Assembly: GCA_965228735.1 (NCBI GenBank) | Contig: OZ245838.1 | Span: 1,696,001 to 1,760,000 of the forward strand | From: Planctomycetota bacterium | GTDB lineage: Bacteria > Planctomycetota > UBA1135 > UBA2386 | Direction: 5' to 3' | DNA: 64,000 bases | Part shown: positions 1-64,000 of the stretch, piece after piece | How the letters are laid out: each line of letters begins with the position of its first letter | Position numbering within the stretch: position 1 is the first letter of the stretch | The notes under the pieces: generated by a model | The model's database searches: none | The model's input: only the letters and a program-made list of their open reading frames with translations | Told to the model about the DNA's origin: nothing | Translations under genes and position numbers: made by a program

Positions 1-855
1 GACATGGACGTGCTGAACGCGGACGGGATCGAGATCACGAGCCTCGACGTCCACAGCAGCGCCAACGTGGGCACGGCGTTCGCCGTCGACCTCTATCTCA
101 CGAGCGGGACCTACGCCGGCAACGCGCAGACGGGGTTCCGCTGGACGTGGCTCTCTACGTTCACCGGCACGAGCGCCGGTCTCGGGACGCCATCGCGCGC
201 GACGCCGCCGGCATCGATCTACGTCGCCGAGGGCGACTACGGGGTCGCGCTGCACTATCGGGGCACACCCTTCGAATACACGAACGGCAACGGCAGCAAC
301 CAGAACTACGCCAACGCGGACCTCGCGCTCGCCCTCGGGATCACGCGCGGCACGACGCTCGGCGCGCCGTTCGGTCCAGGCGCCGCGTTCAGCCCGCGCG
401 TCTGGAACGGCGCGATCTGCTACGACAAGTGCTCGTTCAGCGGCACCGCGGGTTTCGGCTTTGCTGGCGCAGGCTGTCCCGGCACGCTCGGCGTTCCGCG
501 GCTCACGGCGACGAGCAACCCGATCGTCGGCTCGACGCTCGACCTCACCGTCGACCGACTGCCGCAGAACGTCGCGCTCATGATCCTCGGGCTCGACAAC
601 GACACGTGGGCCGGCGGCGCGCTGCCCGTCGAGGGCACGCCGATCGGCGCCCCCGGCTGCTGGCTGCGCGTGAGCGACGACGTGACGCAGCTGCTGTTCG
701 GCAGCGGGAACGCCGCGAGCTGGTCGCTGCCGATTCCGAACACGCCGGCGCTCGTGTGCTTCACGTTCTTCCAGCAGGCCATCGTGCTCGATTCGGCGGC
801 GAACCCCGCGGGCACCGTCAACTCGAACTCGGCGGCCGCGACGGTCGGCAACTGA
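1..855 (+). CDS. Secreted protein, 5'-partial, with a C-terminal beta-rich domain (GxGCPG...PIPNxxxL...FQQA) shared with other proteins in this window
   Basis: Frame is open from the window start, stop at 853-855; Gly/Thr/Asn-rich extracellular composition. Confidence 0.75.
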   Translation, partial: DMDVLNADGIEITSLDVHSSANVGTAFAVDLYLTSGTYAGNAQTGFRWTWLSTFTGTSAGLGTPSRATPPASIYVAEGDYGVALHYRGTPFEYTNGNGSNQNYANADLALALGITRGTTLGAPFGPGAAFSPRVWNGAICYDKCSFSGTAGFGFAGAGCPGTLGVPRLTATSNPIVGSTLDLTVDRLPQNVALMILGLDNDTWAGGALPVEGTPIGAPGCWLRVSDDVTQLLFGSGNAASWSLPIPNTPALVCFTFFQQAIVLDSAANPAGTVNSNSAAATVGN

Positions 856-864
856 ACGCCGACC

Positions 865-1845
865 TCAGCGTCGGCGAGAACGCGCGAGGTGGCGGCGGAC
901 GCCCTCGTCGAGCGCAGCACCGATCAGGATCACGCCGCCGACGATCGCGAACTCGAGCTGGTTGCTATCGGCGACGAGGTTGATCGCGTTCGACAGCAGC
1001 TGCATGAGCGAGGCGCCGAGCACGATGCCGAGCACCTGCCCCTCGCCGCCCCGCAGCGCCGTGCCGCCGAGGACCGCCCCGGCGATCGCGTAGAGCTCGT
1101 AGAAGTTGCCGAAGCTCGCTGCCTGGGCCGAGTTCACATCGAGCACGAACAGACAGCCGCCGAGGCCGGCCAGCAGGGAGCACGCGACGTATGCCAGCAT
1201 CGTGAGCCGTCCCGTGGGCACGCCCGCGAGCCGCGCGGCCTCGACGTTGTGACCGAGCGCGAACAGATGGCGGCCGGCGACCGTGCGATGCCAGATCACC
1301 GCGGTGACCGCGGCGGCGACCGCGAGCACGAGGAGCGGCACCGGGAGGCCGAACCCGGGCAACAGCGGGATGCGACCGGTCGCGAGCCAGCGCAGGCTCT
1401 CGCCCGTGTCGCCGAACCCCATCGTCTGATCCGCGGTGAAGTCGCGCATGATGCCGCGGTAGAGCAGCAGGCCGCAGAGCGTGACGACGAACGGCTGCAG
1501 GCGCAGCTTCACGACGCAGAACCCGTGGAACAGACCGATCCCGGCCGTGATCAGGAGCACGAGCCCGAGCCCGACCACGCCGGGCAACTGCAGGTCGCGC
1601 AGCGTCCACGGCAGCAGGCACCCCGCGACACAGACGACGGAGCCGATCGACAGGTCGATGCCGCCCGTCACGATGACGAACGCGGCGGCCAGGCTCAGCA
1701 CGCCGAACATGCCGACGCGCGAAGCCAGGTTCTCGAGGTTGTAGCCCGACAGGAACGACGAGTGCCCATCGGAATCGATCGTCAGCAACCACGTCGCGAA
1801 CGCGATCGCGAAGATGAGCACCGCGAGTCCGAGGATCTTCTTCAT
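865..1845 (-). CDS. Sugar ABC transporter permease (RbsC/BPD_transp_2 family)
   Basis: GGIDLSIGS, GRHLFALGHNVEAARLAG and YELYAIAGAVLGGTALRGGEG motifs; multiple TM segments. Confidence 0.95.
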   Translation of the reverse strand: MKKILGLAVLIFAIAFATWLLTIDSDGHSSFLSGYNLENLASRVGMFGVLSLAAAFVIVTGGIDLSIGSVVCVAGCLLPWTLRDLQLPGVVGLGLVLLITAGIGLFHGFCVVKLRLQPFVVTLCGLLLYRGIMRDFTADQTMGFGDTGESLRWLATGRIPLLPGFGLPVPLLVLAVAAAVTAVIWHRTVAGRHLFALGHNVEAARLAGVPTGRLTMLAYVACSLLAGLGGCLFVLDVNSAQAASFGNFYELYAIAGAVLGGTALRGGEGQVLGIVLGASLMQLLSNAINLVADSNQLEFAIVGGVILIGAALDEGVRRHLARSRRR

Positions 1846-3380
1846 GCCGTCGCCGCTCCGCCGCCGACCGCGAGTCGCATGACCGCTTCCTCCGTGAGTT
1901 CGCCCTGCGCGAGTTCGCCGCTGATCGCGCCCTCGTGCATGACGAGGACCCGATCCGCGAGCGTCAGCACCTCTTCCATCTCCGAGCTCACGAACAGCAC
2001 CGCGAGACCCGAATCAGCGAGATCCCGACCGGCGAGGTCGTGCAGCCGGGCGTGGATCTCGGCGCGCGCGCCGATGTCGACGCCGCGGGTCGGCTCGTCG
2101 AGCAGGACGACGCGCGGCTTGGCGGCGAGCCACTTGCCGAGCACGACCTTCTGTTGGTTGCCGCCGGACAGCGTACCGGCGACCTGCGCACCGCCCGCGG
2201 TCGCGATGCCGAGATCGGCGATCGCGCCGGCAGTGAGCTCGCGTTCGTAGCGCCGATCGAGCCACGCGCCGCGGCCCCCGAGCGTCGGCAGCGACAGGTT
2301 GTGCATGACCGTCATCTCCAGCACGAGCCCCTGCGACTTGCGGTCCTCGGGCGCGAGCACGAGCCCCGCTGCGATCGCCGCCGCGGGCGTATGGCCCGGC
2401 GCGAGGCGAACGCCAGCGACCTCGATCTCACCGGCGAGCGCGCGATCGGCCCCGAACACCGCCCGCAACACCTCGCTCCGACCCGCGCCGAGCAGCCCGG
2501 CGATGCCGACGATCTCACCGCGCCTGAGCTCGAAGTCGACCGCGACGTCCGGATACGCAGCGGTCACGAGCCCGCGGACGGACAACGCGACCTCGCCGCT
2601 CTGGTGCGGCACACGATCGGTCCGCGCGACGTCGCGCCCGACCATCATCGCGACCATGCGATCGTGCGTCGCCTCGGTGCCGTCGCACGCGCCGCTGTTC
2701 TGCCCGTCCCGCAGCGCGACGACCCGGTCGGCGATCCGCTCGACCTCGCCGAGCCGATGGCTGATGTAGATGATCGCGACGCCGGCGCTCCGCAGCTCGT
2801 CGACGACCTCGAGCAACCGCTCCGTCTCCACCTGGGTGAGGCTCGACGTCGGCTCGTCCATGATGAGCACGCGCGCCTGCGCGCGCAGCGCTCGCGCGAT
2901 CTCGAGCAACTGCTGCTGACCGGGCGCCAGGGTCGCGACGAGTCGGTCCGGCTCGACGTCGAGACCGAGGCGCGCGAGCACGGTGCGGGCGCGCGCTGCC
3001 ATCTCGCGTTCGCGCAGGAAGGGGCCGCGCCGCAGCTCGTCACCGAGGAACAACGCGCCGGCGACCGTCAGGTTCTCGCACAGGCAGAGCTCCTGGTGGA
3101 TCAACGCGATGCCGCGACCGAGCGCGTCGGCCGGACCGTCGAACGTGACGGGCGCGCCATCGACGCGCACCTCGCCCGCGTCCGGCAGGTGCACCCCGGC
3201 GAGCACCTTCATCAGTGTGCTCTTGCCGGCTCCGTTCTCGCCGATCAGGGCGACGACCTCGCCACCGTGCAGCTGCAGGTCGACGTCCTGCAGCGCGACG
3301 ACGCCGGGGAACGACTTGCCGATCCCCCGCACCTCCAGAACGGGGGCTGCTCCGGGGTCCGCACCGGCCGGGCGACTCAC
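1842..3380 (-). CDS. Sugar ABC transporter ATP-binding protein (RbsA-like, tandem NBD)
   Basis: GENGAGKST Walker A, LIMDEPT, LSGGNQQKV, LLDEPTRGVD. Confidence 0.97.
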   Translation of the reverse strand: MSRPAGADPGAAPVLEVRGIGKSFPGVVALQDVDLQLHGGEVVALIGENGAGKSTLMKVLAGVHLPDAGEVRVDGAPVTFDGPADALGRGIALIHQELCLCENLTVAGALFLGDELRRGPFLREREMAARARTVLARLGLDVEPDRLVATLAPGQQQLLEIARALRAQARVLIMDEPTSSLTQVETERLLEVVDELRSAGVAIIYISHRLGEVERIADRVVALRDGQNSGACDGTEATHDRMVAMMVGRDVARTDRVPHQSGEVALSVRGLVTAAYPDVAVDFELRRGEIVGIAGLLGAGRSEVLRAVFGADRALAGEIEVAGVRLAPGHTPAAAIAAGLVLAPEDRKSQGLVLEMTVMHNLSLPTLGGRGAWLDRRYERELTAGAIADLGIATAGGAQVAGTLSGGNQQKVVLGKWLAAKPRVVLLDEPTRGVDIGARAEIHARLHDLAGRDLADSGLAVLFVSSEMEEVLTLADRVLVMHEGAISGELAQGELTEEAVMRLAVGGGAATA

Positions 3381-4456
3381 TGCTTGCCGGTCTTCTGCTT
3401 GAGGTCGTCCCAGAACTCGCGCACGTTCACTGCTGTGATCTTGCGCGCCGGAATGTCCTGGAAGCCGCCCTCGGGCAGCAGCGCCTGCCGCGCCGCCTCG
3501 TCCTTGGCGCGCACGAGGTCCGCGAGCAGTTTCACCGACTGGCGGCCGTACTCGTACGGGTTCTGCACGATCGTGCCCTCGATGTGCCCGTCGACGATGC
3601 CCTGCAGGGTCGCGTCGTTCTCGTCGAAGCCGACGATCTTGACCTCACCGAGCCGGTTCGCGGACTTCACCGCTTCGAAGATCGCCGGCGGTTCGTACTC
3701 GAACAGACCGACGAAGCAGTTCACGTCGGGCCAGCGCACGAGCGAGTCCTGCGTGCTCGCCTTGCACTTCTGCGGCTGACTCTCCGTCGTGAACGTCGCC
3801 CGGATCTCGTACTTGTCGTTGGCGAGCTTGGCGTTCTGCGGGTCGAAGCGCGTCGGGTCGTGCGGTCGATCGAGCAGCTCGTCGATGAGGCCCTGACGTC
3901 GACCCTTCGCGTTGTCCTGATCGAGCGTGCCGACCATGATCACGATCCTGCCGCCGCCCGGCAGCGCCTGCTTGACGAGCTGACCGCACATGCGACCGGC
4001 GTCGTAGTTGGCCATGCCGACGTACGCGAGCCGCTGGCTCGCCGGCGCATCCGAGTCGTGCGTGATCAGCAGCGTGCGGGCCGCGATCTTGTCGAGCAGT
4101 CCCGTCATGTTGGCCGCGTCGCGCGGGCTCACGGCGATGCCGTCGACGCCCTTCGCGACGAGGTCCTCGAGGATGCGCTTCTGCTGTTCGACCTGGCCGC
4201 CCGCCGGCACGTGGAACGTCGTCGCGACGTCGCACTCCGCGGCGGCCGCCTTGACGCCGTGCTCGGCGATCGTCCAGAACTCGGCCGGCATGTTGACGAC
4301 GAACGCGAGCCGCGGCTTGCCGGCCGCACCACCGCCGCCGCTCTCCGAGCCGTCACCACCACAGCCCGGCAGCAAGAGCAGCAGGGTCACGACCAACAAC
4401 GGACCGAACAACGATCGCCGCGCGCTGGCGCGATCCCGATTCCCGGATCCTGCCAT
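3377..4456 (-). CDS. Sugar ABC transporter substrate-binding lipoprotein
   Basis: ATG at 4456 overlaps the upstream stop; lipobox LLLPGC; Peripla_BP-like motifs (GVDGIAVSP, THDSDAP, IVGFDE, VQNPYEYG). Confidence 0.92.
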   Translation of the reverse strand: MAGSGNRDRASARRSLFGPLLVVTLLLLLPGCGGDGSESGGGGAAGKPRLAFVVNMPAEFWTIAEHGVKAAAAECDVATTFHVPAGGQVEQQKRILEDLVAKGVDGIAVSPRDAANMTGLLDKIAARTLLITHDSDAPASQRLAYVGMANYDAGRMCGQLVKQALPGGGRIVIMVGTLDQDNAKGRRQGLIDELLDRPHDPTRFDPQNAKLANDKYEIRATFTTESQPQKCKASTQDSLVRWPDVNCFVGLFEYEPPAIFEAVKSANRLGEVKIVGFDENDATLQGIVDGHIEGTIVQNPYEYGRQSVKLLADLVRAKDEAARQALLPEGGFQDIPARKITAVNVREFWDDLKQKTGKQ

Positions 4457-5316
4457 CACGTCACCGTCATCCCGCCGTTCACGGCGATGTCCTGTCCCGT
4501 CACGAACGCGCCGGCCTCGCTGCCGAGCCACACGACCGCCCCGCCGAGGTCGGCGGGCACGCCCCAACGCTGCAGCGGGATCAGCGCCTTGTACTCGTTC
4601 TTCATCGCGATCGGATCCTTGTCGTGGCGTTCGACCGGAATCCAGCCCGGCGAGATGATGTTCACCGTGATCTGCCACGGCGCGAGCTCGTTGGCCATGC
4701 TGCGCGTCCAGCCGGCCTGCGCGCCCTTGGCCGCGACGTAGGCCGAGAAGTTCGGCACCCCGCGGCGGAACACCTCGCTGCCGATGTTGATGATGCGCCC
4801 GAAGCGCCGCCGCTTCATGCCGGGCATCACCGCGCGCGTGAGCAGGTAGGGCGACTTCACGAAGAAGTCGAGCATGCTCTGGTAGAAGTCCCAGTCGTAG
4901 CGATCGATCGGCTTCTGCGGCTGATCGGGCGTCGCGTTGAGCACGAGGATGTCGATCTTGCCGAGCTTCTTCTCGACGCTCGCGACGAGGCGTTCGACCT
5001 GTCGCGGGCTCGTAACATCGGCGCGGAACATGTCGCCCTCGAAGCCGCGCGCACGGAAGTCCGCGAGCGCGTCCTCCGCCGTCGCCTTGCTGTTGGCGTA
5101 GTTCATCGCGACCTGCGCACCGGCCTCGCCGAGCGCGAGCGCCATCGCGCGCCCGAGCCCCTTGCTGCTGCCCGTGACGAGCGCGGTGCGGCCGGCGAGC
5201 GAGAACGAACGCGGCTCGCAGTCGAGCGCCGTTTTCGACCGCGTCTTGGACGGGGCCTTGCGACCGGCGGCGCGGCGCGCGGGAGACTTCTTCTTCTTGC
5301 TGTTCGAGCGAGTCAT
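4456..5316 (-). CDS. SDR family NAD(P)-dependent oxidoreductase (FabG-like)
   Basis: TGSSKGLG, YVAAK catalytic YxxxK, VNIISPGWI; start chosen at MTRSNSKKKK. Confidence 0.93.
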   Translation of the reverse strand: MTRSNSKKKKSPARRAAGRKAPSKTRSKTALDCEPRSFSLAGRTALVTGSSKGLGRAMALALGEAGAQVAMNYANSKATAEDALADFRARGFEGDMFRADVTSPRQVERLVASVEKKLGKIDILVLNATPDQPQKPIDRYDWDFYQSMLDFFVKSPYLLTRAVMPGMKRRRFGRIINIGSEVFRRGVPNFSAYVAAKGAQAGWTRSMANELAPWQITVNIISPGWIPVERHDKDPIAMKNEYKALIPLQRWGVPADLGGAVVWLGSEAGAFVTGQDIAVNGGMTVT

Positions 5317-5384
5317 GCGATCCGCGGAAGCTACCCGGTTGCCGCGTCCTGGGCGAACATCTACAACGTCCCGTCGTCGCAACC

Positions 5385-8027
5385 ATGCTCCCCCTGCGCC
5401 ACGTAGTCGTGATTCTCGCCGCCGCCGCGCTGGTGGCCGGCCGCGCCGCGCCGGCGCAGGAGTTCGACCTCGAGGCCCGGCGCGCCGAGCACTGGGCGTG
5501 GCGCGCCCTGGCCACCCCGACGCCGCCCGGCGATGTCGGAACGGACCCGGCGGCGGTGATCGACGCGTTCGTCCGCGATCGCCTCCAGCAGGAGGGTCTG
5601 ACCCCCTCGCCGGCCGCCGCACCGCACACCGCGTTGCGCCGGCTGTGGCTCGACCTGATCGGCCTGCCGCCGGATCCCGAGACCGTCGCCGCGTTCCTCG
5701 CCGACCCGAGCGACGCCGCGTGGGATGCGCAGGTCGATGCACTGCTCGCCTCGCCGCACTTCGGCGAACGCTGGGGCCGCCACTGGCTCGACCTCGTGCG
5801 CTACGCCGAGACGCTCGGGCACGAGTACGACTTCCCGATCGCGAACGCGTGGCGCTACCGCGACTACGTGATCCGCGCGCTCAACGCGGACGTCCCGTAC
5901 GACGACTTCTTGCGTGAGCACGTCGCCGGCGACCTGCTCGCGCATCCGCGCCGCAACGCGAACGGTGAGAACGAGAGCGTGCAGGCGACCGCCGCGTGGT
6001 GGTTCGTCGAGCAGACGCACTCGCCGGTCGACGCGGCGAAGCACACGGCCGATCGCATCGACAATCAGATCGACGTGCTCGGCAAGGCGATGCTCGGCAT
6101 GACGGTCGCGTGCGCACGCTGCCACGACCACAAGTTCGACGCGATCTCGCAGGCCGACTACTACGCGCTGTTCGGCTTCGTGAAGAGCTCGCGCCACGTG
6201 CAGGCGCCGATCGCGCCGGCGGACCGTCACGGCGCTGCGTTCGACGACGTGCGCCGCGCGCAGCGCGATCTCGCCGCCACCTGGGCCGACGCCGCGGCGC
6301 CGGTCGGAGCGCGTTGGGACACCCTCGCACGCACCGAGCCCGACCGCTGGGCCGCGGCGAGCGGCACGGCGGCCCTGCGCGCGGGCGATCGGCTGATCGC
6401 GTCCGCCGACGATCCCGAAGGCGCGTGGCTCTGCACCAACGATGCGTTCGGCCCGGCCCCGTGGCGCGGCCCCTGGTGCCCCGAGCCGGCCAGCGACACG
6501 GCCGAACTGCACCTGCTGCCCGGCGCGTTCTGGCACAGCGGCATCGCGGGCAAGCGGCGCGAGGGCACGCTGCAGACCGCGACGTTCACGCTCGCGGAGC
6601 CGTACCTGCACGTGCGCGTCGCCGGCGAGTCGAGCCGCGTGCTCGTGATCGTCGACGGCTTCCACGTCGTCCGCAATCCGATCTACGGCGGGCTGAGTAA
6701 GCGGGTCGGCAGCGCCGACGCGCACTGGCTCACGTTCCACGTCGACGCCTGGGAAGGGCGCCCGGCCTACGTGCAGTTCATCGACCAGGTCGCGCACGAC
6801 CTCGGCGACGCCCACCATGGCCGCGAGATCAACTGGCCCGACGACGGCTGGCTCGCGGTGCAGTCGGTCATCGCGTCGACCGATCGCAGTCCGCCGGAGA
6901 CCGCCGACGGACTCGCACTGCCCTACCGGCCGTGGGAACACGAGCCCGCCGCCGTGACGGCGGCCCGCGCGGCGCTGGCTGCCGCGCAGGCGGCCCTGCC
7001 CGCCCCGTCCGCGACCCTGCCCGCTCTGTCGGACGGCACGGGCGTGGACGAACACCTGTTCATCCGCGGCGACCACAAGACGCCCGGCGAACTGCAGCCG
7101 CGCCGCTTCCTGACCGCGCTCGCCGGCGACGAGGCCATGCCGATCCGAGCCGGCAGCGGGCGCCTGCAGCTCGCGGACGCGATCCTCGCGCCGGACAACC
7201 CGCTGCCGCAGCGCACGCTCGTGAACCGGTTGTGGCACCACCTGTTCGGCCGCGGCCTGTCGCGCAGCGTCGACAACCTCGGCGTGCTCGGCGACCCGCC
7301 GACGCATCCGGAACTGCTCGACTGGCTGGCGCACGACTTCGTGCAGCACGGCTGGTCCATCAAGCACACGCTGCGCGGGATCGTCCGGTCGCGCACCTAC
7401 CGCCAGAGCAGTCGCACGACCGTGCGCGGCCAGAGCAAGGATCCTGCCAACCTGCTGCTGCACCGGCAGAACGTGCGCCGCCTCGAGGCCGAGGCCGTGC
7501 GCGACACGCTGCTTGCCGTGAGCGGCAGCCTCGATCCGCAGCTCTACGGCGCGAGCATCCCGATCCCGCACGAGGAGATCACCAACGCGCGCGGCAAGCC
7601 GCGCAAGTCGGGTCCGATCGACGGTCACGGCCGCCGCAGCATCTACCTCGCGATCCGGCGCAACTTCATGCCGCCGATGCTCGGCGCGTTCGACCTGCCG
7701 ACGCCGTTCGCGACCGTCGGCCGCCGGTCCGTGTCCAACGTGCCGGCCCAGGCGCTGACCCTGCTCAACGATCCGTTCGTGCACGAGATGTGCGGCCGTT
7801 GGGCCGAGCGTCTGCTCGCAGAGACCGCGACCGACCCGACCGAGCGCATCGCGGCGGCCTGGCAGGCCGCGTTCGGTCGTGCGCCCCGCGGCTCGGAGGT
7901 GGAGCACTGCGTCGACTTCCTGCGTTCGGCGGCCGCCGAGCACTCGGCGAACGTGGGCGACAGGCAGCCGTGGACCGACCTGCTGCACTGCCTGGTCAAC
8001 GCCAAGGAGTTCACGTACCGCCGATGA
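5385..8027 (+). CDS. DUF1549/DUF1553 (PSD1) planctomycete cytochrome-c-type domain protein
   Basis: HFGERWGRHWLDLVRYAET, CARCHDHKFD, PTHPELLDWLA, RRLEAEAVRD, QALTLLNDPFV. Confidence 0.95.
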   Translation: MLPLRHVVVILAAAALVAGRAAPAQEFDLEARRAEHWAWRALATPTPPGDVGTDPAAVIDAFVRDRLQQEGLTPSPAAAPHTALRRLWLDLIGLPPDPETVAAFLADPSDAAWDAQVDALLASPHFGERWGRHWLDLVRYAETLGHEYDFPIANAWRYRDYVIRALNADVPYDDFLREHVAGDLLAHPRRNANGENESVQATAAWWFVEQTHSPVDAAKHTADRIDNQIDVLGKAMLGMTVACARCHDHKFDAISQADYYALFGFVKSSRHVQAPIAPADRHGAAFDDVRRAQRDLAATWADAAAPVGARWDTLARTEPDRWAAASGTAALRAGDRLIASADDPEGAWLCTNDAFGPAPWRGPWCPEPASDTAELHLLPGAFWHSGIAGKRREGTLQTATFTLAEPYLHVRVAGESSRVLVIVDGFHVVRNPIYGGLSKRVGSADAHWLTFHVDAWEGRPAYVQFIDQVAHDLGDAHHGREINWPDDGWLAVQSVIASTDRSPPETADGLALPYRPWEHEPAAVTAARAALAAAQAALPAPSATLPALSDGTGVDEHLFIRGDHKTPGELQPRRFLTALAGDEAMPIRAGSGRLQLADAILAPDNPLPQRTLVNRLWHHLFGRGLSRSVDNLGVLGDPPTHPELLDWLAHDFVQHGWSIKHTLRGIVRSRTYRQSSRTTVRGQSKDPANLLLHRQNVRRLEAEAVRDTLLAVSGSLDPQLYGASIPIPHEEITNARGKPRKSGPIDGHGRRSIYLAIRRNFMPPMLGAFDLPTPFATVGRRSVSNVPAQALTLLNDPFVHEMCGRWAERLLAETATDPTERIAAAWQAAFGRAPRGSEVEHCVDFLRSAAAEHSANVGDRQPWTDLLHCLVNAKEFTYRR

Positions 8028-9472
8028 GCAGCCACCATGACCTCATCGCGGGCGGGATGTCGCGCCGCGCCATGCTGGCCCGCGCGGCGAACGGCTTCGC
8101 CATGCTGCCGCTCGCGAGCCTGCTCGACGCGAGCGCGCGGAGCGACCGCCGACCGATGACTCCCCGCGATCCGACCGATTTGGCCGATCCGACGGGGCGA
8201 CCGCACCACGCGCCGCGCGCCCGGTCCGTGATCTTCCTGTACATGGACGGCGGGCCGAGCACGGTCGACATGTTCGACTACAAGCCACGCCTCGCCGCCG
8301 AGGACGGTAAGCCATTCGCGCTGCCGATGGAGCCCACGCAGTTCCAGAACAACGGCAACACCTACGGACCGCGTTGGGACTTCCGCCAGCGCGGCGAGAG
8401 CGGCCAGTGGATCAGCGACGTGCTGCCCTACCTGAGCCAGCAGGCCGACAAGCTCTGCGTCGTGCGCTCGATGGTCGCGGACTTCTCCGAGCACACCAAC
8501 GCCAACTACTTCCTGCACACGGGCCACGGCCTGCAGGGTCGGCCGTCGATGGGCGCCTGGGTCGGCTACGGCCTCGGCAGCGACAACGACAACCTGCCGT
8601 CGTTCGTCGTGCTCAACGGCGGGCTCGTGCCGCCGGGCGGTCAGGACTGCTTCCACTCGGGCTTCCTGCCGCCGGCGACCCAGGGCTCGCTGTTCCGGAT
8701 GAAGGGGCAGCCGCTCGCCAACATCCGCTCGCGCGAGCCGAGCACGGCGTTGCAGCGGCGGAAGGTCGACCTCGTGCAGGCGCTCGACCGCGAGGCGCTG
8801 ACCGCGGACGGCAGCTGCGACGCGCTCGAGGCCGCGATCCGCAACCACGAGCTCGCGTTCGCCATGCAGCGCGAGGTGCCCGAGCTCGTCGACATCGAGG
8901 GCGAGAGCCCCGCCGTGCGCGCGATGTACGGGCTCGACGACGAGTACGAACACACCCGCACCTACGGCCGCCAATGCCTGCTCGCGCGGCGCCTCGTCGA
9001 ACGCGGCGTGCGCTTCATCGAGCTGACGTGCCCCAACACCGGGCATGACCGCTGGGACCAGCACAACAACCTCGAACGCGGGCTGCAGGACAACTGCCGC
9101 GCCGTCGACCGCCCGGTCGCCGCGCTGCTCAGCGACCTCGAGGCCCGCGGCCTGCTCGACGAGACGATCGTGCTGTTCGGCGGCGAGTTCGGCCGCACGC
9201 CGTTCGCCCAGGGCTCGCGCGGCCGCGACCACAACCCGTTCGGCTACACGATGTGGCTCGCGGGCGGCGGCTTCCGCCCCGGCACGTCCCACGGCGCGAC
9301 CGACGAGTACGGCTACAAAGCCGTCGAGAACCCGGTCACCGTGCACGACCTGCACGCGACGATCCTGCACCAGCTCGGCATCGACCACGAGCGGTTGACG
9401 TATCGCTTCGGCGGCCGCGATCTGCGGCTCACCGACGTCTACGGCAACGTGCTGCGGCCGCTGCTGGCATAG
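8024..9472 (+). CDS. DUF1501 domain protein (sulfatase-like, Tat-type signal)
   Basis: SRRAML, VIFLYMDGGPS, LLARRLVERGVRF, GEFGRTP, GRDHNP; ATGA overlap with the DUF1553 gene. Confidence 0.95.
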   Translation: MSSHHDLIAGGMSRRAMLARAANGFAMLPLASLLDASARSDRRPMTPRDPTDLADPTGRPHHAPRARSVIFLYMDGGPSTVDMFDYKPRLAAEDGKPFALPMEPTQFQNNGNTYGPRWDFRQRGESGQWISDVLPYLSQQADKLCVVRSMVADFSEHTNANYFLHTGHGLQGRPSMGAWVGYGLGSDNDNLPSFVVLNGGLVPPGGQDCFHSGFLPPATQGSLFRMKGQPLANIRSREPSTALQRRKVDLVQALDREALTADGSCDALEAAIRNHELAFAMQREVPELVDIEGESPAVRAMYGLDDEYEHTRTYGRQCLLARRLVERGVRFIELTCPNTGHDRWDQHNNLERGLQDNCRAVDRPVAALLSDLEARGLLDETIVLFGGEFGRTPFAQGSRGRDHNPFGYTMWLAGGGFRPGTSHGATDEYGYKAVENPVTVHDLHATILHQLGIDHERLTYRFGGRDLRLTDVYGNVLRPLLA

Positions 9473-9499
9473 CACGGCGCGAGTCGACCGCGCAGCTGC

Positions 9500-10198
9500 T
9501 CAGTCGTCGCTGCTCGCGCCGAGGATCTGGAACACGAAGTAGAGCAGCGTCAACAAGGACGACGCCGCCGCCGCAACGTAGGTCATCGCCGCGGCATCGA
9601 GCACCTGCTTCGCGCCGTCCAGTTCGTCCGTCGCCAGGATCCCGCCGCGATCCAAGGTCGCCAGCGCGCGCTTGCTCGCGTCGAACTCGACGGGCAGCGT
9701 CACGAGCGTGAACACGGTGGTGCCCGCGAACAGCAGGACCCCGATCCACGCGAGCATCGGCATCCCCATGTACGCGAGCGGCAGGCCGACTATCGCGAGC
9801 AGCACACCCAGGTTGGACCCGAGCCCGGCGATCGGCACCCACGCCGACCGGAACTGCAGCGGCCCGTAGCGCTGGGCGTGCTGGATCGCGTGCCCGACCT
9901 CGTGGGCCGCCACGCCGACCGCTGCGATGCTCGTCTGGTGGTAGACCGGCTCCGAGAGCCGCAGCGTCTTGGTCGACGGGTCGTAGTGATCGGTCAGGTC
10001 GCCCGCGACCGGTTCGACGGTCACGTCATGGATCCCGTGCGCGTGCAGGATCGCATTCGCGACCTGCGCGCCGGACACGCGCGAGCGCGCGCCGACCTGC
10101 GACCACTTGCGAAACGCTGACTTGACGCGACTGCTGGCCCACAGGCTCAGCAGCACGCCGATCCCACCGATCAACCAGTATCCGAGTGGTAGAAACAC
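9500..10198 (-). CDS. Putative neutral zinc metallopeptidase (Zn_peptidase_2/YugP family)
   Basis: LTDHYDP, AAHEVGHAIQH (HExxH), TLPVEFDASKRA, AAMTYVA; GTG start inferred. Confidence 0.93.
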   Translation of the reverse strand: MFLPLGYWLIGGIGVLLSLWASSRVKSAFRKWSQVGARSRVSGAQVANAILHAHGIHDVTVEPVAGDLTDHYDPSTKTLRLSEPVYHQTSIAAVGVAAHEVGHAIQHAQRYGPLQFRSAWVPIAGLGSNLGVLLAIVGLPLAYMGMPMLAWIGVLLFAGTTVFTLVTLPVEFDASKRALATLDRGGILATDELDGAKQVLDAAAMTYVAAAASSLLTLLYFVFQILGASSDD

Positions 10199-10364
10199 AA
10201 CCGTGAAATAGAACACCCGGGCCGGGACACAAGCGCGGCACCGACCGGCGGGCCGCACCGGGCCCGAGGGTGCCGAGGAGTTCTGCCGGACCCGCGTTTT
10301 TCCGACGCCATCGCGTCGCCACCCCTGGTCCGACCCGCTCCGTTGACGGACAATCCCGGTCCCC

Positions 10365-11495
10365 ATGCTCGCCATCACTCTGCTGCTGAGCCTCGCGCCG
10401 CAAGGCGAGCTCCCGGCCACCGCGGACCCGCAGCCGAAGAAGCAGGACGCGAGCTGGTGCTCACCCGAACGCGCGGCGCGCTGCGCGAAGGCCGCCGAAC
10501 GCGGGCTGCGCTGGCTGCGCGATCAGCAGCAGGACTCGGGCTCGTGGGTCGGCATCGTCGGCCACAAGATGTCGAACGACTACGTCGAGCTCGACAGCGG
10601 ACTGCCGGTCGGCGGGCAGCGCCGCTCCGGTCACGGCCACCTCGGGGTGACGGCGATCGCGGGCATGGCCTTCCTCGCGGGCGGCCACCTGCCGGGCCGC
10701 GGCGAGTTCGGCACGGCGGTCACCAAGGCCAACGACTACATCGTGCGCAGCACCGCGGACAGCGGCCTGCTGACGGCGTCCGGCACCCGGATGTACAGCC
10801 ACGCGTTCGCCACGCTGTTCCTCGCCGAGATCCACGGCATGACGTCCGAACGGGGCCGCAAGTCGGCGCTCGAGCGCGCGGTCCACCTGATCGTCGACAC
10901 CCAGAACCAGGTCGGCGGCTGGCGCTACAACCCGTTCGACCGCGCGACGGATCTCTCCGTCACGGTCTGCCAGCTGCAGGCGCTGCGCGCGGCGCGCAAC
11001 ATCGGCATCCATGTGCCGAGCGGCACGATCGATCGCGCGATGGCCTACGTGAAGAAGAGCCGGGTCACGTCGCGCGGCTACGACCAGGGGCTGTACTACT
11101 ACAAGATCTACGGCGACGGCGCCTACCGCAAGTCGGGCCAGTACGCGATCAACGCCGCTGCGCTCACCGCACTCGCGAGCGCCGGCGTCTACAACGACAA
11201 CCTCACCGACCCGGTCCTCACGTTCCTCGAGTCCGAATACGGCAACCTCGCCGACTACTGCCCCGAGCACTTCTACTACTGGTACGGCAACTACTACGCC
11301 GCGCAGGCATTCTTCCAGTTCGGCGGGCCGCGCTGCCGCGCGTTCTACCAGAGCCTGAGCGACGACCTGCTCCGTAGGCAGCGTGCCGACGGCAGTTGGC
11401 GCAACAGCGTCGGCCCCGGTGATGAGTTTTCCACAGCCGTGGCGTGCCTGCTGCTGCAGATGCCTCAGCAGTATCTCCCGATCTTCCAACGCTGA
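10365..11495 (+). CDS. Prenyltransferase/squalene oxidase repeat protein, secreted
   Basis: GLRWLRDQQQDSGSW, MYSHAFATLFLAE, QNQVGGWRY, DLSVTVCQLQALRAARN, QRADGSW. Confidence 0.88.
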   Translation: MLAITLLLSLAPQGELPATADPQPKKQDASWCSPERAARCAKAAERGLRWLRDQQQDSGSWVGIVGHKMSNDYVELDSGLPVGGQRRSGHGHLGVTAIAGMAFLAGGHLPGRGEFGTAVTKANDYIVRSTADSGLLTASGTRMYSHAFATLFLAEIHGMTSERGRKSALERAVHLIVDTQNQVGGWRYNPFDRATDLSVTVCQLQALRAARNIGIHVPSGTIDRAMAYVKKSRVTSRGYDQGLYYYKIYGDGAYRKSGQYAINAAALTALASAGVYNDNLTDPVLTFLESEYGNLADYCPEHFYYWYGNYYAAQAFFQFGGPRCRAFYQSLSDDLLRRQRADGSWRNSVGPGDEFSTAVACLLLQMPQQYLPIFQR

Positions 11496-11762
11496 ACGGC
11501 GCGTAGGGCCGAGTGTTCCCCGGGCCGCGGCGCGGCTGGTGCGCCCTTTGCGCTTGAATCCAGCGCCAGAGCCGTCAGGATCGGGGTTCCGCCGATCTAC
11601 GGTCAGATCGGCGTCGGTCAGAAACGGTCGGATTTCGTCGGGTGTGGTGCTCGGCGATCTGCGACCACCCACGGTCTGCCAGGTCAGCGGCCACCGCGTT
11701 CAGGATCTGTTCCCGTGCGCGTCGGTCGCATTCGGTCATTCGCCAATCGGTCATAGGGAGCT

Positions 11763-12923
11763 ATGCGCCACCAATCCGCACGCGTCGTGTTCGCGGCGTG
11801 CCTGCTTTCGGCTTTCGCCGCAGCTCAGGCACCGCATTCGTCCAGCAACTTCGAATACCTGAAGGACCCGCTCGGTCTGGACGCGTTCGGTGTCGGCAAC
11901 CCAACGGGTGGGACCACCGCGAGCCCGGGCTCGAGTGGCAGTCCCCGGTTCCACACGGGTCTGTTCAACACGACCTTGAGCGCGCCGGGTCGCCGCGCGC
12001 TCGAAGCCGCGGCGCAAGAACCCGACTACTCGATGCGCGGCATGTTCCAGCAGGCGCACGGTGCCTTCATGGCGGGCCGCAACCGCTACGAGCCGATGAT
12101 GTCGGTCGGGGTCTCGCTGTTCCCGAACGCGCGCGTGAACGGCGAGCCCGGCTCGTTCGACCTGATCGTGCCGACGTTCGACGCCGATCTGCCGATCGTC
12201 GTGTCGCCCGAGGGCTACATCATGCTCGGTGCATACTACGAGTCGCGGCACTACATCTTCACCTCGAGCACGGGGCTCGCGGACGAGACGCTGTATCGCA
12301 CGGGCGCGAAGCTCGGGTTCGGCACGTTCCTCGGCCAGGACACGCTGCTCGAGGTCGAGTTCCAGCCCGGCCTGTTCAGCGACGCCGACTCGACGCTGCA
12401 CACGGAGGACTGGGATGCGCCGTCGTTCGCGCTGCTGACCCACCGCCTCGCCGACGGCATCTACGGCAAGATCGGCGTGCGCTACAACGAGATCTACGCG
12501 GACGCCAACGTGCTGCCCTACATCGGCATCAGCTGGGACATCACCGGCTCGATGGCGATGGGTGAATACGCGCCCGAGGACAGCTGGCGCCTCGACGTCA
12601 TGTTCCCCGAGTACGCGGAGCTGTCCTACTGGCCGACGCCCGACACCGGCTTCTCGCTCGGTGCGCTCGTGCAAGGTGCCGAATACCACGTTCGCAGCTC
12701 GACCGCGACGGGCCGCCAGCGCGACGATCTGCGCGTGCAGGAGGTCCTGGCCTACCTCGGCTTCGTGCACCGCTTCAGCGACAACTTCTCGTTCGGTCTG
12801 CGGAGCGGCGTGACGCTCGCGGGTGACTACGAGCTCACGAACGGGCAGGGCACGTTCATGCCGGTCGACGGCGCGCTCGACCAGACGTTCTTCGCGCACG
12901 CGTCGATCGGCATCGACTGGTAG
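11763..12923 (+). CDS. Outer-membrane beta-barrel protein (DUF6268-like)
   Basis: Signal peptide, alternating amphipathic beta strands, C-terminal aromatic residue (…SIGIDW). Confidence 0.65.
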   Translation: MRHQSARVVFAACLLSAFAAAQAPHSSSNFEYLKDPLGLDAFGVGNPTGGTTASPGSSGSPRFHTGLFNTTLSAPGRRALEAAAQEPDYSMRGMFQQAHGAFMAGRNRYEPMMSVGVSLFPNARVNGEPGSFDLIVPTFDADLPIVVSPEGYIMLGAYYESRHYIFTSSTGLADETLYRTGAKLGFGTFLGQDTLLEVEFQPGLFSDADSTLHTEDWDAPSFALLTHRLADGIYGKIGVRYNEIYADANVLPYIGISWDITGSMAMGEYAPEDSWRLDVMFPEYAELSYWPTPDTGFSLGALVQGAEYHVRSSTATGRQRDDLRVQEVLAYLGFVHRFSDNFSFGLRSGVTLAGDYELTNGQGTFMPVDGALDQTFFAHASIGIDW

Positions 12924-12960
12924 GCGCGACTGACTGGCCGCGATTGGCCGGCCGCGACGA

Positions 12961-14085
12961 TCAACGCGTGGCCGTTCCGGCCCGGTCCGCGACGCGCGTG
13001 TAGAGCTCACCGAAGCGGTCGAGGCAGCAGACCGCCTCGTAGCGTTCGGTGACCCGCGCACGATTGGCCGCGCCGAGCCGGGCTCGCAGGGCCGCGTCGT
13101 CGAGCACCGCCGCGAGCGCACCGCCGAGTGCCAGATGATCCTCGCGCGGCACGACGAACGGCGTCTGCGCCGCGGGCAGGATGCGCGCGATGTCGCCGAC
13201 GTCGGTCGCGACCACGGCGCAGCCCGTCGCCATCGCTTCGAGCAGCGAGATCGGCATCTGCTCGGTCCGGGACGAGAGCACGAACACGTCCATCTGCCGG
13301 TACTCGGGCGCCGTGTCGGCGACCGCGCCCACGAAGTCGATCCGGTCACCGATCCCGAGCTCTGCGGCCAGCGCCGTCAGGGCGGGCCGCAATGGCCCGT
13401 CGCCGACGAGCCGCAACCGCGGCGCAGCAACGCCCTGCTTGCCGCCCGTCGCCAGCGCGAACGCGTGCAGCAGGTTGTCGTGGTCCTTCTCGCCGCGCAA
13501 ACCGCCCACGCTGCCGACGACGAGCTGCGCGTCATGGCGTTCCTCGACGCCGCCCGCGACCGGCGCGAAGCGCTGCAGGTCGACGCCGTTCGGCAGCAGG
13601 TGCAGATCGGCGCTGCGCACCCCCCATTCGCGCCGCGCGATGCCTTCGAGCACGGCCGACGGCACGATGACCGGAGTCGAACGGAGCAGCAACCGCCGCA
13701 GCCAGTTGCGCCGCCGAAAGCGCCGCGCCACCTCCTCGGGCCCGAAGCCGTCCTCGTGGTGCACGTGCGGCGAGCCGAGAGCCCGCGCCGCGGCGACGGT
13801 CTCGATCGCGCCCCAGTTGTAGGTCAGCACGAGGTCGGGCGAGAGCTCGCGCAGCCAGTCACGCAACCACGCGCGCGTCGCGAAGAACCCACCCGGCGGA
13901 GGCGGCTCGGCGACCCCGAACTCGACGCTCGAATCGAGCTGCGCGCGCGCCTCGGTGCGCCCGTCCATCGCCATCACGACGTGCCGGAACGCGGGCCCGA
14001 GGTGCCGCATGAGCTGCACGGCGCGGACCTGCGGTCCGCCGGGCGCGAACGTCGCGAACACGTGCGCGATCGTGCGCGCGGTCAT
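12961..14085 (-). CDS. Glycosyltransferase family 4
   Basis: LPNGVD, VGGLRGEKDH, VGDGPLR, DVFVLSSRTEQMPISLLEAMATG. Confidence 0.95.
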   Translation of the reverse strand: MTARTIAHVFATFAPGGPQVRAVQLMRHLGPAFRHVVMAMDGRTEARAQLDSSVEFGVAEPPPPGGFFATRAWLRDWLRELSPDLVLTYNWGAIETVAAARALGSPHVHHEDGFGPEEVARRFRRRNWLRRLLLRSTPVIVPSAVLEGIARREWGVRSADLHLLPNGVDLQRFAPVAGGVEERHDAQLVVGSVGGLRGEKDHDNLLHAFALATGGKQGVAAPRLRLVGDGPLRPALTALAAELGIGDRIDFVGAVADTAPEYRQMDVFVLSSRTEQMPISLLEAMATGCAVVATDVGDIARILPAAQTPFVVPREDHLALGGALAAVLDDAALRARLGAANRARVTERYEAVCCLDRFGELYTRVADRAGTATR

Positions 14086-16322
14086 CGCGGTCCGAACGCG
14101 CGATCGAGGAACCGCGCGCGGTCGGCTTCGGGTACAAAACCGAGATCGCGTTTGCTCGCGCTGCAGTCGAACGGTGCCCGGAAGCTGCGCGACGCGAAGT
14201 CGCGGAATGCGGGCCACTGCCGCGGCCGCCGGGCGAGCACCTTGACGACGTGTTTGCCCACCTCCTGCAGCCACATCCAGCGCAGGAAGATCGGGTGGTA
14301 GTGGTAGTCGCGGCCGGTGCGCGCCGTGAGCTCGCGCATGTACTCGCGCGCCGTCAACCGCACGTCACCCGCGAGGTTGTAGGACTGGTCGCCCGCGTTC
14401 TCCGCGGTCAGCGCCGCGACGAGCCCGGCCGCGCAGTCGTCGGCGAGCACGAACGGCAACGGCGTCGTGCCGCGGCCCCAACCGACGCAGTGGTTGTCCT
14501 TGACCCACAGGCCGACGCCCGAGTGCTCGAGGATGCCGTCCGGCCCGACGACGATCGCCGGGCGCACGATGGTCATCTCGGTGCGCCGATTCTCGGTGCT
14601 CTGGCCCGCGACACTCTGGCCCGCGACATCCTGGCCCGCGACATTCTGGCCACGCAAGGCCACGAGCGCGTGTTCGGCCGCGATCTTGCCGCGCGCGTAC
14701 TCGCCGCGATGCGCGGGCCTGGGGTCGGGCCCGATGCTGTCCGGCACCGGCGCGCTGCCGCCGAGCCAGAGCGCCGCCGTGCTGCTCGCGTAGACGAACC
14801 GTTCGACCTTGGCCGCGACCGCGGCCTTGCCGGCATGCTCCACGGCCGTCGGCATCGCCTGCTCGACGGGAACCGAACCGTCGCCCGCCACGGTCGCCAG
14901 GTGCAGCACGGACTGCGCGCCTTCGAACGCCCGCTGTAGAACGCCCGGATCCGACGCGTCGCCGACGAACACACGCACGCTGCCGTCGCGCAGGTCCGCG
15001 GGCAGCAAGTGCGGCTTGCGCACGACCAGCGTGACCGGGCGATCCGCGCTGCGCAGCTGCGCCACCGCGCGGCGACCGAGGAAGCCGGTGCCGCCGAGCA
15101 CGACGACCTCGCCCGGTCGCGCCGGGCCGGGTGCGGGCAGATCGGCCGGCGCCGGCGGGGCTTCGAGCGACGCGTCGGCCGCGCGCGCCGTCTGCATGCA
15201 CATGTCGAGCACGGCCCGCGCCCCGGCCGGGCTCAGCACTGCCGGCAACTGGCCCTGGCCGCGCACGGCAGCGTGGAACGCCGACAACGTGCCGCGCATC
15301 CCGCGCAGGAACGGATCGTCCGGGAACGCCAGCTTGAACAACCCGAGGCCGTAGCCGGCGACCGCCGAGATCGCGCGCCCGAGCAGGTGGCGAGAACCGC
15401 GCCACAGGTTGAGCCCGTGATCGAAGAACTCGAGCCAGCGCGTCTTGGTCCGCAGCTCGCAGCTCGCGCGCTGCAGATCGACGAATGCGGCGCCGTCGCT
15501 GCCGATGCAGTGCGCCGTCGTCTCGAGCATCGTGCGACCGAACGCCATCCGCACGTTGGCCGTGCCACGTTCGCACTCGAGCGTCACGTGCCATTCGGCC
15601 CGGAAGTCGACACCGTTGGGCAGCCGCTGCGCGGGTCCGGTCCACGCGGACGCAGCCCGGCATTCACCGAGTGCCGCGTAGACCATCGAGAACACATGCA
15701 CGCCCTGCTCCCAGACGATGTTGGCGCCGGTCTGGAACATGAAGTGGCTGACGTCACCGGTCGCGAGCTGCCGCAGCGGCACGTTGTGCTGCAGCGCGAG
15801 GTGCTCGATGCGGCCGAGGCGACCCGCCGCGAGATGACGCGTGAGCCGGGCGAACCCCGGGTTCTCGGTCAGGTTGTGGTTGACCGCGAGCACGGCGCCG
15901 CGCTCCTTCGCGGCGATCTCGACCTCGGCCACCTCCTCGGCCCGCAGCACGAGCGGCTTCTCCACCAGCACGTGCAGGCCAGCGGCGAGGCAAGCGAGCG
16001 CGATCTCACGATGCAGCGCCGGCGGCACGAGCACGTGGACCGCGTCGACGTCGCCGGCCTCGATCAGCTCCTCGACGCTGGCGAACGCGCGCTGCACGCC
16101 GTGCTTCCGCGCGAGCTCCTGCGCCCGCGCGATCGCCGGATCGACGAGGGCAGTGACCTCGACGTCCGCGACCGAACGCAGCACCATGAGGTGGACGTCC
16201 GCGATGAACCCACTGCCGATCAGGGCCACGCGCGTGCGGCGGCCGGTCACGGTGCGGGGAGGCTGCGTGGGTGCTTGGACGGGAGCTCTCGTGGACGTGG
16301 TCAGACTCGGATCCTGCGGCAT
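14082..16322 (-). CDS. Fused Gfo/Idh/MocA oxidoreductase + NAD-dependent epimerase/dehydratase
   Basis: IGSGFIA and HVLVEKP in the N-terminal half; LGGTGFLG, YASST, YARGK, RPAIVVG in the C-terminal half; start could be 16343 or 16391. Confidence 0.88.
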   Translation of the reverse strand: MPQDPSLTTSTRAPVQAPTQPPRTVTGRRTRVALIGSGFIADVHLMVLRSVADVEVTALVDPAIARAQELARKHGVQRAFASVEELIEAGDVDAVHVLVPPALHREIALACLAAGLHVLVEKPLVLRAEEVAEVEIAAKERGAVLAVNHNLTENPGFARLTRHLAAGRLGRIEHLALQHNVPLRQLATGDVSHFMFQTGANIVWEQGVHVFSMVYAALGECRAASAWTGPAQRLPNGVDFRAEWHVTLECERGTANVRMAFGRTMLETTAHCIGSDGAAFVDLQRASCELRTKTRWLEFFDHGLNLWRGSRHLLGRAISAVAGYGLGLFKLAFPDDPFLRGMRGTLSAFHAAVRGQGQLPAVLSPAGARAVLDMCMQTARAADASLEAPPAPADLPAPGPARPGEVVVLGGTGFLGRRAVAQLRSADRPVTLVVRKPHLLPADLRDGSVRVFVGDASDPGVLQRAFEGAQSVLHLATVAGDGSVPVEQAMPTAVEHAGKAAVAAKVERFVYASSTAALWLGGSAPVPDSIGPDPRPAHRGEYARGKIAAEHALVALRGQNVAGQDVAGQSVAGQSTENRRTEMTIVRPAIVVGPDGILEHSGVGLWVKDNHCVGWGRGTTPLPFVLADDCAAGLVAALTAENAGDQSYNLAGDVRLTAREYMRELTARTGRDYHYHPIFLRWMWLQEVGKHVVKVLARRPRQWPAFRDFASRSFRAPFDCSASKRDLGFVPEADRARFLDRAFGPR
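14601..14651. repeat. 15-bp in-frame tandem repeat (CTGGCCCGCGACAyy x3.4) encoding GQxVA repeats
   Basis: ctggcccgcgacact ctggcccgcgacatc ctggcccgcgacatt ctggcc. Confidence 0.9.
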
Positions 16323-16486
16323 CGGGAGAAGCGGCGCAACCATGGCGTTATCGGCAACGGCTGTCGATGATTCGAGCCGCGGTTCCCCCATCGTTTTCCG
16401 AGGATTCGTGCGGCCTCGACGCCCGCGCAGTCGGCGGTCGCATGGTCACTTCCGCGCCCGCTCCGATTCGCCTTCAGCCCGAGACC

Positions 16487-17611
16487 ATGCCACACCTCAC
16501 CCGCCGCACGTTCTGCGCCCTCGGTTCTGCCGCCACGCTGTCGTCGCTGGCCAACGCGCCCTGGATCAGCAGGCGGGGGTCGCCACGGCGCGCGGTGCAA
16601 TGGCACGACGTCGCAGACTGGCCGATCGAAGGCCGCGCGTTCGCGGCCCGCAAGGCGCCGTTCGACCGGCTGCCCGCGGCCGCCGAGGGCGTCGTGCGGG
16701 ACGCGGTCTGGAACCTGTCGCGCCACAGCGCGGGCATGCTCGTGCGCCTGCGGACGAACAGCCCGGAGCTGCACGTGCGCTACCGGCTCACGAGCGCGCG
16801 CCTCGCGATGGCGCACATGCCCGCGACGGGCGTGAGCGGCGTCGACCTCTACGGTCACGACGGCAGCGGCTGGCGGTGGATCGACGTCACGCGACCGCAG
16901 AAGCAGGACGTCGCGCGCCGGTTCTTCCACGCCCGCGACGTCGCCGAGCGCGACTTCGCGCTCTACCTGCCGCTCTACAACGGCATCGAGAGTCTCGAGC
17001 TCGGCGTCCTCGACGACGCGACGATCACGCCGCTGCCCCGCCGCGGCGACGATCCGAAGTCGCGGCCGATCCTGTGCTACGGCACCTCGATCATGCACGG
17101 CGCGTGCGCGTCGCGCCCCGGCATGGCGTGGCCCGCGATCGTCGGCCGCCAGCTCGACCGCGAGGTCCTCAACTTCGGATTCTCGGGGAACGGCCGCATG
17201 GAGACGACCGTCGGTCGGTTCCTCGTCGAGCTCGACCCCGCGGCCTTCGTGATCGACTGCCTGCCGAACATCAGCCCGCAACAGACGAAGGAACGCACGG
17301 AGCCGCTCGTCCGACAGCTGCGCGAGGCGCGACCGGACACCCCGATCCTGCTCGTCGAGGATCGCACGTTCACCAACGCATGGTTCCACGAAGCCCGACG
17401 CGAGGCCCACGAGGATCGCCGTCGCGAGCTGCGCGACGCGATCCAGCGGCTGCGTGATGCCGGCGTGGAGAACCTGCACCTGCTCGCTGGCGAGGATCTG
17501 CTCGGCCGCGACGGCGACGGCGCGACCGATGGTTCGCACCCCAACGACCTCGGCATGTGGCGCCAGGCCAACGCGGTCAGCGCAGCGGTCCGCCCGCTGT
17601 TGCGGGGCTGA
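16487..17611 (+). CDS. SGNH/GDSL hydrolase, Tat-type signal
   Basis: TRRTFCALG, YGTSIMHGACASRPG, NFGFSGNG, IDCLPN, DGSHPNDLG. Confidence 0.93.
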   Translation: MPHLTRRTFCALGSAATLSSLANAPWISRRGSPRRAVQWHDVADWPIEGRAFAARKAPFDRLPAAAEGVVRDAVWNLSRHSAGMLVRLRTNSPELHVRYRLTSARLAMAHMPATGVSGVDLYGHDGSGWRWIDVTRPQKQDVARRFFHARDVAERDFALYLPLYNGIESLELGVLDDATITPLPRRGDDPKSRPILCYGTSIMHGACASRPGMAWPAIVGRQLDREVLNFGFSGNGRMETTVGRFLVELDPAAFVIDCLPNISPQQTKERTEPLVRQLREARPDTPILLVEDRTFTNAWFHEARREAHEDRRRELRDAIQRLRDAGVENLHLLAGEDLLGRDGDGATDGSHPNDLGMWRQANAVSAAVRPLLRG

Positions 17612-17613
17612 CC

Positions 17614-20250
17614 CTACGGCTCCGGTCGGAGTGCCACGCTGATGCCGTTCCCCGTGTCGGAGTCGCCGCTGGCGGTCGCCGTGCGCGTTCCCGTCGCCCC
17701 GGCTCCACCGAGCAGCTCCACGTTCACGCTCAGCGCGATCCCGACCGCGTCGGGCGGCGGCAGGCTCGCGACATCGACGATCTCGGTCATGCCGACAGGC
17801 GGCGTCCACGTCGCCGACGAGGAGAAGCCGTGCGCGGTGACGAGCATCGCGCCCGCTACGGTCGTCGTCACGTCGGGAGCCGGGTGCGCCAACCCCGACG
17901 CCGTGGACGCGCCGGCCTCGACATCGATCGGACTCGCGGCATCGGCCTCGCGGAACGCGAGCAGTCCACCACCCGATCCCGTCGAGCTCGAGAACGTGAA
18001 CGCGTGCGTTGCAGGCTCGCTCGACGTCGCGATCCGCGAGTAGACGGCGAGCGAGTTCGCCGCCCCACCCGAGTTGTCCGACCGCCGGACCAGGGTCCAA
18101 CCCGCCGGCGGAGTGATCGTCGCGGTGTCGGGTCGGATCGCGATCGCGGCGATGAGCACGTCATCCGCCAGGGTGCCGACCGGCGTCGCAAGCGTCAGCG
18201 TGGTCACGCCCGAAGGCTCCGACGCGGAGGAGCTGCCCCGCAAGGCGATGCCCGCCACGGTGACCGTGATCACGGCCGCCGCATTGATCCCGGTCCCCGG
18301 GTCCGTCCCGGTGATCGTCGCCGAGCCGATCGCGACACCGGTGACGAGGCCTTCGCTGCCGCCGGCGTTCGACACGGTCGCCGTTCCCGGACTGCCCGAA
18401 GACCAGGTCACCTGGTCGGTGAGATCCTGCTGCGAGGCGTCGGTGTAGGTGCCCGTCGCGACGAGCTGCTGGGTCCCTCCGACCCCGACCTCGGTCGCCG
18501 CCGGCGACACCGCAATCGACACTAGGGTCGCTGCCGTAACCGTCAACGTGGTCGCGTCGTTCACTCCAGTGCCCGGCTCGGTTGCGGTGATCGTCGTCGC
18601 TCCGAGCGCCACCGACGTGGCCTGGCCCTCGCTGCCACCGGCGTTGGACACCGTTGCGACGCCGGTCGCCGACGAGCTCCAGGTGACCGCAGCCGTCAGA
18701 TCCTGCACCGAGGCATCCGAGTAAGTGCCGGTCGCCGTGAACTGCTGGCCGGTCCCGAGCGGAATCGAGGGCGAGCTTGGCGTGACGGCGATCGATACGA
18801 GCACGGCGGCGGTCACCGTCAGCGTCGTGCTGCCATTGATGCCCGATCCCGGCTCGGTCGCGGTGATCGTGGTGCCCCCGATCGCCGCCGAGGTCGCCAA
18901 CCCCTCGGTACCCGGCGCGTTGGAGACGGTCGCCGTGGCCGGAACGGACGAAGCCCAGGTGACCGAGTCCGTCAGGTCCTGGACCGAAGCATCGGTGAAC
19001 GTGCCGGTGGCGGTGAACGCCTGCGCCGTGCCGAGCGCGATCGACGGATCTGCCGGCGTCACCGCGATGGCGACGAGCTCGGCCGCCGTGACCGTGAGGA
19101 CCGTGTTGCCGTGGATTCCCGATCCCGGGTCCGTGGCCGTGATCGTCGCGGCGCCGACCGCGACCGACGTCGCGAGCCCTTCGCTGCCGCCGGCGTTCGA
19201 GACCGTCGCCGTCGCCGGGGCGGACGACGCCCACGTGACCGAGTCCGTCAGGTCCTGGACCGAGGCATTCGTGAAGGTGCCGGTCGCCACGAACGGCTGG
19301 GTCGTGCCGAGCGCGATCGACGGGTTGGTCGGCGTCACCGCGATCGAGACCAGCGCCGCGGCGGTGACGGTCAGCGTCGTGCTGTCGTTGATGCCCGAGC
19401 CCGCATGGATCGCCGAGATCGTGGTCGCGCCGATCGCCGCGGCGGTCGCCCGCCCCGCACTGCCGAGCGCGTTGGAGACGCTGGCGGCCGCGGGCACCGA
19501 CGACGACCAGGTGACGGCGTCGGTGAGGTCCTGAACGGTGGCGTCGCTGAACGTGCCGGTAGCCGTGAACGATTGCGCCGTCCCGAGCGCGATCGACGGG
19601 TTCGTCGGGGTGATCGCCAACGCCACGAGCACGGCGGCCGTTGCCCCGACCTCGACCGTTCCGACGATTCCCGTCTGCGAATCCGTCGCCGAGATCGTCG
19701 TGACACCGACGCCGACGGCAGTCGTGTAGCCGGCACCCGAAATGCTCGCCACGCTCGCGGCACTCGTGCCCCAGATCACCGCACCTGTCAGATCGGACGT
19801 CGACCCATCGCTGAAGATCCCGGTCGCGGTCAACTGCTGCCCCGTGCCGAGAGCGAGGGTCGGAGCCGCGGGGGTGACCTCGATCGCATCGAGCTCGGCC
19901 GGGGTGCACAGCAGCTGCGCCGAACCGGTCATCGCCGCGCTCGGGAGCTCGGCGCGGATCTGCACCTCGCCCACTGCTCGAGCCCACGCCATACCGGCAT
20001 CGTCGACCGTCGCCGTCGCGTTCGCCGAGCTGCTCCATGCGACGTCGTCGGAGACGTCGACGAGGCGACCGTCGTCGTAGCGCGCGAGCGCCGCGAACTC
20101 GGTGCGCCGACCGAGCGCCAGACCGGCGCCGTTGGGAGTAACCACCACCTCCTCGACGGCAGGGCTGTCGCGGCGCCCCTGCTGACACGCCGGCACGATG
20201 GCCGCGAGGGAGCCGACGACGAGCCAGTCAGGGACTCGCATCCGGCTCAT
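17614..20250 (-). CDS. Lipoprotein with seven bacterial Ig-like (Big_2, Lig-type) repeats and a distinct C-terminal domain
   Basis: Lipobox IVPAC; 7 repeats of ~88-92 aa (LVSIAVTP..SIALG...F.ATGTF.D....DLT..VTW.SS). Confidence 0.9.
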   Translation of the reverse strand: MSRMRVPDWLVVGSLAAIVPACQQGRRDSPAVEEVVVTPNGAGLALGRRTEFAALARYDDGRLVDVSDDVAWSSSANATATVDDAGMAWARAVGEVQIRAELPSAAMTGSAQLLCTPAELDAIEVTPAAPTLALGTGQQLTATGIFSDGSTSDLTGAVIWGTSAASVASISGAGYTTAVGVGVTTISATDSQTGIVGTVEVGATAAVLVALAITPTNPSIALGTAQSFTATGTFSDATVQDLTDAVTWSSSVPAAASVSNALGSAGRATAAAIGATTISAIHAGSGINDSTTLTVTAAALVSIAVTPTNPSIALGTTQPFVATGTFTNASVQDLTDSVTWASSAPATATVSNAGGSEGLATSVAVGAATITATDPGSGIHGNTVLTVTAAELVAIAVTPADPSIALGTAQAFTATGTFTDASVQDLTDSVTWASSVPATATVSNAPGTEGLATSAAIGGTTITATEPGSGINGSTTLTVTAAVLVSIAVTPSSPSIPLGTGQQFTATGTYSDASVQDLTAAVTWSSSATGVATVSNAGGSEGQATSVALGATTITATEPGTGVNDATTLTVTAATLVSIAVSPAATEVGVGGTQQLVATGTYTDASQQDLTDQVTWSSGSPGTATVSNAGGSEGLVTGVAIGSATITGTDPGTGINAAAVITVTVAGIALRGSSSASEPSGVTTLTLATPVGTLADDVLIAAIAIRPDTATITPPAGWTLVRRSDNSGGAANSLAVYSRIATSSEPATHAFTFSSSTGSGGGLLAFREADAASPIDVEAGASTASGLAHPAPDVTTTVAGAMLVTAHGFSSSATWTPPVGMTEIVDVASLPPPDAVGIALSVNVELLGGAGATGTRTATASGDSDTGNGISVALRPEP

Positions 20251-20339
20251 GGTCAGATCAGAGCCATCGGGTCGCGCGGAGGGGTCCTTGAGCGAAGCTC
20301 CGGCCGCTCTCACGCGGCCGCTGCCATGGGCCGTGCGGC

Positions 20340-23300
20340 TCAGCGCGCAGCCGGCAGCTTCACCTCGACCCGCGGGTCGACGCTCGCTCCGACCGTGAAC
20401 GAGCCGCGGATCGTCTCGCCCGTCTCCTGCAGTTCGGCGACGTAGTCGTATCGCCCCGCGGTCAGGCCGCGGGTCCATTCGAACGCGCCGGTGCCGTCGA
20501 CCCAGACGAACCGCTTCGCGACGAGCGCGCCGGCCCGGTGGAGCAAGAGGACCACGTGCGCCTGCCACCGTTGCCCGGCCGGCACGCCATCACGTTGGAA
20601 CGCGAATGTGACGGGCGTCGCCGCGGTCAACGGGATGCGATGCTCGATCGCCTCGCCCGCGACGACGTCGACGGTCTCCTCGCACGGCAGGAAGTCCGGG
20701 CCCCAGGTCTTCACCTTGTAGGCGCCGGCCGGCACCGCTTCGGAACGGAGCGCGCCGTCGTCCGTCGCTTCGAACTGGTGCGCGATGTTGCCGGCCGGGT
20801 CACTGCCCACGATGCGATCGGGGTGCACCGACGTGCCATCCGCGGTGACGAACCGCAGCAGGAGTCGGCCCTTCCCGGGCATGCGCAGCGCGCCGAGATC
20901 GACGCGTTCGCGCGGCGCGAGCATTCGCGACGCGACCTGCATGTCGCCGAGGTCGGGCAGATGGAGGCTGAAGTGGTAGTTCCCGGGTGGCAGTGGTCCG
21001 ATCTCGAAGGTGCCGTCCGGCTCGATCTTCGCGTCCTTGTGGCGCCAGCCGAGCTTGGAATCCGCTGGCCTGTAGCTCAGGCTCGCCCTGGTCACCGGCT
21101 CGCCATCCGGGTCGACGAGTACGCCGTGCAGGATCGCGCCGTCCTCTGGCAGATACTGCGCGCGCAACTCGACCTCGGTCGTGCCCGGCCGAATCCCCGA
21201 CACTTCGACCCAGGGCTCGGAACTCGACACGGTCTGCGGCATCGCGACGACCCGGTACGACGACCCCGTGAGCCCCGCGACTTCGAACGAGCCGTCGACC
21301 TGGATCGCTCCGGCCTTGCCACGCCCCGAAGACTCCGAGTAGGCGAAGAGCCACCAACCCGACACCGGCTCGCCGTTGCGATCGACGAGCCGACCACGAA
21401 TCGAACTGGCGCCGGCAGAGCCGAAGTCGACGCGCCGCTCCTCACCGTCGACCAGTTCGAGCCGTTGCCTGCTGTCCGGCATCCGGCTGGCCTCGAGCAA
21501 CACGCTGCCCGCCGGCACGTGCTCGATCCGGTAGTCGCCGGCCGCGCCCGGCGACGCGTGTTGTTTCACGAATCGCTCGGTGAACAAGCGGCGCTCGGCC
21601 CACACCGGCACCGCGGCGACACGGATCCAATCGCGCTCGGAGCCCTCGAGCACGACGCTGCCGTAGACCGCGGCCCCGCGCTCGAGAGTGATCTCGAGTT
21701 CGCGCCGTTCGCCCTCGACGAGCGTGCATTCCCGGTGCGCCATCGCATGTCCGGCAGCGTTCACGATCAGCGAGAACGTGCCCGTCGGCAGGGCGTCGGT
21801 GGCAAACCGACCAGCGGCATCGGTGCGCACCACGACCGGTGCGTTGCTCACCGTCGGCTCGAGCTCCAGGATCGCCACGAGCGCGTCGGCTGCCGGCCGA
21901 TGGTCCACTCCTCGAACGACACCGCGCAAGTGCGTGACGGGAGCGGCGACCACGAACTGCATGTCCGTGTTCTGACCTGGCCGCATGCGCACGGTATCGC
22001 TGCGCTGGAGCCCCGCCTTGTGCGCCCAGAGATGCCCGCCGTTGTCGAGCCCGCCGTGAAACGCGCCGTCGGCATCCGTCACCGCGACGACCGGCGGCGG
22101 CGCGGCCGACGACCGCTCCCGCTCGAGATGGATCGCCGCCCCGGCGACGCCGTTGCCGTCCGCGTCCACCACGCGCCCGGCGAACCACGCCCACGGCTCG
22201 ACCTCGATGCGTTCTCTGGTCGGCCCGTCGCGCCGCACCTCGAACTCGTGCTGCACGCGCGCATTCGAGATCGAATACTCGCCGGGCGGCAGCTCGATCT
22301 GCAGGCGGCCGGCGTCGTTCACCACGTGATCGGAACCGTCGCGGACGAAGTCCCCGTCGGTCGGGTAGAGATGAACGCCGAGGCGCGGCGCCGGCTCGTC
22401 GGTGCCTTGCCAGACGAACTGCAGCGTGACATCGCCCGGTCCGCCGTCGGTCGGTGCCGGCTCTGCCGGGTCACCCACCGCCGGCGCCGACCGCTGCACG
22501 GCGGGCGGGGAGTCCGCCACGGGCCGCGTGACGTTCGCGGGCTCCGCCCGCACGACCGCGTGCCCGTCGACGTTCGGCGCGGTGCCGTTCTCCGACTGCC
22601 CGAACCAGATCGCCCCGCCGATGCACACCAGCGCGACCACGACGACGACAGCGATGACCTTCTTCATGACCAGTCCTCCGAGCAATGTGGCGCCGGCAAC
22701 CGCGGTCGCGGCCGTGGCAGTTCCGGCAGTGGCGACGGGCGCCAGACTCGCGGCCTTGGCGAGCACGACCTCACGCGCGGCCGCGAGCGAACCGCCGCTC
22801 ACGAGCGCGGCGACCGCGGAGACCCCGATGCCGGAGGGCAACGCCTTGCGCAGCCACTCGCGCCCGCGCTGCAGCCGCGTCTTGACGGTGTCGACCGGGC
22901 AACCGAGCGTGCGCGCGATCGCGGTCGGTGTGAGGCCGTGCGCGAGGCGCATGGTGACGACGACGCGCAGGTTCTGCGGCAACGACTCCATCGCCGCGCT
23001 GAGCTGTTCCTGCACCTCCGCCGATTCGAGCAGTTCGATCGGCGACGGTTCGGCGCCCGGCGCGAGCTCCGCCGGATCGGCCTGCCGCGCGCGCTTGCGT
23101 CGCGTGGCCCGAGCGTGGTTGACGAGGATGCCGATGAGCCACGGCATCAGCGGCCGTTCGCCGTCCCAGCGATCGCGCTTCTCGATCGCGTCGAGGAACG
23201 TCGCCTGCACCAGATCCTCACCGTCGCGCTCGGCGACGTGCCCCGCGACGAGCAGCAGCTCGGGCGCCAGCGCGTCGAACACCGCGGCCAGAGCCGCAGG

Positions 23301-23348
23301 GTCGGAACGCCGGCGAAAGCGCTCGAACAGCTCTTCGGGGGAACTCAC
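20340..23348 (-). CDS. ECF sigma factor fused via a TM helix to multiple carboxypeptidase-regulatory-like domains
   Basis: EDLVQATFL / PWLIGILVN (sigma2), IARTLGCPVDTVKTRLQRGR (sigma4), TM VIAVVVVVALVCIGGAIWF, repeated GRVVD.DG.PV.GA motifs. Confidence 0.88.
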   Translation of the reverse strand: MSSPEELFERFRRRSDPAALAAVFDALAPELLLVAGHVAERDGEDLVQATFLDAIEKRDRWDGERPLMPWLIGILVNHARATRRKRARQADPAELAPGAEPSPIELLESAEVQEQLSAAMESLPQNLRVVVTMRLAHGLTPTAIARTLGCPVDTVKTRLQRGREWLRKALPSGIGVSAVAALVSGGSLAAAREVVLAKAASLAPVATAGTATAATAVAGATLLGGLVMKKVIAVVVVVALVCIGGAIWFGQSENGTAPNVDGHAVVRAEPANVTRPVADSPPAVQRSAPAVGDPAEPAPTDGGPGDVTLQFVWQGTDEPAPRLGVHLYPTDGDFVRDGSDHVVNDAGRLQIELPPGEYSISNARVQHEFEVRRDGPTRERIEVEPWAWFAGRVVDADGNGVAGAAIHLERERSSAAPPPVVAVTDADGAFHGGLDNGGHLWAHKAGLQRSDTVRMRPGQNTDMQFVVAAPVTHLRGVVRGVDHRPAADALVAILELEPTVSNAPVVVRTDAAGRFATDALPTGTFSLIVNAAGHAMAHRECTLVEGERRELEITLERGAAVYGSVVLEGSERDWIRVAAVPVWAERRLFTERFVKQHASPGAAGDYRIEHVPAGSVLLEASRMPDSRQRLELVDGEERRVDFGSAGASSIRGRLVDRNGEPVSGWWLFAYSESSGRGKAGAIQVDGSFEVAGLTGSSYRVVAMPQTVSSSEPWVEVSGIRPGTTEVELRAQYLPEDGAILHGVLVDPDGEPVTRASLSYRPADSKLGWRHKDAKIEPDGTFEIGPLPPGNYHFSLHLPDLGDMQVASRMLAPRERVDLGALRMPGKGRLLLRFVTADGTSVHPDRIVGSDPAGNIAHQFEATDDGALRSEAVPAGAYKVKTWGPDFLPCEETVDVVAGEAIEHRIPLTAATPVTFAFQRDGVPAGQRWQAHVVLLLHRAGALVAKRFVWVDGTGAFEWTRGLTAGRYDYVAELQETGETIRGSFTVGASVDPRVEVKLPAAR

Positions 23349-23459
23349 GCCCCTACTAGACCGGGCCGTCCGGAGAGGACTCAGGAAATGTCAGCCGCGC
23401 TCGCGAAATCGGCCGCGAGCCCGGATCCGGGCTATCATCGGGGTTCCAGGAGGTGCCGG

Positions 23460-24536
23460 ATGAGATCGCGTTCGTGTGAGGCAGTCGACGTCACGGTAGC
23501 GAGTCGCTCGCGCCAGCCCGGGTGGCGCGCGTTCTGCTGCCTGCTCGTGGGCGCTGGACTCATGGGCGCGCCTGCGGCTCAGGACTTCGTGACCCTCTCC
23601 CGGGAGGTCGACCGCCTGGCGAACGAGGACCACCGGGAGAGCGCGCGACAGGCGCTGCTCGAGGCCGGCCCCACGGCCGTCGCGCCACTCCTGCGCCTCG
23701 TCAGCCGCGACTCGCAACCGTCGGTTCGGGCGATCGCATTCGAGATCCTCGGAACGCTCGGCCCCGATGCCCTCACGGCTCTGCCGCAACTGCTGGAGTT
23801 CGACGGCGAGTTTCAACGACCCGAAGCCAAGGCCTACGCACGCGCCCTGCTGCGGGTCTGGCCCTACGACCCGAGCTTCTGGTCCGCCGACGTGGCGGAA
23901 CTGCAGAACACGATGATGCGTTGCGTGGTGCGCGACGCGCGCGGCTACCGCAGCGTGCACAGCGCCGGTGTCCACGCGATCCGGATGATCCGCGAGCTCG
24001 AGCTCGACCCGACCGACGCGAGCAAGCTCATCGACAAGATCCGGTGGGTGAACCGCGGCGATCCCGTCCAGGAGTACATCGCAGCCGCGCTCGCGCGCCT
24101 CGGGAGCGAAGCCGCCGCCGCCGCGCCACGACTCAGCGCGGCGATCCGGTTCCCCGTGCCGAAGAAGCCGCGACCGCTGCCGCAGATGCGATACCTGCCG
24201 CTGGCCGAAGCCGTGCTCGCGATCCAGGCGACCGGCCCGGCCGCCGCGCGCGCGCACGCCTACCTGCTGATCTACCACCCCGACCCGAAGCGCCGCCTCG
24301 GCGCCGCGATGGCGCTGGGCCGCCAGGCGAGTGCCGGCAGCGCCATGGCGGATCAGGTCGTGTGGGCGCTGACCGACGCGGACCCGCGCGTCGTACGCGA
24401 AGCCGTCACCGCGCTCGGCATGATGGGCCCCGAAGCCGCCGCGGTAGCGCCCAAGCTCGAGAACCTGCTCGATCACGCCGACCGCCAGATCGCCGCCCGC
24501 GCCAAGGTGGCGCTGCGCCAGATCCAGGACCGGTGA
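23460..24536 (+). CDS. HEAT repeat protein
   Basis: LGTLGPDALTALPQL, LARLGSEAAAAAPRL, DPRVVREAVTALGMMGPEA; start uncertain. Confidence 0.8.
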   Translation: MRSRSCEAVDVTVASRSRQPGWRAFCCLLVGAGLMGAPAAQDFVTLSREVDRLANEDHRESARQALLEAGPTAVAPLLRLVSRDSQPSVRAIAFEILGTLGPDALTALPQLLEFDGEFQRPEAKAYARALLRVWPYDPSFWSADVAELQNTMMRCVVRDARGYRSVHSAGVHAIRMIRELELDPTDASKLIDKIRWVNRGDPVQEYIAAALARLGSEAAAAAPRLSAAIRFPVPKKPRPLPQMRYLPLAEAVLAIQATGPAAARAHAYLLIYHPDPKRRLGAAMALGRQASAGSAMADQVVWALTDADPRVVREAVTALGMMGPEAAAVAPKLENLLDHADRQIAARAKVALRQIQDR

Positions 24537-24603
24537 TCGCGAGTGCTCACCAACCGTGACGTGCCTTCCCTTGCCGCCACGGACTGGTTAGGCTGCCGCG
24601 CGT

Positions 24604-24680
24604 CGGGCCGTAGCGCAGTCTGGTAGCGCACCTGGTTTGGGACCAGGTGGTCGGAGGTTCGAATCCTCTCGGCCCGACCA
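24604..24680 (+). tRNA. tRNA-Pro (anticodon TGG)
   Basis: CGGGCCG acceptor stem, D-arm TAGCGCAGTCTGGTAGCGC, anticodon arm CCTGG-TTTGGGA-CCAGG, GGTTCGAATCC T-arm, encoded CCA. Confidence 0.98.
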
Positions 24681-24763
24681 ATCTCAATCTGCTGAACGAC
24701 CCGCGTTCGCGACGAACCGCCCTCTGAGGCGAGCGGCAGCCTGGACCCAAGGAGATCGGGACT

Positions 24764-24904
24764 GTCTCGAGCAAGGCTCGCGCCCCCCGCCAGAGCCTGC
24801 AATCCACGGGTCAGTGGCGCGTTCGATTCGACGGCCGCGCCTTCTACCTCGGCACCGACGAGGATGCCGCGATGGATTGGTTCCATGAACTGCGTCAGCA
24901 ATGA
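24764..24904 (+). pseudogene. Remnant of a tyrosine-integrase N-terminal DNA-binding region
   Basis: Translates VSSKARAPRQSLQSTGQWRVRFDGRAFYLGTDEDAAMDWFHELRQQ*; GQWxVxxDGxxxYLG resembles planctomycete integrase N-termini; located right after the tRNA. Confidence 0.55.
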
Positions 24905-24969
24905 AAAGCCGGCGCGCTCCCGACCCCCAGTGCGAGGAGCCGGATCGCCGGGTCCACCGCCAAGATCCC

Positions 24970-24995
24970 TGTAAGGCGGCAGTCGGCACTCCGTC
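24970..24995 (+). promoter_or_regulatory. Putative ECF promoter TGTAAG-N16-CGTC upstream of copZ
   Basis: Same motif and spacing recur at 25324 and 28289. Confidence 0.65.
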
Positions 24996-25024
24996 CGCGG
25001 GGTCGTTCCAACCCAAGATTCGAG

Positions 25025-25300
25025 ATGACAGATCCAACGACTGACAACGACCCCAAGACCACGCTTCTCACGATCGGAGGCATGACGTGTGGCGGCTGCG
25101 TCCGCCGCGTCCACGACGCCCTTGCCGGCCTCCAGGGTGTACGAAACGTCGCGGTTCACTTCGCCCGAAAGGAAGCCGTGGTCACCCATGATCCGAGCGT
25201 CCTCGCAGCCGACCTCGTGCAGGCAATCGGCAACGCGGGCTACGAGGCATCGGGAGCGCCCCCGACTGCAGACCGGCACGATCGCGCACTGCCTGAGTGA
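25025..25300 (+). CDS. copZ: Copper chaperone, HMA domain
   Basis: GMTCGGCV metal-binding motif, 91 aa, directly upstream of a P1B ATPase. Confidence 0.9.
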   Translation: MTDPTTDNDPKTTLLTIGGMTCGGCVRRVHDALAGLQGVRNVAVHFARKEAVVTHDPSVLAADLVQAIGNAGYEASGAPPTADRHDRALPE

Positions 25301-25323
25301 CACACCGCTGCCGCCGCGATTCG

Positions 25324-25349
25324 CGTAATGGGATCGCGTGTCCGGCGTC
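25324..25349 (+). promoter_or_regulatory. Putative ECF promoter CGTAAT-N16-CGTC upstream of copA (possibly leaderless transcript)
   Basis: Matches the other two motifs; ATG at 25358 follows after an 8-nt gap. Confidence 0.55.
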
Positions 25350-25357
25350 AGCCGGGC

Positions 25358-27643
25358 ATGACTACGCTACTTGCCGTGTCCGCGCCCGAGGAGCGGACGG
25401 TTCTCGACCTCACTGGCATGACCTGCGCTGCCTGCGTCGTTCGCGTGGAGCGAGCGATCCGCAAGGTGGCCGGCGTCACCGACGTCGCGGTCAACCTGGC
25501 GACCCAACAGGCTTTGGTGGCCTTCGAGGCCGGGCGAACCACGCGAGCGGGAATCACGAGCGCCATCGAGGGCGCCGGCTACGGAGTCCTGGCGGAGCCA
25601 CAGGCCGCGGCGGCAGTCGACCGCTCGGAGCACGAGCGCCAGGAGCGGCGATCGCTCCAACGGGACCTTCTCGTCGCCGGCGCGGCAACGCTCCCCCTGC
25701 TGGTGTTGGGGATGTCCCACGGTGCGCTGCCGTTCGCCGAGACCGACGCCGGCCGCACGCTCCAGTTCGCGCTCGGCTCGATCGTCCTGTTCGGGCCCGG
25801 CCGTCGCTTCCTGCGGGGCGGCCTGACCGCGCTACGTCACGGAAGTCCCGACATGAACACCCTCGTGTCGCTCGGCGCGGCCGCCGCCTGGCTGTGGTCG
25901 ACGGTCGCCACATTCGCGCCGTCCTGGTTCACGCACGGCGCGCACGAGGCCCCGCACGTGTACTTCGAGGCCGCCGGCGCGATCATCGCGTTCGTCCTGT
26001 TCGGCAAGTTCCTCGAGTCGCGCGCCCGCTGGCGCCTGGGTGACGCGGTCCGCGCCCTTCACGCCCTGGAGCCCGCGGTCGCGCACCGAATCGACGACCT
26101 CGAGGAAGGCACCGACGTTGACGTGCCCGTCGCGTCGTTGCAGCCTGGGGATACGGTCCGGGTGCGGCCCGGAGAGCGGGTTCCGGCGGATGGCGTCGTC
26201 ACGGACGGCGAGTCGGCGCTCGACGAGTCGATGCTGAGCGGCGAGAGCGTGCCGATCGACAAGGCCATCGGCAACCAGGTCGTCGGCGGCAGCATGAATA
26301 CCACCGGGGTCCTGCTCGTGCGGATCCAGCGCACCGGTGCGGAAACCGCGCTTTCGCGGATCACGGCTGCCGTCGAACAGGCTCAAGGCAGCAAGGCGCC
26401 GATCGCCAGGTTCGCCGATCGCGTGAGCGCCGTCTTCGTTCCAATCGTGTTGGGTCTTGCGCTGATCACGTTCGCCACCTGGTGGCTGCTCGACCCAACG
26501 TGGACCGGCGTCGCCACGGCCGTCGAGTACATGGTCGCCGTGCTGGTGATCGCCTGCCCATGTGCGCTCGGCCTGGCCACCCCGGCTGCGGTCGCCGTCG
26601 GCGCCGGCCGAGGCGCAGAACTCGGCGTGCTGTTCCGGACCGGTGCGGCACTCGAGGCGGCGAGCCACATCGACGCGATCTACCTCGACAAGACCGGCAC
26701 GCTGACCAACGGCCGCCCGTCGCTCGTCGCCATCGAACCGCACCCGGGCACAACGGAGGAGCAGCTGTTACGCGAAGCGGCTTCGATCGAACGGGGCAGC
26801 GAGCACCCGTTCGCCCGCGCCGTGGTCGATGCAGCCCGCGAACGGGGTGTCCGGCTGGCCATCGCCCATGACTTCGCCGCCATCCCCGCGATGGGCGTGC
26901 GCGGCAGAGTCGAAGGCGCGGAAGTGCTGGTCGGCAAGGCCGATTGGCTGGCCGAGCAGGGTATCGACGTCGCGCCCGCAATCGCCGCCGGCAGCGAGCT
27001 GGCAGACCGCGGAGTGACGCCACTGCTGGTCGCCCGCGACGGCCACCTGAGCGGGGTGCTCGGGGTTGCCGATGAGCTGCGGATCGATGCCGCCGATGCG
27101 GTTCGGCAGCTGCGTTCGGCAGGCGTTCGGGTCGGCATGTTGACCGGCGACCGGCGAGCCGTTGCCGACGCGGTCGCGGGCGACCTCGGTCTCGATGAGG
27201 TCGCTGCAGAGCTGCTCCCCGAAGACAAGGCGGAGCGAATCCAAGTGGCTCAGGCCGAAGGACATCGGGTGGCAATGGTCGGCGATGGCGTCAACGACGC
27301 TCCGGCCCTGGCCGTCGCCGACGTCGGGATCGCGATCGGCACCGGGACCGACGTCGCCGCCGCGGCCGCGGACGTCGCGCTGCTCCGAGGTGGGATCGCC
27401 GGTGCCCCAGTCGCCCTCGGGCTGGCCCGCGCGACGATGCGGACCATCCGTCGCAACCTGGTCTGGGCCTCGGTCTACAACGTGCTCAGTATCCCCGTCG
27501 CTGCCGGCGCTCTGTCGGGGCTGGGCGTCGGCCTGTCGCCGGTGTATGCCAGCGCCGCGATGTCCCTCTCGAGCGTGTCCGTCCTCCTCAGCAGTCTGCT
27601 TTTGCGGCGCTTTCGCGTCGCCAACGCAACAGGTGTTCGATGA
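25358..27643 (+). CDS. copA: Copper-translocating P1B-type ATPase
   Basis: MTCAAC, YFE, CPCALGLATP, DKTGT, SEHP, GDGVNDAP, YN and MSLSS motifs. Confidence 0.97.
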   Translation: MTTLLAVSAPEERTVLDLTGMTCAACVVRVERAIRKVAGVTDVAVNLATQQALVAFEAGRTTRAGITSAIEGAGYGVLAEPQAAAAVDRSEHERQERRSLQRDLLVAGAATLPLLVLGMSHGALPFAETDAGRTLQFALGSIVLFGPGRRFLRGGLTALRHGSPDMNTLVSLGAAAAWLWSTVATFAPSWFTHGAHEAPHVYFEAAGAIIAFVLFGKFLESRARWRLGDAVRALHALEPAVAHRIDDLEEGTDVDVPVASLQPGDTVRVRPGERVPADGVVTDGESALDESMLSGESVPIDKAIGNQVVGGSMNTTGVLLVRIQRTGAETALSRITAAVEQAQGSKAPIARFADRVSAVFVPIVLGLALITFATWWLLDPTWTGVATAVEYMVAVLVIACPCALGLATPAAVAVGAGRGAELGVLFRTGAALEAASHIDAIYLDKTGTLTNGRPSLVAIEPHPGTTEEQLLREAASIERGSEHPFARAVVDAARERGVRLAIAHDFAAIPAMGVRGRVEGAEVLVGKADWLAEQGIDVAPAIAAGSELADRGVTPLLVARDGHLSGVLGVADELRIDAADAVRQLRSAGVRVGMLTGDRRAVADAVAGDLGLDEVAAELLPEDKAERIQVAQAEGHRVAMVGDGVNDAPALAVADVGIAIGTGTDVAAAAADVALLRGGIAGAPVALGLARATMRTIRRNLVWASVYNVLSIPVAAGALSGLGVGLSPVYASAAMSLSSVSVLLSSLLLRRFRVANATGVR

Positions 27644-28233
27644 ACTGCCACGGGCCTGATCCGGGCTCGTCGAGCGGCCTTTCGGAGCACGTGATGCACG
27701 AGTTGGTCGAGCTGCACCGCGAGTTCCTCGGCTTCGTGGAGCGCCGCGTCGGCGACCGGGCACTCGCCGAAGACCTCGTGCAGGATGCCTTCGTGAAGAG
27801 CCTCGAGCGGGGTGGCGAGCTACGCGACGACGAGTCGGCGCGAGCCTGGTTCTACCGGGTGCTGCGCAACGCCATCATCGACCGACAGCGGCGCACGAGT
27901 AGCGACAGTGGTCGGCTATTGAAGCTGGCAGGCGAGTTGAAACGGGCCGAAGAAGACCGCTCCGCAGCCGCCGACCGTGAACTCTGCCAGTGCGTCGCGC
28001 GCCTGATCGACACGTTGCCGTCCGACCAGGCCACGGTCCTTCGCCGGATCGAGCTGGACGGCATCCCGGTCAAGCAGTTCGCCGCCGAGTCGGGCATCGG
28101 CGAGAGCAACGCGGGCGTGCGCGTGTTCCGCGCCCGCAAGGCCTTGCGCGAGCGGGTTACGCGCTCCTGCGGCACCTGCGCCGAGCACGGTTGCTTCGAT
28201 TGCTCCTGCGGCAGCCAAGAGCCGCACGCCTGA
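27640..28233 (+). CDS. CorE-like metal-responsive ECF sigma factor with a CxC motif and a Cys-rich C-terminus
   Basis: AEDLVQDAF, AWFYRVLRN, LCQCV, C-terminal CGTCAEHGCFDCSC; overlaps the copA stop; no anti-sigma adjacent. Confidence 0.88.
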   Translation: MNCHGPDPGSSSGLSEHVMHELVELHREFLGFVERRVGDRALAEDLVQDAFVKSLERGGELRDDESARAWFYRVLRNAIIDRQRRTSSDSGRLLKLAGELKRAEEDRSAAADRELCQCVARLIDTLPSDQATVLRRIELDGIPVKQFAAESGIGESNAGVRVFRARKALRERVTRSCGTCAEHGCFDCSCGSQEPHA

Positions 28234-28288
28234 CGGCCTGGCGCAGTCGCGTGTCGTCGGCTGGCGTCGCAGCGATTCTCGGCCCTCG

Positions 28289-28314
28289 TGTAAGGAGCGG
28301 GGATCGGCTCCGTC
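28289..28314 (+). promoter_or_regulatory. Putative ECF promoter TGTAAG-N16-CGTC upstream of the YHS-TolC-MCO operon
   Basis: -35/-10 boxes and spacing identical to 24970. Confidence 0.65.
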
Positions 28315-28395
28315 AGCGCTTGCGTGCATGGCGCAACTCCGCGCGGCGCACCGGGCCCAGCGCCCGTCCGACGACCCGATGCCAACGAGGCTCTC

Positions 28396-29103
28396 ATGTT
28401 CGCCAAGCTCCCGCTGCTCTTCCTGACCGCTGCCGTCTCCGCCCAACCGCCCTCGGCGTCGCAAGGCCCGGCTCCCCGGGACGCCGCTCCGACGGTCACC
28501 GCCCCGACCTACCCGAACTCGACATGCCCGATCATGGGCAAGAAGGCCTCGCTGCCGCTGTTCGCGGACACCGAGTTCGGCCGGATCTACGTGTGCTGCA
28601 AGCCGTGCATCCGCAAGGTCCACGCCGACGTCCAGACGGCCTACGAGACCGCATACCCCGCGACCAAGGACCTGCCGAACAAGGTATGCCCGGTATCCGG
28701 GGAGCCGATCGGCAAGCAGGCTGCCTCGGTCCTCCTGCAAGGGATGCGAATCCAGCTCTGCTGCGAGGGTTGCCTCGCCGAAGCGAGACAACACGCGCAA
28801 GTCACCCTCACGAAGGCACACGATCCGAAGATCGAGGATCTCCGGAACCAGCGATGCCCGGTCGACGGCCAGCCCGTCCAACCGAACGCGTTCGCGGTCA
28901 TCGGCGCGACCGTCATCCGGCTCTCCGCGCCGTCGCATCTGGCCCGAGTGCAGAAGGAGCCACAGGCGCAGCTCGACAAGGCGCGTGCGGATCGGAAGAC
29001 AGACGGTCCGAAGCCCGAACACCGGCATCGGCCGGGGTCGCAGCCGGTGAAGATCGTTGTCGGCACGCAAGCCGCGCCATCAACAGGCAAGGAGGGCAAA
29101 TGA
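28396..29103 (+). CDS. Exported Cys-rich protein with three YHS/TRASH-like repeats
   Basis: Signal peptide; NSTCPIMG..CCKPC, NKVCPVSG..CCEGC, NQRCPVDG (third repeat lacks CCxxC). Confidence 0.75.
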   Translation: MFAKLPLLFLTAAVSAQPPSASQGPAPRDAAPTVTAPTYPNSTCPIMGKKASLPLFADTEFGRIYVCCKPCIRKVHADVQTAYETAYPATKDLPNKVCPVSGEPIGKQAASVLLQGMRIQLCCEGCLAEARQHAQVTLTKAHDPKIEDLRNQRCPVDGQPVQPNAFAVIGATVIRLSAPSHLARVQKEPQAQLDKARADRKTDGPKPEHRHRPGSQPVKIVVGTQAAPSTGKEGK

Positions 29104-29279
29104 GCCATAGTCGTCATGCCGCGCGCTGGCTCGCGGCGTTCTTTCTCGCCAGTTGCACCGCGAGCCCACCCATGCCCGACCCCCCTTCGGACCACCCAGC
29201 TTCGGTGAAGAGCGAAAGCTCACCACGCGCGCCCCGATCCGAAGCCCTGTCGATTCCTGATCCGGAGAACAAGCGATGA
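29100..29279 (+). CDS. Small lipoprotein with DHPAS motif
   Basis: GGAGG RBS, ATGA overlaps at both ends, lipobox FLASC; motif shared with 35259-35546. Confidence 0.75.
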   Translation: MSHSRHAARWLAAFFLASCTASPPMPDPPSDHPASVKSESSPRAPRSEALSIPDPENKR

Positions 29280-30709
29280 GATCCCCGGCAATTCTCTCGG
29301 CGACCGTCCTCGCAGGGCTCGCCGCCTGCACCAACGTCGACGCGACTCACCGCACATCGACACTCGAGGTGCAAGGCGCCCTCGCGACCCGGACCGGATT
29401 CGCGCCGGATCGGCGCGCGGATGACTCGGATGCCGTGATCCGCGCGGCCGTGGACGAACTGCTGCGCAACGACCTGACCGAGGAGAACGCCGTGCGCATC
29501 GCCTTGCTCAACAACCACGATGTACGCGCTGGCTACGAACGGCTCGGCATCGCGGCAGCCGACCTCGTAAGGGCCGGGCTGCTGCGCAATCCGGTGTTCG
29601 GTGGCGAAGCCCTGCTGGGCTTCGGCGGCGGAACCGAGATCGCCCTGGGCCTGGCGCAGCCGTTCGTCGACCTGTTCTGGCGTCCGCTGCGCCAGCGCGC
29701 GACCGAGCACGAGCTTCAGGCCACAGTCGCGTCAGTGACTCGCGAGCTCGTGGAGCTGACCTTCAGAGTTCGCCGCGAACTGGTGCGGGTGCGCACGGCC
29801 GCGCAGTTGGTCACCTCGCAGCGACGTTCATTGGCCGCGGCGCAGGCCGCGCACGAACTCATGCAGACGCTCGCCAACGCTGGCAATGTGGTCGGCGCGC
29901 AGTTGTCCTCCGCGCGCCTCGCGGAGGCACGTGCCCGGTTCGATCTGGCGGACGCCGAGCGGGCCGCCATCGAAGTGCGTGAACCACTGAACTCACTGCT
30001 GGGCCTTTGGGGCAGCAGCATCGCCTGGCGCGTGGCGGAAGCCGCGGCGTCTCCAGCTTTCGACCCCGGCGAACGGCCTCCCGTCGAATGGGGTCAGGTC
30101 GAAGCACGAGCGATCGGGGCCAGCCTCGCCCTGGTCGAGAACCGGGCCCGCATCGACGCGGCGGCCCAAGGTGCGCAGATCCGATCGTGGTCTCGCTGGC
30201 TTCCCGACGCCGTGATCGCGGTGTCGGCACGGCGAGATGTGTCGGGTCCGGAAGCGCTGGGCCCGGCGCTGGCCGTGGAGCTCCCGGTCTTCGACGACGG
30301 CAGTGCCGCGACCGCCGCTGCCCGTTCACGAGTCAGGCTGCTCATGCATCGCCACGCGCAGATCGCCATCGAGGTGCGAGCCCTCGCGCGCGTGCTTGCT
30401 GAGCGCAGCGATCGCATTGAGGCACGAGCGCGTTTCACCGAGCTGGTGTACTTGCCGGCCCAGGACCGCCTGCTGCATGAAACGATGCAGAACTACAACG
30501 CGATGCAGATCGGCGCCTTCGACGTCATCGCGCAGAAACTCCGCCAGCTCGAAGCGGTCCGCGAGGCCCTCTTGGCCTCGAGCGATGCTCGTTTGGCACG
30601 CCTGGACCTCGAGGAACTGCTGGCCGGAGGCCAATCCCGAGGCGTCACGACACCCGCTCTGTCGACCGGCAACTCCCGTCCGGACGACAGCAACCGAGGA
30701 GAACACTGA
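29276..30709 (+). CDS. TolC-family outer-membrane efflux lipoprotein (copper oxidase-associated)
   Basis: Lipobox LAAC, AVRIALLNN, AGLLRNP, YNAMQIGAFD. Confidence 0.9.
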   Translation: MRSPAILSATVLAGLAACTNVDATHRTSTLEVQGALATRTGFAPDRRADDSDAVIRAAVDELLRNDLTEENAVRIALLNNHDVRAGYERLGIAAADLVRAGLLRNPVFGGEALLGFGGGTEIALGLAQPFVDLFWRPLRQRATEHELQATVASVTRELVELTFRVRRELVRVRTAAQLVTSQRRSLAAAQAAHELMQTLANAGNVVGAQLSSARLAEARARFDLADAERAAIEVREPLNSLLGLWGSSIAWRVAEAAASPAFDPGERPPVEWGQVEARAIGASLALVENRARIDAAAQGAQIRSWSRWLPDAVIAVSARRDVSGPEALGPALAVELPVFDDGSAATAAARSRVRLLMHRHAQIAIEVRALARVLAERSDRIEARARFTELVYLPAQDRLLHETMQNYNAMQIGAFDVIAQKLRQLEAVREALLASSDARLARLDLEELLAGGQSRGVTTPALSTGNSRPDDSNRGEH

Positions 30710-32079
30710 TGAAAAGCAACCGACGACAGTTCTTTGCCGGATCCGTACTGGCCGGCTTCGCGGGCATGTTGCCTGTCTCTCTTGCCAACCCCCAGTCCCC
30801 GGCGAACGGCGCGCCGCCGCCCGGTTTACCAGGTGTGCACTACCGGCCCGTCGAGGTCCCGGATGGTGTGGTCCTGCCGTGGCGCATCGTCGACGGTGCG
30901 AAGGTGTTCCATCTGACGGCCGAAGAGGTCGAGCACGAGTTTGCGCCGGGTCTCACGACACGCTGCTGGGGCTACAACGGCCGCGTGCACGGCCCGACCA
31001 TCGAGGCGGTCGAGGGCGACCGCCTACGCATCTACGTGACCAACCGCCTGGACGTCGCCACTTCCGTGCACTGGCACGGCTTGCTCCTGCCGAACGGCAT
31101 GGACGGCGTCGCCGGCCTGACGCAGCGTGCGATCGAGCCAGGCGAGACGTTCCGCTACGAGATCACGCTGCGGCAGCACGGCACGTTCATGTTCCACTCG
31201 CACCACGACGAGATGACGCAGATGGCGCTCGGCATGATGGGCATGTTCGTCGTGCATCCGCGCGAGCCGCAGGGACCGCTGCCCGACCGCGACTTCGTCT
31301 ACATGATCGGCGAATGGTCCGTGCGGCCCGGCATGCGTCGCCCGGACCCCAACGAGATGACGGACTTCAACGTCCTGACGCTGAACGGCCGCGTCTTCCC
31401 CGGGACATCGCCGATGGTGGTGAAGACCGGGGATCGCGTGCGGGTTCGCATCGGCAACTTGAGCGCGATGGACCACCACCCCATGCACCTGCACGGACAC
31501 GCGTTCGAGGTCGTCGAGACCGACGGCGGCAGGGTGCCGGTGACTGCGCGGTGGCCAGAGACGACGGTTCTGGTTCCGACGGGGTCGACCCGGACATTCG
31601 AGTTCGTCGCGGATGCGGCGGGCGACTGGGCGTTCCACTGCCACATGACGCACCACGTGATGACCCAGATGGGGCATGGCATGCCCAACTTGATCGGCGT
31701 CGATCCGAGCCTCTTCGACCAGAGGCTCGCCGAAGTCGTGCCGGAGTTCGCCGCGATGGGGCACACCGGCGGACACCACGGGGAAGACACGACGATGCCG
31801 CCCAACAGTCTGCCGATGATGGGCGGGACGGCTGGATTCGGCTACGTCACGATGGGCGGCATGCTGACGGTGCTGAAGGTACGCGACCGGCTCACGGATC
31901 ACGCCGATCCGGGTTGGTTCGGGCATCCGGACGGCACCGTCGCGCGACCCGCGTCTGCGGCGGAACTCGAGCAGGATGGAGTCCGAGTCGGACATGGCGA
32001 CCCGCGCTCCGACACGCGCCGCGATCCCCATTCCGGTTCGATCGACAGCCCGCTCGAATGGCGCGAACAAAGGCGGTAG
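30709..32079 (+). CDS. Two-domain multicopper oxidase, Tat-exported, with Met/His-rich tail
   Basis: NRRQFF; HWHG, HSHH, HPMHLHGH, HCHMTHHVMTQM. Confidence 0.95.
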   Translation: MKSNRRQFFAGSVLAGFAGMLPVSLANPQSPANGAPPPGLPGVHYRPVEVPDGVVLPWRIVDGAKVFHLTAEEVEHEFAPGLTTRCWGYNGRVHGPTIEAVEGDRLRIYVTNRLDVATSVHWHGLLLPNGMDGVAGLTQRAIEPGETFRYEITLRQHGTFMFHSHHDEMTQMALGMMGMFVVHPREPQGPLPDRDFVYMIGEWSVRPGMRRPDPNEMTDFNVLTLNGRVFPGTSPMVVKTGDRVRVRIGNLSAMDHHPMHLHGHAFEVVETDGGRVPVTARWPETTVLVPTGSTRTFEFVADAAGDWAFHCHMTHHVMTQMGHGMPNLIGVDPSLFDQRLAEVVPEFAAMGHTGGHHGEDTTMPPNSLPMMGGTAGFGYVTMGGMLTVLKVRDRLTDHADPGWFGHPDGTVARPASAAELEQDGVRVGHGDPRSDTRRDPHSGSIDSPLEWREQRR

Positions 32080-32284
32080 CCGCCGCGATGCTGAACTCGT
32101 GGACCGGCGCCGACCGCCGACGACGGGCACGACGAGGGCGACGCAACAAAGCGCAAGGCGGACGTTGCCGCGATCGTACCGGACCGATTCGCCGGGCGCG
32201 CCCACCGTCGTCACCCGCTGCGGAACGGCAGGACCAGTCTACGATCGTCCTCGAACGCGGCCCGATGCCCGCGCTCTGAAGCGA

Positions 32285-33601
32285 CTACACGTCGATGCCA
32301 TCTCGTCGACGATCGTCCTCCGACGCGGGGCCGGCGACGGTGCCTTCCGGGTGCGCGAACCAACCCGGATCCCGATTCGCATCGAGGTCCTCGTCCGACA
32401 GCCCTGCCCGCACCTTCAGAACCCCGGCCATGCCTCCGAGGCTGATGTTCTCGCCGAACCCACCTTCGGCCTTGACCATGGGCACGCTGTTCTCGGGCAA
32501 CGGCATGCCGCTGTCGGTCATGTCCCCCATGCCCTTCGCCCCCATCGTCATGTAGCCCGGCAGCACCGATCGAACTCGGCGGTCGAAGCCCTTCGCATCG
32601 AAGCCGATCATGTTGGGGAACGCGTGGCCCATCTGCGTCATGACGTGATGGGTCATGTGACAATGGAAGGCCCAGTCACCCACGTTGACGGCATCGAACT
32701 CGATGTCGCGGGTCTCCCCGACACCGACCAACGTCGTCACGCGGCGCCGCTGCTGTTCGTCGGGAATGCGGCAGCCGTCGATCGCCGTCTCCAAGAACTC
32801 GTAGCCATGGAGGTGGATCGGATGGTGATCCATCGCCGAGAGGTTGCCGATTCGCATCCGCACTCGCTGCCCCTTGCGCACGACCAGCGGATCCAGGAAC
32901 GGGAAGACCTTGCCGTTCATCGTCAGGACGTTGAAGTCGCTCATCTCGTTCGGGTTCGGCCGGCGCGCACCGGCGTCGATACGCCACTCGTGCAGCATCA
33001 GCGCGAAGTCGCGGTCGACCGGCGCGCTCGCGCCGTCAGCCGGGTGGATCACGAACATGCCCGTCAGGCCCATGCCCTCCTGCGTCATCGTGTCGTGATG
33101 GCTGTGGAACATGTGGGTCCCGTTCTGGCGTAGCTCGAACTCGTACAGCCACGTCTCCCCGGGCGGGATCGGGGGCTGCGTCAAACCACTCACGCCGTCC
33201 ATACCGTTGGGCAGGATGAGACCGTGCCAGTGCGTCGAGGTCGGAGCCGGCAGCTTGTTGGTGACGTAGATGCGCACGCGGTCACCCTCGACCGCCTCGA
33301 TCACGTGACCGTTCACCATCTTGTTGAAGCCCCAGCACCGGGCCACGAGCCCCGGCGCGAACGTGTGCTCGAACTCTTCGACGACGAGGTGATAGACCTT
33401 GGCCCCGTCGACGTTCCGCATCGGCGCCTTGCTGCCGCTGGGGACGATGACCGGTCGATGGTCCCGTGGATGCGCCCCCCCCGCGCACGGCCGCCGCAAG
33501 TCGCGTCGGATACTGCGCGCGCTCGCACGCTCGGCAGCCGTCAATGCGGCCGCTGCGCCGGCGGCAGCGCCAGAGAACAGGAAATTGCGTCGGGTACTCA
33601 T
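32285..33601 (-). CDS. Two-domain multicopper oxidase paralog, Tat-exported
   Basis: TRRNFL; HWHG, HSHH, HPIHLHG, HCHMTHHVMTQM. Confidence 0.95.
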   Translation of the reverse strand: MSTRRNFLFSGAAAGAAAALTAAERASARSIRRDLRRPCAGGAHPRDHRPVIVPSGSKAPMRNVDGAKVYHLVVEEFEHTFAPGLVARCWGFNKMVNGHVIEAVEGDRVRIYVTNKLPAPTSTHWHGLILPNGMDGVSGLTQPPIPPGETWLYEFELRQNGTHMFHSHHDTMTQEGMGLTGMFVIHPADGASAPVDRDFALMLHEWRIDAGARRPNPNEMSDFNVLTMNGKVFPFLDPLVVRKGQRVRMRIGNLSAMDHHPIHLHGYEFLETAIDGCRIPDEQQRRRVTTLVGVGETRDIEFDAVNVGDWAFHCHMTHHVMTQMGHAFPNMIGFDAKGFDRRVRSVLPGYMTMGAKGMGDMTDSGMPLPENSVPMVKAEGGFGENISLGGMAGVLKVRAGLSDEDLDANRDPGWFAHPEGTVAGPASEDDRRRDGIDV

Positions 33602-33641
33602 GTCGATTCGTTCGGTGAAACCATGAAGGACGATTCGTGGG

Positions 33642-33805
33642 CTAGTGCCGTGTACCGGAGGTCACCTTGTAGTTCGCGAGGTCATTCGCGTTCCTGGCAA
33701 GGAGCGATCCGCAGGAGTATTGGTGGATACGCCGAGGACGCGCGACGTAGCCAGGGGCGTGAAGGGCCCGCGAACTACAAGGTGACTTTCGGTACATGGC
33801 ACTAG
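33642..33805. mobile_element. MITE-like element: 37-bp terminal inverted repeats (34/37), CTAG at both ends
   Basis: CTAGTGCCGTGTACCGGAGGTCACCTTGTAGTTCGCG (33642-33678) vs CGCGAACTACAAGGTGACTTTCGGTACATGGCACTAG (33769-33805). Confidence 0.75.
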
Positions 33806-35259
33806 TGACCGCCGTTGCCGCCGGCGCCCGCGATGGCCGATACCGATCCCAGTCCGGGCCCGGTGATCCCGAATCGCGTCGCCGGCAAGCGGCCCAGCAG
33901 CAGCGCCTCGAGCTGGCTGCGCGCGATCCAGTGCATCTTCAGCTCCTCGATGTAGCGCCGGGCAGCCTCGAGTTCGGCACGCTTGGCGTCGACGACGCGG
34001 AACACGCCGACCTGCATCGCATTGAACTGCTCCTGCGTCCGCTGCGTGATGCGGGTGCGAAGTGGCACGACGACCTTGAACAGGTGCCGGGCGTTGTTGC
34101 CGCTGACCTCGGAAGCGACGAGGCTGTCGCGCGCCGAGCGCCGGATACGGATCGCGAGATCGGTCAGCCGATGGAACGCCTGCTCGATCTCGGCCCGCAC
34201 GTGGGCGGAGACAGCCTGACCGAAGTCGAAGACCGGCAAGGAGAGCGACGCGCTGCCACCCACGATCCAGCTCTCGGAAGCCTCGCGCTCGCCGCTGACG
34301 CCGACGCCGCCCGTCGGCAACGCGGCACTCAGCTGCTCGAGCCCGAGTCGGTGGCCCAGCATCGTCAGCTCACGACGCCCAGCCTCGAGATCGAGACTTG
34401 CTGCGACGACCCGCTTCTCGAACTCGGCAGGCTCCATCGACAGCGGCGCCGGCTCGGGCATCCGGCCGGCGATCTGCCACTCTTCGCCCTCCGGACCGGA
34501 CAGCCCGAACAGGACGTTCAGGTTCTCGCGATGGCGACGGACGTTTTTGCGGGCTTCGGTCAGCGCCAGTCGCGCGTCTTCGAAGACCGCCTGCTCTTGC
34601 AGCAGTTCGAGCTCGATGACGTTGCCGGCGGCTCGCAGGCGCCGCGTCGCATCGAGGGTCAGCCGCGCGGCATCCATCGCCGTTTCGAAGAGCTCGACGA
34701 GCTGCTGATCAGCCTGCAGGGCGCGGTAGTTGGCCCGCACCTCGGTCGCGAGATCGAGGACCGCACCGGTGACGCGGGCCTCGACCTGGGCGAGCCGCTC
34801 GGCCGCGACCTGGCGGCGGCGCGGGATCAACAGCACATCGACGATGCTCTGGGCGACGCCGAGTTCGAGGATGTCGCCACCGCCGGCCTCGGCGAAACGC
34901 AGCTGCGCGCCGATCACCGGGTTCGGCGCGAGCGAAGCCTGCCAGATCTGCGCGCGCGCGATCTCGAGTTCGGCCAGCTCGGCGTGCAGCATCGGATTGT
35001 TCGCGACCGCCAGTCGAACGGCATCGTCCGCGCCGAGCCGCTCGCCGGCGAGCAACTGCTGGATGCCCTCGGGACGAAGGGGGCGGGTCGCGAGGTCCAT
35101 GCTGGCCCCCAGCCGCTCGTGAACGGCGTCCTGCACGTCGGCCAACACGCGCTCACGTCGCGGCACTGCGCATGCACCGGCCAGCAATGCGAGCGCGCCG
35201 CAGATCGCCACCCGGGATCGAGCGGCGCCCGAACGTCCTGGCAGTAGTCGACCACGCAT
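33802..35259 (-). CDS. TolC-family outer-membrane efflux lipoprotein paralog
   Basis: Lipobox LAGAC, AVRLAVANNP, ASLAPNP, FNAMQVGVF. Confidence 0.9.
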   Translation of the reverse strand: MRGRLLPGRSGAARSRVAICGALALLAGACAVPRRERVLADVQDAVHERLGASMDLATRPLRPEGIQQLLAGERLGADDAVRLAVANNPMLHAELAELEIARAQIWQASLAPNPVIGAQLRFAEAGGGDILELGVAQSIVDVLLIPRRRQVAAERLAQVEARVTGAVLDLATEVRANYRALQADQQLVELFETAMDAARLTLDATRRLRAAGNVIELELLQEQAVFEDARLALTEARKNVRRHRENLNVLFGLSGPEGEEWQIAGRMPEPAPLSMEPAEFEKRVVAASLDLEAGRRELTMLGHRLGLEQLSAALPTGGVGVSGEREASESWIVGGSASLSLPVFDFGQAVSAHVRAEIEQAFHRLTDLAIRIRRSARDSLVASEVSGNNARHLFKVVVPLRTRITQRTQEQFNAMQVGVFRVVDAKRAELEAARRYIEELKMHWIARSQLEALLLGRLPATRFGITGPGLGSVSAIAGAGGNGGH

Positions 35260-35546
35260 CAGCGCTGCTCCTTCGGCCTGTGGCCATGCATGGCGCCGTG
35301 GCCCTCGTCGCCGCCCATCTCGGCCATCTCGTTGGCCGGCTCCACCGCCTCGATCCGGTCCGGGACAGCCGCCGGGTCCGGCACGTCGAAGCCACCGCCA
35401 GTCGGCGCACTCGCGGAGGCCGGATGGTCGGGCGGCAGATCCAGACGAAACGTGCTGACGCAGGCGCCGGCACTGAAAGTGACGCAGAGCAGGGCGAGCG
35501 CCAGACGCCGGGAAGACAGGCGCGATGGCGATGGTGGTCGTTGCAT
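35259..35546 (-). CDS. Small lipoprotein with DHPAS motif and His/Met-rich tail
   Basis: SAGAC lipobox, LPPDHPAS, MAEMGGDEGHGAMHGH; stop overlaps the TolC start. Confidence 0.75.
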   Translation of the reverse strand: MQRPPSPSRLSSRRLALALLCVTFSAGACVSTFRLDLPPDHPASASAPTGGGFDVPDPAAVPDRIEAVEPANEMAEMGGDEGHGAMHGHRPKEQR

Positions 35547-35800
35547 GTTCATGGGAGGGGGTCGCGGGCGATCGCCGCAAACGATGTGCCAGGCCATGCC
35601 ATCCTGCCTACCGCGCCGAGTCGCGCCGAGATAAGCGTTGGATGGCCAATACGTTGTGTAGTCCGGATCCTCGGCGGCCGAACCCTTGCATGCCGGCAGT
35701 ACGCGCTCGAGTTCGGCACCGGTGCTTCTGGGCGGTGCACCAGCGCGGAGGCGGGTATGCACCGGAGGACCTCATTCTCTGGCCCACGCGCACCGACGCC

Positions 35801-36142
35801 TCACTTCAGGGTCTTCCAACTCTCGGCCACGAACTTGCCGTCCTCCATGGCACCGACGGTCTCGACCTTGGCGCCCTTGTCCTTGTGGGCGCACCACTCC
35901 ATCCGGCCGAGCGTCGGGTGGATCATCGGGACATACTTGCCCTCGATCAGGATGTAGTTGCCGCAGCTGCCGACGCTTTCGATCGAGCAACCGCACTTGA
36001 CGTCGTGCACGACGGCCTTGGCAACAGGGTCGCCCTGGCCCGCCGGGGCCGGCGGAGCGGCCTGATCCGGGACCTTGTCGGTCGTGCACGCGCCGAACGC
36101 GAACGGGATGGAGAGGACGAACGAAAGCAGGGTTCTACGCAT
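35801..36142 (-). CDS. Small Cys-containing lipoprotein (DUF6370-like)
   Basis: FGAC lipobox; KCGC...SCGNY...WC...GAMEDGKFVAESW; follows cusA. Confidence 0.65.
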   Translation of the reverse strand: MRRTLLSFVLSIPFAFGACTTDKVPDQAAPPAPAGQGDPVAKAVVHDVKCGCSIESVGSCGNYILIEGKYVPMIHPTLGRMEWCAHKDKGAKVETVGAMEDGKFVAESWKTLK

Positions 36143-36190
36143 CGTTGGTTGTTGGGTTGGAGGAACAAAGAAGGGGTCCAATTGCCCGTA

Positions 36191-39100
36191 TCAGGCCTGC
36201 TCGGACCGGGAAGGAGAGGCCGAGAACCGCAAGCGCAGCTCCTCGACCAACGCATAGAGCACGGGCACGACGAAGATCGTGACGACCGCCACGAGCATCC
36301 CACCGAAGGACGGAATCGCCATTGGCACCATCACGTCGCTGCCCTTGCCGGTGGAGGTCAGGACCGGAAGGAGCGCGAGAACGGTGGTCGCAGTCGTCAT
36401 CAGACAAGGGCGAATCCGGCGCTTGCCGGCAACGACCACGGCCTCACGGATCTCATCCACGTTCGTCGGTCGCCGCCGCTTGAAGCTCTGCTGCAGGTAG
36501 GTGCTCATCAACACGCCGTCGTCGGTCGCGATGCCGAAGAGCGCGAGAAAGCCCACCCAGACCGCCACGCTCAGGTTGATCGGCGAGACCTGGAACAGTT
36601 CGCGCACGTCGCGACCGAGAACCTCGAACGAGAGGAACCAGTCCTGACCGTAGAGCCAGAGCATCAGGAAGCCTCCCGACCACGCAACGAAGACCCCGGT
36701 GAAGACGAGCAGCGTCGTCGATACTCGCCGGAACTGCAGGTAGAGGATCAGGAAGATGACGAACAGTGCCAAGGGCAACACGATCCTCAACCGCTCCGTT
36801 GCGCGGACCTGGTTCTCGTAGTTGCCCGCGAATCGATAGCTCACACCTGCCGGCAGCTCGAGCTCACCCTCTTCGAGCTTCCGCTCCAGGAAGCGGCGAC
36901 AGTCCTCGACCACTTCGACTTCCGCGAAACCCGGATTCTTGTCGAAGATCACGTAGCCGGTCAGAAACGTGTCCTCGCTCTTGATGGTCTGCGGCCCGGG
37001 CTTGTAGCGCACCTCGGCAAGCTGGCCGATCGGAACTTGGGTCCCGTCCTTTGCTGCAACGAGGATTCGCTCCAGTTCGTCGATGCGGTCCCGCAACTCG
37101 CGCTGATAGCGCACCCGCACCGGGTATCGCTCACGCCCCTCCACGGTCGTCGTAATCCGGCGCCCTCCGATCGCGACCTCGATCACGTCCTGCACATCGC
37201 GCACGTGCAGCCCGTAGCGGGCGATCGCCTCACGGTCGATCTCGATCTCCAGGTAGGGCTTGCCAACGATTCGATCCGCCGAGACGGTCGCTGCGTTGAC
37301 CGACGGAACTTGCTGCAGCAGCTTCTCGATATCGACGCCGACTCGCTCGATCGTCGCGAGGTCCGGGCCACGCACCTTGATGCCGAAAGGCGCGCGCATG
37401 CCGGTTTGCAGCATGATCCGCCGCGTCTCGATCGGCTGCAGCATCGATGCCGTCGTCATGCCCGGAACCTCGGCAGCCTTCGCGACCTCGTCCCAGATGT
37501 CGTCGGGAGAACGAATGTGGTCGCGCCACTGTCGGAACGGCCGGCCGTCGTCATCGGGCACGAGCCGCCCAGCCTCATCTCGAACGAACTCGCTCTGGTC
37601 CGAGTCGTAGGCGAAACGCATCAAGTCGCCACGGGCATCGAGCCGGTACTCCGGCACGTAGTTGATGACGGTCTCAACCATGCCGACCGGCGCAGGGTCG
37701 AGGGCGCTCTCCGCACGGCCGATCTTGCCGACGACGTCCTGCACTTCCGGAACTGCTCGAATGCGTCGATCCTGGACCTGGAGCAGTTCGAGAGCTTCGC
37801 CGATCGATGCGTGGTACATCGTGATCGGCATCAGTAGAAACGAGCCCTCGTCGAGGCGAGGCATGAACTCCTGCCCAAGGCCCGGGAAGGCGTGCGCCAG
37901 ACCAGACCACGCCCTCGAGGCCTTGAGTTCGTCCGACGTCATGGCCCGTGTCTCCGTATCGGAGACCCAACCCGCGACCGACATCCCTGCTCTGCTCACG
38001 GCTGAGATGGTGTCGGGCACGAACGCGAACACGCGCCCGAAGCCGAACCAGATCGTCGCACCGAGCAGACACAAGAATGCAGGAGCAGTCAGGAAGACCA
38101 GTTTGTGCGCGAGGCACCACCGCAACAGCGGCTCGTAAGCCCACTGCACCAAGCGGAAGAACAGCAGGAATCCTCCAACCAGGACGAGCGTGAAGACGAC
38201 GTTGCCGACCGACTGCTCGGGCCCGAGCGGCGCCCAGGTCGATGCCAGCAGCACGCCGGTTGCAATCGCCAGCAACGCATTCACGCCCCAACGCAGGGCG
38301 GCTGCCATACCGTCCGGCATGCGACGCTGCACTTCTCTCCAGGTGAACAGGGCCGCAACGACAGCTGCCGCCCACCAGGCAACGAGCCACCCGAGGAGCA
38401 CGACTGCGCCGAGGACGGTCGCGGCGCGCGCGCGCCCAACCGTCCTGCCGCGCCCAACCGGAAACAGGAGGTGAGCGACCGGCGGAATGATCACGAGCGC
38501 GACGACGATCGATGCCAATAGTGCAAACGTCTTGGTGAACGCCAACGGCCGGAACAGCTTCCCTTCCGCGCCTTCCATCGTGAAAACTGGCAAGAAGCTC
38601 ACGACCGTCGTCAGTACCGCGGTCAGCACGGCCGAGCCGACTTCGCTGGCACCCGCTTGGATCGCGTCCTTGCGCTCCTTCGCTGTGTCGTTGGGGCGGA
38701 TCTTCCCGAGGATGCTCTCGCAGATGACCACGCCCATGTCGACCATCGTGCCGATCGCGATCGCGATCCCCGACAACGCGACCACGTTCGCATCGACACC
38801 GAACTGCTTCATCGCGATGAAGCACATCAACACCGAGAGCGGGAGCAGTCCGGAGATCAGCCCCGCGCTTCGCAAGTGCGCAATCATCAGCAGCACCACG
38901 AGTATGGTGACGAGAATCTCATCTCGTAGCGCGTCGTTGAGCGTCCCGAGCGTCTCCTGAATCAACCCGGTGCGGTCGTAGAACGGCACCACGCGCACTT
39001 GCGAGATGGTGCCGTCGTCCAAGGTCTTGCGAGGCAGACCGGCCTCGATCTCCTCGACGCGCTCCTTGACCCGCTGGATGACCGCGAGCGGGTTGGCGCC

Positions 39101-40045
39101 ATAGCGCACGACGACCACGCCACCGACCGCCTCGGTGCCGGCCTTGTCGAGCGCGCCTCGCCGCAGTGCCGGTCCACGGCCCACGGTCGCAATCTGCTTG
39201 ATCGTGAGCGGTACGCCTTCGGCACCGGTCACGGCGATCTTCTCGATGTCCTCGACTCCGCTGAGGAAGCCGACCCCACGAATCACGTACTCCGCGCGGT
39301 TGACCTCGATCGTCCGAGCACCGACGTCGCTGTTCGACATGCGAACAGCCGCGAACACCTGGTTGAGCGTTACGCCATGCGCCCGCATCGCATCAGGATC
39401 GACATCGATCTGATACTCGCTGACGTAGCCGCCGATGGATGCCACTTCAGCTACGCCGTCGACGCCCGCGAGGTTGTAGCGCACGTACCAATCCTGGATC
39501 GTGCGCAACTCGTGCAGGTCCCAACCGCCAGCCGGCGCCCCATCCGGCGTGCGTCCTTCCAGCGTGTACCAGAAGACCTGGCCGAGTGGCGTCGCATCCG
39601 GGCCGAGCGTCGGCTGCACTCCTTCCGGGAGGGTCCCGCGCGCCAAGCTGTTGAGCTTCTCGAGCAGTCGCGTGCGCGACCAGTAGAACTCCACGTCGTC
39701 GTCGAAGATGACGAAGATCGACGAGAACCCGAGCATGGAGCTGCTACGGATCGTCTTGACACCAGGGACCCCCAGCAGGGCGACGGTCAGAGGGTAGGTG
39801 ACTTGGTCCTCGACGTCTTGCGGCGACCGCCCAGGCCAGGATGTGAAGATGATCTGTTGGTTCTCGCCGGTATCGGGGATCGCATCCACCGGGACCGGCG
39901 ACCGCGGAACGCCCTCGATTTCCCAGTCGAACGGGGCCACCAGCACGCCCCACGAAGTGACCAGGACAAACAGCAGGCCAACGACAAGCTTGTTGTCGAG
40001 GCAGAACCGCAGGAGACGATCGAGCAAGCTCGGGCGGTCGCTCAC
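36191..40045 (-). CDS. cusA: CusA/CzcA family heavy-metal efflux RND permease
   Basis: VDAIPD, WPGRSPQDVEDQVTYPL, GPDATPLGQVFWYTL, AIAIGTMVD, RIRPCLMT; Met-rich. Confidence 0.96.
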   Translation of the reverse strand: MSDRPSLLDRLLRFCLDNKLVVGLLFVLVTSWGVLVAPFDWEIEGVPRSPVPVDAIPDTGENQQIIFTSWPGRSPQDVEDQVTYPLTVALLGVPGVKTIRSSSMLGFSSIFVIFDDDVEFYWSRTRLLEKLNSLARGTLPEGVQPTLGPDATPLGQVFWYTLEGRTPDGAPAGGWDLHELRTIQDWYVRYNLAGVDGVAEVASIGGYVSEYQIDVDPDAMRAHGVTLNQVFAAVRMSNSDVGARTIEVNRAEYVIRGVGFLSGVEDIEKIAVTGAEGVPLTIKQIATVGRGPALRRGALDKAGTEAVGGVVVVRYGANPLAVIQRVKERVEEIEAGLPRKTLDDGTISQVRVVPFYDRTGLIQETLGTLNDALRDEILVTILVVLLMIAHLRSAGLISGLLPLSVLMCFIAMKQFGVDANVVALSGIAIAIGTMVDMGVVICESILGKIRPNDTAKERKDAIQAGASEVGSAVLTAVLTTVVSFLPVFTMEGAEGKLFRPLAFTKTFALLASIVVALVIIPPVAHLLFPVGRGRTVGRARAATVLGAVVLLGWLVAWWAAAVVAALFTWREVQRRMPDGMAAALRWGVNALLAIATGVLLASTWAPLGPEQSVGNVVFTLVLVGGFLLFFRLVQWAYEPLLRWCLAHKLVFLTAPAFLCLLGATIWFGFGRVFAFVPDTISAVSRAGMSVAGWVSDTETRAMTSDELKASRAWSGLAHAFPGLGQEFMPRLDEGSFLLMPITMYHASIGEALELLQVQDRRIRAVPEVQDVVGKIGRAESALDPAPVGMVETVINYVPEYRLDARGDLMRFAYDSDQSEFVRDEAGRLVPDDDGRPFRQWRDHIRSPDDIWDEVAKAAEVPGMTTASMLQPIETRRIMLQTGMRAPFGIKVRGPDLATIERVGVDIEKLLQQVPSVNAATVSADRIVGKPYLEIEIDREAIARYGLHVRDVQDVIEVAIGGRRITTTVEGRERYPVRVRYQRELRDRIDELERILVAAKDGTQVPIGQLAEVRYKPGPQTIKSEDTFLTGYVIFDKNPGFAEVEVVEDCRRFLERKLEEGELELPAGVSYRFAGNYENQVRATERLRIVLPLALFVIFLILYLQFRRVSTTLLVFTGVFVAWSGGFLMLWLYGQDWFLSFEVLGRDVRELFQVSPINLSVAVWVGFLALFGIATDDGVLMSTYLQQSFKRRRPTNVDEIREAVVVAGKRRIRPCLMTTATTVLALLPVLTSTGKGSDVMVPMAIPSFGGMLVAVVTIFVVPVLYALVEELRLRFSASPSRSEQA

Positions 40046-41991
40046 TTGCCACCCTCCGCCCGCGTCTCACCCACCGGTCCAGCGACGGGCAAGAACTCAC
40101 TCCGCGCCTCGCCGCAGACAAGCATCGCGGCGCCGAAGTACGGATTGTGAATCGTGCCCTTCGGCTGCAGCCAGGCCGCCCCCTTGTCATCAAAGGCCAT
40201 GGGGCAATACGCCTCGATCCAGACAGCTTCGCCGACATGGCCGAACATGCGCTCCAACGCCAGCACGTCGCGCGCGAGCGCTTCAAACGCCACCCGCATG
40301 GCCACGATGTCACCGGCATCCTGCATGGCTGACAGCGCCGTGGCCAACGAGGCCCGTTCGTCCTGCCACCGCTCCCGCGCAAGCCCCGCAAGCGCTTCGT
40401 CCCTGACGCCCGGGAGAGCAGCCACGAGGGCCGCGAGTTGCACGCGAGCGGTGTCGAAGTCATCGTCGCCGAGCGCTTTGGCTACGCCGAGGTACGACTC
40501 GTAGATCGCAGCCAGTGAAGCGCGGAACACCGTGGTCTCCGATCCAGTCCACCGCTCCGCCTCACCAGCCTGCGACATCATGCTCGGCTTGGCCTGGATC
40601 TGCATCGCACTGTCGAGGCGAAACGCCCCATTCACGACTACCAGCTCATTCTCCCGGACGCCCGAGCGCACGATGTAGTCGTCGCCGGCCCGCGGACCCA
40701 GCACGACCTCGCGACCCTCGAAGGTCGGGGCGTCGCCCTTTCGGACCTGGACGTAGACGACTCCGCGCTTGCCGGTCACCAGGACAGCAGTCGAAGGCAC
40801 GAGCAAGGGCTTCGGCGCGTCCTCATCAACGGCATAGCCGAGCTGCTCCGCGGGCACGAGGTCCATACCACAGACGTCGCAGGTGCCAGGACCATCCTTC
40901 ACGACCTCGGGATGCATCGGGCTGATCCACTTGCCCGCGAGACGCGAGTCCAGGACGGTTCCTCCGTCACCGATACGGGAGCGCACGACGCCTCGCACGA
41001 ACATGCCGGGCTTGAGCCGGGCGGACTTGTTCTCGACATCGACACGAACCGCGACGGTGCGGGTCCGCTCGTCCACGACCGGCGCGAGGAACGAAATGCG
41101 CCCCTCGAACGACTCGCCCGGAAGAGCTTCGGCGAACAGCGTCACGCTCTGTCCGTATCGCAGCCAGGGCAGATCCTGCTCGTACGCCGCGAGTTGCACC
41201 CAGACCTTGCTGAGGTCGGCGATCCGATACACGGCCACGCCTTCCTTGACGTAGTCACCTTCGTTCTTGTGCTTCTCGATGACGACGCCACTGACCGGTG
41301 AGCGAATCAACATGTGATCCTCTGCCGCCCCTCTGGCCTCGACTCCGTCGACCTGCGCTTCGGTTAGCCCCCAAAGCACGAGCTTCTCGCGCGCCGCGCG
41401 ATAACTCCGCTCGCTGCTCTCCTTCAGGAAATCGCTCGTCGAATCGGTCGCCTCGTCGATCCGCTTCTTGGCTTGCAGCAGCTCCTGCTGAGCGACCAGC
41501 AAGTCCGGGCTGTACAGAGAAACCAGGTGGTCCTCCCGCTGCACGGCAATGCCTGTGTAGTCGACATAGAGCCGGTCCAGCCGACCGGCGACGCGGGCGG
41601 CAACGGATCGCACCCGCGTCTCGTCGAAGTCGATCTTGCCGACCATCCGAATCGGCATGGTTGCGAAAGACCGTCGCACCGGCTGCGTCTGGATCTGGGC
41701 GAGCTCCGCCGCCTCCGCAGACAGCTTGATCCGATTGGGCCCCGGATCGTCGCCGGGCACCTTTGGCACCAGATCCATGCCGCACTTCGGGCAAGGGACG
41801 TTGGACGGCAACACGACCTCAGGATGCATCGGGCAGGTCCAAAGCGTCGGGCTACCGCCGCCCCCGCCTGCGGGCTCAGCCGAGTCTGGACCAGGCGAGT
41901 TCGGCCACCAATCGGTGCTGACGCGGCCGACCAGAACGGCCAACAGCACGACGCCGAGCAAGGCGAGAAACAACGCGATCTGGCGAATCAT
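40042..41991 (-). CDS. cusB: CusB-family RND periplasmic adaptor with heavy-metal-binding domains and a C-terminal DUF3347-like domain
   Basis: WTCPMHPEV..CPKCGMDLVP, LYSPDL, RLKPGMF, SPMHPE..CDVCGMDL, YCPMAF..NPYFG..MLVCG. Confidence 0.93.
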   Translation of the reverse strand: MIRQIALFLALLGVVLLAVLVGRVSTDWWPNSPGPDSAEPAGGGGGSPTLWTCPMHPEVVLPSNVPCPKCGMDLVPKVPGDDPGPNRIKLSAEAAELAQIQTQPVRRSFATMPIRMVGKIDFDETRVRSVAARVAGRLDRLYVDYTGIAVQREDHLVSLYSPDLLVAQQELLQAKKRIDEATDSTSDFLKESSERSYRAAREKLVLWGLTEAQVDGVEARGAAEDHMLIRSPVSGVVIEKHKNEGDYVKEGVAVYRIADLSKVWVQLAAYEQDLPWLRYGQSVTLFAEALPGESFEGRISFLAPVVDERTRTVAVRVDVENKSARLKPGMFVRGVVRSRIGDGGTVLDSRLAGKWISPMHPEVVKDGPGTCDVCGMDLVPAEQLGYAVDEDAPKPLLVPSTAVLVTGKRGVVYVQVRKGDAPTFEGREVVLGPRAGDDYIVRSGVRENELVVVNGAFRLDSAMQIQAKPSMMSQAGEAERWTGSETTVFRASLAAIYESYLGVAKALGDDDFDTARVQLAALVAALPGVRDEALAGLARERWQDERASLATALSAMQDAGDIVAMRVAFEALARDVLALERMFGHVGEAVWIEAYCPMAFDDKGAAWLQPKGTIHNPYFGAAMLVCGEARSEFLPVAGPVGETRAEGGK

Positions 41992-43385
41992 CGACTTCCT
42001 CCGATCAGAGCTTCCAGTCTGGCGTGACTCTGATAGTGGTCGCGACACGCACGCCAGTAGGCAGTCTCGAACTGCAACAGGGCTCGCTCGCTGTCAATCA
42101 CCTCGAGCAGTGTCGAAGAACCCGCTGTGTAGGCAGCTCGCGTGACTGCAAGCGCCTCGCGAGATCTGGTCAACAGGGTGTCGCGATACAACACCACCTG
42201 GCGAGCCGCGTCCTCGAGCGCGAAAGCCGCCGCTTCGATCTCCGCCCTCAGCTTGGCGCGGTAGTCCTCGAACTCGGCCGTTGCCGCCCGAATCCCTCGC
42301 TCGGCCTCTCTCTCGGCGGCGTCGTAGCGGCCACGCCAGATGGGCAACGTGAACCCCACTCGCAAAGCCCAAGGATCATCGCCGCTTCCTCGTGTCGGCA
42401 TCAGTGCATCGTCCGTCTCGAGATAATCGACTCCGATCTGGAAGTCGGGCCACTTGTCCATGGCAGCAAGTCGGAGACGACGCTCGAACGTCTTGGCGCG
42501 CTCTGCGAGTTGGCGCAGACGCGGGCTGTTCTCGGTCGCTCGCTGCATCAGGGCGGCCGAGTCAACCGACGCGAGATCAGGTTCGCTCAGCTCGGGCAGA
42601 GGCAGGTCGGCTGCGCCCCTCCAGTTCATCGCAGCCGCGAGGCGCGAGCTCAACGACGGGCGCACACGCTCACGCGATTCGAGATCGTTCTCGACCCTGC
42701 CGATCTCGACCTGAAGGCGCAGCAGGTCGGCCTGCGTAGCTCGCCCAGCAGCGACCCGTTCTTGCAGCACGGCTTCCAGCTGCCTCAACAGCTCGAGGAC
42801 ATCGCGCGTGATCCGGATCACGTGCGACAGATAGGCGTATTCCGCGTAGTGCACGGCGACGTCGCGCTCCACCTCCAGGTGCTTCTGCACGACGACATGC
42901 CAGAGTTCTTCAGACTGCCCCCGTGCGACGTCGCTACGCAGATCGAGCTCCCCAAACCAGGGGAATGCCTGCGTAAGGGAATAGCGCCGTTGCTGCGGCC
43001 CAGTTCGCGTCTGAACCTCCTCGACGAACTGCGCGAACGTGAATTGCGGGTCGGGCAGGGACCCTGCCTGCGCCACCCGCTCAGCGCCCGCGAAGAACCG
43101 CTCGTAGGCGGCACGCAATCCCGCGTTGTGGTGCAATGCATACCGAACGTAGACAGTCAGGTCCGCCGATTGCCGCACCTGCGCCTCGGAAGGAGCAGGC
43201 GCCGCTCGACCCTCGCGGGCAAGACCGCTGCCAGAGCGATCCAGCCGTGAGCGCAGGCTCGGCGCCCTCATCGCGTCGAGGCGCGAGTCCCACAGACTCT
43301 GGTCGTAGGGCGTACCGCAGGAAGCAACGATCGCAGCTGCTGCTGCCAGACCGGCGAACCGCCGGCGGGGTTTCACGGAATTCAT
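41988..43385 (-). CDS. TolC/CusC-family outer-membrane efflux lipoprotein
   Basis: VASC lipobox, AGSLPDP, LTQAFPWFG, LPIWRGRY, LLEVIDSER; first gene of the CBA operon. Confidence 0.92.
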   Translation of the reverse strand: MNSVKPRRRFAGLAAAAAIVASCGTPYDQSLWDSRLDAMRAPSLRSRLDRSGSGLAREGRAAPAPSEAQVRQSADLTVYVRYALHHNAGLRAAYERFFAGAERVAQAGSLPDPQFTFAQFVEEVQTRTGPQQRRYSLTQAFPWFGELDLRSDVARGQSEELWHVVVQKHLEVERDVAVHYAEYAYLSHVIRITRDVLELLRQLEAVLQERVAAGRATQADLLRLQVEIGRVENDLESRERVRPSLSSRLAAAMNWRGAADLPLPELSEPDLASVDSAALMQRATENSPRLRQLAERAKTFERRLRLAAMDKWPDFQIGVDYLETDDALMPTRGSGDDPWALRVGFTLPIWRGRYDAAEREAERGIRAATAEFEDYRAKLRAEIEAAAFALEDAARQVVLYRDTLLTRSREALAVTRAAYTAGSSTLLEVIDSERALLQFETAYWRACRDHYQSHARLEALIGGSR

Positions 43386-43494
43386 GGTCAGACCTGTCGG
43401 AAGGAGCAGTTCACACCGCGTCCATCCGCGGTGCAGAATCGGCGCGAAACGCACCGACCGGCCTCGTCGTCCCGCGACGGGCCGGCTCCACCGA

Positions 43495-43944
43495 CTAGAT
43501 CAGGAAGACCTCGAACAAGACGTACAGCGGCGGTCCCGTGCACCGCTGCTGCGTTTCATGACCAGCCCCAACAGACCGGGCCGCCGGGACTGGCCATTCG
43601 AAGTCTGCGCCCGCGGTTGGGGGCGAGACGGCAAACGAGGCATCCCCGCCGTCCTTTGGATCGACGGATCTCGGTCCCTGCTCTTCGTCACCGCAGCCGC
43701 AAGGCTCGCCGTCGTCATCTCCTGCGCCCGAACCATCACTCTCGCCGTCACGTTGCTCCGTCTCGGCAACGTCGTCGCGACAGCAACTCGTCGCACCGCC
43801 ATCCTCGTCGCCGGCCTCGAGGCTGATGCAGCAACACTGGACCTCGCCAGACTTGAGCATGCAGACCCAGCTCACCGGACCAGGCAACGTCATGATCGCG
43901 ACGAGCAGCGCTAGCAGGCTCGTCACGATTCGGCGCGCAGGCAC
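43495..43944 (-). CDS. Cys-rich exported small protein ending GPPLYVLFEVFLI (DUF2946/CutF-like leader ORF)
   Basis: Hydrophobic N-terminus, CCC/CC/CGC clusters, xGPP near the C-terminus; upstream of cusCBA; GTG start inferred. Confidence 0.6.
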   Translation of the reverse strand: MPARRIVTSLLALLVAIMTLPGPVSWVCMLKSGEVQCCCISLEAGDEDGGATSCCRDDVAETEQRDGESDGSGAGDDDGEPCGCGDEEQGPRSVDPKDGGDASFAVSPPTAGADFEWPVPAARSVGAGHETQQRCTGPPLYVLFEVFLI

Positions 43945-44072
43945 GTTGCGGGCGATCAAAGGCACTCGCTGGGAGCCTAGCCCACGTAGATGGCCGTGAC
44001 AACCCGCGCCAGGTCCGAAACCGTGCCGACCCACGCCATCCGCGGCACTTCGCCGCGCGCGTTCCACAGCGC

Positions 44073-44117
44073 TTTGGGACCAAGTGGTCGGTGGTTCGCA
44101 TCCTCTCGGTCCGACCA
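44073..44117 (+). repeat. attR: degenerate copy of the tRNA-Pro 3' 45 bp
   Basis: TTTGGGACCAAGTGGTCGGTGGTTCGCATCCTCTCGGTCCGACCA vs 24636-24680; 4 mismatches. Confidence 0.92.
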
Positions 44118-44164
44118 TTCACGTCGACCGCTCCGTTTGGAGGACGCCGGTCGGGGGCCGGGCG

Positions 44165-45370
44165 TCAGGGTTTCTTCGCCGCTTCGAGTCGCATCAACTC
44201 GGCTGCCAGCACCGGGTGAAGCGTTCCCGCGCCGTAGTGCGCGCTGACCTCGAGCGCTCGTTCTACCGTCGCGCCGAGGACGTGGTAGGCGTGGCTGGCG
44301 ACCAGCGCGGCGCCGTACTCGGCGTTACCGCGCACGATCACGAATCGATCGCGGCCCTCCTTGCGACACTCGTCGTAGAACGCACCGAGGCGCTTCACCT
44401 CGGCGGTGCTCGGCAGCTGCGCTTGCCGCGGCAGGTGCAGATAGTGCCGGCCCAGGGCAGCCATCGCGCGGGCGGCCTCGGGAGCCGGCTGGGCCGACGT
44501 GTCGACGACGCCGTCCCAGTTGCGCTCCTTCACCCAGGCCAGGGTCTGCGCGTCGGCCACTTCGCCGACGACGAACCAAGGTACGGCTCTCGGGTAGCGG
44601 ACCGCGTTCGGGTCCTGGATCGGCAACGGTTCGGCCTCGTCCACCCCATCGCCATCCTTGTCGAACTCGACGCCCGCAGCCATGCCCCAGGTTCGAGACA
44701 GCGCCTCGTGCGACTGCTCGCGCATCTTGGCGAGCACCTTGTCCGCTGGATCACCGACGACGAGTGTCATGGCCGCGTAGGTGAACCGCGACATGCCTTC
44801 GGCCTCCAGGGCGCGATCGATCATGTAGTCGACACACTCCTCCAGACACGTGTCCGTCGGCACGAGCGCGACGAACTGCGCGCGTTCGAGCAGTGGTCCG
44901 GGCAGCCCGAGCCGCCCGTCGTCGCCCCGCACCGGAGTCGTGAGCATGTGCAGCGGCACGGCGGGATCGACGTCGATCTCCTTGCCGCCGGGCGCCATCT
45001 GGACGCGCGAGCCGAACTCGAAGTTCGCCTTCTCCTTGCCGCCGAACACTTGCTGGCACCACTCGGTGACGGCTTTCCCGTACTCCTCGGGATCCGCGAT
45101 CGGCAGGGGGTCGTCGAACGACAGCGCCAGAACGAGCCCGCGCTCCGGCGCGCTCCCGAGCATCTCGGCGACCGTCGTCCGCGCCGCGGCTACCCGCTGG
45201 TGAACCTCGGCCGCCGCGCTCTCGTCGCGCGCCAGGACGAAGGCCTCGTCGCTCACGAACAGACGATACTCCCGCCACCCGGTCGGCAGCTCCGGATCGG
45301 GCGGCGCCCAATCCACCGAAGTGCAGGCGGCAACGAGAACGAACAGGAAGACCGGGATCGATTCGCGCAT
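44165..45370 (-). CDS. Hypothetical lipoprotein; C-terminal domain resembles a DUF442/PTP-like fold without the catalytic motif
   Basis: LVAAC lipobox; LGRHYLHLP..PSTAEVKRL. Confidence 0.6.
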   Translation of the reverse strand: MRESIPVFLFVLVAACTSVDWAPPDPELPTGWREYRLFVSDEAFVLARDESAAAEVHQRVAAARTTVAEMLGSAPERGLVLALSFDDPLPIADPEEYGKAVTEWCQQVFGGKEKANFEFGSRVQMAPGGKEIDVDPAVPLHMLTTPVRGDDGRLGLPGPLLERAQFVALVPTDTCLEECVDYMIDRALEAEGMSRFTYAAMTLVVGDPADKVLAKMREQSHEALSRTWGMAAGVEFDKDGDGVDEAEPLPIQDPNAVRYPRAVPWFVVGEVADAQTLAWVKERNWDGVVDTSAQPAPEAARAMAALGRHYLHLPRQAQLPSTAEVKRLGAFYDECRKEGRDRFVIVRGNAEYGAALVASHAYHVLGATVERALEVSAHYGAGTLHPVLAAELMRLEAAKKP

Positions 45371-45418
45371 CGGATGAGCCGCTGACAGTCAGCCGGAACG
45401 CTACCAACACGACCGACC

Positions 45419-46600
45419 CTACCGCACCAGCGACACCCCGGGATTCGTCGCCTGCGTCCCGGTGACCGGTCCGAAGCACGCTGCCTGCCAGTGCAGGCGG
45501 AAGCCCCGCAGGCCCGGATTGTTCGGCACGGCGACGGCTCCCGTGACGGGCACGCCCTGCTGCTGCTGGCCGATCGCGACGAACACGTGCACGCTCGCGT
45601 CGAGCCAGAACGGGTCCATGAAGCCGGCGACGTTGCTCTTCACCCCGGGCAGACCGACCACGAGCACGACCAGATCCCCGACCTCGGTCTCGACCGCAGC
45701 CTGCAGGGTGCCGCCGAGTGGCGCTCCGTCAGCCACGAGCGCGGGCATCACATCGTCCGCGAGTTCCTGCGGGAGCACCATGTTCGAGCTGAACAACGTC
45801 GCGCGCGGCGAGACGCGCGACATCCCGACCGGCTGGATCGCGCTGCCGCCGAAGACCGGCTGTCCCGAGCCGGCGCTCACGATGCCGCCGCGAACCGCGC
45901 CGGCGACGACCCGCAGGCTCGCAGCATTCAACCCGATACCGTTGCCGGGCTGGTCCGCGGCGGGGCCGCCGATCCGACCATCGCCGCCTTCGATCACGGT
46001 GCTCGCCCCGGCGACCACGAGCGTCCCGTTCCGGCAGAACACGGCCGTCCGGCCGTTGCCGTTGGCCATGAGGTAGCCCTCGCCGCGAACGGTGCTGCTC
46101 TCGATCGTTGCATGGGTCGTGTCGAGCCCGACCGTGCAGAGGATCCGACTGTCGCGAATCGCGAGTTGGTCGCACCTGGTCGCGGAAATGCCGACCGCGT
46201 GGCTGAACGGCAAGGCATAGAAGCCGCCCGGGTGCGTGATCCGCTCCACCAGGACCGCGCCCGCGCAATCCGTGAGCTGCAGCAGTCGTTGGCCGCCGGT
46301 CGGAGCTGTCCAGGTCAGTTCGCGAATCGTCACGGCCTGGGCAACCGCGGTCGTATCGATCTGCACCTCGCCGGTGACTACGGCCCCGGGCTCCCCGAGG
46401 ATCGAGAGACCCTTGCCCGACATCGAGAACGCCTGGTAGTTGCCGGGCCGGACGATCAACACGGCGCCATCGGGAACGGCGGCGACGGCCGTCGGCAGAC
46501 TGGTGTAGTGCGACCCGGCCCCGCCATTCGCGTCGACGACGAACGTCTGCGCGGTGAGCGCGGCGAGGCAGAAGAACGGCGCGACGACTCGTGCAAGCAT
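45419..46600 (-). CDS. Secreted protein (beta-helix-like N-region) with the shared C-terminal domain
   Basis: Signal peptide then QTFVVDANGGAG..YTSLPTAVAA..LIVRPGNY; ends VPNNPGLRGFRLHWQA..TNP. Confidence 0.75.
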   Translation of the reverse strand: MLARVVAPFFCLAALTAQTFVVDANGGAGSHYTSLPTAVAAVPDGAVLIVRPGNYQAFSMSGKGLSILGEPGAVVTGEVQIDTTAVAQAVTIRELTWTAPTGGQRLLQLTDCAGAVLVERITHPGGFYALPFSHAVGISATRCDQLAIRDSRILCTVGLDTTHATIESSTVRGEGYLMANGNGRTAVFCRNGTLVVAGASTVIEGGDGRIGGPAADQPGNGIGLNAASLRVVAGAVRGGIVSAGSGQPVFGGSAIQPVGMSRVSPRATLFSSNMVLPQELADDVMPALVADGAPLGGTLQAAVETEVGDLVVLVVGLPGVKSNVAGFMDPFWLDASVHVFVAIGQQQQGVPVTGAVAVPNNPGLRGFRLHWQAACFGPVTGTQATNPGVSLVR

Positions 46601-46735
46601 GGTTGACCCCGGTGGGCGTGCAATTCTCCGCGGTTTCCCGAGGGTGTCAACGCGCCCAGCATCGCCGGGCACGATCGCGGTTGGCTGCGGCACAACAACG
46701 TCGACCCGCAGAGGGACGACCGTTCTGATGGCGGC

Positions 46736-47650
46736 ATGAACGACGGCCACGCCGCAGCGTTCGCGGAGCGCGCGCGCGCCTACTGGACCGACGCCGAGCT
46801 GCTCCGCGTCACGGAGGGCAAGGACCTGATGATCCTGCCGACGACCGCGCCGGTCCTGCTGCGGACGCTCGGGCTGCTGCGCCGTGATGCGTCGATGCCA
46901 CCCCCGCAGGTTCGAAAGTTCCTGCAGCTCAACCACATGCTCAGACTCCTGCGGCCGCCGCTGCTCGAGCTGATGACCCGCGATGCACCGCTCCACATCG
47001 CGGACGCCGGCTGCGGGCTCTCGTATCTGACGCTGGCGCTCGCCTGGTGTCTGCGGCACGTGTTCGAGCACGAAGCGGCCTTGCTCGGCGTCGATCGCCG
47101 GCAGGACCTCATCGAAACGTGCCGGGTCAATGCGGAACGCGCGGGACTCGACGACTGCATGACGTTCCGCGCGCAAGCCGTCGACGATGTCGAACCGTCG
47201 CACCCCATCGACGTCGTCCTGGCGCTGCATGCGTGCGACGTCGCGACCGATCACGCCATCGCGCTCGGCCTGCGCCACGGGGCATCCCTGATCGCGGTCG
47301 CCCCCTGCTGCCAGGCCGAGCTCGCGAGCGCGTGGGCCGAACTCGACGAGACCAGCGCGCCACTGCACCCGATCTGGCACACGCCACACCTGCGCCGCGA
47401 AGCGGCCGCGACCGTGACCGACACCATGCGCATGGTGCTGCTGCGGGCCTGCGGGTACGAGACGCGCGTCGTCGAGTTCGTGCCTTCGCGACACACGCCG
47501 AAGAACACGCTGATCCGCGCGATGCGACGCGGCACCCCCGATCGCGCGGCGGCCGCCGCGTATCGCGAACTCAAGGCGGCGACGGGCGGCGCCGGCATCG
47601 CGCTCGAAGCATGCCCCGAGGTCGCCGCGGTGCTCGAGCAAGCGACGTAG
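46736..47650 (+). CDS. SAM-dependent methyltransferase (Methyltransf_32-like)
   Basis: DAGCGLSYLT, ALHACDVATD, APCCQ, EFVPSRHTPKN. Confidence 0.92.
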   Translation: MNDGHAAAFAERARAYWTDAELLRVTEGKDLMILPTTAPVLLRTLGLLRRDASMPPPQVRKFLQLNHMLRLLRPPLLELMTRDAPLHIADAGCGLSYLTLALAWCLRHVFEHEAALLGVDRRQDLIETCRVNAERAGLDDCMTFRAQAVDDVEPSHPIDVVLALHACDVATDHAIALGLRHGASLIAVAPCCQAELASAWAELDETSAPLHPIWHTPHLRREAAATVTDTMRMVLLRACGYETRVVEFVPSRHTPKNTLIRAMRRGTPDRAAAAAYRELKAATGGAGIALEACPEVAAVLEQAT

Positions 47651-47892
47651 CCGCGAGCCCGTCCGGCCTCCTCACCGCAGATCGACCACGCCGAGGCCCA
47701 ACCGCACGGCACTGGGTGCGCGCTGCTCGCCGCGCCCGCCCAGGCCGTCGTGGCGGTCGCGACCGACGGCTTCGAGACGAGCACGGCGCCGCTGACGCCG
47801 AGGACGCTGCAACGCCGCGAACGGCGCGCAGGGCCGGCGACATAATCGTCAGGGTTTTGGCAACCTTCTCGCTGCATCCGTACCTTGAACGC

Positions 47893-48477
47893 ATGACCGA
47901 TCCGTTCGACCCGAACGCGGAGCGCCGCTTCGTCGATGGCGTTCTGGCCGGTCACCCTGGAGCCCGCGCCGTGTTCGAGAAACGCATCCACTGTGTGCCA
48001 CGCATGCTCGCCGCGCTGAACACGCGGCGCGGTCGGCCGCTGGCGGCGCACGACCTCGACGATCTGGCGCAGGAAACGATGCTCGTAGCGCTGCGCAAGT
48101 TGCCGTCGTTCCGGCCGATCGCGCCGCTCGAGGGCTGGTTGTATCGGCTCTGCCACTACGAGTTCCTCAACGCGCTGCGGCGCCGCGGCCGGGATCGTCG
48201 GCGCGAGCAGTCCGCCGGTGACGGCCTCGACGCCGTCGCGGCGAATCCAGCAGCCGAACCGACCTCGGACGAGACCCTGCACCTCGCAATCGAGCGGCTC
48301 GGCGGCATCGAAGCCGAGGTCATCAGGCTGAAGCACTTCGACGGCCTGACCCTGGCCGAGATCGCAGCCCGGCTCGGAGAGCCCGAGTCGACGGTCAAGG
48401 CGCGCTACTACCGCGCGCGGAAGAAGCTCGAACGGCTGCTCCGCGAGGATCCGCCCGCGGACGAGGAGCCTTCATGA
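47893..48477 (+). CDS. ECF RNA polymerase sigma factor
   Basis: DDLAQETML, GWLYR, LTLAEIAARLGEPESTVKARYYRAR. Confidence 0.92.
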   Translation: MTDPFDPNAERRFVDGVLAGHPGARAVFEKRIHCVPRMLAALNTRRGRPLAAHDLDDLAQETMLVALRKLPSFRPIAPLEGWLYRLCHYEFLNALRRRGRDRRREQSAGDGLDAVAANPAAEPTSDETLHLAIERLGGIEAEVIRLKHFDGLTLAEIAARLGEPESTVKARYYRARKKLERLLREDPPADEEPS

Positions 48478-49157
48478 CGACCGAACATCACGACGAAGCG
48501 CACGAGCTCGTGCTCGCGGAGATCCTCGCCGGGGAACTCGATGTCGCCGCGGCCACAGCGGCAGCGGTGCGCGAGTGTCGCGAATGCCGCGCCGAGCTCG
48601 AGCGCATGCAGGCGACGACGGAGCGTCTCGACGCCGCCGGCAGGGAGCATCGCGAGATGGTCGCACTCGCGGCCGAGCCGAAGGAGGCGCGGGGTCTCGA
48701 CACCCCCGTCGCAGCGCCTCGCCGCTGGTTGCCGTTCGCCGCGGCTGCGGCGGTGCTGGTGGTCGTGATCCTGGGCCTGCGCTTGCGCTGGTTCGACGAG
48801 ACTGGGCCGCGCGGCCTCGATCGCAACATGCTGCTCCACGGAGCCGTCGACGTTCGCGGGTTCCATCCTGCCGGCGCCGTCGCCGAGACCGAGCTGTTCC
48901 CGTTCCGGTGGAAGAACGTGATCGAGCTGCTGGATCCGACCTATCGGATCGAGGTCCACGAGATCGACCGCGATGGCAACCTGTTGCCGACACCGATCGC
49001 GGAGGGCGAGGCCTTGCGCCAACGCGAGTGGCTGCCCGACGAGCAGGACCGCGCTAGGATCCTCGCATGCGCGGCCTTCCAGTGGCAGGTGATCGCCAAG
49101 GGCCAGGCGACGGAGGTCGAGCTCCGTCTGCCTGCGATCGTCGCGGCCCGCCGCTAG
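48474..49157 (+). CDS. Putative anti-sigma factor (CxxC, TM, extracytoplasmic domain)
   Basis: ATGA overlap with the sigma gene; ECRECR; TM WLPFAAAAAVLVVVILGL. Confidence 0.75.
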   Translation: MTTEHHDEAHELVLAEILAGELDVAAATAAAVRECRECRAELERMQATTERLDAAGREHREMVALAAEPKEARGLDTPVAAPRRWLPFAAAAAVLVVVILGLRLRWFDETGPRGLDRNMLLHGAVDVRGFHPAGAVAETELFPFRWKNVIELLDPTYRIEVHEIDRDGNLLPTPIAEGEALRQREWLPDEQDRARILACAAFQWQVIAKGQATEVELRLPAIVAARR

Positions 49158-51700
49158 GCTGGGGCCCGCTCGTTCTCGCGCTGATCGTCGTGCTCGTAGC
49201 GGGCGGCGTCTGGTGGCTCGGCCGCGGTGCGGCGGCCGGAGCCGAAACCGAAAGCGAGCCGACCGCGTACGACCGCCTGTGGGCGCGTATCATGGACGCC
49301 GGCGCCGCCCGGGATGTCGGCGCGCTGCGCGTGCTGCTCGACGAGACGGCGGCCGGGCCGGTTGACCGTGATCACGGCGCCGCCTCGGCCTACTTCACGG
49401 TTGCCAGCTACGTCGCCGGTCTCGATCCCGACGTGAGCAGCGAGCTGCTGCGGCCCGCGTTCGAGGCCGCCCGCCGAGGGGCGAACGCACCCGACCTCGA
49501 AGCGGAGTCTCGCGCGGCCGCTGTCAGCAACGCGGCCTGGCTCGGCACGCGGATCGCCGACGCCATGCGACGGGAGAGCGCCACCCCGGCGGTGCGGCTC
49601 GCGTTCCTCGAGCGCGTGCCGTCGCCGCCTGGCGACCTCAACGGGTTGTGGGCCGCGGTCCAGAGGTTCGACTGCCTCCTGGAGCTCGGGCGGCCAGGCA
49701 ACATCGCGGCCGAGCTCGACGCGATTCGACTCGACGCGTTCGAGGGCCCGAGCGCCGCGGTGGCGCAGCTGCTGGTGCGCGCGTGCCGCGCCGAGCTCGA
49801 CCTGTACGTCGGCAATCACGACGAGGCGCTGCGGCATCTGCTGCCCGTGGTGCGTGACGAGACGCAATTGACGATTGCCGGTCAGCTCGATCCGGTCGCG
49901 GTGTTCCGGCTACACAGCACCTACATCAACTATCTGTTCGCCGCCGCCCGTTTCGACGAAGTCAGCGATGCCGTCGCCGCGGCCCGGGGCTCTGGTACGG
50001 CCGTGACGGACTCCGATGACGGGGAGTTCCTGGACCTGCACAGCGCGGCCGCGACGCTGATCGGCAGCAGCGCGGACGCCGCCGATCGCGCGGCGGCAGT
50101 CGCGGTCCTGGACCGCCTCGGCGCCGAGTCGCGATTCGACGAAACACGGTGTTGGGCCGCGATTCACCGCATGCGTGCGGCGCTGCGGACTCCCGACTTC
50201 GAAGCCGCCGCGGCCGCGCTCGCCCGCGCGCGGGCCACGGTGACGGCGGGCCTCGAAGGACCGCGGCGGTATCTGGAGACCGGCGATGCGGCGCTCCTGC
50301 TGCAGCGACACCGCGAGGAGCCCGTCGAGCCGGGCGAGCTCGCCGCCGCGGCCCGGCGGCTCGAGACGCTCTGGATCGAACTCACGGCGGAGGTCACGCA
50401 GCTGCCGCAACGGGCGGGCGGCGTCGGGTTCCTGCACTACGCGTTCCGCCGCGACGTGCTCGCGCAACGTCTGGCCCTGCGTCTTGCGCTCGACCCGTCC
50501 CCGTCCGGCGTCGAAGGTGCCCTCGAGTCACTGCTCGCCGCTCGCGAAGCGCTCCACCCCGGGGCCGGCACCGCGCGCAACGGTGGTTCGTCAGCGCCTG
50601 ACGTGACGCTCCGAGCCGTGCGCGATCAGGCGCTCGTCTCGGAGCGTCACGGCGTGCTGATCTACCTGCTGGGCGGCGGTTCGTCGCACGTCTTCGCCGT
50701 GGATCGCGATAGGGTCGTCCACGCCGATCTGCGGGGCACGGATGCGTTGCACGAGATGGCGCGCCGGGTCGCGGCCGCGATCGGGCGCGGACTCGACCTG
50801 GCCAGAGCCAAGGGTCGCGAGGCAGCGCTCGAGCAGCAGCGGTGGTCCGCTTGCCGAGACATCGAGGACGCGGCCGCGGCGGCTGCGGCAGCCGTGTTGC
50901 CGGAGTCGATCCGCGCCGTGATGGCGGATTGGGATCGACTGTCCGTCATGGGAAGCGACCTGCTGCCGCAGCTGCCGTTGGAGTGCCTGCCGTTCGACGG
51001 GGATCTGCTCGGCGAGCGCTTCGCCGTCGATCACTGGCCGGGCGCGGCGTTCGCGCTGGCCTGCACTCCGGCCGCGACGAGTTCGAGTTCGTCGGGCCCC
51101 GGTCCACTGCGGCTCGCACTCTTCGGTACCGTGCGACGCCCCGGCGACCGCGACGGGCTCCACTCGGGCCACGTCGCCCCATGGCTCGCCGACTTCGACG
51201 AGCCGATCGTGCGGCTGGAACAGCACTGTCGGCTCGGGGAGTTGACCGCGCTGGCGGCGATGGACGTGCTCGTGCTGTTGGCCCACGGCCGACGACGTCC
51301 GGACCTCGTCCGGCCGCTCGTGCTCGAGCTCGCGGACGGCGAGCTCGCCTGCACCGACGTCGCTCGGCTGCCGGCGCCGCGCTGCGCCGTGCTCGCCGCA
51401 TGCAACGCCGCTCTGGGGCCCAACCGCTTCGGCGCGCCGCTGCGCGCCGACCTGGGCGGAGCGTTCCTGGAGCACGGCACGCAGTGCGTCATCGCCTCGC
51501 CGTTCGCGCTGCGGCTCGCCCCGACGATGCGAGTCCTCGGTGTCGCGCTACCTCTGCTTGCGAACGGCGCCGACCCAGCCGATGCGTTGCAGCGCGCCCG
51601 CCGCGCGCTTGCCGAGGCGAAGGACGCGGAGGGCGCGCTCGACCGCTGGACGAGCGCGCCGCTGGCCGTCTTCGGCTATGGCCACCGCGCGTTCCGCTGA
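49067..51700 (+). CDS. CHAT (caspase-like) domain protein with an N-terminal TM and a helical/TPR-like region
   Basis: LPLECLP, LGERFAV, LLAHG, VLAACN, AFLEHG..VIAS, ADALQRARR; start uncertain (overlaps the upstream gene). Confidence 0.85.
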   Translation: MRGLPVAGDRQGPGDGGRAPSACDRRGPPLGWGPLVLALIVVLVAGGVWWLGRGAAAGAETESEPTAYDRLWARIMDAGAARDVGALRVLLDETAAGPVDRDHGAASAYFTVASYVAGLDPDVSSELLRPAFEAARRGANAPDLEAESRAAAVSNAAWLGTRIADAMRRESATPAVRLAFLERVPSPPGDLNGLWAAVQRFDCLLELGRPGNIAAELDAIRLDAFEGPSAAVAQLLVRACRAELDLYVGNHDEALRHLLPVVRDETQLTIAGQLDPVAVFRLHSTYINYLFAAARFDEVSDAVAAARGSGTAVTDSDDGEFLDLHSAAATLIGSSADAADRAAAVAVLDRLGAESRFDETRCWAAIHRMRAALRTPDFEAAAAALARARATVTAGLEGPRRYLETGDAALLLQRHREEPVEPGELAAAARRLETLWIELTAEVTQLPQRAGGVGFLHYAFRRDVLAQRLALRLALDPSPSGVEGALESLLAAREALHPGAGTARNGGSSAPDVTLRAVRDQALVSERHGVLIYLLGGGSSHVFAVDRDRVVHADLRGTDALHEMARRVAAAIGRGLDLARAKGREAALEQQRWSACRDIEDAAAAAAAAVLPESIRAVMADWDRLSVMGSDLLPQLPLECLPFDGDLLGERFAVDHWPGAAFALACTPAATSSSSSGPGPLRLALFGTVRRPGDRDGLHSGHVAPWLADFDEPIVRLEQHCRLGELTALAAMDVLVLLAHGRRRPDLVRPLVLELADGELACTDVARLPAPRCAVLAACNAALGPNRFGAPLRADLGGAFLEHGTQCVIASPFALRLAPTMRVLGVALPLLANGADPADALQRARRALAEAKDAEGALDRWTSAPLAVFGYGHRAFR

Positions 51701-53467
51701 TCACTGCGGCGGCGTCTGGATCGGCTGTGTCGAGCCCGTCGACGAACCCGTGCGGGTGGGCTTGACGATCGGCGGGAGCACCCCGCCGGTCGGCCGGTAG
51801 CCGCCCGTCCTCTCGCGGCCGGCCTTCGGCGGTGACGAGCCGCCGTTCTTCGACAGCCAGACCGGACTCACGGGCCCGATGTTCGGATACAGCTCCTCGA
51901 GGTGGTCGTTCGCCATGTCGAGATACGTCTGGCTCGCGTTGGTCGTGGCGGAGAAGCCGGCCACCGTGAAGATGAGCCCGTCGCCGGGCTCGGTCGCGTC
52001 GCCGTTACCGAACACCACTTCGGCGTGCCAGAACGCATCCGCGCTGTGGGGCACGGTGCCGGTGTCGATGTAGATCGAATGCGCGGTCGGCGAGCCCGGG
52101 CCCGACCACGGCTCGATCTCGTAGATGCGGTTGATGGCGCTCTCCGTCGGGATCTCCTCGCCGGCAGCGGGCTCCACCCACACGTTGACCTGCACGTGCG
52201 TGTAGTTCGCGTTGCTGAGGTCGAACAGTGAGCTGTGCGCGAAGTGCAGGTGCAGGCCGGGGAACGACTGTAGGGAGTTCGCGAACACCGACCCCGAGTG
52301 CAGCAGCGGCGGCAGGTCCCCGACCGCCGACGCGTAGGTCCGGCCGTGGGACGTGCCGCGGACGATGACCAGCTTGTCGCCGTTGTCCATCGCGGCGACG
52401 ACGTCGTGATAGCCGTCACCGTCGACGTCGGCACCGGCGACCGGGCCGGTGCTGCCGCCCAGGAGCGGCAGCTGCGCGGCGAGCGCGACGTAGTACTGCT
52501 CGACATCGAGCACACCGGGGCTCGCGTCGGTGACGCGCACCTGGATCGACTGCAGCGTCGAGCTCTGGCCGACGAGCAGGTCGGGCTCTCCGTCCTGGTC
52601 GACGTCGGTCTCGACCATGCTGCTCAGCGTGAAGTCGCCGCCCGGCAGCACGATGTCGGGCGGCTGCGCGATCGGGTCGGCGCCGGCCACGACGGTGAGC
52701 TCCCACCGCGTGTCCTGGAGGTTGCGCCGCAGCCAGTAGATCTTCGAGCCGGCGCGGGTCAGGGTTCCGTCATCGTGCGGCCAGGGCAGGTTCGAGCGCC
52801 ACGTGCCGTCACGGTTGACGACGACGACCCCACTGTCGGTAAGCGCGAACGTCTCGAGCTGACCGTCGCCGTCCTCATCGCCCAGCGCGGTCGCGCGGAT
52901 CGTGCTGCCGACCCAGTGCGCCGAGACCGGCGCGATGCCGGTCGCGTCAACGCTTCCGCGCAGGAGGGTCTGACGATCCTGCGCGATCGCGGAGATCTCG
53001 TAGCCGCTCGCGGTCGAAGCCACGGTCAATTCGCTGATCGCCTGCCAGCCGACCATCGGGAACATCACGATGTGTTGGGTCTCGACGTCGTCCCAGTGGA
53101 TCCGGCCGATGGTATCGCTGCCCACGTGACCGAACAGGATCGCGTCGTGCGCCGGCGTCGTGGGGTTGCCGCCCGGAATGCGCGCGATGTCGGTGACCGC
53201 GACGGGGAAGGACAGCTCCTCGACGGCGTTGAAGGTACCGATGCCGTGGACGCGACCGAGCGCGCCGCCCCGCAGCACGATCGCGTCGCGCTGATGGCTC
53301 GGCAGGTGCGGCGGGAGCAGGAACTCGACCCGCTGGAAGTCGCCGCTCCCGATGGTGTAGTCCACCTCGGTGATCGACGGCTTGTGGGTCGGCAGTTGGC
53401 CCTGGGCGGCGAGGCCCGAGCAAAGCAAGAGGAGCACCGCTTGGGTGCGGAGGTGGCCGGAGTTCAT
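51701..53467 (-). CDS. Secreted FG-GAP/VCBS-like repeat protein
   Basis: Signal peptide; GDEDGDGQLE, DVDQDGEPDL, DVDGDGYHDV. Confidence 0.8.
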   Translation of the reverse strand: MNSGHLRTQAVLLLLCSGLAAQGQLPTHKPSITEVDYTIGSGDFQRVEFLLPPHLPSHQRDAIVLRGGALGRVHGIGTFNAVEELSFPVAVTDIARIPGGNPTTPAHDAILFGHVGSDTIGRIHWDDVETQHIVMFPMVGWQAISELTVASTASGYEISAIAQDRQTLLRGSVDATGIAPVSAHWVGSTIRATALGDEDGDGQLETFALTDSGVVVVNRDGTWRSNLPWPHDDGTLTRAGSKIYWLRRNLQDTRWELTVVAGADPIAQPPDIVLPGGDFTLSSMVETDVDQDGEPDLLVGQSSTLQSIQVRVTDASPGVLDVEQYYVALAAQLPLLGGSTGPVAGADVDGDGYHDVVAAMDNGDKLVIVRGTSHGRTYASAVGDLPPLLHSGSVFANSLQSFPGLHLHFAHSSLFDLSNANYTHVQVNVWVEPAAGEEIPTESAINRIYEIEPWSGPGSPTAHSIYIDTGTVPHSADAFWHAEVVFGNGDATEPGDGLIFTVAGFSATTNASQTYLDMANDHLEELYPNIGPVSPVWLSKNGGSSPPKAGRERTGGYRPTGGVLPPIVKPTRTGSSTGSTQPIQTPPQ

Positions 53468-53725
53468 GGTAGGCGTTGGGTAGTACCAGCGTAGCTACCC
53501 GGGCACGTCCGGACAGGGCGTCGCGGTTGCAGGAATCGACGGAATTGACCGGGGGGCGTCCCCCCAAGGGACGTCGGCTCGGCGCCAGGCGGTTGCACAA
53601 AGCGCCGATCCCATCGGGTCCGGGGATTTGCGACCGGCGCCCGGCCTGCGGACGGATAGCGGGTGCGGTCGCAACGGCGCCGCGCTTCCCGGACTTCCCA
53701 AACCCAAGATATCGCACTCACGACG

Positions 53726-54790
53726 ATGATCCAGCAGCTCCTCTTCGGCGCCCTGTCGCCGGTCCTGTTCGTCGCGGCCTCGGTCGCGCAGTCGTTCAAC
53801 ATCGACATCCACGAAACGCCGAGCACGCCGCCGCCGGCGTCCTATGGTGGCTACCCGGCGCAGCCCGGGACGTGGAACAACCTCTCTGCCTTCACCGGCG
53901 CGCCGATGCCGCTCGTCGACCTCGCTGGTCTGCCGACGACGAGTCGCGCGTGGTTCAGCACCCTCCCGTCGGCCTCGTCCGTGCAGCCGGGCATTCCCGC
54001 GCCGGACACCGAGCTCTACGAGGACTTCGCTGCGACGGACTTCGTCGCGCAGCTCTCGATCGACAACCTCGCCGCGGGGAACTACGTCGCGGTCGTCTAC
54101 TCCTACTATCCCAACGTCTCGACGGGGTTCACGGTGAACGCCGGCGGCACCGCGCAGTCGGCGAACGTGAGCTGCCCGCCGACGTTCCCCGGTCACCAGG
54201 TCGGCTCGACGTTGCGGTCGTTCCAGTTCTCCCTGACCGGGCCGGCGTCGACGATCACGATCGACTTCGCGTTCCTCAGCGGCGAGGGCGGCGTGTTCAA
54301 CGGCGTGCAGTTGGTCCAGTACATCGGCACGCCGGGCTGCCAGAACCAGCCGCTCAACAGCAAGGGCGCGGTGCCCGCGATCGCGGTCACCGGCAGCCCC
54401 GCCGCGAACGACATGGTGCTCCATGCGGGCCTGCTGCCGGGTCCGGGCCAGTTGCCAGACGGCGTCGGTGCGATCCTGTGCTTCGCATCCAACGTCGGCG
54501 GCACGGTGTTCCAGGAGGTCTGCCCTCGCGTCGGCTCCCGCTGCATCGGCAACCCGGTCGTGCGGGTCTTCGATCCGAACGCGCAACAGGGAACCGGCGG
54601 CGTCGGCGTCACGACGAGCTTCGGCACCTACGACCTGCCGATCGATCTGCCGTCACTCGCCGCGCTCGGACTGAACGTCTCGCCCGGAGCGACGCTGCAC
54701 TTCCAGATGATCTACCGTGACAACGACGTCCTCGGCGTGTGCGGTCAGTTCGTCGCCCGGTGGACCCAATCCGTCAGCGTGCAGCTCTGA
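53726..54790 (+). CDS. Secreted protein with the shared C-terminal domain variant
   Basis: Signal peptide..AQSFNID; GTPGC..NSKG...PGATLHFQMIYRD..WTQSVSVQL. Confidence 0.78.
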   Translation: MIQQLLFGALSPVLFVAASVAQSFNIDIHETPSTPPPASYGGYPAQPGTWNNLSAFTGAPMPLVDLAGLPTTSRAWFSTLPSASSVQPGIPAPDTELYEDFAATDFVAQLSIDNLAAGNYVAVVYSYYPNVSTGFTVNAGGTAQSANVSCPPTFPGHQVGSTLRSFQFSLTGPASTITIDFAFLSGEGGVFNGVQLVQYIGTPGCQNQPLNSKGAVPAIAVTGSPAANDMVLHAGLLPGPGQLPDGVGAILCFASNVGGTVFQEVCPRVGSRCIGNPVVRVFDPNAQQGTGGVGVTTSFGTYDLPIDLPSLAALGLNVSPGATLHFQMIYRDNDVLGVCGQFVARWTQSVSVQL

Positions 54791-54957
54791 GCCTGGTGGC
54801 TCGCCGCGGCGAGCCTCGTCAGCGCAGAACAGGCGCCTTGTCAGGCACGGGAGGAGAAGCTTCCGTGCCTGACGAGCGAACGAAGGCCGAACTCGCTCTG
54901 GTGCCTCAGGCCCGACTCTGAGCCTGGTCTGCAGGGACCTGCGACCTCGTCAGCGCA
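54785..54957. repeat. Two 42-bp units CTCTGAGCCTGGT-N16-CCTCGTCAGCGCA, plus hairpins, in a convergent intergenic region
   Basis: Units at 54785-54826 and 54916-54957; hairpin GTCAGGCACGG/CCGTGCCTGAC between them. Confidence 0.8.
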
Positions 54958-54998
54958 TCGAGCCACTTCGTGGCAGACCCCAAAGCCCGACGCTCCCC

Positions 54999-55388
54999 TC
55001 ACCGCAGATCGACCCGCCGCAAGATCGCGCGCCGCAGCTTGACGTTCTCGTAGCCCTTCTCGCGCAGCGTGCGACCCGGCGACCGACCATCCTGCTTGGC
55101 GCGGCGCAGCTCGGTCTCGAGCTCGGGGTGTTCGTCGAGCGCCCGACGCGCTTCCCGGCCGATCGCCAGCTGGCGGACCAGAGCGCGCATGCCCAACCCG
55201 AGCACGGCGAGGCCGAACGCCGTCATCACGCTCGGATAGATCGTGCGCACGCTGCTGTCCGCCTGCTCCTGCAACCAGAACAGTCCGCCGGCCAGGAAGA
55301 CGGTGCCCAACAGGATCAGGCCGGGCGGCGATGAGACCGGCAGGTCGTTCGCGAAGGAATCCGAGTCCTGGTTTCGCCGTGCTCTCAT
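54999..55388 (-). CDS. Small two-TM membrane protein
   Basis: ATGA overlap with the yghU stop; two hydrophobic helices, basic C-terminus. Confidence 0.7.
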   Translation of the reverse strand: MRARRNQDSDSFANDLPVSSPPGLILLGTVFLAGGLFWLQEQADSSVRTIYPSVMTAFGLAVLGLGMRALVRQLAIGREARRALDEHPELETELRRAKQDGRSPGRTLREKGYENVKLRRAILRRVDLR

Positions 55389-56242
55389 TGCAGCTTGTCC
55401 TGAGTCATCGTGTCGAAGTCGCTGCTGTCGTGGCGTTCGTGGAGCTGGTCCGACAACGGCCCCCACGTCCGGTTGACCTTCTGACCCCGCACGACGGCGT
55501 CACGTTGCGCGATCGAGTCGGCCCAACGCACGACGTGGGAGTAGGACGCCGCGTCGAGGAACTCGGCGGCTTCGTACACCCGGTTCTGCACGAGCGCGCC
55601 GTACCACGGATAGATCATGATGTCGGCGATCGTGTAGGTGTCGCCGACCATGTACTCGTTGTCGGCGAGGTGCCGGTCGAGCACGTCCAGCTGGCGCTTG
55701 GTCTCCATCGTGAAGCGGTCGATGCAGTACTTCAGCTTGACCGGCGCGTAGCTGTAGAAGTGTCCGAACCCGCCGCCGACCATCGGCGCGCTGCCCATCT
55801 GCCAGAAGACCCAGTTCAGGCACCGGGTCCGGTCCGCCTGCGACGAGGGGATCAACGCTCCGAACTTCTCGGCCAGGTAGAGCACGATCGACCCGGACTC
55901 GAAGACCTTCGTCGGCGGGCTCGTGCTGCGGTCGACGAGCGCCGGGATCTTGGAGTTGGGGTTCACGTCGACGAAGCCGCTCGTGAATTGATCGCCGTCC
56001 ATGATCCGGATCAGGTGGGCGTCGTACTCCGCGCCCGCGTGCCCGAGCGCCAGGAGCTCCTCGAGCATGATGGTCACCTTGACGCCGTTCGGCGTCGCGA
56101 GGGAGTAGAGCTGCAGCCGGTGCGCGCCGACCGGCAGCTCGCGGTCCTCGGTCGGGCCGGCGACGGGGCGATTGAGCGGGAACGCGGCGTTCTCGTCTCT
56201 CTCCCAGCGCCAGACCTTCGGTGGGGTGTAGTCGTCAGTCAT
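55385..56242 (-). CDS. yghU: Glutathione-dependent disulfide-bond oxidoreductase (GST Nu class)
   Basis: YTPPKVW, LYSLATPNGVKV, NPNSKIPAL, FESGSI, GGGFGHFY, ERHDSSDF. Confidence 0.96.
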   Translation of the reverse strand: MTDDYTPPKVWRWERDENAAFPLNRPVAGPTEDRELPVGAHRLQLYSLATPNGVKVTIMLEELLALGHAGAEYDAHLIRIMDGDQFTSGFVDVNPNSKIPALVDRSTSPPTKVFESGSIVLYLAEKFGALIPSSQADRTRCLNWVFWQMGSAPMVGGGFGHFYSYAPVKLKYCIDRFTMETKRQLDVLDRHLADNEYMVGDTYTIADIMIYPWYGALVQNRVYEAAEFLDAASYSHVVRWADSIAQRDAVVRGQKVNRTWGPLSDQLHERHDSSDFDTMTQDKLQ

Positions 56243-56386
56243 GGGTATCGTGTTTCGAACCGGTGGCAAGGCGGACCAGGATGTGGTGTCGGCCCGGCGC
56301 CGCATCGCTACTCTAACGGCCGCCCCCGCCGAACCGACCCGGTGACCGAAGCGCTCGCGGATCGGTCCGGGGAACAGGCCGAGACC

Positions 56387-57343
56387 ATGCCGATCATCGA
56401 ACGCGACCCGTGGCGTGACCAGTATTTCGAGAACGTCGCCTGCCCGGACGACGTGATCATCCCGACCGACGACGAGCACGCCTACGAGCTCTACCCCGAG
56501 CATCGCTGGATCTACAACAAGCTCGCGGTGTGCGACTCACAGGGGCTCGCCGGCGCGCCGCACGGCGTGCCGCCCGCGGCGTTCCCGGTCTTCAGCAAGC
56601 CGATCTACAACATGCACGGCATGGGCGTCGGCGGTCGGCTCATCGAATCCGCGGACGAGCTGGCGGCCAACATGCAGGCCGGCCACATGTGGATGACGGC
56701 GGCCGAGGGCGAGCACGTGAGCAGCGACGCGGTCGTCATCGGCGGGCAACCGCAGTGGTGGCGGCACTGCATCGGCAAGCAGCTCGACGAGGGCATGTTC
56801 GACTACTGGACGATGCTCGCCGAAGAGCGGCCGGAGCTCGAGCGCTACTGCGGCGACTGGCTGCGCAAGAACCTCAAGGGCTACAGCGGCGCCGTCAACA
56901 TCGAGACCATCGGCGGGCGGATCATCGAAGCCCACCTGCGGTTCGCCGACCAATGGCCGGACCTCTACGGCGCTGGCTGGCTCGACGCGATCGTGGAGCT
57001 GTATTCGCGGCATCGCTGGCGGTTTCCGGACGACGACCGACGCGATGGCTACAGCGTCGTGCTGTTCGGCGCGCACGGCGCCCCCTACCGCCATCCGCCG
57101 CCGGCCCTCGTCGACGAGATCCGGGCGCGCGAGGGCGTCACGAGCGTGCAGATCACGTTCCACGAGGACGTCCCGCAGGAACAGCACGCGATGCCGCCCG
57201 GCGGCTTCCGCCTCGCGATCGTGAACTGCACGCAGCTCGACGTCGGCCTCAAGGCCCGCGAGGACCTCGCGCTGACGTTCTGGTCCACCCAGAAGCTCGG
57301 CAAGCGTCGGCGCCGCGCCGGACCGCCGGCGCCCGGCCGATGA
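56387..57343 (+). CDS. Conserved hypothetical protein with ATP-grasp-like motifs
   Basis: IYNKL, FPVFSKPIYNMHGMGVG, GEHVSSD, VNIETIGGRIIEAHLRF. Confidence 0.7.
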   Translation: MPIIERDPWRDQYFENVACPDDVIIPTDDEHAYELYPEHRWIYNKLAVCDSQGLAGAPHGVPPAAFPVFSKPIYNMHGMGVGGRLIESADELAANMQAGHMWMTAAEGEHVSSDAVVIGGQPQWWRHCIGKQLDEGMFDYWTMLAEERPELERYCGDWLRKNLKGYSGAVNIETIGGRIIEAHLRFADQWPDLYGAGWLDAIVELYSRHRWRFPDDDRRDGYSVVLFGAHGAPYRHPPPALVDEIRAREGVTSVQITFHEDVPQEQHAMPPGGFRLAIVNCTQLDVGLKAREDLALTFWSTQKLGKRRRRAGPPAPGR

Positions 57344-59394
57344 ACGACACACCGACGAATGACTCGGCGTCCGCGGCTGCGACGGCCGTCCGCGAGATCG
57401 AGAACGTCTTCATCGAGCTCGAGGACGGCACCCGGCTGGCCGCGCGGATCTGGCTGCCGGCGAACGCCGATCAACGCCCCGTGCCGGCGATCCTCGAATA
57501 CATCCCCTATCGCAAGCGCGACTTCATGCGGCTGCGGGACGAGCCGATGCACCGCTACTACGCCGCCCACGGCTACGCGGCGGTGCGCGTCGACCTGCGC
57601 GGTTCGGGGGACTCCGATGGCGTCCTCGCCGACGAGTATCTGCCCCAGGAGCAACTCGACGCCATCGCGGTGATCGAATGGCTGACGGCGCAGCCGTGGT
57701 GCGATGGCAACGTCGGAATGACGGGGATCTCGTGGGGCGGCTTCAACGCCCTGCAGGTCGCGGCGCGCCGGCCGCCGGCGTTGCAGGCGATCATCACGCT
57801 GTGCGCCAGTGACGACCGCTACGCGGACGACGCTCACTTCATGGGCGGCTGCCTGCTCAACGAGAACCAGATCTGGGGCACGGTCCTGTTCGCGCTCAAC
57901 GCACTGCCGCCCGATCCGACCGTCGTCGGCGAGCGCTGGCAGCAGCTCTGGCGCGAGCGGCTGCAGGCGAACGTGCCGTTCCCGGCGCACTGGCTGCGCC
58001 ATCAGCGTCGCGACGCGTACTGGCGACAGGGCTCCGTCTGCGAGGACTTCGACGCGATCCGATGCCCGGTGTACGCGATCGGCGGCTGGGCCGACGGGTA
58101 CTCGAACGCCATCCCGCGACTGCTCGCCGGACTCGCGGGTGAACGCAAGGGCCTGATCGGGCCGTGGGCGCACGCGTTTCCGCACAACGGGGTGCCCGGC
58201 CCCGCGATCGGCTACCTCCAGGAGGCCGTTCGCTGGTGGGACCACTGGCTCAAGGGAGTCGACACCGGGATCATGCGCGAGCCGGTGCTCCGCGCGTGGC
58301 TGCAGGACTACGACGTGCCGGAGCCGTTCCACCGCGAGCGCAGCGGCCGCTGGGTCGCCGAGTCCGCGTGGCCGAGCCCGCGGATCACGCCCCGGCGGTG
58401 GCACTTCACGGGCACCAACGCGCTGCACGCGGAAGCCGCGGATCCGGCCCAGCTGCCGATCTGCTCGCCGCAGGCGACCGGCCTCATGGGCGGCAGCTGG
58501 TGCGGCTTCGGCAGCGAGGGCGAAGCCGCGCTGGATCAGCGCAGCGATGACGGGCGCTCGCTGTGCTTCGATACCGCCCCGCTCGAGAACGACATCGAGA
58601 TCCTCGGCGCGCCGGTCGTCACGTTGCGTCTGACCAGCGACCGCCCCCTCGCGCTGGTCGCGGTCCGACTCAACGAGGTCGCCGCGGACGGCACGTCATC
58701 GCGCGTGTCCTACGGCCTGTTGAACCTCACCCACCGAAACGGGCACGAGCAGCCCGAGCGCCTGACGCCCGGCGAACCCGTCGTCGTGCGGGTCGAGTTG
58801 AACGACGTCGCGCACCGCTTCGCGGCCGGCCACGTCATCCGGGTCGCCGTCTCGACGACCTACTGGCCCATCGCCTGGCCATCGCCCGCGCCGGTCACGC
58901 TCGTGGTCGACACGGCGGGCTCGACGCTCGACCTGCCGATCCGGGAGCCGGATCCCGCGGACGCGACCCTGCCGCCGTTCGCCGCGGCCGAGTCCGCCGA
59001 TTCGAGCTCGACCCTGACCGCCCTGGTCCCGGCGGGTCTGAAGCGCTCGATCGAGCGCGACCTGCTCACGAACGAGGTCGTCTACAAGCTGATCAGCCAC
59101 GGCGGCGACCTCGATGCCGCGCTCGTGCGCATCGAGGACATCGACCTCGAGCTGAAGCACCACGTCGAACGCTACTTCCGCATCGACGAACAGGACCCGC
59201 TCAGCGCCCGCACCGAGATCGTCGAGGTGCTGCTGATGCGTCGCGAAGGCTGGGAGGTCCGCGTGCACGCCCGAACGGAGCTGCGCGCGACCGAGACGCA
59301 GTTCGTGGTCACCGCGTCGCTCCTGGCCGAACTCAACCGCGAACAGGTCTTTCAGCGGGACTGGCAGGAGCACATCGACCGCGACTTCGTGTGA
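57340..59394 (+). CDS. CocE/NonD family hydrolase (peptidase S15, PepX_C domain)
   Basis: EYIPYRKRD, VDLRGSGDSDG, GISWGG nucleophile motif, GPWAH. Confidence 0.95.
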   Translation: MNDTPTNDSASAAATAVREIENVFIELEDGTRLAARIWLPANADQRPVPAILEYIPYRKRDFMRLRDEPMHRYYAAHGYAAVRVDLRGSGDSDGVLADEYLPQEQLDAIAVIEWLTAQPWCDGNVGMTGISWGGFNALQVAARRPPALQAIITLCASDDRYADDAHFMGGCLLNENQIWGTVLFALNALPPDPTVVGERWQQLWRERLQANVPFPAHWLRHQRRDAYWRQGSVCEDFDAIRCPVYAIGGWADGYSNAIPRLLAGLAGERKGLIGPWAHAFPHNGVPGPAIGYLQEAVRWWDHWLKGVDTGIMREPVLRAWLQDYDVPEPFHRERSGRWVAESAWPSPRITPRRWHFTGTNALHAEAADPAQLPICSPQATGLMGGSWCGFGSEGEAALDQRSDDGRSLCFDTAPLENDIEILGAPVVTLRLTSDRPLALVAVRLNEVAADGTSSRVSYGLLNLTHRNGHEQPERLTPGEPVVVRVELNDVAHRFAAGHVIRVAVSTTYWPIAWPSPAPVTLVVDTAGSTLDLPIREPDPADATLPPFAAAESADSSSTLTALVPAGLKRSIERDLLTNEVVYKLISHGGDLDAALVRIEDIDLELKHHVERYFRIDEQDPLSARTEIVEVLLMRREGWEVRVHARTELRATETQFVVTASLLAELNREQVFQRDWQEHIDRDFV

Positions 59395-59411
59395 CGACCG
59401 CGCGGCGTCGT

Positions 59412-60449
59412 TCACGGCGCCGGGAACGGCAGCCCGGTGCGCTGGCCCGCCGCGTGCAGGATCGCGCCGATCAGCCAACTCTGGTCCTTGCCGACGAGCC
59501 CCGCCATGTGCGCGAGCTTGCCGTCCCAGCACCACGCGGGGTTGGGATTGATCTCCATGAGCTTGATGTTGCCGGCCGCATCCGTGCGGAAGTCGAACCG
59601 GGCGTAGTCGCGCAGTCCGAGCCGCTGGAACAAGGCCTCGCACCGAACGCGCAGCAGGTCCCGGACGTCCGCCGACAGATCCGCCTCGCGGAACCGGACG
59701 TCGCGCCAGTACGGCGACTCCGGGTCCGTCTTGGACGCGTAATCGAGCAACCGCGGCAGCGCCGGGTCGAGCGCCGAGTAGTCGACCTCGAGCGCGGGCA
59801 GCATCGCGAAGCCGTGCCCGGGATTGCCGATCAGGCCGACGCCGTACTCGGTGCCCGACAGGAACTCCTGGACGAGCACCGTCACTTCCGGCAACTGCGC
59901 GCGCAACCGCTCGACCGTCGCGCGCGCCTCGACCTCGTCGTGGACGAGGCTCTGGCCGGTGATCCCGACGCTGCCGTCGCCGCGGTTCGGCTTGATGAAC
60001 GCCGGATAGCCGACCGATCGAATCGGCTCACCGGGTGCGAGGACGATCTCGCTCGGTACCGGCACGCCGAGCGACTCGGCGACCCCGCGCACGAACGCCT
60101 TGTCGTAGCACAGGCCGAGCGGCACCGGGCCGCTGCCACTGAACGGGATGCCCAGCAACTCGAGCAATGCGGGCAAATGCAGCTCGAGCGTCGCGTCGTT
60201 CCGAAACCCGGTATCGCAGAAGTTGAGCACGAACCCCGGCGGATCGCTCTGCAGCTGCGCGAGCAGACGATCATGATCGTCACGGAACTCGAACGCGTAG
60301 CCCGGCAAGGCCGCGAGCGCGCCGCGGAGTCGTTCGACCTGCTGCAGGTCGTCCGCGGTGAACCGGCCACCGGGCTTGCTCTGATCGGGCAGTCGCGGAT
60401 CGCCGAGCAGGACCGTGATCAACGGGTTCTTCGTCGCGGCTTCGTCCAT
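59412..60449 (-). CDS. D-Ala-D-Ala ligase-like ATP-grasp protein
   Basis: LELLGIPFSGS, CYDK, FIKPNRGDGSVGI, QEFLSGTEY, YARFDFR, EINPNP. Confidence 0.9.
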   Translation of the reverse strand: MDEAATKNPLITVLLGDPRLPDQSKPGGRFTADDLQQVERLRGALAALPGYAFEFRDDHDRLLAQLQSDPPGFVLNFCDTGFRNDATLELHLPALLELLGIPFSGSGPVPLGLCYDKAFVRGVAESLGVPVPSEIVLAPGEPIRSVGYPAFIKPNRGDGSVGITGQSLVHDEVEARATVERLRAQLPEVTVLVQEFLSGTEYGVGLIGNPGHGFAMLPALEVDYSALDPALPRLLDYASKTDPESPYWRDVRFREADLSADVRDLLRVRCEALFQRLGLRDYARFDFRTDAAGNIKLMEINPNPAWCWDGKLAHMAGLVGKDQSWLIGAILHAAGQRTGLPFPAP

Positions 60450-60543
60450 CGGCAGGTGGGCTCCACTATGCCGGGCGGCGCGCGCGCGACAAGTCAGCGG
60501 ACGACGTCGTCCACTGCGCACCCAAGACGCGGGCGCCCCCCAC

Positions 60544-60948
60544 CTACCCGAGGGCTTCCTGCACCGCGGCTTCGTCGATCGAACCGCGCTGCACGAGGAA
60601 CGTCAGGAAGTCGACCGCGTTGCGCGCCTCGACGATCTTGTCGTCGCGCACCGTCGCCGAGTAGCCGAAGGTGAAGTCGATCGGGCGGCCGTTCGAGGCG
60701 CCGGTGACCCGCGCGATCCCGATCGTGCGCTCGCCCTCCTCCATGCTCTCGATCACCTCGACGCGCATGTCGTCGATCAGCCCGAGCATCTTCTGCTGGA
60801 ACGCGATGAAGTCGTCGACGGAGAACGGGCTCGTCTGACTCATCCCGTGGATCGGGCACGGGTCCGCGAGATGGCTACGGATGAACTCCGTGTCCCGCTG
60901 ATTCCAGACCTGCTCGATCCACTGCTCCATCATCGTCCTGGGTCCCAT
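60544..60948 (-). CDS. SnoaL-like/ester cyclase (NTF2 fold)
   Basis: EQVWNQR.., DMRVEVIESMEEGE, VRDDKIVE...DFLTFLVQ. Confidence 0.8.
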   Translation of the reverse strand: MGPRTMMEQWIEQVWNQRDTEFIRSHLADPCPIHGMSQTSPFSVDDFIAFQQKMLGLIDDMRVEVIESMEEGERTIGIARVTGASNGRPIDFTFGYSATVRDDKIVEARNAVDFLTFLVQRGSIDEAAVQEALG

Positions 60949-61107
60949 GCCGCGATGGTAACAGGCCGCGCGCAGGAAGCCGCGCCCCGGTGTTCGACGC
61001 TGCCAACGTCGCCCCGAAGCTCACGCCGTTCGACTCCGCCCTCGGCATCCCTCGGTCTGCCGACAACGGCCCATACCCGACCCTGGGCATCGAGCCTATG
61101 GACGGGC

Positions 61108-62034
61108 ATGGCCACCCCCGCTGACTCATCGCCACCTCGTTTCCTCGTCGCATTCGACTTCTCCCGGACAGCCGAAGCGCACGTCGCATACGCGGTACGC
61201 CTGGCCAACGCGCTCGGCGCGCAATGCACCGTGCTCCACGCCGTGCCGCCACCCGAGACCGCGGTGGTCGGCGCCGTCGACCTGATCGACGCGCCACCAG
61301 CCACCGACGTCGCGGACGTTCGGCAGAGCCTGACGACGTTCGTCGAAGGGCTGAGCGCCGACCGGCCGGTCGAGGTCGAGGTCACCACCGGCTCGTCACC
61401 GGTCACGGCGGTGCTGTATGGCGCCGAACGACTGGCCGCGGACCTCGTCGTCCTGCCCTCGCACGGGCGCTCCGGCCTGAGTCGCCTGGTGCTCGGCAGC
61501 ACGGCCGAGCAGATCATGCGCCGTTCGACCAGACCGGTGCTGCTGTTGACCGATCGCATGCTGGACAACGAGTCGGATCCGACGACCGCGAAGCGACCCG
61601 TCGTTCTGGCGACCGACCTGTCCGAGACCGCCCGCTTCGCCCACCAGCCGGCTGCCGAACTGGCGCGCCGCCTCGGGCTGCCGCTGCAGGCGCTCTCGGT
61701 CGTGTCCGCGGTCGAGCCTCTGCCCTACTCCCCCGGCGCGCCCGTCAGCCCGCCGCAACCCGATGCTGCAACGTTGATCGAACACTGGGAGGACCAGCTG
61801 CGGCAGGCGACCCGCGGCCTGGGCGGCGGTACCGACCCCGACATCCGGGTCTTGATGGACGATGACGTCGCCACGACGATCGTCGATTCAACCGCCGCGG
61901 CCAACGCGTTCCTGCTGGTGCTCGCGACGCACGGCAGGCGCGGCATCGAGCGCATGGTCCAGGGCAGCGTCGCCGAGCAGATCACGCGCAACTCGACGGT
62001 GCCGGTGATCTGCATGCCGGCCAAGACGAAGTGA
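61108..62034 (+). CDS. Universal stress protein (tandem USP)
   Basis: VAFDFS, SHGRSGLSRLVLGSTAEQI, ATDLS, THGRRG..GSVAEQI. Confidence 0.95.
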   Translation: MATPADSSPPRFLVAFDFSRTAEAHVAYAVRLANALGAQCTVLHAVPPPETAVVGAVDLIDAPPATDVADVRQSLTTFVEGLSADRPVEVEVTTGSSPVTAVLYGAERLAADLVVLPSHGRSGLSRLVLGSTAEQIMRRSTRPVLLLTDRMLDNESDPTTAKRPVVLATDLSETARFAHQPAAELARRLGLPLQALSVVSAVEPLPYSPGAPVSPPQPDAATLIEHWEDQLRQATRGLGGGTDPDIRVLMDDDVATTIVDSTAAANAFLLVLATHGRRGIERMVQGSVAEQITRNSTVPVICMPAKTK

Positions 62035-62057
62035 TCGTCGGGCGGTCCGCCGAGCGC

Positions 62058-62570
62058 CTACTGGATCGTGACCTCGAGCACGCGCGTGAACGTCGGCGTG
62101 CCGCCGTGGATCGAGAAGCCCTGGAACGCGAGGGTCGCACCCGTGAGCTGGGTCGGCAGCGTGAAGTTCTGCAGGATGCGGTCGCCGCCCGTCGCGTTGC
62201 AACTCGTCGTCGAGAGCGCCATGAGGGAGACGTCGAGCGCCGCGACGAACGTGAAGCTCGGCGCCGGGTTGAGCATCAGCGAGTTGCCGATGCCGCCGAA
62301 CGCGATCCCGGGGCACGCCGCGACCGCCGGGAAGATGCTCACCATCAACGCGCCGAGCGCGCCCGCATCGCCCTGGATCTGGTAGGTCAGCTGATCGCCG
62401 GCCGGCGCGGTCACCTGGACGACGTTCGCCGGGTCGGCGCAGTCGAAGCCGCAGCCGCCGTGGATCTGGCTGCCGGACGGGCCGGAGATGACGGACAGGA
62501 AGCCGTACTGGGCCGGGAGGGCGGCGGTGAGGGCAGCAGCAGCGAGGATCGCGAGTGGGGTCTTGCTCAT
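62058..62570 (-). CDS. Small secreted protein consisting mostly of the shared C-terminal domain
   Basis: Signal peptide..LPAQ; GGCG..; LPTQLTGATLAFQG..FTRVLEVTIQ. Confidence 0.75.
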   Translation of the reverse strand: MSKTPLAILAAAALTAALPAQYGFLSVISGPSGSQIHGGCGFDCADPANVVQVTAPAGDQLTYQIQGDAGALGALMVSIFPAVAACPGIAFGGIGNSLMLNPAPSFTFVAALDVSLMALSTTSCNATGGDRILQNFTLPTQLTGATLAFQGFSIHGGTPTFTRVLEVTIQ

Positions 62571-63033
62571 GGTTTGCGTACAGGGGTTCGAGCGAACGGC
62601 CCGGCGTTCGAGCGATCGATGATGACGCGCGAACTCGCGAAGCGATAGCCGCCACGGCTACGCCCATCGACCGACCACGGAGAACGGCCCGATCGTGGGC
62701 GCCGGGTGCACTGCCCGAAGAACGGTGGCCCGGAAGCCCCAAACCCAACGCAGAAAAAACCCGACGCAGAAAAACCACAACCTTCGCTGGCGCGCCAGGG
62801 CCCGGTCGGCGCTAGGGTTTCGCGCTGTGATCGAGCAACCGATCAAGCCCTGGCTGCTGCCCTACACCTGAAGCAGCCCCCGACCGATCCGTGGTGCAAC
62901 ACCATGGAGGGTCGGGCGGACCGGTCGGTTCCCCACGAGTCCTCTGCGGCGCTAGCCGGCGAGGACACGCGCTCTCCTGGTCGCCAGACGTCGTTGCTCC
63001 GGGTCGGTCCTCACGACTCCTCAGCAACAACCG

Positions 63034-64000
63034 ATGAAGCGACTCCTCAACGGCGCCGCCGCGACTGCCGCGGCGCTCTCTCTCTCCGCGTACACCACCG
63101 CCCAGCAGTGCTACTCGCCGCAGAACCGCTGCTTCTCGTTCGCATCTCCCGGTGAAGAGGTCGAACGGCTCGACACCGGCCTGACGCTGCGATCCGATCA
63201 GCTGCGTATTACGGGCGACACCCGCCTGCGTTCCCGATTCGCCGAAACGCCGACGGACGCGCCGTACAACGCCAACGACAACCACAGCACGCGCACGCGC
63301 GTGCAGCTCGACTACACGGTCAACGACTGGGCGCGGGCGTTCGTGGAGTTCAACTACTCCGAGGTCTGGGCCGGCGCCGAGGGCTACTCCGACGCAGCGC
63401 CGTTCCAGAACGGCGCCAACGGCATCCTGTCGCGGCAGAACTTCAACGGCATCGCGCAGGCCTACATGCAGCTCGACGACGCGTTCGGGCTCGGCGAGAG
63501 CATCCGGATCGGCCGCAGCAACTACTTCCTCGCGAACGGCATGATCCTCGGGTCGTGCGACTTCCTGCAGTACCCGGGCGCCTTCACGGGTATCTGGGTC
63601 TCGCGCGGCTTCGGCGACGCCGGCTTCGAGGACGAAACGCCCTTGATCGAGGCCGAGGTCTTCGCGTTCGACAACTACGGTCCGCTGCAGAGCCAGCTGA
63701 CGGGCGGCGGCGAGCGCTACGCCGGCGCCACGGCGCGCTGGAACGCGTCCGAGAACGGTCCGATCGAGACGCTCAACGTCTACTACATGACGGGCACCAA
63801 CGACGCCGACGTGCGCCGCAACAGCGAGGACTGGTGGGCCGGCATCGAGGGCGTGGGCCACATCACGAAGAACCTCCGGTGGGAAGCCCAGTTCGCCAAC
63901 CGCGGCGTCGACATGGGTGCCGACGTGTCGGCCTACCGCGCGAGTTTGATCTACGAGTTCGACGAGCCGGCCGGCGGCTTCCTGCGCAACGTCTCGTTCA
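63034..64000 (+). CDS. Outer-membrane beta-barrel protein, alginate-export/porin-like, 3'-partial
   Basis: Not in the ORF track because it has no stop. Translates MKRLLNGAAATAAALSLSAY..., RITGDTRLR, RTRVQLDY, IAQAYMQL, IRIGRSNYFLANGMILG. Confidence 0.75.
   Translation, partial: MKRLLNGAAATAAALSLSAYTTAQQCYSPQNRCFSFASPGEEVERLDTGLTLRSDQLRITGDTRLRSRFAETPTDAPYNANDNHSTRTRVQLDYTVNDWARAFVEFNYSEVWAGAEGYSDAAPFQNGANGILSRQNFNGIAQAYMQLDDAFGLGESIRIGRSNYFLANGMILGSCDFLQYPGAFTGIWVSRGFGDAGFEDETPLIEAEVFAFDNYGPLQSQLTGGGERYAGATARWNASENGPIETLNVYYMTGTNDADVRRNSEDWWAGIEGVGHITKNLRWEAQFANRGVDMGADVSAYRASLIYEFDEPAGGFLRNVSF

What the first reader, a model, noticed from the sequence alone, without database searches (positions are those of the whole stretch)
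1..62570. Shared C-terminal domain on four unrelated secreted proteins: candidate lineage-specific sorting/anchoring system
Seen: ORFs 1-855, 45419-46600, 53726-54790 and 62058-62570 have unrelated N-terminal regions, with signal peptides where the start is visible. Each ends in a ~100-150 aa beta-rich module. The endings are IPNTPALVCFTFFQQA..SNSAAATVGN, VPNNPGLRGFRLHWQA..TNPGVSLVR, VSPGATLHFQM..TQSVSVQL and LPTQLTGATLAFQG..TRVLEVTIQ. Rough consensus: P-x(2-6)-G-x2-L-x-[FW]-Q followed by a terminal strand; three also have a G-C near the module start. One protein is almost only signal peptide plus this module. Inference: diverse passengers with a common terminal Ig-like module is the architecture of T9SS C-terminal domains and of SLH/dockerin-style anchors. 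This could mark an uncharacterised secretion or surface-assembly system in this planctomycete lineage.
Basis: partly seen in the sequence, partly recalled or inferred. Interest (0 to 1): 0.75.

Follow-up and report, generated by a model that had tools for sequence, protein, structure and literature searches.

The report
Unnamed surface-docking tag of Planctomycetota exoproteins
The four flagged proteins end in versions of one unnamed domain, predicted to fold as an Ig-like sandwich, that caps about one gene in fifteen of this planctomycete and likely holds predicted exported proteins on the cell surface; the one close relative found without it caps related proteins with dockerin-type tails instead.

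Summary
Real, and far larger than the window. The four tails do not align pairwise (BLAST E>=0.25), but profiles link all four: A and B directly, D at HH-probability 85, and C through a subtype from relatives (two steps, each about 97). The domain (about 130 residues, confident Ig-like model, covarying Cys pair) has no Pfam, NCBIfam or PDB match. It occurs once in 318-359 of 5,238 genes, in 49 of 251 phylum genomes and in 29,576 protein clusters. It is mostly C-terminal, but 13 copies are N-terminal and about 11 stand alone. Carriers are very poor in Lys, Arg and Glu, even against same-family paralogues, like known surface proteins. The scan reported this domain before (19 notes from at least 19 genomes, and one in this genome). 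Not in the notes I saw: the only module-free genome found in the order (G015) has 39 dockerin hits and no Pfam cohesin, and its dockerin proteins include homologues of module carriers. One passenger family takes either tail across lineages. Best reading: an uncleaved surface-docking tag, the working counterpart of planctomycete dockerins (0.5). Rival: an export address (0.27). No partner or dedicated machinery was found.

The parts
1..855 (+). Protein A, 3' end of a 661-aa signal-peptide protein whose gene starts 1,130 bases upstream of the window
   Evidence: Lys 0.3%, Lys+Arg 3.5%
448..852 (+). Module of A (A-type, 135 aa, Cys10/Cys71 pair); seed of alignment A1 and of the structure model
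45419..46600 (-). Protein B, 393 aa, signal peptide plus passenger with a weak, below-cutoff NosD-like match; member of a 12-gene passenger cluster
45422..45757 (-). Module of B (last about 112 aa; lacks the Cys pair)
   Evidence: found by the A profile at E 6e-12; tail score 37.5 bits
53726..54790 (+). Protein C, 354 aa, signal peptide plus unannotated passenger
54317..54787 (+). Module of C, a divergent 'X' subtype; the only X-subtype gene found in this genome
62058..62570 (-). Protein D, 170 aa: 21-aa signal peptide plus module alone; paralogue at genome 6577282-6577794
   Evidence: no Lys
62061..62507 (-). Module of D (divergent A-type)
   Evidence: probability 85, E 6e-6; tail score 14.6 bits, with 1 of 4,995 reversed controls reaching 12

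Best explanation
The module is a folded end tag, present once per protein, that likely stays attached and likely docks predicted exported proteins non-covalently onto the outer face of the cell envelope, doing the job that dockerin-type tails are thought to do in other Planctomycetota. Shown: family size, single copy, terminal position at either end, stand-alone copies, covarying Cys pair, low-charge composition of carriers, and exchange with dockerin tails and lipoprotein N-termini on related passengers. Inferred: Sec export, folding and disulfide formation in the periplasm, passage of the outer membrane (probably through the ordinary type II secretion genes present here), then retention. The receptor (protein, lipid or glycan) is unknown.
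For: (1) One copy per protein: 271 of 271 carriers scored by the A profile have a single domain. (2) Position of 318 profile hits: 273 C-terminal, 13 with a short extension, 13 N-terminal, 1 internal, 18 alone or fragments. N-terminal carriers have ordinary passengers such as kelch, BNR and DUF7452; the same arrangement occurs in G196. (3) Destination: carriers have median Lys 0.37% against 2.54% in other signal-peptide proteins (n=334 and 527), Lys+Arg 4.5 against 11.7; in G196 0.96 against 4.15 (n=38 and 181). Lys+Arg+Glu is lower in the carrier in 55 of 60 same-family paralogue pairs and 14 of 18 distinct carriers. 291 of 387 low-charge genes carry the module, and the rest include pilin- and flagellar-like proteins (by eye). 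PEP-CTERM and LPXTG proteins also have fewer basic residues (PMC1569441, passages). (4) Passenger-level swap: the 120 best homologues of one PF28492 passenger end in the module superfamily (78), dockerin-like tails (27 by my pattern, 10 with PF00404) or other (15); P0194 passes the NF041540 cutoff. (5) Genome-level swap: G015, same order, has no module with three queries but 14 PF00404 hits at E<=1e-6 (39 at 1e-3). The 27 module-positive panel genomes have 0 (22 genomes) or 1-2 (5 genomes). It is the only dockerin-rich genome among 201 of the order. In 30 fetched loci the dockerin match ends 14-30 aa from the stop; 13 have a homologue in G000 or G196, and for all 13 the best hit in at least one of the two carries the module, up to 50% identity over 391 aa. 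(6) Exchange with lipid anchors: a carrier and a lipoprotein share a passenger at 57% over 585 aa, another pair at 31% over 336 aa. (7) No transmembrane-like segment above 2.3 in 355 carriers.
Against: No receptor or scaffold was identified. The genome swap is one event in a one-genome family, a 240-contig assembly at 48.6% GC. G015 and dockerin-rich G033 have no Pfam cohesin, so what these dockerins bind is itself unknown and they could be export labels. 17 of 30 G015 loci had no homologue in the 500 aa examined. About three true lipoproteins also carry the module (by eye from 12 pattern hits), which a pure anchor would not need. Modules are only about 20% identical and the conserved residues (Gly, Pro, Cys, one Gln, Ser-Asn) look structural, which is odd for a high-affinity specific partner. 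86% of copies are at the extreme C-terminus, as an export signal would be. 4 of 18 distinct carriers are not lower in charge than their paralogues. Gene calls and signal peptides are home-made.
Confidence: 0.5

Rival explanations
1. The module is a folded export address read by an outer-membrane secretion machine (a lineage variant of type II secretion or an unknown translocon), as the T9SS C-terminal domain is; the cohesin-less dockerin tails would be alternative addresses.
For: 273 of 318 at the extreme C-terminus, single copy; covers about 75% or more of the low-charge proteome; tolerates about 20% identity; about three lipoproteins carry it; GspD/E/F-like genes and 7 secretins in G000; in three homologues the same slot holds only a short aromatic-ended tail; dockerins without cohesin in G015 and G033.
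Against: 13 N-terminal, 1 internal and about 11 stand-alone copies; no co-distributed machinery among four tested candidates or exosortase (8 of 13 positives); low-charge lipoproteins without the module exist, for example window 17614-20241.
Confidence: 0.27
2. The module self-assembles into a coat (S-layer- or hydrophobin-like lattice) that displays hundreds of passengers, with the stand-alone proteins as filler subunits.
For: About 11 stand-alone proteins; uncharged, Gly/Pro/Ala/Leu-rich composition, Lys 0.2%; carriers make up 9.5% of encoded residues; Ig-like fold as in some S-layers (recalled; Deinococcus HPI is only a weak row, E 0.013).
Against: Never tandem-repeated; replaced by an unrelated Ig-plus-dockerin tail in G015; low identity between copies that would have to share a lattice interface.
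Confidence: 0.13
3. The module is an ordinary accessory ligand-binding domain (carbohydrate- or lipid-binding) that spread by shuffling and has no role in localisation.
For: Weak fold rows include GM2-activator/NPC2-type lipid binders (best E 1.2e-3, TM 0.38) and CBM56 (Z 7.5, tied with generic Ig domains).
Against: No Pfam family for 61 of 61 members (one chance row at E 0.033); no conserved Trp or Tyr; passengers fall in 100 clusters; strictly single copy; wholesale replacement in G015.
Confidence: 0.07

Closest known systems
Dockerin type I (PF00404) and GC-type dockerin (NF041540); hypothetical 'planctosome' of Phycisphaerae (PMC6461901, passages read)
   Same: Single terminal tag on diverse exported proteins; occupies the same slot on the same passengers; lineage-wide replacement in G015.
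   Different: No sequence match; predicted all-beta sandwich with a disulfide rather than Ca-binding hand repeats; no cohesin found in 15 module-positive genomes.
T9SS C-terminal domain, type A (PF18962 Por_Secre_tail; TIGR04183 recalled) of Bacteroidota
   Same: Ig-like domain at the extreme C-terminus of hundreds of Sec-exported proteins, one copy each, low pairwise identity (T9SS properties recalled).
   Different: About 130 aa against 75 model positions; Cys-pinned insertion; also N-terminal and stand-alone; no profile match; SprA, UPF0164 and PF18962 searches were empty but their controls did not ring.
PEP-CTERM/exosortase (PF09721; PMC1569441, passages read) and LPXTG-type signals
   Same: Many signal-peptide targets per genome with few basic residues.
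   Different: No motif-transmembrane-basic tail; exosortase in only 8 of 13 module-positive genomes.
SLH domains and Ig-like S-layer or coat proteins (recalled)
   Same: Non-covalent envelope attachment from either terminus; stand-alone copies.
   Different: SLH is helical and triplicated (recalled); this module is single and beta; no lattice evidence.
Generic Ig, fibronectin III and macroglobulin domains
   Same: Best structural rows: LILRB1 Z 8.6, rmsd 3.0, 92 aligned; TEP1r Z 8.4, rmsd 2.4, 87 aligned.
   Different: Scores are at the level of a common arrangement, identity 7-17%; no functional inference.

Membership tests
T9SS C-terminal domain | Match to PF18962 or NCBIfam T9SS sorting models | tested here: not met
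   0 hits for the four proteins at E<=1 and for 61 modules at E<=0.1 in Pfam
T9SS C-terminal domain | Strictly C-terminal position | tested here: not met
   13 N-terminal and 1 internal of 318
T9SS C-terminal domain | Ig-like fold matching solved CTDs | tested here: inconclusive
   Ig-like fold predicted; structure lists are filled by generic Ig rows
T9SS C-terminal domain | SprA/PorV/PorU machinery in the genome | tested here: inconclusive
   TIGR04189 and PF03687 empty, but controls rang nowhere; PorU and PorK-N not searched as families
T9SS C-terminal domain | Cleavage after export | not testable with these tools
   needs proteomics
Dockerin (PF00404, NF041540) | Match to dockerin profiles (duplicated Ca-binding loop-helix) | tested here: not met
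   model is all-beta; PF00404 0 hits in G000 at E<=1e-6
Dockerin (PF00404, NF041540) | Single terminal tag on exported passengers (works-like test) | tested here: met
Dockerin (PF00404, NF041540) | Cohesin partner encoded | tested here: inconclusive
   PF00963 not found in 15 module-positive genomes or in G015 and G033, found in 3 of 20; a non-Pfam partner is not excluded
PEP-CTERM/exosortase | Motif plus transmembrane helix plus basic cluster at the C-terminus | tested here: not met
   no 19-residue window above 2.3 hydropathy in 355 carriers; C-terminal residues are a beta strand
PEP-CTERM/exosortase | Exosortase co-distributed | tested here: not met
   8 of 13 module-positive genomes, and 2 of 4 outgroup negatives
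Carbohydrate-binding module | Match to a known CBM family and conserved aromatic platform | tested here: not met
   no Pfam match; no conserved Trp or Tyr column above 27%
S-layer or self-assembling coat protein | Self-association into a lattice | not testable with these tools
   needs microscopy or biophysics

The most novel reading that the evidence does not exclude
A broad, mostly uncultured branch of Planctomycetota routes its surface proteome (300 or more proteins per genome) through an undescribed outer-membrane export-and-display system whose label is this Ig-like module. The label is swappable: one lineage re-tagged its exoproteins with an unrelated Ig-plus-dockerin tail, which would mean planctomycete dockerins without cohesins are labels for the same system rather than cellulosome parts.
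Probability: 0.25. Interest if true: 0.87.

Novelty: new variant of a known kind. Interest (0 to 1): 0.68.

Why it matters
A domain found in at least 29,576 clusters at 50% identity, with carriers making up about 9.5% of this genome's coding capacity, has no entry in Pfam or NCBIfam and no solved relative. It gives a marker for the predicted surface proteome of many uncultured Planctomycetota families and points to an unknown way of holding or exporting proteins at a diderm envelope. The G015 replacement is a natural experiment: genes kept in module genomes but lost in G015, or gained there, should reveal the receptor, and it makes the role of cohesin-less planctomycete dockerins testable.

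Tried and rejected
Unanchored HMM iteration drifted and was discarded; redone with fixed columns. Homodimer prediction of the module gave no verdict (score 0.00, controls not folded) and is not used either way. No RNA holder listed. T9SS CTD, cohesin and dockerin structures did not appear in the listed rows; lists were filled by generic Ig folds, so this excludes nothing. No PDB sequence relative (best E 0.25). Locus scans: C in metagenome contigs found nothing; A in genome contigs gave one weak locus; C alone found nothing in 5 genomes. The class scan at E 1e-22 was too strict to reveal losses, so most of the 201 order genomes were not individually checked for the module. Machinery hunt: 2.31 of 2.36 Mb of the small positive genome G196 was compared with G000 (1,301 of 1,933 genes with a hit; 118 shared exported candidates; 60 scanned with NCBIfam; a Pfam scan of 30 proteins, 21 of them from that list). 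Four were profiled: giant pilin-like protein, 36 of 50 including G015 and 5 outgroups; surface lipoprotein, 25 of 27 positives plus G015, 0 of 22 others, so a clade marker only; GspK-like, 15 of 50; TonB-dependent receptor, present in G015, not found in G017 or G031. Exosortase patchy. About ten unannotated candidates and all multi-pass membrane proteins stayed untested. The conserved top hit in family f9 is just a passenger family. The Ig-like part of G015's tail does not match the module (E>=0.29). An internal-repeat scan for a scaffold did not return and was not repeated. Literature: six searches listed no description of this domain; I saw listings and abstract starts only, plus passages of PMC1569441, PMC6461901 and 10.1101/817700 (which has no 'secretion', 'S-layer' or 'signal peptide'). 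PMC3035643 was not held. No supplements were read; those of PMC6461901 and of the Saltatorellota preprint may bear on novelty. The organism's class or order name was not obtained; Planctomycetota rests on Atlas taxa and source names.
Full report
Observation. The four ORFs and their endings are as described. With home-made gene calls on the 7.19-Mb genome (5,238 genes), A is the end of a 661-aa gene starting before the window. The passengers are unrelated and the four tails do not align pairwise (best E 0.25). Profiles link them. Iterated HMMs from A and B converge on 270 and 297 proteins, 259 shared, each finding the other seed. D aligns to the A profile over 99 columns (probability 85, E 6e-6; reversed control 0.11). 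C resisted direct tests. It matches an 'X' subtype seen in relatives (probability 96.9, E 1.3e-10), which matches A1-found modules of G278/G024 (96.8, E 2.2e-10), although X against the own-genome profile is weak (E 0.0025). C is the only X-type gene found in G000. Its low-confidence model keeps A's strand order.

The family. Profile hits number 318, or 359 with a tail profile whose controls gave 3 reversed and 2 internal hits at the same 10-bit threshold against 331 real. That is 6-7% of genes and 3.2 per 64 kb, so the window is average. Every scored carrier has one copy. Passengers fall into 100 clusters, the largest with 102 members. Among 72 proteins scanned (63 top database hits, 9 own genes) Pfam shows mostly kelch propellers, plus FG-GAP, BNR, GSDH, trypsin and DUF7452. 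The module has no Pfam, NCBIfam or PDB sequence match; the Atlas gives only unnamed Planctomycetota clusters. A profile search finds 29,576 clusters at E<=0.001, and the best 150 are C-terminal. It is found in 20 of 21 relatives and 49 of 251 phylum genomes, clustered in the own order and about a dozen other families.

Structure. The model (pLDDT 97.7, pTM 0.89) is an eight-strand sandwich with a long insertion. Cys10 and Cys71 are both present in 150 and both absent in 34 of 202 scored copies, with 18 discordant (odds ratio 71; copies are related, so the p-value overstates), which implies a disulfide. Structure searches give only generic Ig, fibronectin III and macroglobulin rows (Z up to 8.6) and no Foldseek match at E<=0.001.

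Position. Of 318 hits, 273 are within 15 residues of the C-terminus, 13 have a short extension, 13 are N-terminal, 1 is internal and 18 are alone or fragments. Of 22 carriers of 215 aa or less, 11 look like a signal peptide plus module, D among them (by eye). N-terminal carriers also occur in G196. This fits a portable binding module better than a cleaved terminal signal.

Destination. A signal-peptide-plus-Gln heuristic fires on 248 of 355 carriers and 631 of 4,635 others; no carrier has a strong membrane-spanning segment. Carriers are depleted in Lys, Arg and Glu relative to other signal-peptide proteins in both G000 and G196, and relative to same-family paralogues in 55 of 60 pairs, 14 of 18 distinct carriers (seven paralogues with visibly divergent tails were removed before counting). 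Of 387 low-charge genes, 291 carry the module; the remainder include more divergent tails (C among them), pilin- and flagellar-like proteins and lipoproteins. Haft et al. report fewer basic residues for PEP-CTERM and LPXTG proteins (PMC1569441, passages). An extracellular location is therefore inferred, not shown.

Swaps. For one passenger (PF28492), the 120 best homologues end in A-type modules (35), X/Y subtypes (43), dockerin-like tails (27) or other (15, including a few missed modules, one missed dockerin, short tails and truncations). At genome scale, G015 belongs to the same order and keeps two clade-typical envelope genes, but shows no module with a single protein, A1 or the broader A4 profile. 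It has 39 PF00404 hits, against 0-2 in 27 module-positive genomes at E<=1e-6, and is the only dockerin-rich genome of 201 in the order. In 30 fetched loci the dockerin match ends 14-30 residues from the stop and 29 share one Ig-plus-dockerin tail unrelated to the module. 13 have homologues in G000 or G196, and all 13 point to a module carrier in at least one genome; in G000, 8 of 10 best hits are carriers against a 7% background; 17 had no hit. No Pfam cohesin is found in G015 or G033. Two carrier/lipoprotein pairs share passengers, but about three lipoproteins also carry the module. Cohesin/dockerin modules in Phycisphaerae have been proposed to form a 'planctosome' (PMC6461901, passages); that is a hypothesis.

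Machinery. G000 has 7 secretins, including a GspD-E-F-like cluster, and 3 Omp85 hits; secretins are equally present in G015 and an outgroup. T9SS searches were empty with silent controls. Comparing G000 with most of G196 and profiling four candidates and exosortase gave no gene that tracks the module and is missing from G015.

Mechanism. Most likely: Sec export, periplasmic folding with a disulfide, transit of the outer membrane probably by type II secretion, then non-covalent retention through the uncleaved module on an unknown surface partner (0.5). Rivals: export address (0.27), self-assembling coat (0.13), plain accessory binding domain (0.07). All steps after the signal peptide are inferred.

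Known and new. It works like a dockerin or T9SS tail but fails the sequence tests for both and for PEP-CTERM. Six literature searches listed no description. The scan noted the same domain in at least 19 genomes and once in this one, with about 296 proteins; those are unchecked notes, and my counts were made independently. One look-up for the dockerin replacement and lysine-poverty returned nothing. Verdict: a real, very large, unnamed terminal tag family; new variant of a known kind; interest 0.68.

Noticed in passing
window 17614-20241 (-): 875-aa predicted lipoprotein with six Big_2 repeats, no Lys after residue 25 and no module: a low-charge surface protein with a lipid anchor instead.
   Followed up: partly
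window 25712-41778: Cluster that looks like copper or heavy-metal resistance: P-type ATPase-like, two multicopper-oxidase-like genes, large RND pump and adaptor (read by eye; labels recalled).
   Followed up: no
G000 genome-wide: Signal peptides very often end in A-Q (248 of 355 carriers, 631 other proteins), resembling the Bacteroidota 'Q-rule' for pyroglutamate (recalled).
   Followed up: no
G000 2569111-2575679; L109:14581-17400: Large low-charge lipoprotein family with a propeller, found in 25 of 27 module-positive genomes and G015 but 0 of 22 others: a clade marker of unknown function.
   Followed up: partly
G000 1400802-1406009; L089:10858-15855: Giant (1,666-1,735 aa) pilin-like protein in a gene cluster conserved between G000 and G196, found in 36 of 50 panel genomes.
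   Followed up: partly
L239-L268 (G015) and P0226: Conserved composite tail of an unannotated roughly 115-aa domain plus a dockerin-like pair; not found in G000 or G196.
   Followed up: partly
P0217, P0220, P0247, P0272; P0161, P0164, P0166: Two further tail types on the PF28492 passenger: an unassigned tail of about 100 aa and a short aromatic-ended tail of about 30 aa.
   Followed up: no
G000 891893, 2954019, 5690029, 5970101, 7038004: Five low-charge proteins lack the module and share another terminal domain that looks MAM-like (label recalled).
   Followed up: no
G000, G176, G119 against G015, G021: Omp85 hits number 3, 3 and 2 in module-positive genomes and 1 and 1 in the two negatives; the extra paralogues (918258, 6386040) were not profiled.
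   Followed up: no
L233-L238 (G136, G206, G238, G044): One or two module copies in genomes outside the main clade, probably transferred passengers.
   Followed up: no

Follow-up and report, generated by a model that had tools for sequence, protein, structure and literature searches.

CIMEs are att-flanked units that lack a working integrase or relaxase, whose att sites still recombine and which accrete in tandem at those sites. In the tRNA islands of tyrosine integrases, the attachment position called subsite A lies at the anticodon loop (excerpts of PMC4383910). As regards copper regulators, the sigma factor group ECF238 is described as not autoregulated in the supplement of PMC7826278, and Planctomycetes are not among the phyla given for CorE-type sigmas in the available portions of that supplement or of PMC3107203.

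Here we describe a copper gene cluster of ~19.4 kb in a window of 64,000 nucleotides (the whole stretch of DNA that was analysed) from a planctomycete. We consider it quite probable that the cluster is a genomic island, inserted by a tyrosine integrase at the loop of tRNA-Pro(TGG), which has lost most of its integrase and its capacity for self-excision and has kept its copper genes intact. This reading is based on a repeat that starts at the loop, the decay of that repeat, an integrase stub, 15 ORFs, a patchy distribution, and the presence of the left module in a relative, G075. Read in this way, the element is of an ordinary kind: a degenerate tRNA-integrated island whose metal-resistance cargo was fixed after integrase loss.

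The tRNA-Pro repeat and the integrase remnant

The features at the two ends are as follows.

24604..24680, plus strand: tRNA-Pro(TGG); its 3' 45 bp (24636-24680) are the left att copy
24773..24976, plus strand: tyrosine integrase stub, N-terminal ~70 codons, by sequence match to P0001
44073..44117, plus strand: right att copy, the displaced 3' half of tRNA-Pro, with 4 substitutions

The repetition of the last 45 bp of tRNA-Pro, reported in a preliminary description, was confirmed with an E value of 1.6e-11 against the 7.19-Mb genome; all 45 bp align, and similarity ends upstream of the repeat. The repeat opens on the anticodon loop's first base, and the right copy, downstream of tRNA-Pro and in the same orientation, reaches the tRNA 3' end. 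Two of its substitutions disrupt stem pairs, one falls at T-loop position 58 and one produces a G-U wobble. It is the most decayed among the nine full-length tRNA 3'-end copies of the host genome. An assembly artefact, named earlier as a possible refutation, is contradicted by contigs from four sequencing runs, belonging to four studies, which cover 44073-44117 with identical letters. The tRNA was the sole Rfam match in the island region.

Directly behind tRNA-Pro lies the integrase stub, which has an unclear start and a stop codon at 24902-24904, and from which the core and catalytic domains are missing. It matches two full-length PF00589 proteins; its identity to the PF00589 protein P0001 is 84% (E 1.9e-14), and was 65% in a further comparison with amino acids 7-77. 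A Pfam search with the stub alone matched nothing. A family search with the stub's integrase returned relatives at 40-44% only, and tRNA-Pro adjoins five of the eight best family matches. PF00589 has 24 matches genome-wide and zero from C1:1720680 to 1778500, and Pfam and NCBIfam searches found no relaxase, conjugation or transfer genes among the island ORFs, bearing out the earlier statement that an intact integrase and transfer genes are absent. Because only a stub of ~70 codons is present, we class the island as degenerate rather than active. In the genome and metagenome contigs searched, we found no intact element carrying an integrase like the stub's, and none combining that integrase with this copper cargo. 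The stub and the extent of decay in the right copy uphold the earlier reading of a tyrosine-integrase island with a decayed att site and retained cargo.

On this evidence, integration would have restored tRNA-Pro and pushed the host's own 3' half to 44073-44117, where it would have been free to mutate. A deletion with an end near the copZ promoter, where similarity to integrases stops, would then have taken the remainder of the integrase.

A mosaic cargo and its predicted control

The 15 cargo ORFs, all uninterrupted, span 17,933 of the 19,392 bp (92.5%). Pfam and NCBIfam assign to them an HMA chaperone, a Cu-type P1B ATPase, an ECF sigma factor, three OEP/TolC proteins, two multicopper oxidases, CusA and CusB, confirming the copper and heavy-metal assignments made previously; five small ORFs complete the set. 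The integrase stub, a MITE, two promoter motifs and the leader ORF at 43495-43959 did not feature in the preliminary description. Three modules make up this mosaic cargo; the first (A) is a CorE-type sigma regulon.

24970..24995, plus strand: predicted ECF promoter TGTAAG-N16-CGTC, before copZ-copA-sigma
25025..25300, plus strand: CopZ-like HMA chaperone (Pfam/NCBIfam)
25358..27643, plus strand: Cu-type P1B ATPase, CopA (TIGR01511); start possibly 25328
27640..28233, plus strand: CorE-like ECF sigma factor; CxC linker, C-terminal CxxCAxxxCxxCxC
28289..28314, plus strand: second TGTAAG-N16-CGTC motif, before yhs-lipoprotein-OEP-oxidase
28396..29103, plus strand: exported Cys-rich protein, YHS/TRASH-like, a lead only (E 0.059)
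29100..29279, plus strand: small putative lipoprotein, 78% to G075
29276..30709, plus strand: outer-membrane factor (OEP/TolC) 1 (Pfam)
30709..32079, plus strand: two-domain multicopper oxidase 1; twin-arginine leader, Met/His-rich tail

CopA scores 559 bits against TIGR01511 (cut-off 397) and contains the CxxC, CPC, DKTGT, YN and MxxSS motifs; the YHS/TRASH-like protein reached 0.90 in Atlas, a recognition under the bar. For the sigma factor the best NCBIfam model is SigZ, below its cut-off. It has CQC at the CxC position between sigma2 and sigma4 and, at the C-terminus, the four invariant cysteines plus, by spacing, the equivalent of Cys189. Pfam and NCBIfam searches of the island ORFs revealed no linked anti-sigma, and the neighbours are metal-related. 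From the Ala at the position equivalent to 185, activation by Cu(II) is predicted. In the sigma tree G000 groups with G075 (support 100/99), and near-identical sigmas occur in five genera.

The TGTAAG-N16-CGTC motif occurs twice in the 7.19-Mb genome, both times inside the island, and its strict form precedes yhs at 6 of 14 loci and copA at 4 of 10 (shuffles, 0-0.005). In the minus-strand half the motif is absent at 2+1 mismatches save for one match inside an ORF region. The earlier phrase "complete, self-regulated" copper system was thus an overstatement: just the two operons on the plus strand have the sigma-type motif in front of them, and a tRNA-Gly array of the host houses a bigger metal region that includes paralogues.

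Module B is a second pair of outer-membrane factor and oxidase.

32285..33601, minus strand: two-domain multicopper oxidase 2, 58% to oxidase 1, tail to tail
33642..33805, no strand: MITE, 160 bp between two CTAG copies, with 37-bp terminal inverted arms
33802..35259, minus strand: outer-membrane factor (OEP/TolC) 2 (Pfam/NCBIfam)
35259..35510, minus strand: small putative lipoprotein with His/Met-rich tail, 68% to G002

The MITE, lying between the genes for outer-membrane factor 2 and oxidase 2, varies among strains. Its assignment draws on terminal inverted repeats, a target duplication, several copies (three further ones in the host genome) and an empty site in the strain of run X7 and in G002. 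A search of the host genome for an autonomous partner found no other pair of such ends at 4 mismatches.

Module C is CusCBA, headed by a leader ORF; the small ORF at 35801-36142, between modules B and C, is listed here as well.

35801..36142, minus strand: small putative lipoprotein with CGC motif, DUF6370-like (lead)
36191..40045, minus strand: CusA RND pump (TIGR00914, above cut-off)
40042..42048, minus strand: CusB adaptor with HMBD and DUF3347 domains (Pfam)
41988..43454, minus strand: CusC-like outer-membrane factor; true start probably further downstream
43495..43959, minus strand: CutF-like Cys-rich leader ORF of 154 aa with near-invariant C-terminal GPP tail

CusA, encoded in one operon with the CusB adaptor and the CusC outer-membrane factor, conserves all of Met573/623/672 of E. 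coli CusA. The leader ORF has an N-terminus that is hydrophobic by eye and PP within its last 15 residues, and the next gene on the same strand follows at less than 1000 nt; of the CruR/DUF2946 criteria, a DUF2946 match and the CxxC and RAPP motifs are absent. The ORF as originally listed, 43495-44118, would start inside the antisense of the tRNA fragment, and we prefer the 154-aa form.

All functions and regulation of the island genes are predicted from sequence. The CorE-type sigma would respond to Cu(II) in the cytoplasm and, once active, drive both copZ-copA-sigma and yhs-lipoprotein-OEP-oxidase from the TGTAAG-N16-CGTC promoters. CopZ and CopA would move Cu(I) to the periplasm, where the oxidase would turn it into Cu(II). 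Module B would supply a second lipoprotein-OEP-oxidase set on the opposite strand, its last two genes parted by the MITE hairpin in some strains, and CusCBA would expel Cu(I)/Ag(I) from the periplasm, its translation probably controlled by the upstream leader ORF.

The nearest relatives of the modules differ: G075 for A, G002 for B (91% amino acid identity, in a different context) and G019/G040 for C (46-70%). This does not support reading the cargo as one acquired unit. It might have been gathered later, by recombination into an older, small island, so that repeat and cargo would have separate histories; the mosaic, the end of integrase similarity where the copZ promoter starts, and a strain-level recombination patch within module B all speak for this. 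However, the module joints carry neither insertion-sequence ends nor a second integrase, a mosaic is equally expected if modules were joined in a mobile pool before integration, and the modules have diverged further (0.3-0.55) than the repeat has (0.09). We regard later gathering as unlikely.

Relatives, mobility and age

The proposed empty site, with tRNA-Pro next to the 44165-45370 gene, was not found in G001 or G002, and no clean empty site was found in any relative. In G001, of the same genus, other DNA lies behind tRNA-Pro and the 44165-45370 orthologue is at a different locus. This genome (90% complete) yielded no oxidase match and no sigma at 1e-30, and its closest matches to CopA and CusA are at 44% and 32%. 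An integrase or remnant lies behind tRNA-Pro(TGG) in five of the nine relatives with readable DNA there, and three relatives together hold four perfect 45-bp copies with the identical start base. Because synteny with G001 returns only ~38 kb past the right repeat, the right border is marked by the repeat alone; these 38 kb contain no further att copy and no integrase, and were left outside the island because of their host-like GC (0.697).

In G075, which belongs to another genus, the left module (6,955 bp at 83.5%) sits inside a tRNA-Pro(GGG) array, in a unit that itself has no integrase and is flanked by repeat copies whose arms are conserved. Four of six module A proteins are 83-91% identical to those of G075, as compared with 80-82% for RpoB/RpoC; copZ (60%) and yhs (75%) fall below. 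Distances at four-fold sites are 0.30-0.39 (copZ, 0.50), no smaller than the 0.29-0.34 of rpoB/rpoC, and together with the low copZ and yhs values they indicate that transfer of module A was not recent. Judging from these sequences, old vertical descent with loss could conceivably account for the module shared with G075.

The integrase-less unit in G075 raises the question of whether the island is a live, non-autonomous element, excised in trans by a tRNA-Pro integrase or carried in cis in the manner of a CIME. The 7-bp anticodon-loop overlap is the same in both copies, and the host's tRNA-Pro(GGG) integrase is intact and shares 40-41% identity with the full-length relative of the stub. Yet the right copy is the genome's most decayed, with one change only four bases from the overlap; no convincing arm-binding motif is common to both ends or to the ends in relatives, the best being one 2-mismatch 11-mer (~0.05 expected by chance per 100 nt); and among the joints listed for contigs of eight runs, which drop rare forms, none joins both repeats. 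We therefore consider a live element quite unlikely, and a degenerate island the better description.

The acquisition had been called old. The decayed right copy agrees with this, but "old" holds only in a relative sense, because 4/45 substitutions have a 95% interval of 2.5-21%, the composition is mildly shifted and strains still differ inside the island. The suggested comparison of GC inside and outside did reveal a shift (0.669 vs 0.694), but a mild one within the genome's range (GC at the 7th percentile, tetranucleotides in the top 7.5%). Such near-host composition would suit a copper cluster inherited vertically, next to a tRNA fragment that is there by chance or as an artefact, as would the frequency of homologues in the order, where the sigma is found at 1e-30 in 41 of 251 genomes. 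Against it stand the significance of the repeat and its recovery in four studies, its exact loop start, the integrase stub, and the absence of the cargo from G001; this explanation is exceedingly improbable and largely refuted.

Significance and comparison with known systems

For an island of this kind, the predicted copper-control layout is unusually readable. What it offers is of modest, practical use: a promoter consensus that can be tested, and many natural examples of CorE-type copper-sensing sigmas in a lineage that is new relative to the phyla given in the available portions of PMC3107203 and PMC7826278. A further gain is a leader ORF, near-invariant in its tail, that is a candidate for copper sensing. 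Comparison with uncultured relatives indicates that they pass metal-resistance modules among genera via several tRNA-Pro sites. A broader scheme, which we think rather unlikely, would be family-wide exchange of copper modules at proline tRNAs: integrase-less att-flanked units, the island included, would be cut and stacked in trans by tRNA-Pro integrases, carrying a portable switch with two tiers: for the cytoplasm, a CorE-type sigma equipped with TGTAAG-N16-CGTC promoters of its own, and for the Cus pump of the periplasm, a leader that stalls ribosomes.

Like a CIME, the island is att-flanked and has no working integrase or relaxase; unlike CIME arrays, it keeps an integrase stub and is a single unit. 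With no relaxase or conjugation genes among its ORFs, and 92.5% of the DNA accounted for, it falls outside the ICE and IME classes. It resembles Islander-type tRNA islands, as far as outlined in excerpts of PMC4383910, in its restored tRNA, downstream 3' fragment in the same orientation, integrase gene beside the tRNA and crossover at the anticodon loop (subsite A). It differs from them in that the fragment carries 4 substitutions and the integrase is a stub, and for the latter reason it would fail Islander's integrase filter.

The sigma factor resembles Myxococcus xanthus CorE (ECF44/ECF238), as portrayed in portions of PMC3107203 and PMC4937300, in its CxC linker, a Cys spacing that fits CorE 181/184/189/192/194, Ala at specificity position 185, the lack of any anti-sigma, and neighbours that include an HMA protein, a P1B ATPase, an outer-membrane efflux protein and a multicopper oxidase. 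Unlike CorE, it has no Cys at the 206 position, and its predicted -35 has AAG where the CorE -35 box is described with AAC (PMC3107203, in part); unlike ECF238 as described in parts of PMC7826278, it belongs to an operon led by a promoter predicted to be its own target.

CusCBA shares with its E. coli counterpart the CusA/CzcA family assignment above cut-off, the three binding methionines and the gene order C-B-A, whereas the island CusA has 1,284 aa with insertions, CusB carries HMBD/DUF3347, and CusF and CusRS are missing among the island ORFs. Finally, by analogy with the CutF/CruR leaders covered in portions of PMC9973294 and PMC9426467, the leader ORF is a candidate CutF-like copper sensor that would act by stalling. 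It differs from them in its length (154 aa, against a filter of <150 in PMC9973294), its CC/CxC clusters in place of CxxC/CxxxC, the lack of a DUF2946 match and a tail of GPPLYVLFEVFLI rather than RAPP, but like them it is a short, Cys-rich ORF with a hydrophobic N-terminus and PP among its final 15 residues, and it precedes a CusC-type OEP, the class of neighbour seen most often in PMC9973294.

The tRNA-Pro repeat and its integrase stub

The copper gene cluster at 24636-44117 is probably a degenerate tyrosine-integrase island whose copper cargo is intact and mosaic. The sole tRNA in the window is tRNA-Pro(TGG) (24604-24680; ARAGORN and Rfam) and, as the preliminary description had recognized, its final 45 bases recur with four substitutions at 44073-44117 (E 1.6e-11 in a search of the 7.19-Mb single-contig genome); upstream of the repeat the pair shares no similarity. 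The displaced copy begins with the first anticodon-loop base. On the cloverleaf, the substitutions break an anticodon-stem pair and a T-stem pair, alter T-loop position 58, and leave one wobble. Because these changes hit tRNA pairing and the T-loop, and because the T-stem change occurs in the tRNAs of three relatives always with a compensating change, we conclude that the copy decayed after ceasing to be a tRNA. It is covered, with no other letters, in contigs of four runs from four studies (the assembly may derive from one of these runs), and a 92-kb contig of run X7 spans both repeats. Among the genome's nine tRNA 3'-end copies (at least 37 bases, true tRNAs; doubtful tRNA calls and 20-22-base matches were dropped), eight are 97.5-100% identical and the island's 90%, which makes it the oldest-looking att of the genome, though 4/45 carries an interval of 2.5-21%.

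No intact integrase had been reported, and none is present, but part of one lies behind the tRNA. Ninety bases past it, 24758-24904 has matches to four database proteins, of which two are full PF00589 integrases; to the full-length tyrosine integrase P0001 it is 84% identical, with 90% of the query aligned (E 1.9e-14). In TBLASTN, 24773-24976 aligned with P0001 residues 7-77 through a stop codon, and no further part of P0001 was found in the window. Its best full-length match in the host genome is a 40% identical integrase at tRNA-Pro(GGG) (TBLASTN), and none of the genome's 24 PF00589 matches lies in or near the island. Across 91 family genomes the eight best P0001 matches are 40-44% identical; five neighbor tRNA-Pro, one tRNA-Ala, and two have no such neighbor in the fetched locus. 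Behind tRNA-Pro(TGG), an integrase or remnant is present in five of nine relatives with readable DNA (G002, G008, G013, G064, and G001, of the host's genus, where the remnant is a by-eye reading with only a short DNA match) and absent from G004, G006, G012 and G017; the contigs of three further relatives, outside the nine, stop at this tRNA. Perfect 45-bp copies with the identical loop-base start occur in G002, G056 (two) and G064. After the same tRNA, G012 (L021) and G017 (L019), both without integrase, carry tandem ~90-bp repeats that include its last bases.

Other tRNA-linked elements were also observed. At tRNA-Pro(GGG) the host contig has a 44.7-kb element (G000:C1:5178114-5222919) whose tyrosine integrase is intact and whose 45-bp repeat is perfect. 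The contig also has additional 3'-end copies of tRNA-Ala, -Leu, -His, -Met and -Gln; behind tRNA-Met (4.75-4.81 Mb), four 20-22-bp copies lie near several integrases. In G075, of another genus, a tandem array at tRNA-Pro(GGG) (G075:C1:1031191-1077993; L095, L092-L094) has one integrase, adjoining the tRNA, whose 3' half is present in seven copies, identical through clearly decayed; its outer units lack an integrase match and have shared flanks of 100-220 bp to either side of the repeat (71-92% identity), and one of them carries the island's copper module. In four more genera/species (G080:C13, G093:C8, G078:C30, G077:C38; L100, L102, L111, L129), a copA-sigma pair lies within ~2 kb of tRNA-Pro(GGG) 3'-half copies, three sharing a 97% identical 130-bp arm. 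Elsewhere in the window, five to six tandem 276-bp repeats (18227-19906) fall inside a 984-aa ORF with Big_2 Ig-like domains (17614-20568, minus strand), adjoined by an ECF sigma fused to carboxypeptidase-regulatory-like domains (20340-23348, minus strand).

Composition of the copper cargo

The cargo had been listed correctly; its 15 ORFs occupy 17,933 of 19,392 bp. Judged by nearest relatives, it is a mosaic: module A, from copZ to oxidase 1, is closest to G075; module B (lipoprotein, outer-membrane factor OEP2, oxidase 2) has 82-87% identity with G002, in which a different ATPase-sigma operon precedes it; and the nearest relatives of module C (cusCBA) are in G019/G040 (46-70% amino-acid identity). 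CusA keeps the three methionines, and both oxidases show twin-arginine leaders and complete-looking His/Cys/Met ligand motifs. The island had been called a complete copper system; it is not the cell's only one, since a second, larger metal region, in a tRNA-Gly array with three repeat copies, holds three additional P1B ATPases, a CusA of 58% identity and a sigma paralogue of 40%. Besides three 3'-end copies and two integrases, this tRNA-Gly(CCC) array (G000:C1:489189-643706) includes a heavy-metal region of ~110 kb with ATPases, oxidases, several RND pumps and a second CorE-like sigma, whose TGTAAC-N16-CGTC motif is at 600862. Contigs of run X16, an activated-sludge metagenome, match most of module A (26178-31979) at about 90% identity; this metagenome is another carrier.

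Module B contains a MITE:

33642-33805, MITE with 37-bp inverted arms between two CTAG copies

Three further genome copies are 97, 93 and 88% identical. The corresponding G002 site has a single CTAG, and the X7 contig skips exactly 160 bases. Lying between OEP2 and oxidase 2, the MITE would fold into a long hairpin (predicted fold z -8.2). A shorter dispersed repeat similar to its inner part (74-82%) occurs at G000:C1 2252448, 2965196, 2991346 and 3273879. X7 differs from the window at 12 sites within 120 bp beside the MITE and at four more in module B; the X7 base agrees with G002 at nine of these 16 sites, and the window base agrees with G002 at two, a pattern suggestive of a patch of recombination. 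The island, although fixed, still varies.

Distribution, borders and age

An empty site in a relative had been proposed as a check, but the G001 site is not empty: different DNA lies behind the tRNA, and the orthologue of 44165-45370 is at another locus. G000/G001 synteny returns ~38 kb beyond the repeat. In G001 (90% complete), oxidase 1 has no match and the sigma none at 1e-30, and the best CopA and CusA matches are only 44% and 32%. The 44165-45370 gene, just past the repeat, encodes a putative lipoprotein without family; the locus of its G001 orthologue (69% identical) corresponds to a 122-bp gap in G000, which means that the gene moved in one lineage. In the variable zone beyond the island, 47047-53467 encodes an ECF sigma, a small protein, a CHAT-domain protein and an FG-GAP protein.

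G075 is 83.5% identical to 25048-31976. Its CopA, sigma, OEP1 and oxidase 1 show 83-91% identity to the island's, compared with 80-82% for RpoB/RpoC; copZ (60%) and yhs (75%) fall below that. At four-fold sites the differences, 0.30-0.39, are as large as for rpoB/rpoC (0.29-0.34). A 35-sequence sigma tree, read alone rather than with a species tree or rooted test, pairs G000 with G075 (100/99) and places near-identical proteins across five genera. The proposed GC comparison sets the island only slightly apart, at 0.669 versus 0.694 (7th percentile of equal windows), with the cus part at 0.648. For two proteins of the island, the nearest Atlas clusters occur most often in Planctomycetota.

Predicted regulation and known counterparts

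The sigma, which has CQC in its linker and ends in CxxCAxxxCxxCxC, is predicted to act from TGTAAG-N16-CGTC, a motif whose two genomic copies precede copZ and yhs. Other spacings also give 0-8 copies genome-wide, so the motif's weight lies in placement and conservation. Counting the window and its kin, the strict motif is upstream of 6/14 yhs and 4/10 copA loci, and with one hexamer mismatch of 10/14 and 9/10, against ~0.003-0.006 expected per upstream region. The minus-strand half of the island has none; its first ORF is Cys-rich and 154 aa long, and the C-terminal 23 residues hardly vary across six homologues (54-72% identity). Similarly built ORFs precede seven of ten other cusC-like matches. 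At the stop codon of the 154-aa ORF, the surrounding RNA has a better predicted fold than shuffled sequence (z -4.05). A regulatory role as a CutF-like leader is predicted. A DUF2946/CruR identity was ruled out.

A literature search for planctomycete tRNA-Pro or copper islands found nothing specific. Among the phyla listed for CorE-like or ECF238 factors in the consulted parts of PMC3107203 and the PMC7826278 supplement, Planctomycetes do not appear, and TGTAAG does not occur in the examined part of that supplement. Every part of the island has a known counterpart. The loop-base start of the 45-bp copies and the integrase behind tRNA-Pro(TGG) match subsite A of tRNA islands, as described in the consulted part of PMC4383910. 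The 154-aa ORF resembles CutF-like leaders, whose commonest neighbors, in the portion of PMC9973294 consulted, are CusC-type genes. The sigma reproduces the Cys181/184/189/192/194 spacing of CorE, with Ala at 185, the residue that, according to sections of PMC3107203 and PMC4937300, selects copper over cadmium/zinc.

Follow-up and report, generated by a model that had tools for sequence, protein, structure and literature searches.

Promoter-like motifs before three copper units of a Planctomycetota genome and their conservation at CorE-like sigma factor loci

Gene content of the copper locus

The window, meaning the whole 64-kb stretch of DNA that was analysed, contains a locus that is in itself an ordinary copper-resistance cluster. 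Its plus-strand genes begin with a copZ-type HMA metallochaperone of 91 aa (25025..25300; Pfam HMA, E 1.7e-16), the product of which matches the NCBIfam CopZ models below their cut-offs, and continue with copA, a copper-translocating P1B ATPase of 761 aa from ATG 25358 (25358..27643; TIGR01511, 559 bits versus a cut-off of 397). The copA stop overlaps the start (ATGA) of the gene for a CorE-like ECF sigma factor (P0001, 197 aa, 27640..28233), recognised by its Pfam domains and Cys pattern. Further downstream on this strand are a YHS/TRASH-like Cys-motif protein with a signal-peptide-like N-terminus (28396..29103), a 59-aa lipoprotein-like ORF (29100..29279), an outer-membrane efflux protein (OEP/TolC-like, 29276..30709; PF02321, E 2.9e-14) and a CuoB-like multicopper oxidase (30709..32079; TIGR01480, E 7.8e-54, below the cut-off).

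A reading made earlier from the sequence only had placed a YHS-lipoprotein gene behind the sigma gene. The lipoprotein part survives as the separate ORF at 29100-29279, in which a LASC lipobox-like motif was read by eye and for which Pfam gave no family match. The YHS part does not, as the ORF at 28396 has neither a Pfam YHS match nor a lipobox, its only match being TRASH at an insignificant E of 0.044; GAGG precedes its ATG 28396, and an in-frame GTG lies at 28324. The neighbourhood of the sigma gene is one of metal homeostasis (copZ, copA, OEP, oxidases and CusA/B-type genes), its immediate neighbours being copA and the secreted-type Cys protein without a family match. No att-like repeat of the tRNA-Pro 3' end was found near the copper cluster.

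Three motif copies and their predicted start sites

GTAA-N17-CGTC occurs exactly three times in the window, always on the plus strand (24971-24995, 25325-25349 and 28290-28314) and with the flanks TGTAAG, CGTAAT and TGTAAG, respectively, just as the sequence-only reading had reported. All copies are intergenic, they span less than 3.35 kb, and each lies directly 5' of one copper unit: copZ, copA with the sigma gene, and the genes for the secreted protein, lipoprotein, OEP and multicopper oxidase.

Predicted promoter 1 (24970..24995, plus strand) consists of a -35 box TGTAAG (24970-24975), 16 nt and a -10 box CGTC (24992-24995). Based on a pyrimidine-purine rule, its transcript would start at G25005 with a 20-nt leader to copZ. 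Predicted promoter 3 (28289..28314, plus strand) has the same boxes and spacing and a predicted start at G28324, and matching sites precede homologs of the 28396 ORF at loci L005, L112, L113 and L123. For predicted promoter 2 (25324..25349, plus strand; CGTAAT, 16 nt, CGTC), whose end 8 nt before ATG 25358 was checked and is as first described, the rule places the start on the A of the copA ATG (A25358). The copA mRNA is likely leaderless, and in other genomes 8 of 14 copA-type sites have an in-frame ATG 8-9 nt past the motif. ATG 25328 was rejected as the copA start from promoter 2 because it falls inside the -35 box. A sigma-70 scan of 24600-33800 returned 0 promoter-like sites; the 4 terminator-like sites of the same region equal the chance expectation, and 0 lie between copZ and copA.

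Shuffled versions of the window contained a mean of 0.65 matches and reached three in 1 of 100, and the whole 7.19-Mb genome has 21. Taken alone, the window count is weak support, because the motif was defined post hoc and because spacer 17 has no genome-wide excess (20-46 matches at each of spacers 12-22), a spectrum that also excludes a large regulon. Both the missing excess and the shuffles would suit chance matches picked post hoc, but that explanation is already refuted by a sharp one-spacer peak in related loci out of sample, with none in controls, and we give it practically no weight. The real test of the motif is in such out-of-sample loci.

Conservation across CorE-like loci

GTAA-N17-CGT[CT] is present in 126 of 169 distinct CorE-like loci, with 167 matches at spacer 17 versus 6-31 at others, counts that overlap in ancestry since loci of kin are dependent samples. 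The remaining 43 have no site within the 2-16 kb of DNA available for each. Conservation around related sigma genes had been named beforehand as a check on the motif, and it holds. Among close homologs the motif occurs in 16 of 16 loci (21 matches at spacer 17, 0-3 at other spacers); at distant ECF loci it occurs in 11 of 64, with a flat spacer spectrum (7-21) from which the spacer-17 peak is absent. The loci with the motif belong to Planctomycetota, Myxococcota, Acidobacteriota and Verrucomicrobiota, and the family consensus is TGTAA[G/T]-N16-CGT[C/T]. For 47 of 70 distinct sites, a homolog of one of the reference genes (metal genes, sigma genes or operon-leading ORFs) lies on the same strand no more than 700 nt downstream. 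Positions -1/+1, which played no part in choosing the sites, form a pyrimidine-purine step in 134 of 156 of them. No conclusion depends on the unpublished genome G154.

The motif is bipartite, has a single-spacer peak and points toward the downstream gene, the properties by which an ECF promoter is recognised. It could instead be the operator of a separate metal regulator (e.g. of the CueR, CsoR or two-component type), given that it was found only before metal genes and that, according to the accessible part of the M. xanthus study, copA and corE also respond to copper by a second route that does not depend on CorE (PMC3107203). The lack of a palindrome, the fixed 16-nt spacer, the single orientation to the gene, the start-site signature after the motif and its variation with a sigma-4 residue make this highly improbable.

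Based on these sequences, autoregulation is not general in the CorE-like family: in 48 of 126 loci, the 4.5 kb before the sigma gene contain a site on its strand. The 250 nt directly before the gene contain one in only 12 of 126, which is why promoter surveys confined to the region upstream of sigma genes missed the motif.

A scoring matrix was built from 47 non-Planctomycetota sites and then applied genome-wide. The window copies rank 1 (copZ), 2 (the copy at 28289) and 4 (copA-sigma), with scores of 17.5-21.9, and the site of a second CorE-like sigma of the genome ranks 5. Rank 3 is a coding site at genome position 5374350, inside a long opposite-strand ORF, so a high score alone is insufficient as proof of a promoter. 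Beyond the site of the second CorE-like sigma, the genome-wide scan gave no further convincing targets. The minus-strand MCO, OEP and CusCBA-type genes have no site, the best score in 31-47 kb being 10.6 (rank 173) against the 17.5-21.9 of the window copies; the motif is indeed missing there, as first noted, and this is consistent with separate control of these operons.

The sigma factor and its predicted targets

By its sequence, the sigma factor at 27640-28233 is a copper-type CorE (ECF44, now within ECF238). PF04542 and PF08281 are both above cut-off, only sigma-2 and sigma-4.2 domains are present, and the SigZ equivalog TIGR02959 scores 105.6 bits versus a cut-off of 168.65. The CxC is C116-Q-C118 and the tail carries C177, C180, A181, C185, C188 and C190, of which C177, C180, C188 and C190 correspond to the four invariant CorE cysteines (181, 184, 192 and 194) and C185 to CorE C189. 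Because Ala181 is equivalent to CorE Ala185, we infer that copper, rather than Cd/Zn, is the signal.

In a helix that aligns gap-free with RpoE, G159 takes the place of RpoE Arg171. An Asp (D81) stands at the Asn84 position, an equivalence that depends on an ungapped count from a conserved Trp and at which phmmer places a gap, and a basic residue stands at the Lys56 position. In the published ECF code, as far as its accessible part states, Asp at Asn84 goes with -13C/-12G and a basic residue at Lys56 with -11T (10.1101/2020.06.23.168245). The agreement of the sigma residues with -13C, -12G and -11T, and the retention of the motif at CorE-like loci of four phyla, including counterparts of CorE and CorE2 targets, favour the earlier proposal that the motif is the target of this sigma.

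Another, non-CorE-like sigma among the roughly 140 ECFs of the genome could read the promoters, as the architecture is generic (ECF16, tGTAACc-N16-CGAA, PMC3420878; ECF41, TGTCACA-N16-CGTC, PMC3426412) and two further ECFs here have Val172 and Asp84. Both of these, however, have Lys or Arg at 171, which predicts C at -31, a base absent from that position in the window sites, and across phyla the motif tracks CorE-like genes while other ECFs are without it. Among 142 ECF-like proteins of this genome with an aligned helix, the window sigma alone combines a non-basic 171, Val 172 and Asp 84. We regard this alternative as very unlikely.

We consider it highly probable that the three motifs are promoters of the adjacent CorE-type sigma and drive the copper units. 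By analogy with the factors of PMC3107203 and PMC4937300, copper bound to the sigma's own cysteines would switch it on; the active sigma would read the -35 box TGTAA[G/T] and the -10 box CGTC and transcribe copZ, the copA-sigma operon and the secreted-protein/OEP/oxidase operon. The copA-sigma promoter, with its probably leaderless copA, would close a positive loop and so provide autoregulation. We infer the start sites, the leaderless copA and the copper response from sequence.

Base -31 and the probable separation of paralogous sigma factors

The base at -31 varies with the residue equivalent to RpoE Arg171, an experimentally shown -31 determinant in the accessible part of 10.1101/2020.06.23.168245; in SigW, K170 bonds template G at -31 (PMC6713349). 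With a small residue, -31 is G or T in 141 of 144 sites; with Lys it is C in 10 of 10; with Arg it is T or C in 11 of 11, of which T in 6. G is found at 0 of the 21 sites of basic-residue sigmas. With Met, the base here is G in 9 of 9 sites, whereas Met gave T in ECF32 mutagenesis, as given in the accessible text (10.1101/2020.06.23.168245). The tree implies some 9-10 changes of this residue. A tree-corrected independent-pairs test, run on a quick tree, was insignificant and underpowered (5 supported pairs, 2-3 as predicted, about 0 against, p 0.25-0.5). Metal type, scored as a double-Cys tail, was rejected as a predictor of -31: such sigmas have G in 5 cases, C in 3 and T in 1.

The second CorE-like sigma of the genome (genome positions 600283-600837) has Arg at the -31 residue and its own site is TGTAAC, as opposed to the Gly of the window sigma; on this basis the two are likely largely insulated. 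With G159, the window sigma would accept G or T at -31, and with Arg the second sigma would accept C or T; as only T is shared, overlap would be confined to the GTAAT promoter of copA-sigma, which the second sigma may share. A wider form of sharing, in which the second sigma also drives the window sites, mainly the GTAAT promoter, and primes the window loop, is compatible with the main view and possible, if on balance doubtful. The second sigma has the same Val172 and Asp84 and a copper-type tail, and the T at about half of the Arg-class sites would permit it. Set against this, G, which no basic-residue sigma shows, is the base at two of the three window copies, and C occurs among the sites of the second sigma and of the three sigmas closest to it on the tree. 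Of 100 relatives, no more than 21 have any match, and a single sigma accompanies the motif at many loci.

A Myxococcaceae genome (G209) allows comparison with M. xanthus. One of its sigmas has Cys 120, 122, 181, 184, 189, 192 and 194, the published CorE numbering, and TGTAAG-N16-CGT sites precede a P1B ATPase, an ORF-OEP-MCO-sigma unit, an HMA gene and a second ATPase. These are counterparts of all four target units in the CorE regulon as reported in the accessible part of PMC3107203 (copA, copB, OEP-cuoB and MXAN_3427). The sole CGTG site precedes the copA-like gene; M. xanthus copA is the one target described there as only partly CorE-dependent. In the G209 sigma that matches CorE2 numbering, the key residue is Lys, and TGTAAC-N16-CGTC lies directly before CDF and Kelch/glyoxal-oxidase genes, which form the Cd-induced CorE2 operon of M. 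xanthus (PMC4937300). M. xanthus mutants show no cross-activation: Cd/Zn induction of cuoB needs CorE (PMC3107203, accessible part) and induction of MXAN_5265 depends on CorE2 (PMC4937300).

On balance we favour, with reservation, TGTAA[G/T/C]-N16-CGT[C/T] as a family-wide CorE-like promoter in which the RpoE-171 equivalent partitions co-resident paralogs into insulated regulons. If true, this would explain the absent cross-activation of CorE (copper) and CorE2 (cadmium/zinc) and describe a two-knob system, with one Cys setting the metal and one helix residue the promoter. CorE/CorE2 insulation would be reduced to a one-base, one-residue experiment. The consensus allows regulon prediction across the four phyla, and orthogonal metal-inducible promoters could serve in biosensors.

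Comparison with known systems

The kind of system is already known. In the literature accessible to us, CorE-like factors are switched directly by metal, and M. xanthus is the source of the only two that have been characterised. The conserved promoter contrasts with the 2021 ECF classification, which in its accessible part describes ECF238 promoter motifs as not conserved and the group as not autoregulated. We found no statement of the motif or of a mapped CorE promoter in the accessible literature; part of it may be in Figure S3 of PMC3107203.

The published CorE site was aligned by hand from four sequences and anchored on AAC plus one G, according to the accessible part of PMC3107203, in contrast to the consensus TGTAA[G/T]-N16-CGT[C/T] found here; an AAC-anchored register was rejected in G209, where AAC is not common to the four regions next to the sites. 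Compared with M. xanthus CorE, the window sigma has a Planctomycetota host and a shorter tail without a Cys206 equivalent, and its gene follows copA in a presumed common transcript for which a leaderless start is predicted. CorE2 (PMC4937300) belongs to the same family, and its G209 counterpart has an identical -10 box and spacer, but CorE2 has a Cd/Zn-type tail with an extra Cys, unlike the window sigma, and the counterpart combines Lys at the -31 residue with a TGTAAC site where the window sigma combines Gly with GTAAG/GTAAT sites.

The general ECF code (Todor et al. 2020, in its accessible part; SigW, PMC6713349) is shared as regards the roles of the Arg171 equivalent at -31 and of the Asn84 and Lys56 equivalents at -13/-12 and -11. 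The accessible text of Todor et al. does not apply it to CorE or CorE2 and mentions neither ECF44, copper nor Myxococcus, and MXAN_3426 and MXAN_5263 are absent from the 8 supplement files. ECF16 (EcfF, GTAAC(g,a)-N14-15-(c,t)CG(t,a); PMC3420878) shares the GTAA core and a similar spacing, but has C at -31, another -10 consensus and anti-sigma control. ECF41 (PMC3426412) has an identical -10 box and no anti-sigma, being regulated by a C-terminal extension; it differs in its -35 box, in its extension, which is SnoaL-like where the window sigma has a Cys tail, and in its targets. With GTAAG or GTAAT and CGTC, the window sites fail both the ECF16 and the ECF41 consensus.

The copper locus and its motif copies

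Three copies of the motif lie on the plus strand among genes for copper handling. Site 1 (24971) is upstream of an HMA chaperone gene (25025-25300), site 2 (25325) sits in the intergenic stretch ahead of a copper P1B ATPase gene (copA, 25358-27643; TIGR01511 above cut-off) whose stop is overlapped by the start of the ECF sigma gene (27640-28233), and site 3 (28290) falls 3' of the sigma gene and 5' of a run of four genes, each stop overlapping the next start, that encode a secreted-type Cys protein, a 59-aa lipoprotein-like ORF, an OEP and a multicopper oxidase. This is an ordinary copper-resistance gene set, of a system type already known. A tRNA-Pro gene (24604-24680) is directly upstream of the cluster, with no att-like duplicate of it nearby. 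On the minus strand, 32285-43454 holds a further oxidase-OEP pair together with a CusA/CusB/OEP-type efflux set; both point towards the predicted sigma-controlled operon and carry no copy of the motif. At 20340-23348 (minus strand) lies the gene for a 1001-aa ECF sigma in which a hydrophobic stretch is followed by a long C-terminal extension, and the genome encodes about 140 ECF-like proteins.

The motif positions and flanking bases of the sequence-only reading held when the sequence was re-read. GTAA-N17-CGTC (proposed family-wide form TGTAA[G/T/C]-N16-CGT[C/T]) has three matches in the window, against a mean of 0.65 in shuffled windows, where three were reached in 1 of 100 shuffles. The whole genome (7.19 Mb, 69.4% GC) contains 21 matches, three of them clustered within 3.35 kb, and there is no genome-wide excess at spacer 17 (20-46 matches across spacers 12-22). 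Two matches, at 1628615 and 3643434, are an identical pair resembling ribosomal RNA gene sequence, which we take to be chance hits.

Since the pattern was derived from the window sites themselves, it was tested on other loci. When scored with a matrix built on 70 sites outside this genome, close relatives included, the window sites held ranks 1-3. Based on 47 non-Planctomycetota sites they held ranks 1, 2 and 4 genome-wide, with a coding-region site at rank 3 and the site of a second CorE-like sigma of this genome (the paralog) at rank 5. On the latter matrix the minus-strand operons of the window scored at best 10.6 (rank 173), bearing out the earlier remark that they lack the motif.

Conservation of the motif at related sigma loci

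A homologue search with the window sigma gave 80 loci. The motif was present at all 16 close loci (36-73% identity, four phyla), with 21 matches at spacer 17 and 0-3 at every other spacer, versus 11 of 64 distant ECF loci, where the spacer spectrum was flat. It was also found in 17 of 20 wider loci of relatives, some on contigs shared with the 80-locus set. In a Myxococcaceae-centred search (40 loci), 55 GTAA-N17-CGT matches were found versus 2-13 at other spacers; strict CGTC occurred in 19 loci and CGTT in many. When the data were pooled into 169 distinct sigmas (two-sigma locus removed, own-genome loci omitted, 2-16 kb of DNA each), GTAA-N17-CGT[CT] was present in 126 loci, with 167 matches versus 6-31 at other spacers, a descriptive comparison because kin are not independent. 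The motif is thus conserved around related sigma genes, as had been expected. This out-of-sample peak, the Myxococcaceae counterparts and the residue-base fit (both below) support a real feature and its proposed role as the sigma's target, and we predict that the three window motifs are very probably promoters of the window sigma.

In six sigmas from the Myxococcaceae search (L273, L275, L277-L280) the -31 residue is Trp and the Cys tail differs; a spacer-17 site is present at none of the six loci. Three of these loci (L277, L278, L279) have GTAAG sites with a spacer longer by one base, possibly a variant with shifted spacing. At L008, L009 and L195, paired motif copies, divergent and back-to-back or overlapping, serve genes on both strands.

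Predicted start sites, leaders and autoregulation

Start positions were numbered with CGTC at -13 to -10. At -1 or +1, a step from pyrimidine to purine is expected and is given for 67.3% of promoters in the available text of Todor et al. (10.1101/2020.06.23.168245); here it occurs in 134 of 156 sites (94 at +1, 40 at -1), versus 11-33 sites at positions +2 to +7, though a conserved step close to the -10 box likewise reaches 72. The predicted starts are G25005, A25358 and G28324. A25358 falls on the copA start codon, upstream of which a purine-rich ribosome site is absent, and the copA mRNA is probably leaderless. An alternative copA start, ATG 25328, was rejected; it lies inside the -35 box. 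Among copA-type sites elsewhere, an in-frame ATG follows 8-9 nt downstream in 8 of 14, all in close relatives, which makes the predicted leaderless start a feature of this clade and not a rule of the family.

From the copA-sigma operon structure, autoregulation is predicted to follow at the window locus. Across the 126 loci, a same-strand site lies upstream of the sigma gene within 250 nt in 12 and within 4.5 kb in 36 more; none was found in 78 (2-16 kb of DNA per locus).

A residue-base relation at position -31

The available text of Todor et al. shows that the residue equivalent to RpoE Arg171 sets base -31, the base directly after GTAA, and SigW K170 is described as bonding template G at -31 (PMC6713349, in part). 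In the window sigma this residue is G159, aligned without gaps. With Ala, Gly, Ser, Met, Asn or Thr at this residue, base -31 was G in 97 sites, T in 44, C in 1 and A in 2; with Lys it was C in 10 of 10, with Arg T in 6 and C in 5, and with Phe A in 1 and T in 1. Per locus, a G site occurs in 0 of 19 basic-residue sigmas and a C site in 1 of 108 others. The basic state shows nine changes on a quick tree, at least four forced by supported branches; an independent-pairs test of the code was not significant (5 pairs only, 2-3 agreeing and about none opposing, P = 0.25-0.5). Met goes with G in the CorE-like set, whereas it gave T in the ECF32 test excerpted from Todor et al.

The same source links Asp at the Asn84 position to -13C/-12G and a basic residue at Lys56 to -11T; D81 (Asn84 equivalence by ungapped count) and K53 of the window sigma fit the CGT box. 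Among 142 ECF-like genome proteins with an aligned helix, the window sigma alone combines non-basic 171, Val172 and Asp84; Val and Asp recur in two ECFs that are not of the CorE type, both with a basic residue at 171.

The paralog (genome 600283-600837, 43% identity) has Arg at the -31 residue, and its gene precedes a TGTAAC-N16-CGTC site placed 9 nt upstream of the ATG of a gene for an HMBD-bearing P-type ATPase. By the code, this sigma should leave the two GTAAG sites unread but might read the GTAAT copA-sigma promoter. Its protein (G000:C1:600283-600834) is 100% identical to one in a genome from a different genus of its family (G013:C1:2974558-2975109), and the TGTAAC site is shared too, suggesting recent movement of a metal-resistance island.

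Comparison with CorE and CorE2

The window sigma has both ECF domains, C116-x-C118 and a tail of C177, C180, A181, C185, C188 and C190; its named close homologs are Planctomycetota. This pattern matches CorE of M. xanthus, whose tail is C181, C184, A185, C189, C192 and C194, with Ala rather than Cys at 185 marking the copper type (available text of PMC3107203, PMC4937300). By analogy with CorE, the sigma would be inactive at basal level, and Cu(II) on the CxC and tail would activate it without an anti-sigma. It would then fire the three promoters, yielding chaperone, exporter, more sigma and the periplasmic/outer-membrane module, until reduction to Cu(I) switched it off. Of this scheme, the window locus shows the sequence features.

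G209, a Myxococcaceae genome, encodes one sigma with Cys at 120, 122, 181, 184, 189, 192, 194 and 206, the first seven being the CorE positions in the published text available. TGTAAG-N16-CGT sites lie 49-108 nt upstream of gene starts for a P1B ATPase, a cupredoxin, an ORF-OEP-oxidase-sigma unit, an HMA gene and a YHS-bearing ATPase. Four of these five units match the target types given for CorE in the available text of PMC3107203, the G209 genes being counterparts of M. xanthus targets and not M. xanthus DK1622 sequence itself. The CGTG-bearing site among them lies upstream of the copA-like gene; copA is reported there as only partially CorE-dependent. The cupredoxin would be an additional CorE-type target. 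At L199, a fifth CorE-type site (3792, plus strand) precedes a cupredoxin ORF (3900-4280), outside the four published targets, and predicts a further regulon member; L165, L168 and L198 likewise have a cupredoxin-linked site. The second G209 sigma matches CorE2 numbering, counting from the first Met of the frame. Directly 3' of it are TGTAAC-N16-CGTC and then CDF and Kelch/glyoxal-oxidase genes, and the CorE2 operon with such genes is Cd-induced (PMC4937300, in part).

The CorE site in the accessible part of PMC3107203 was hand-derived from four regions and anchored on AAC plus one G; in G209, AAC adjoins the motif site in 1 of 4 target regions. Our literature searches found no text giving the present consensus, and Figure S3 of that paper may overlap the motif. 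For ECF238, the accessible part of the entry in the 2021 classification (PMC7826278) describes predicted promoter motifs as not conserved and the group as not autoregulated, with ECF44 making up about 13% of the group covered. The family-wide promoter definition obtained here conflicts with this group-level statement.

In the published excerpts, induction of cuoB by Cd/Zn requires CorE (PMC3107203) and that of MXAN_5265 requires CorE2 (PMC4937300), and these mutants fit CorE/CorE2 insulation. It is rather likely that one residue and base -31 cause the insulation of co-resident sigmas, and the -31 code offers a directly testable explanation of how CorE and CorE2 are kept apart.
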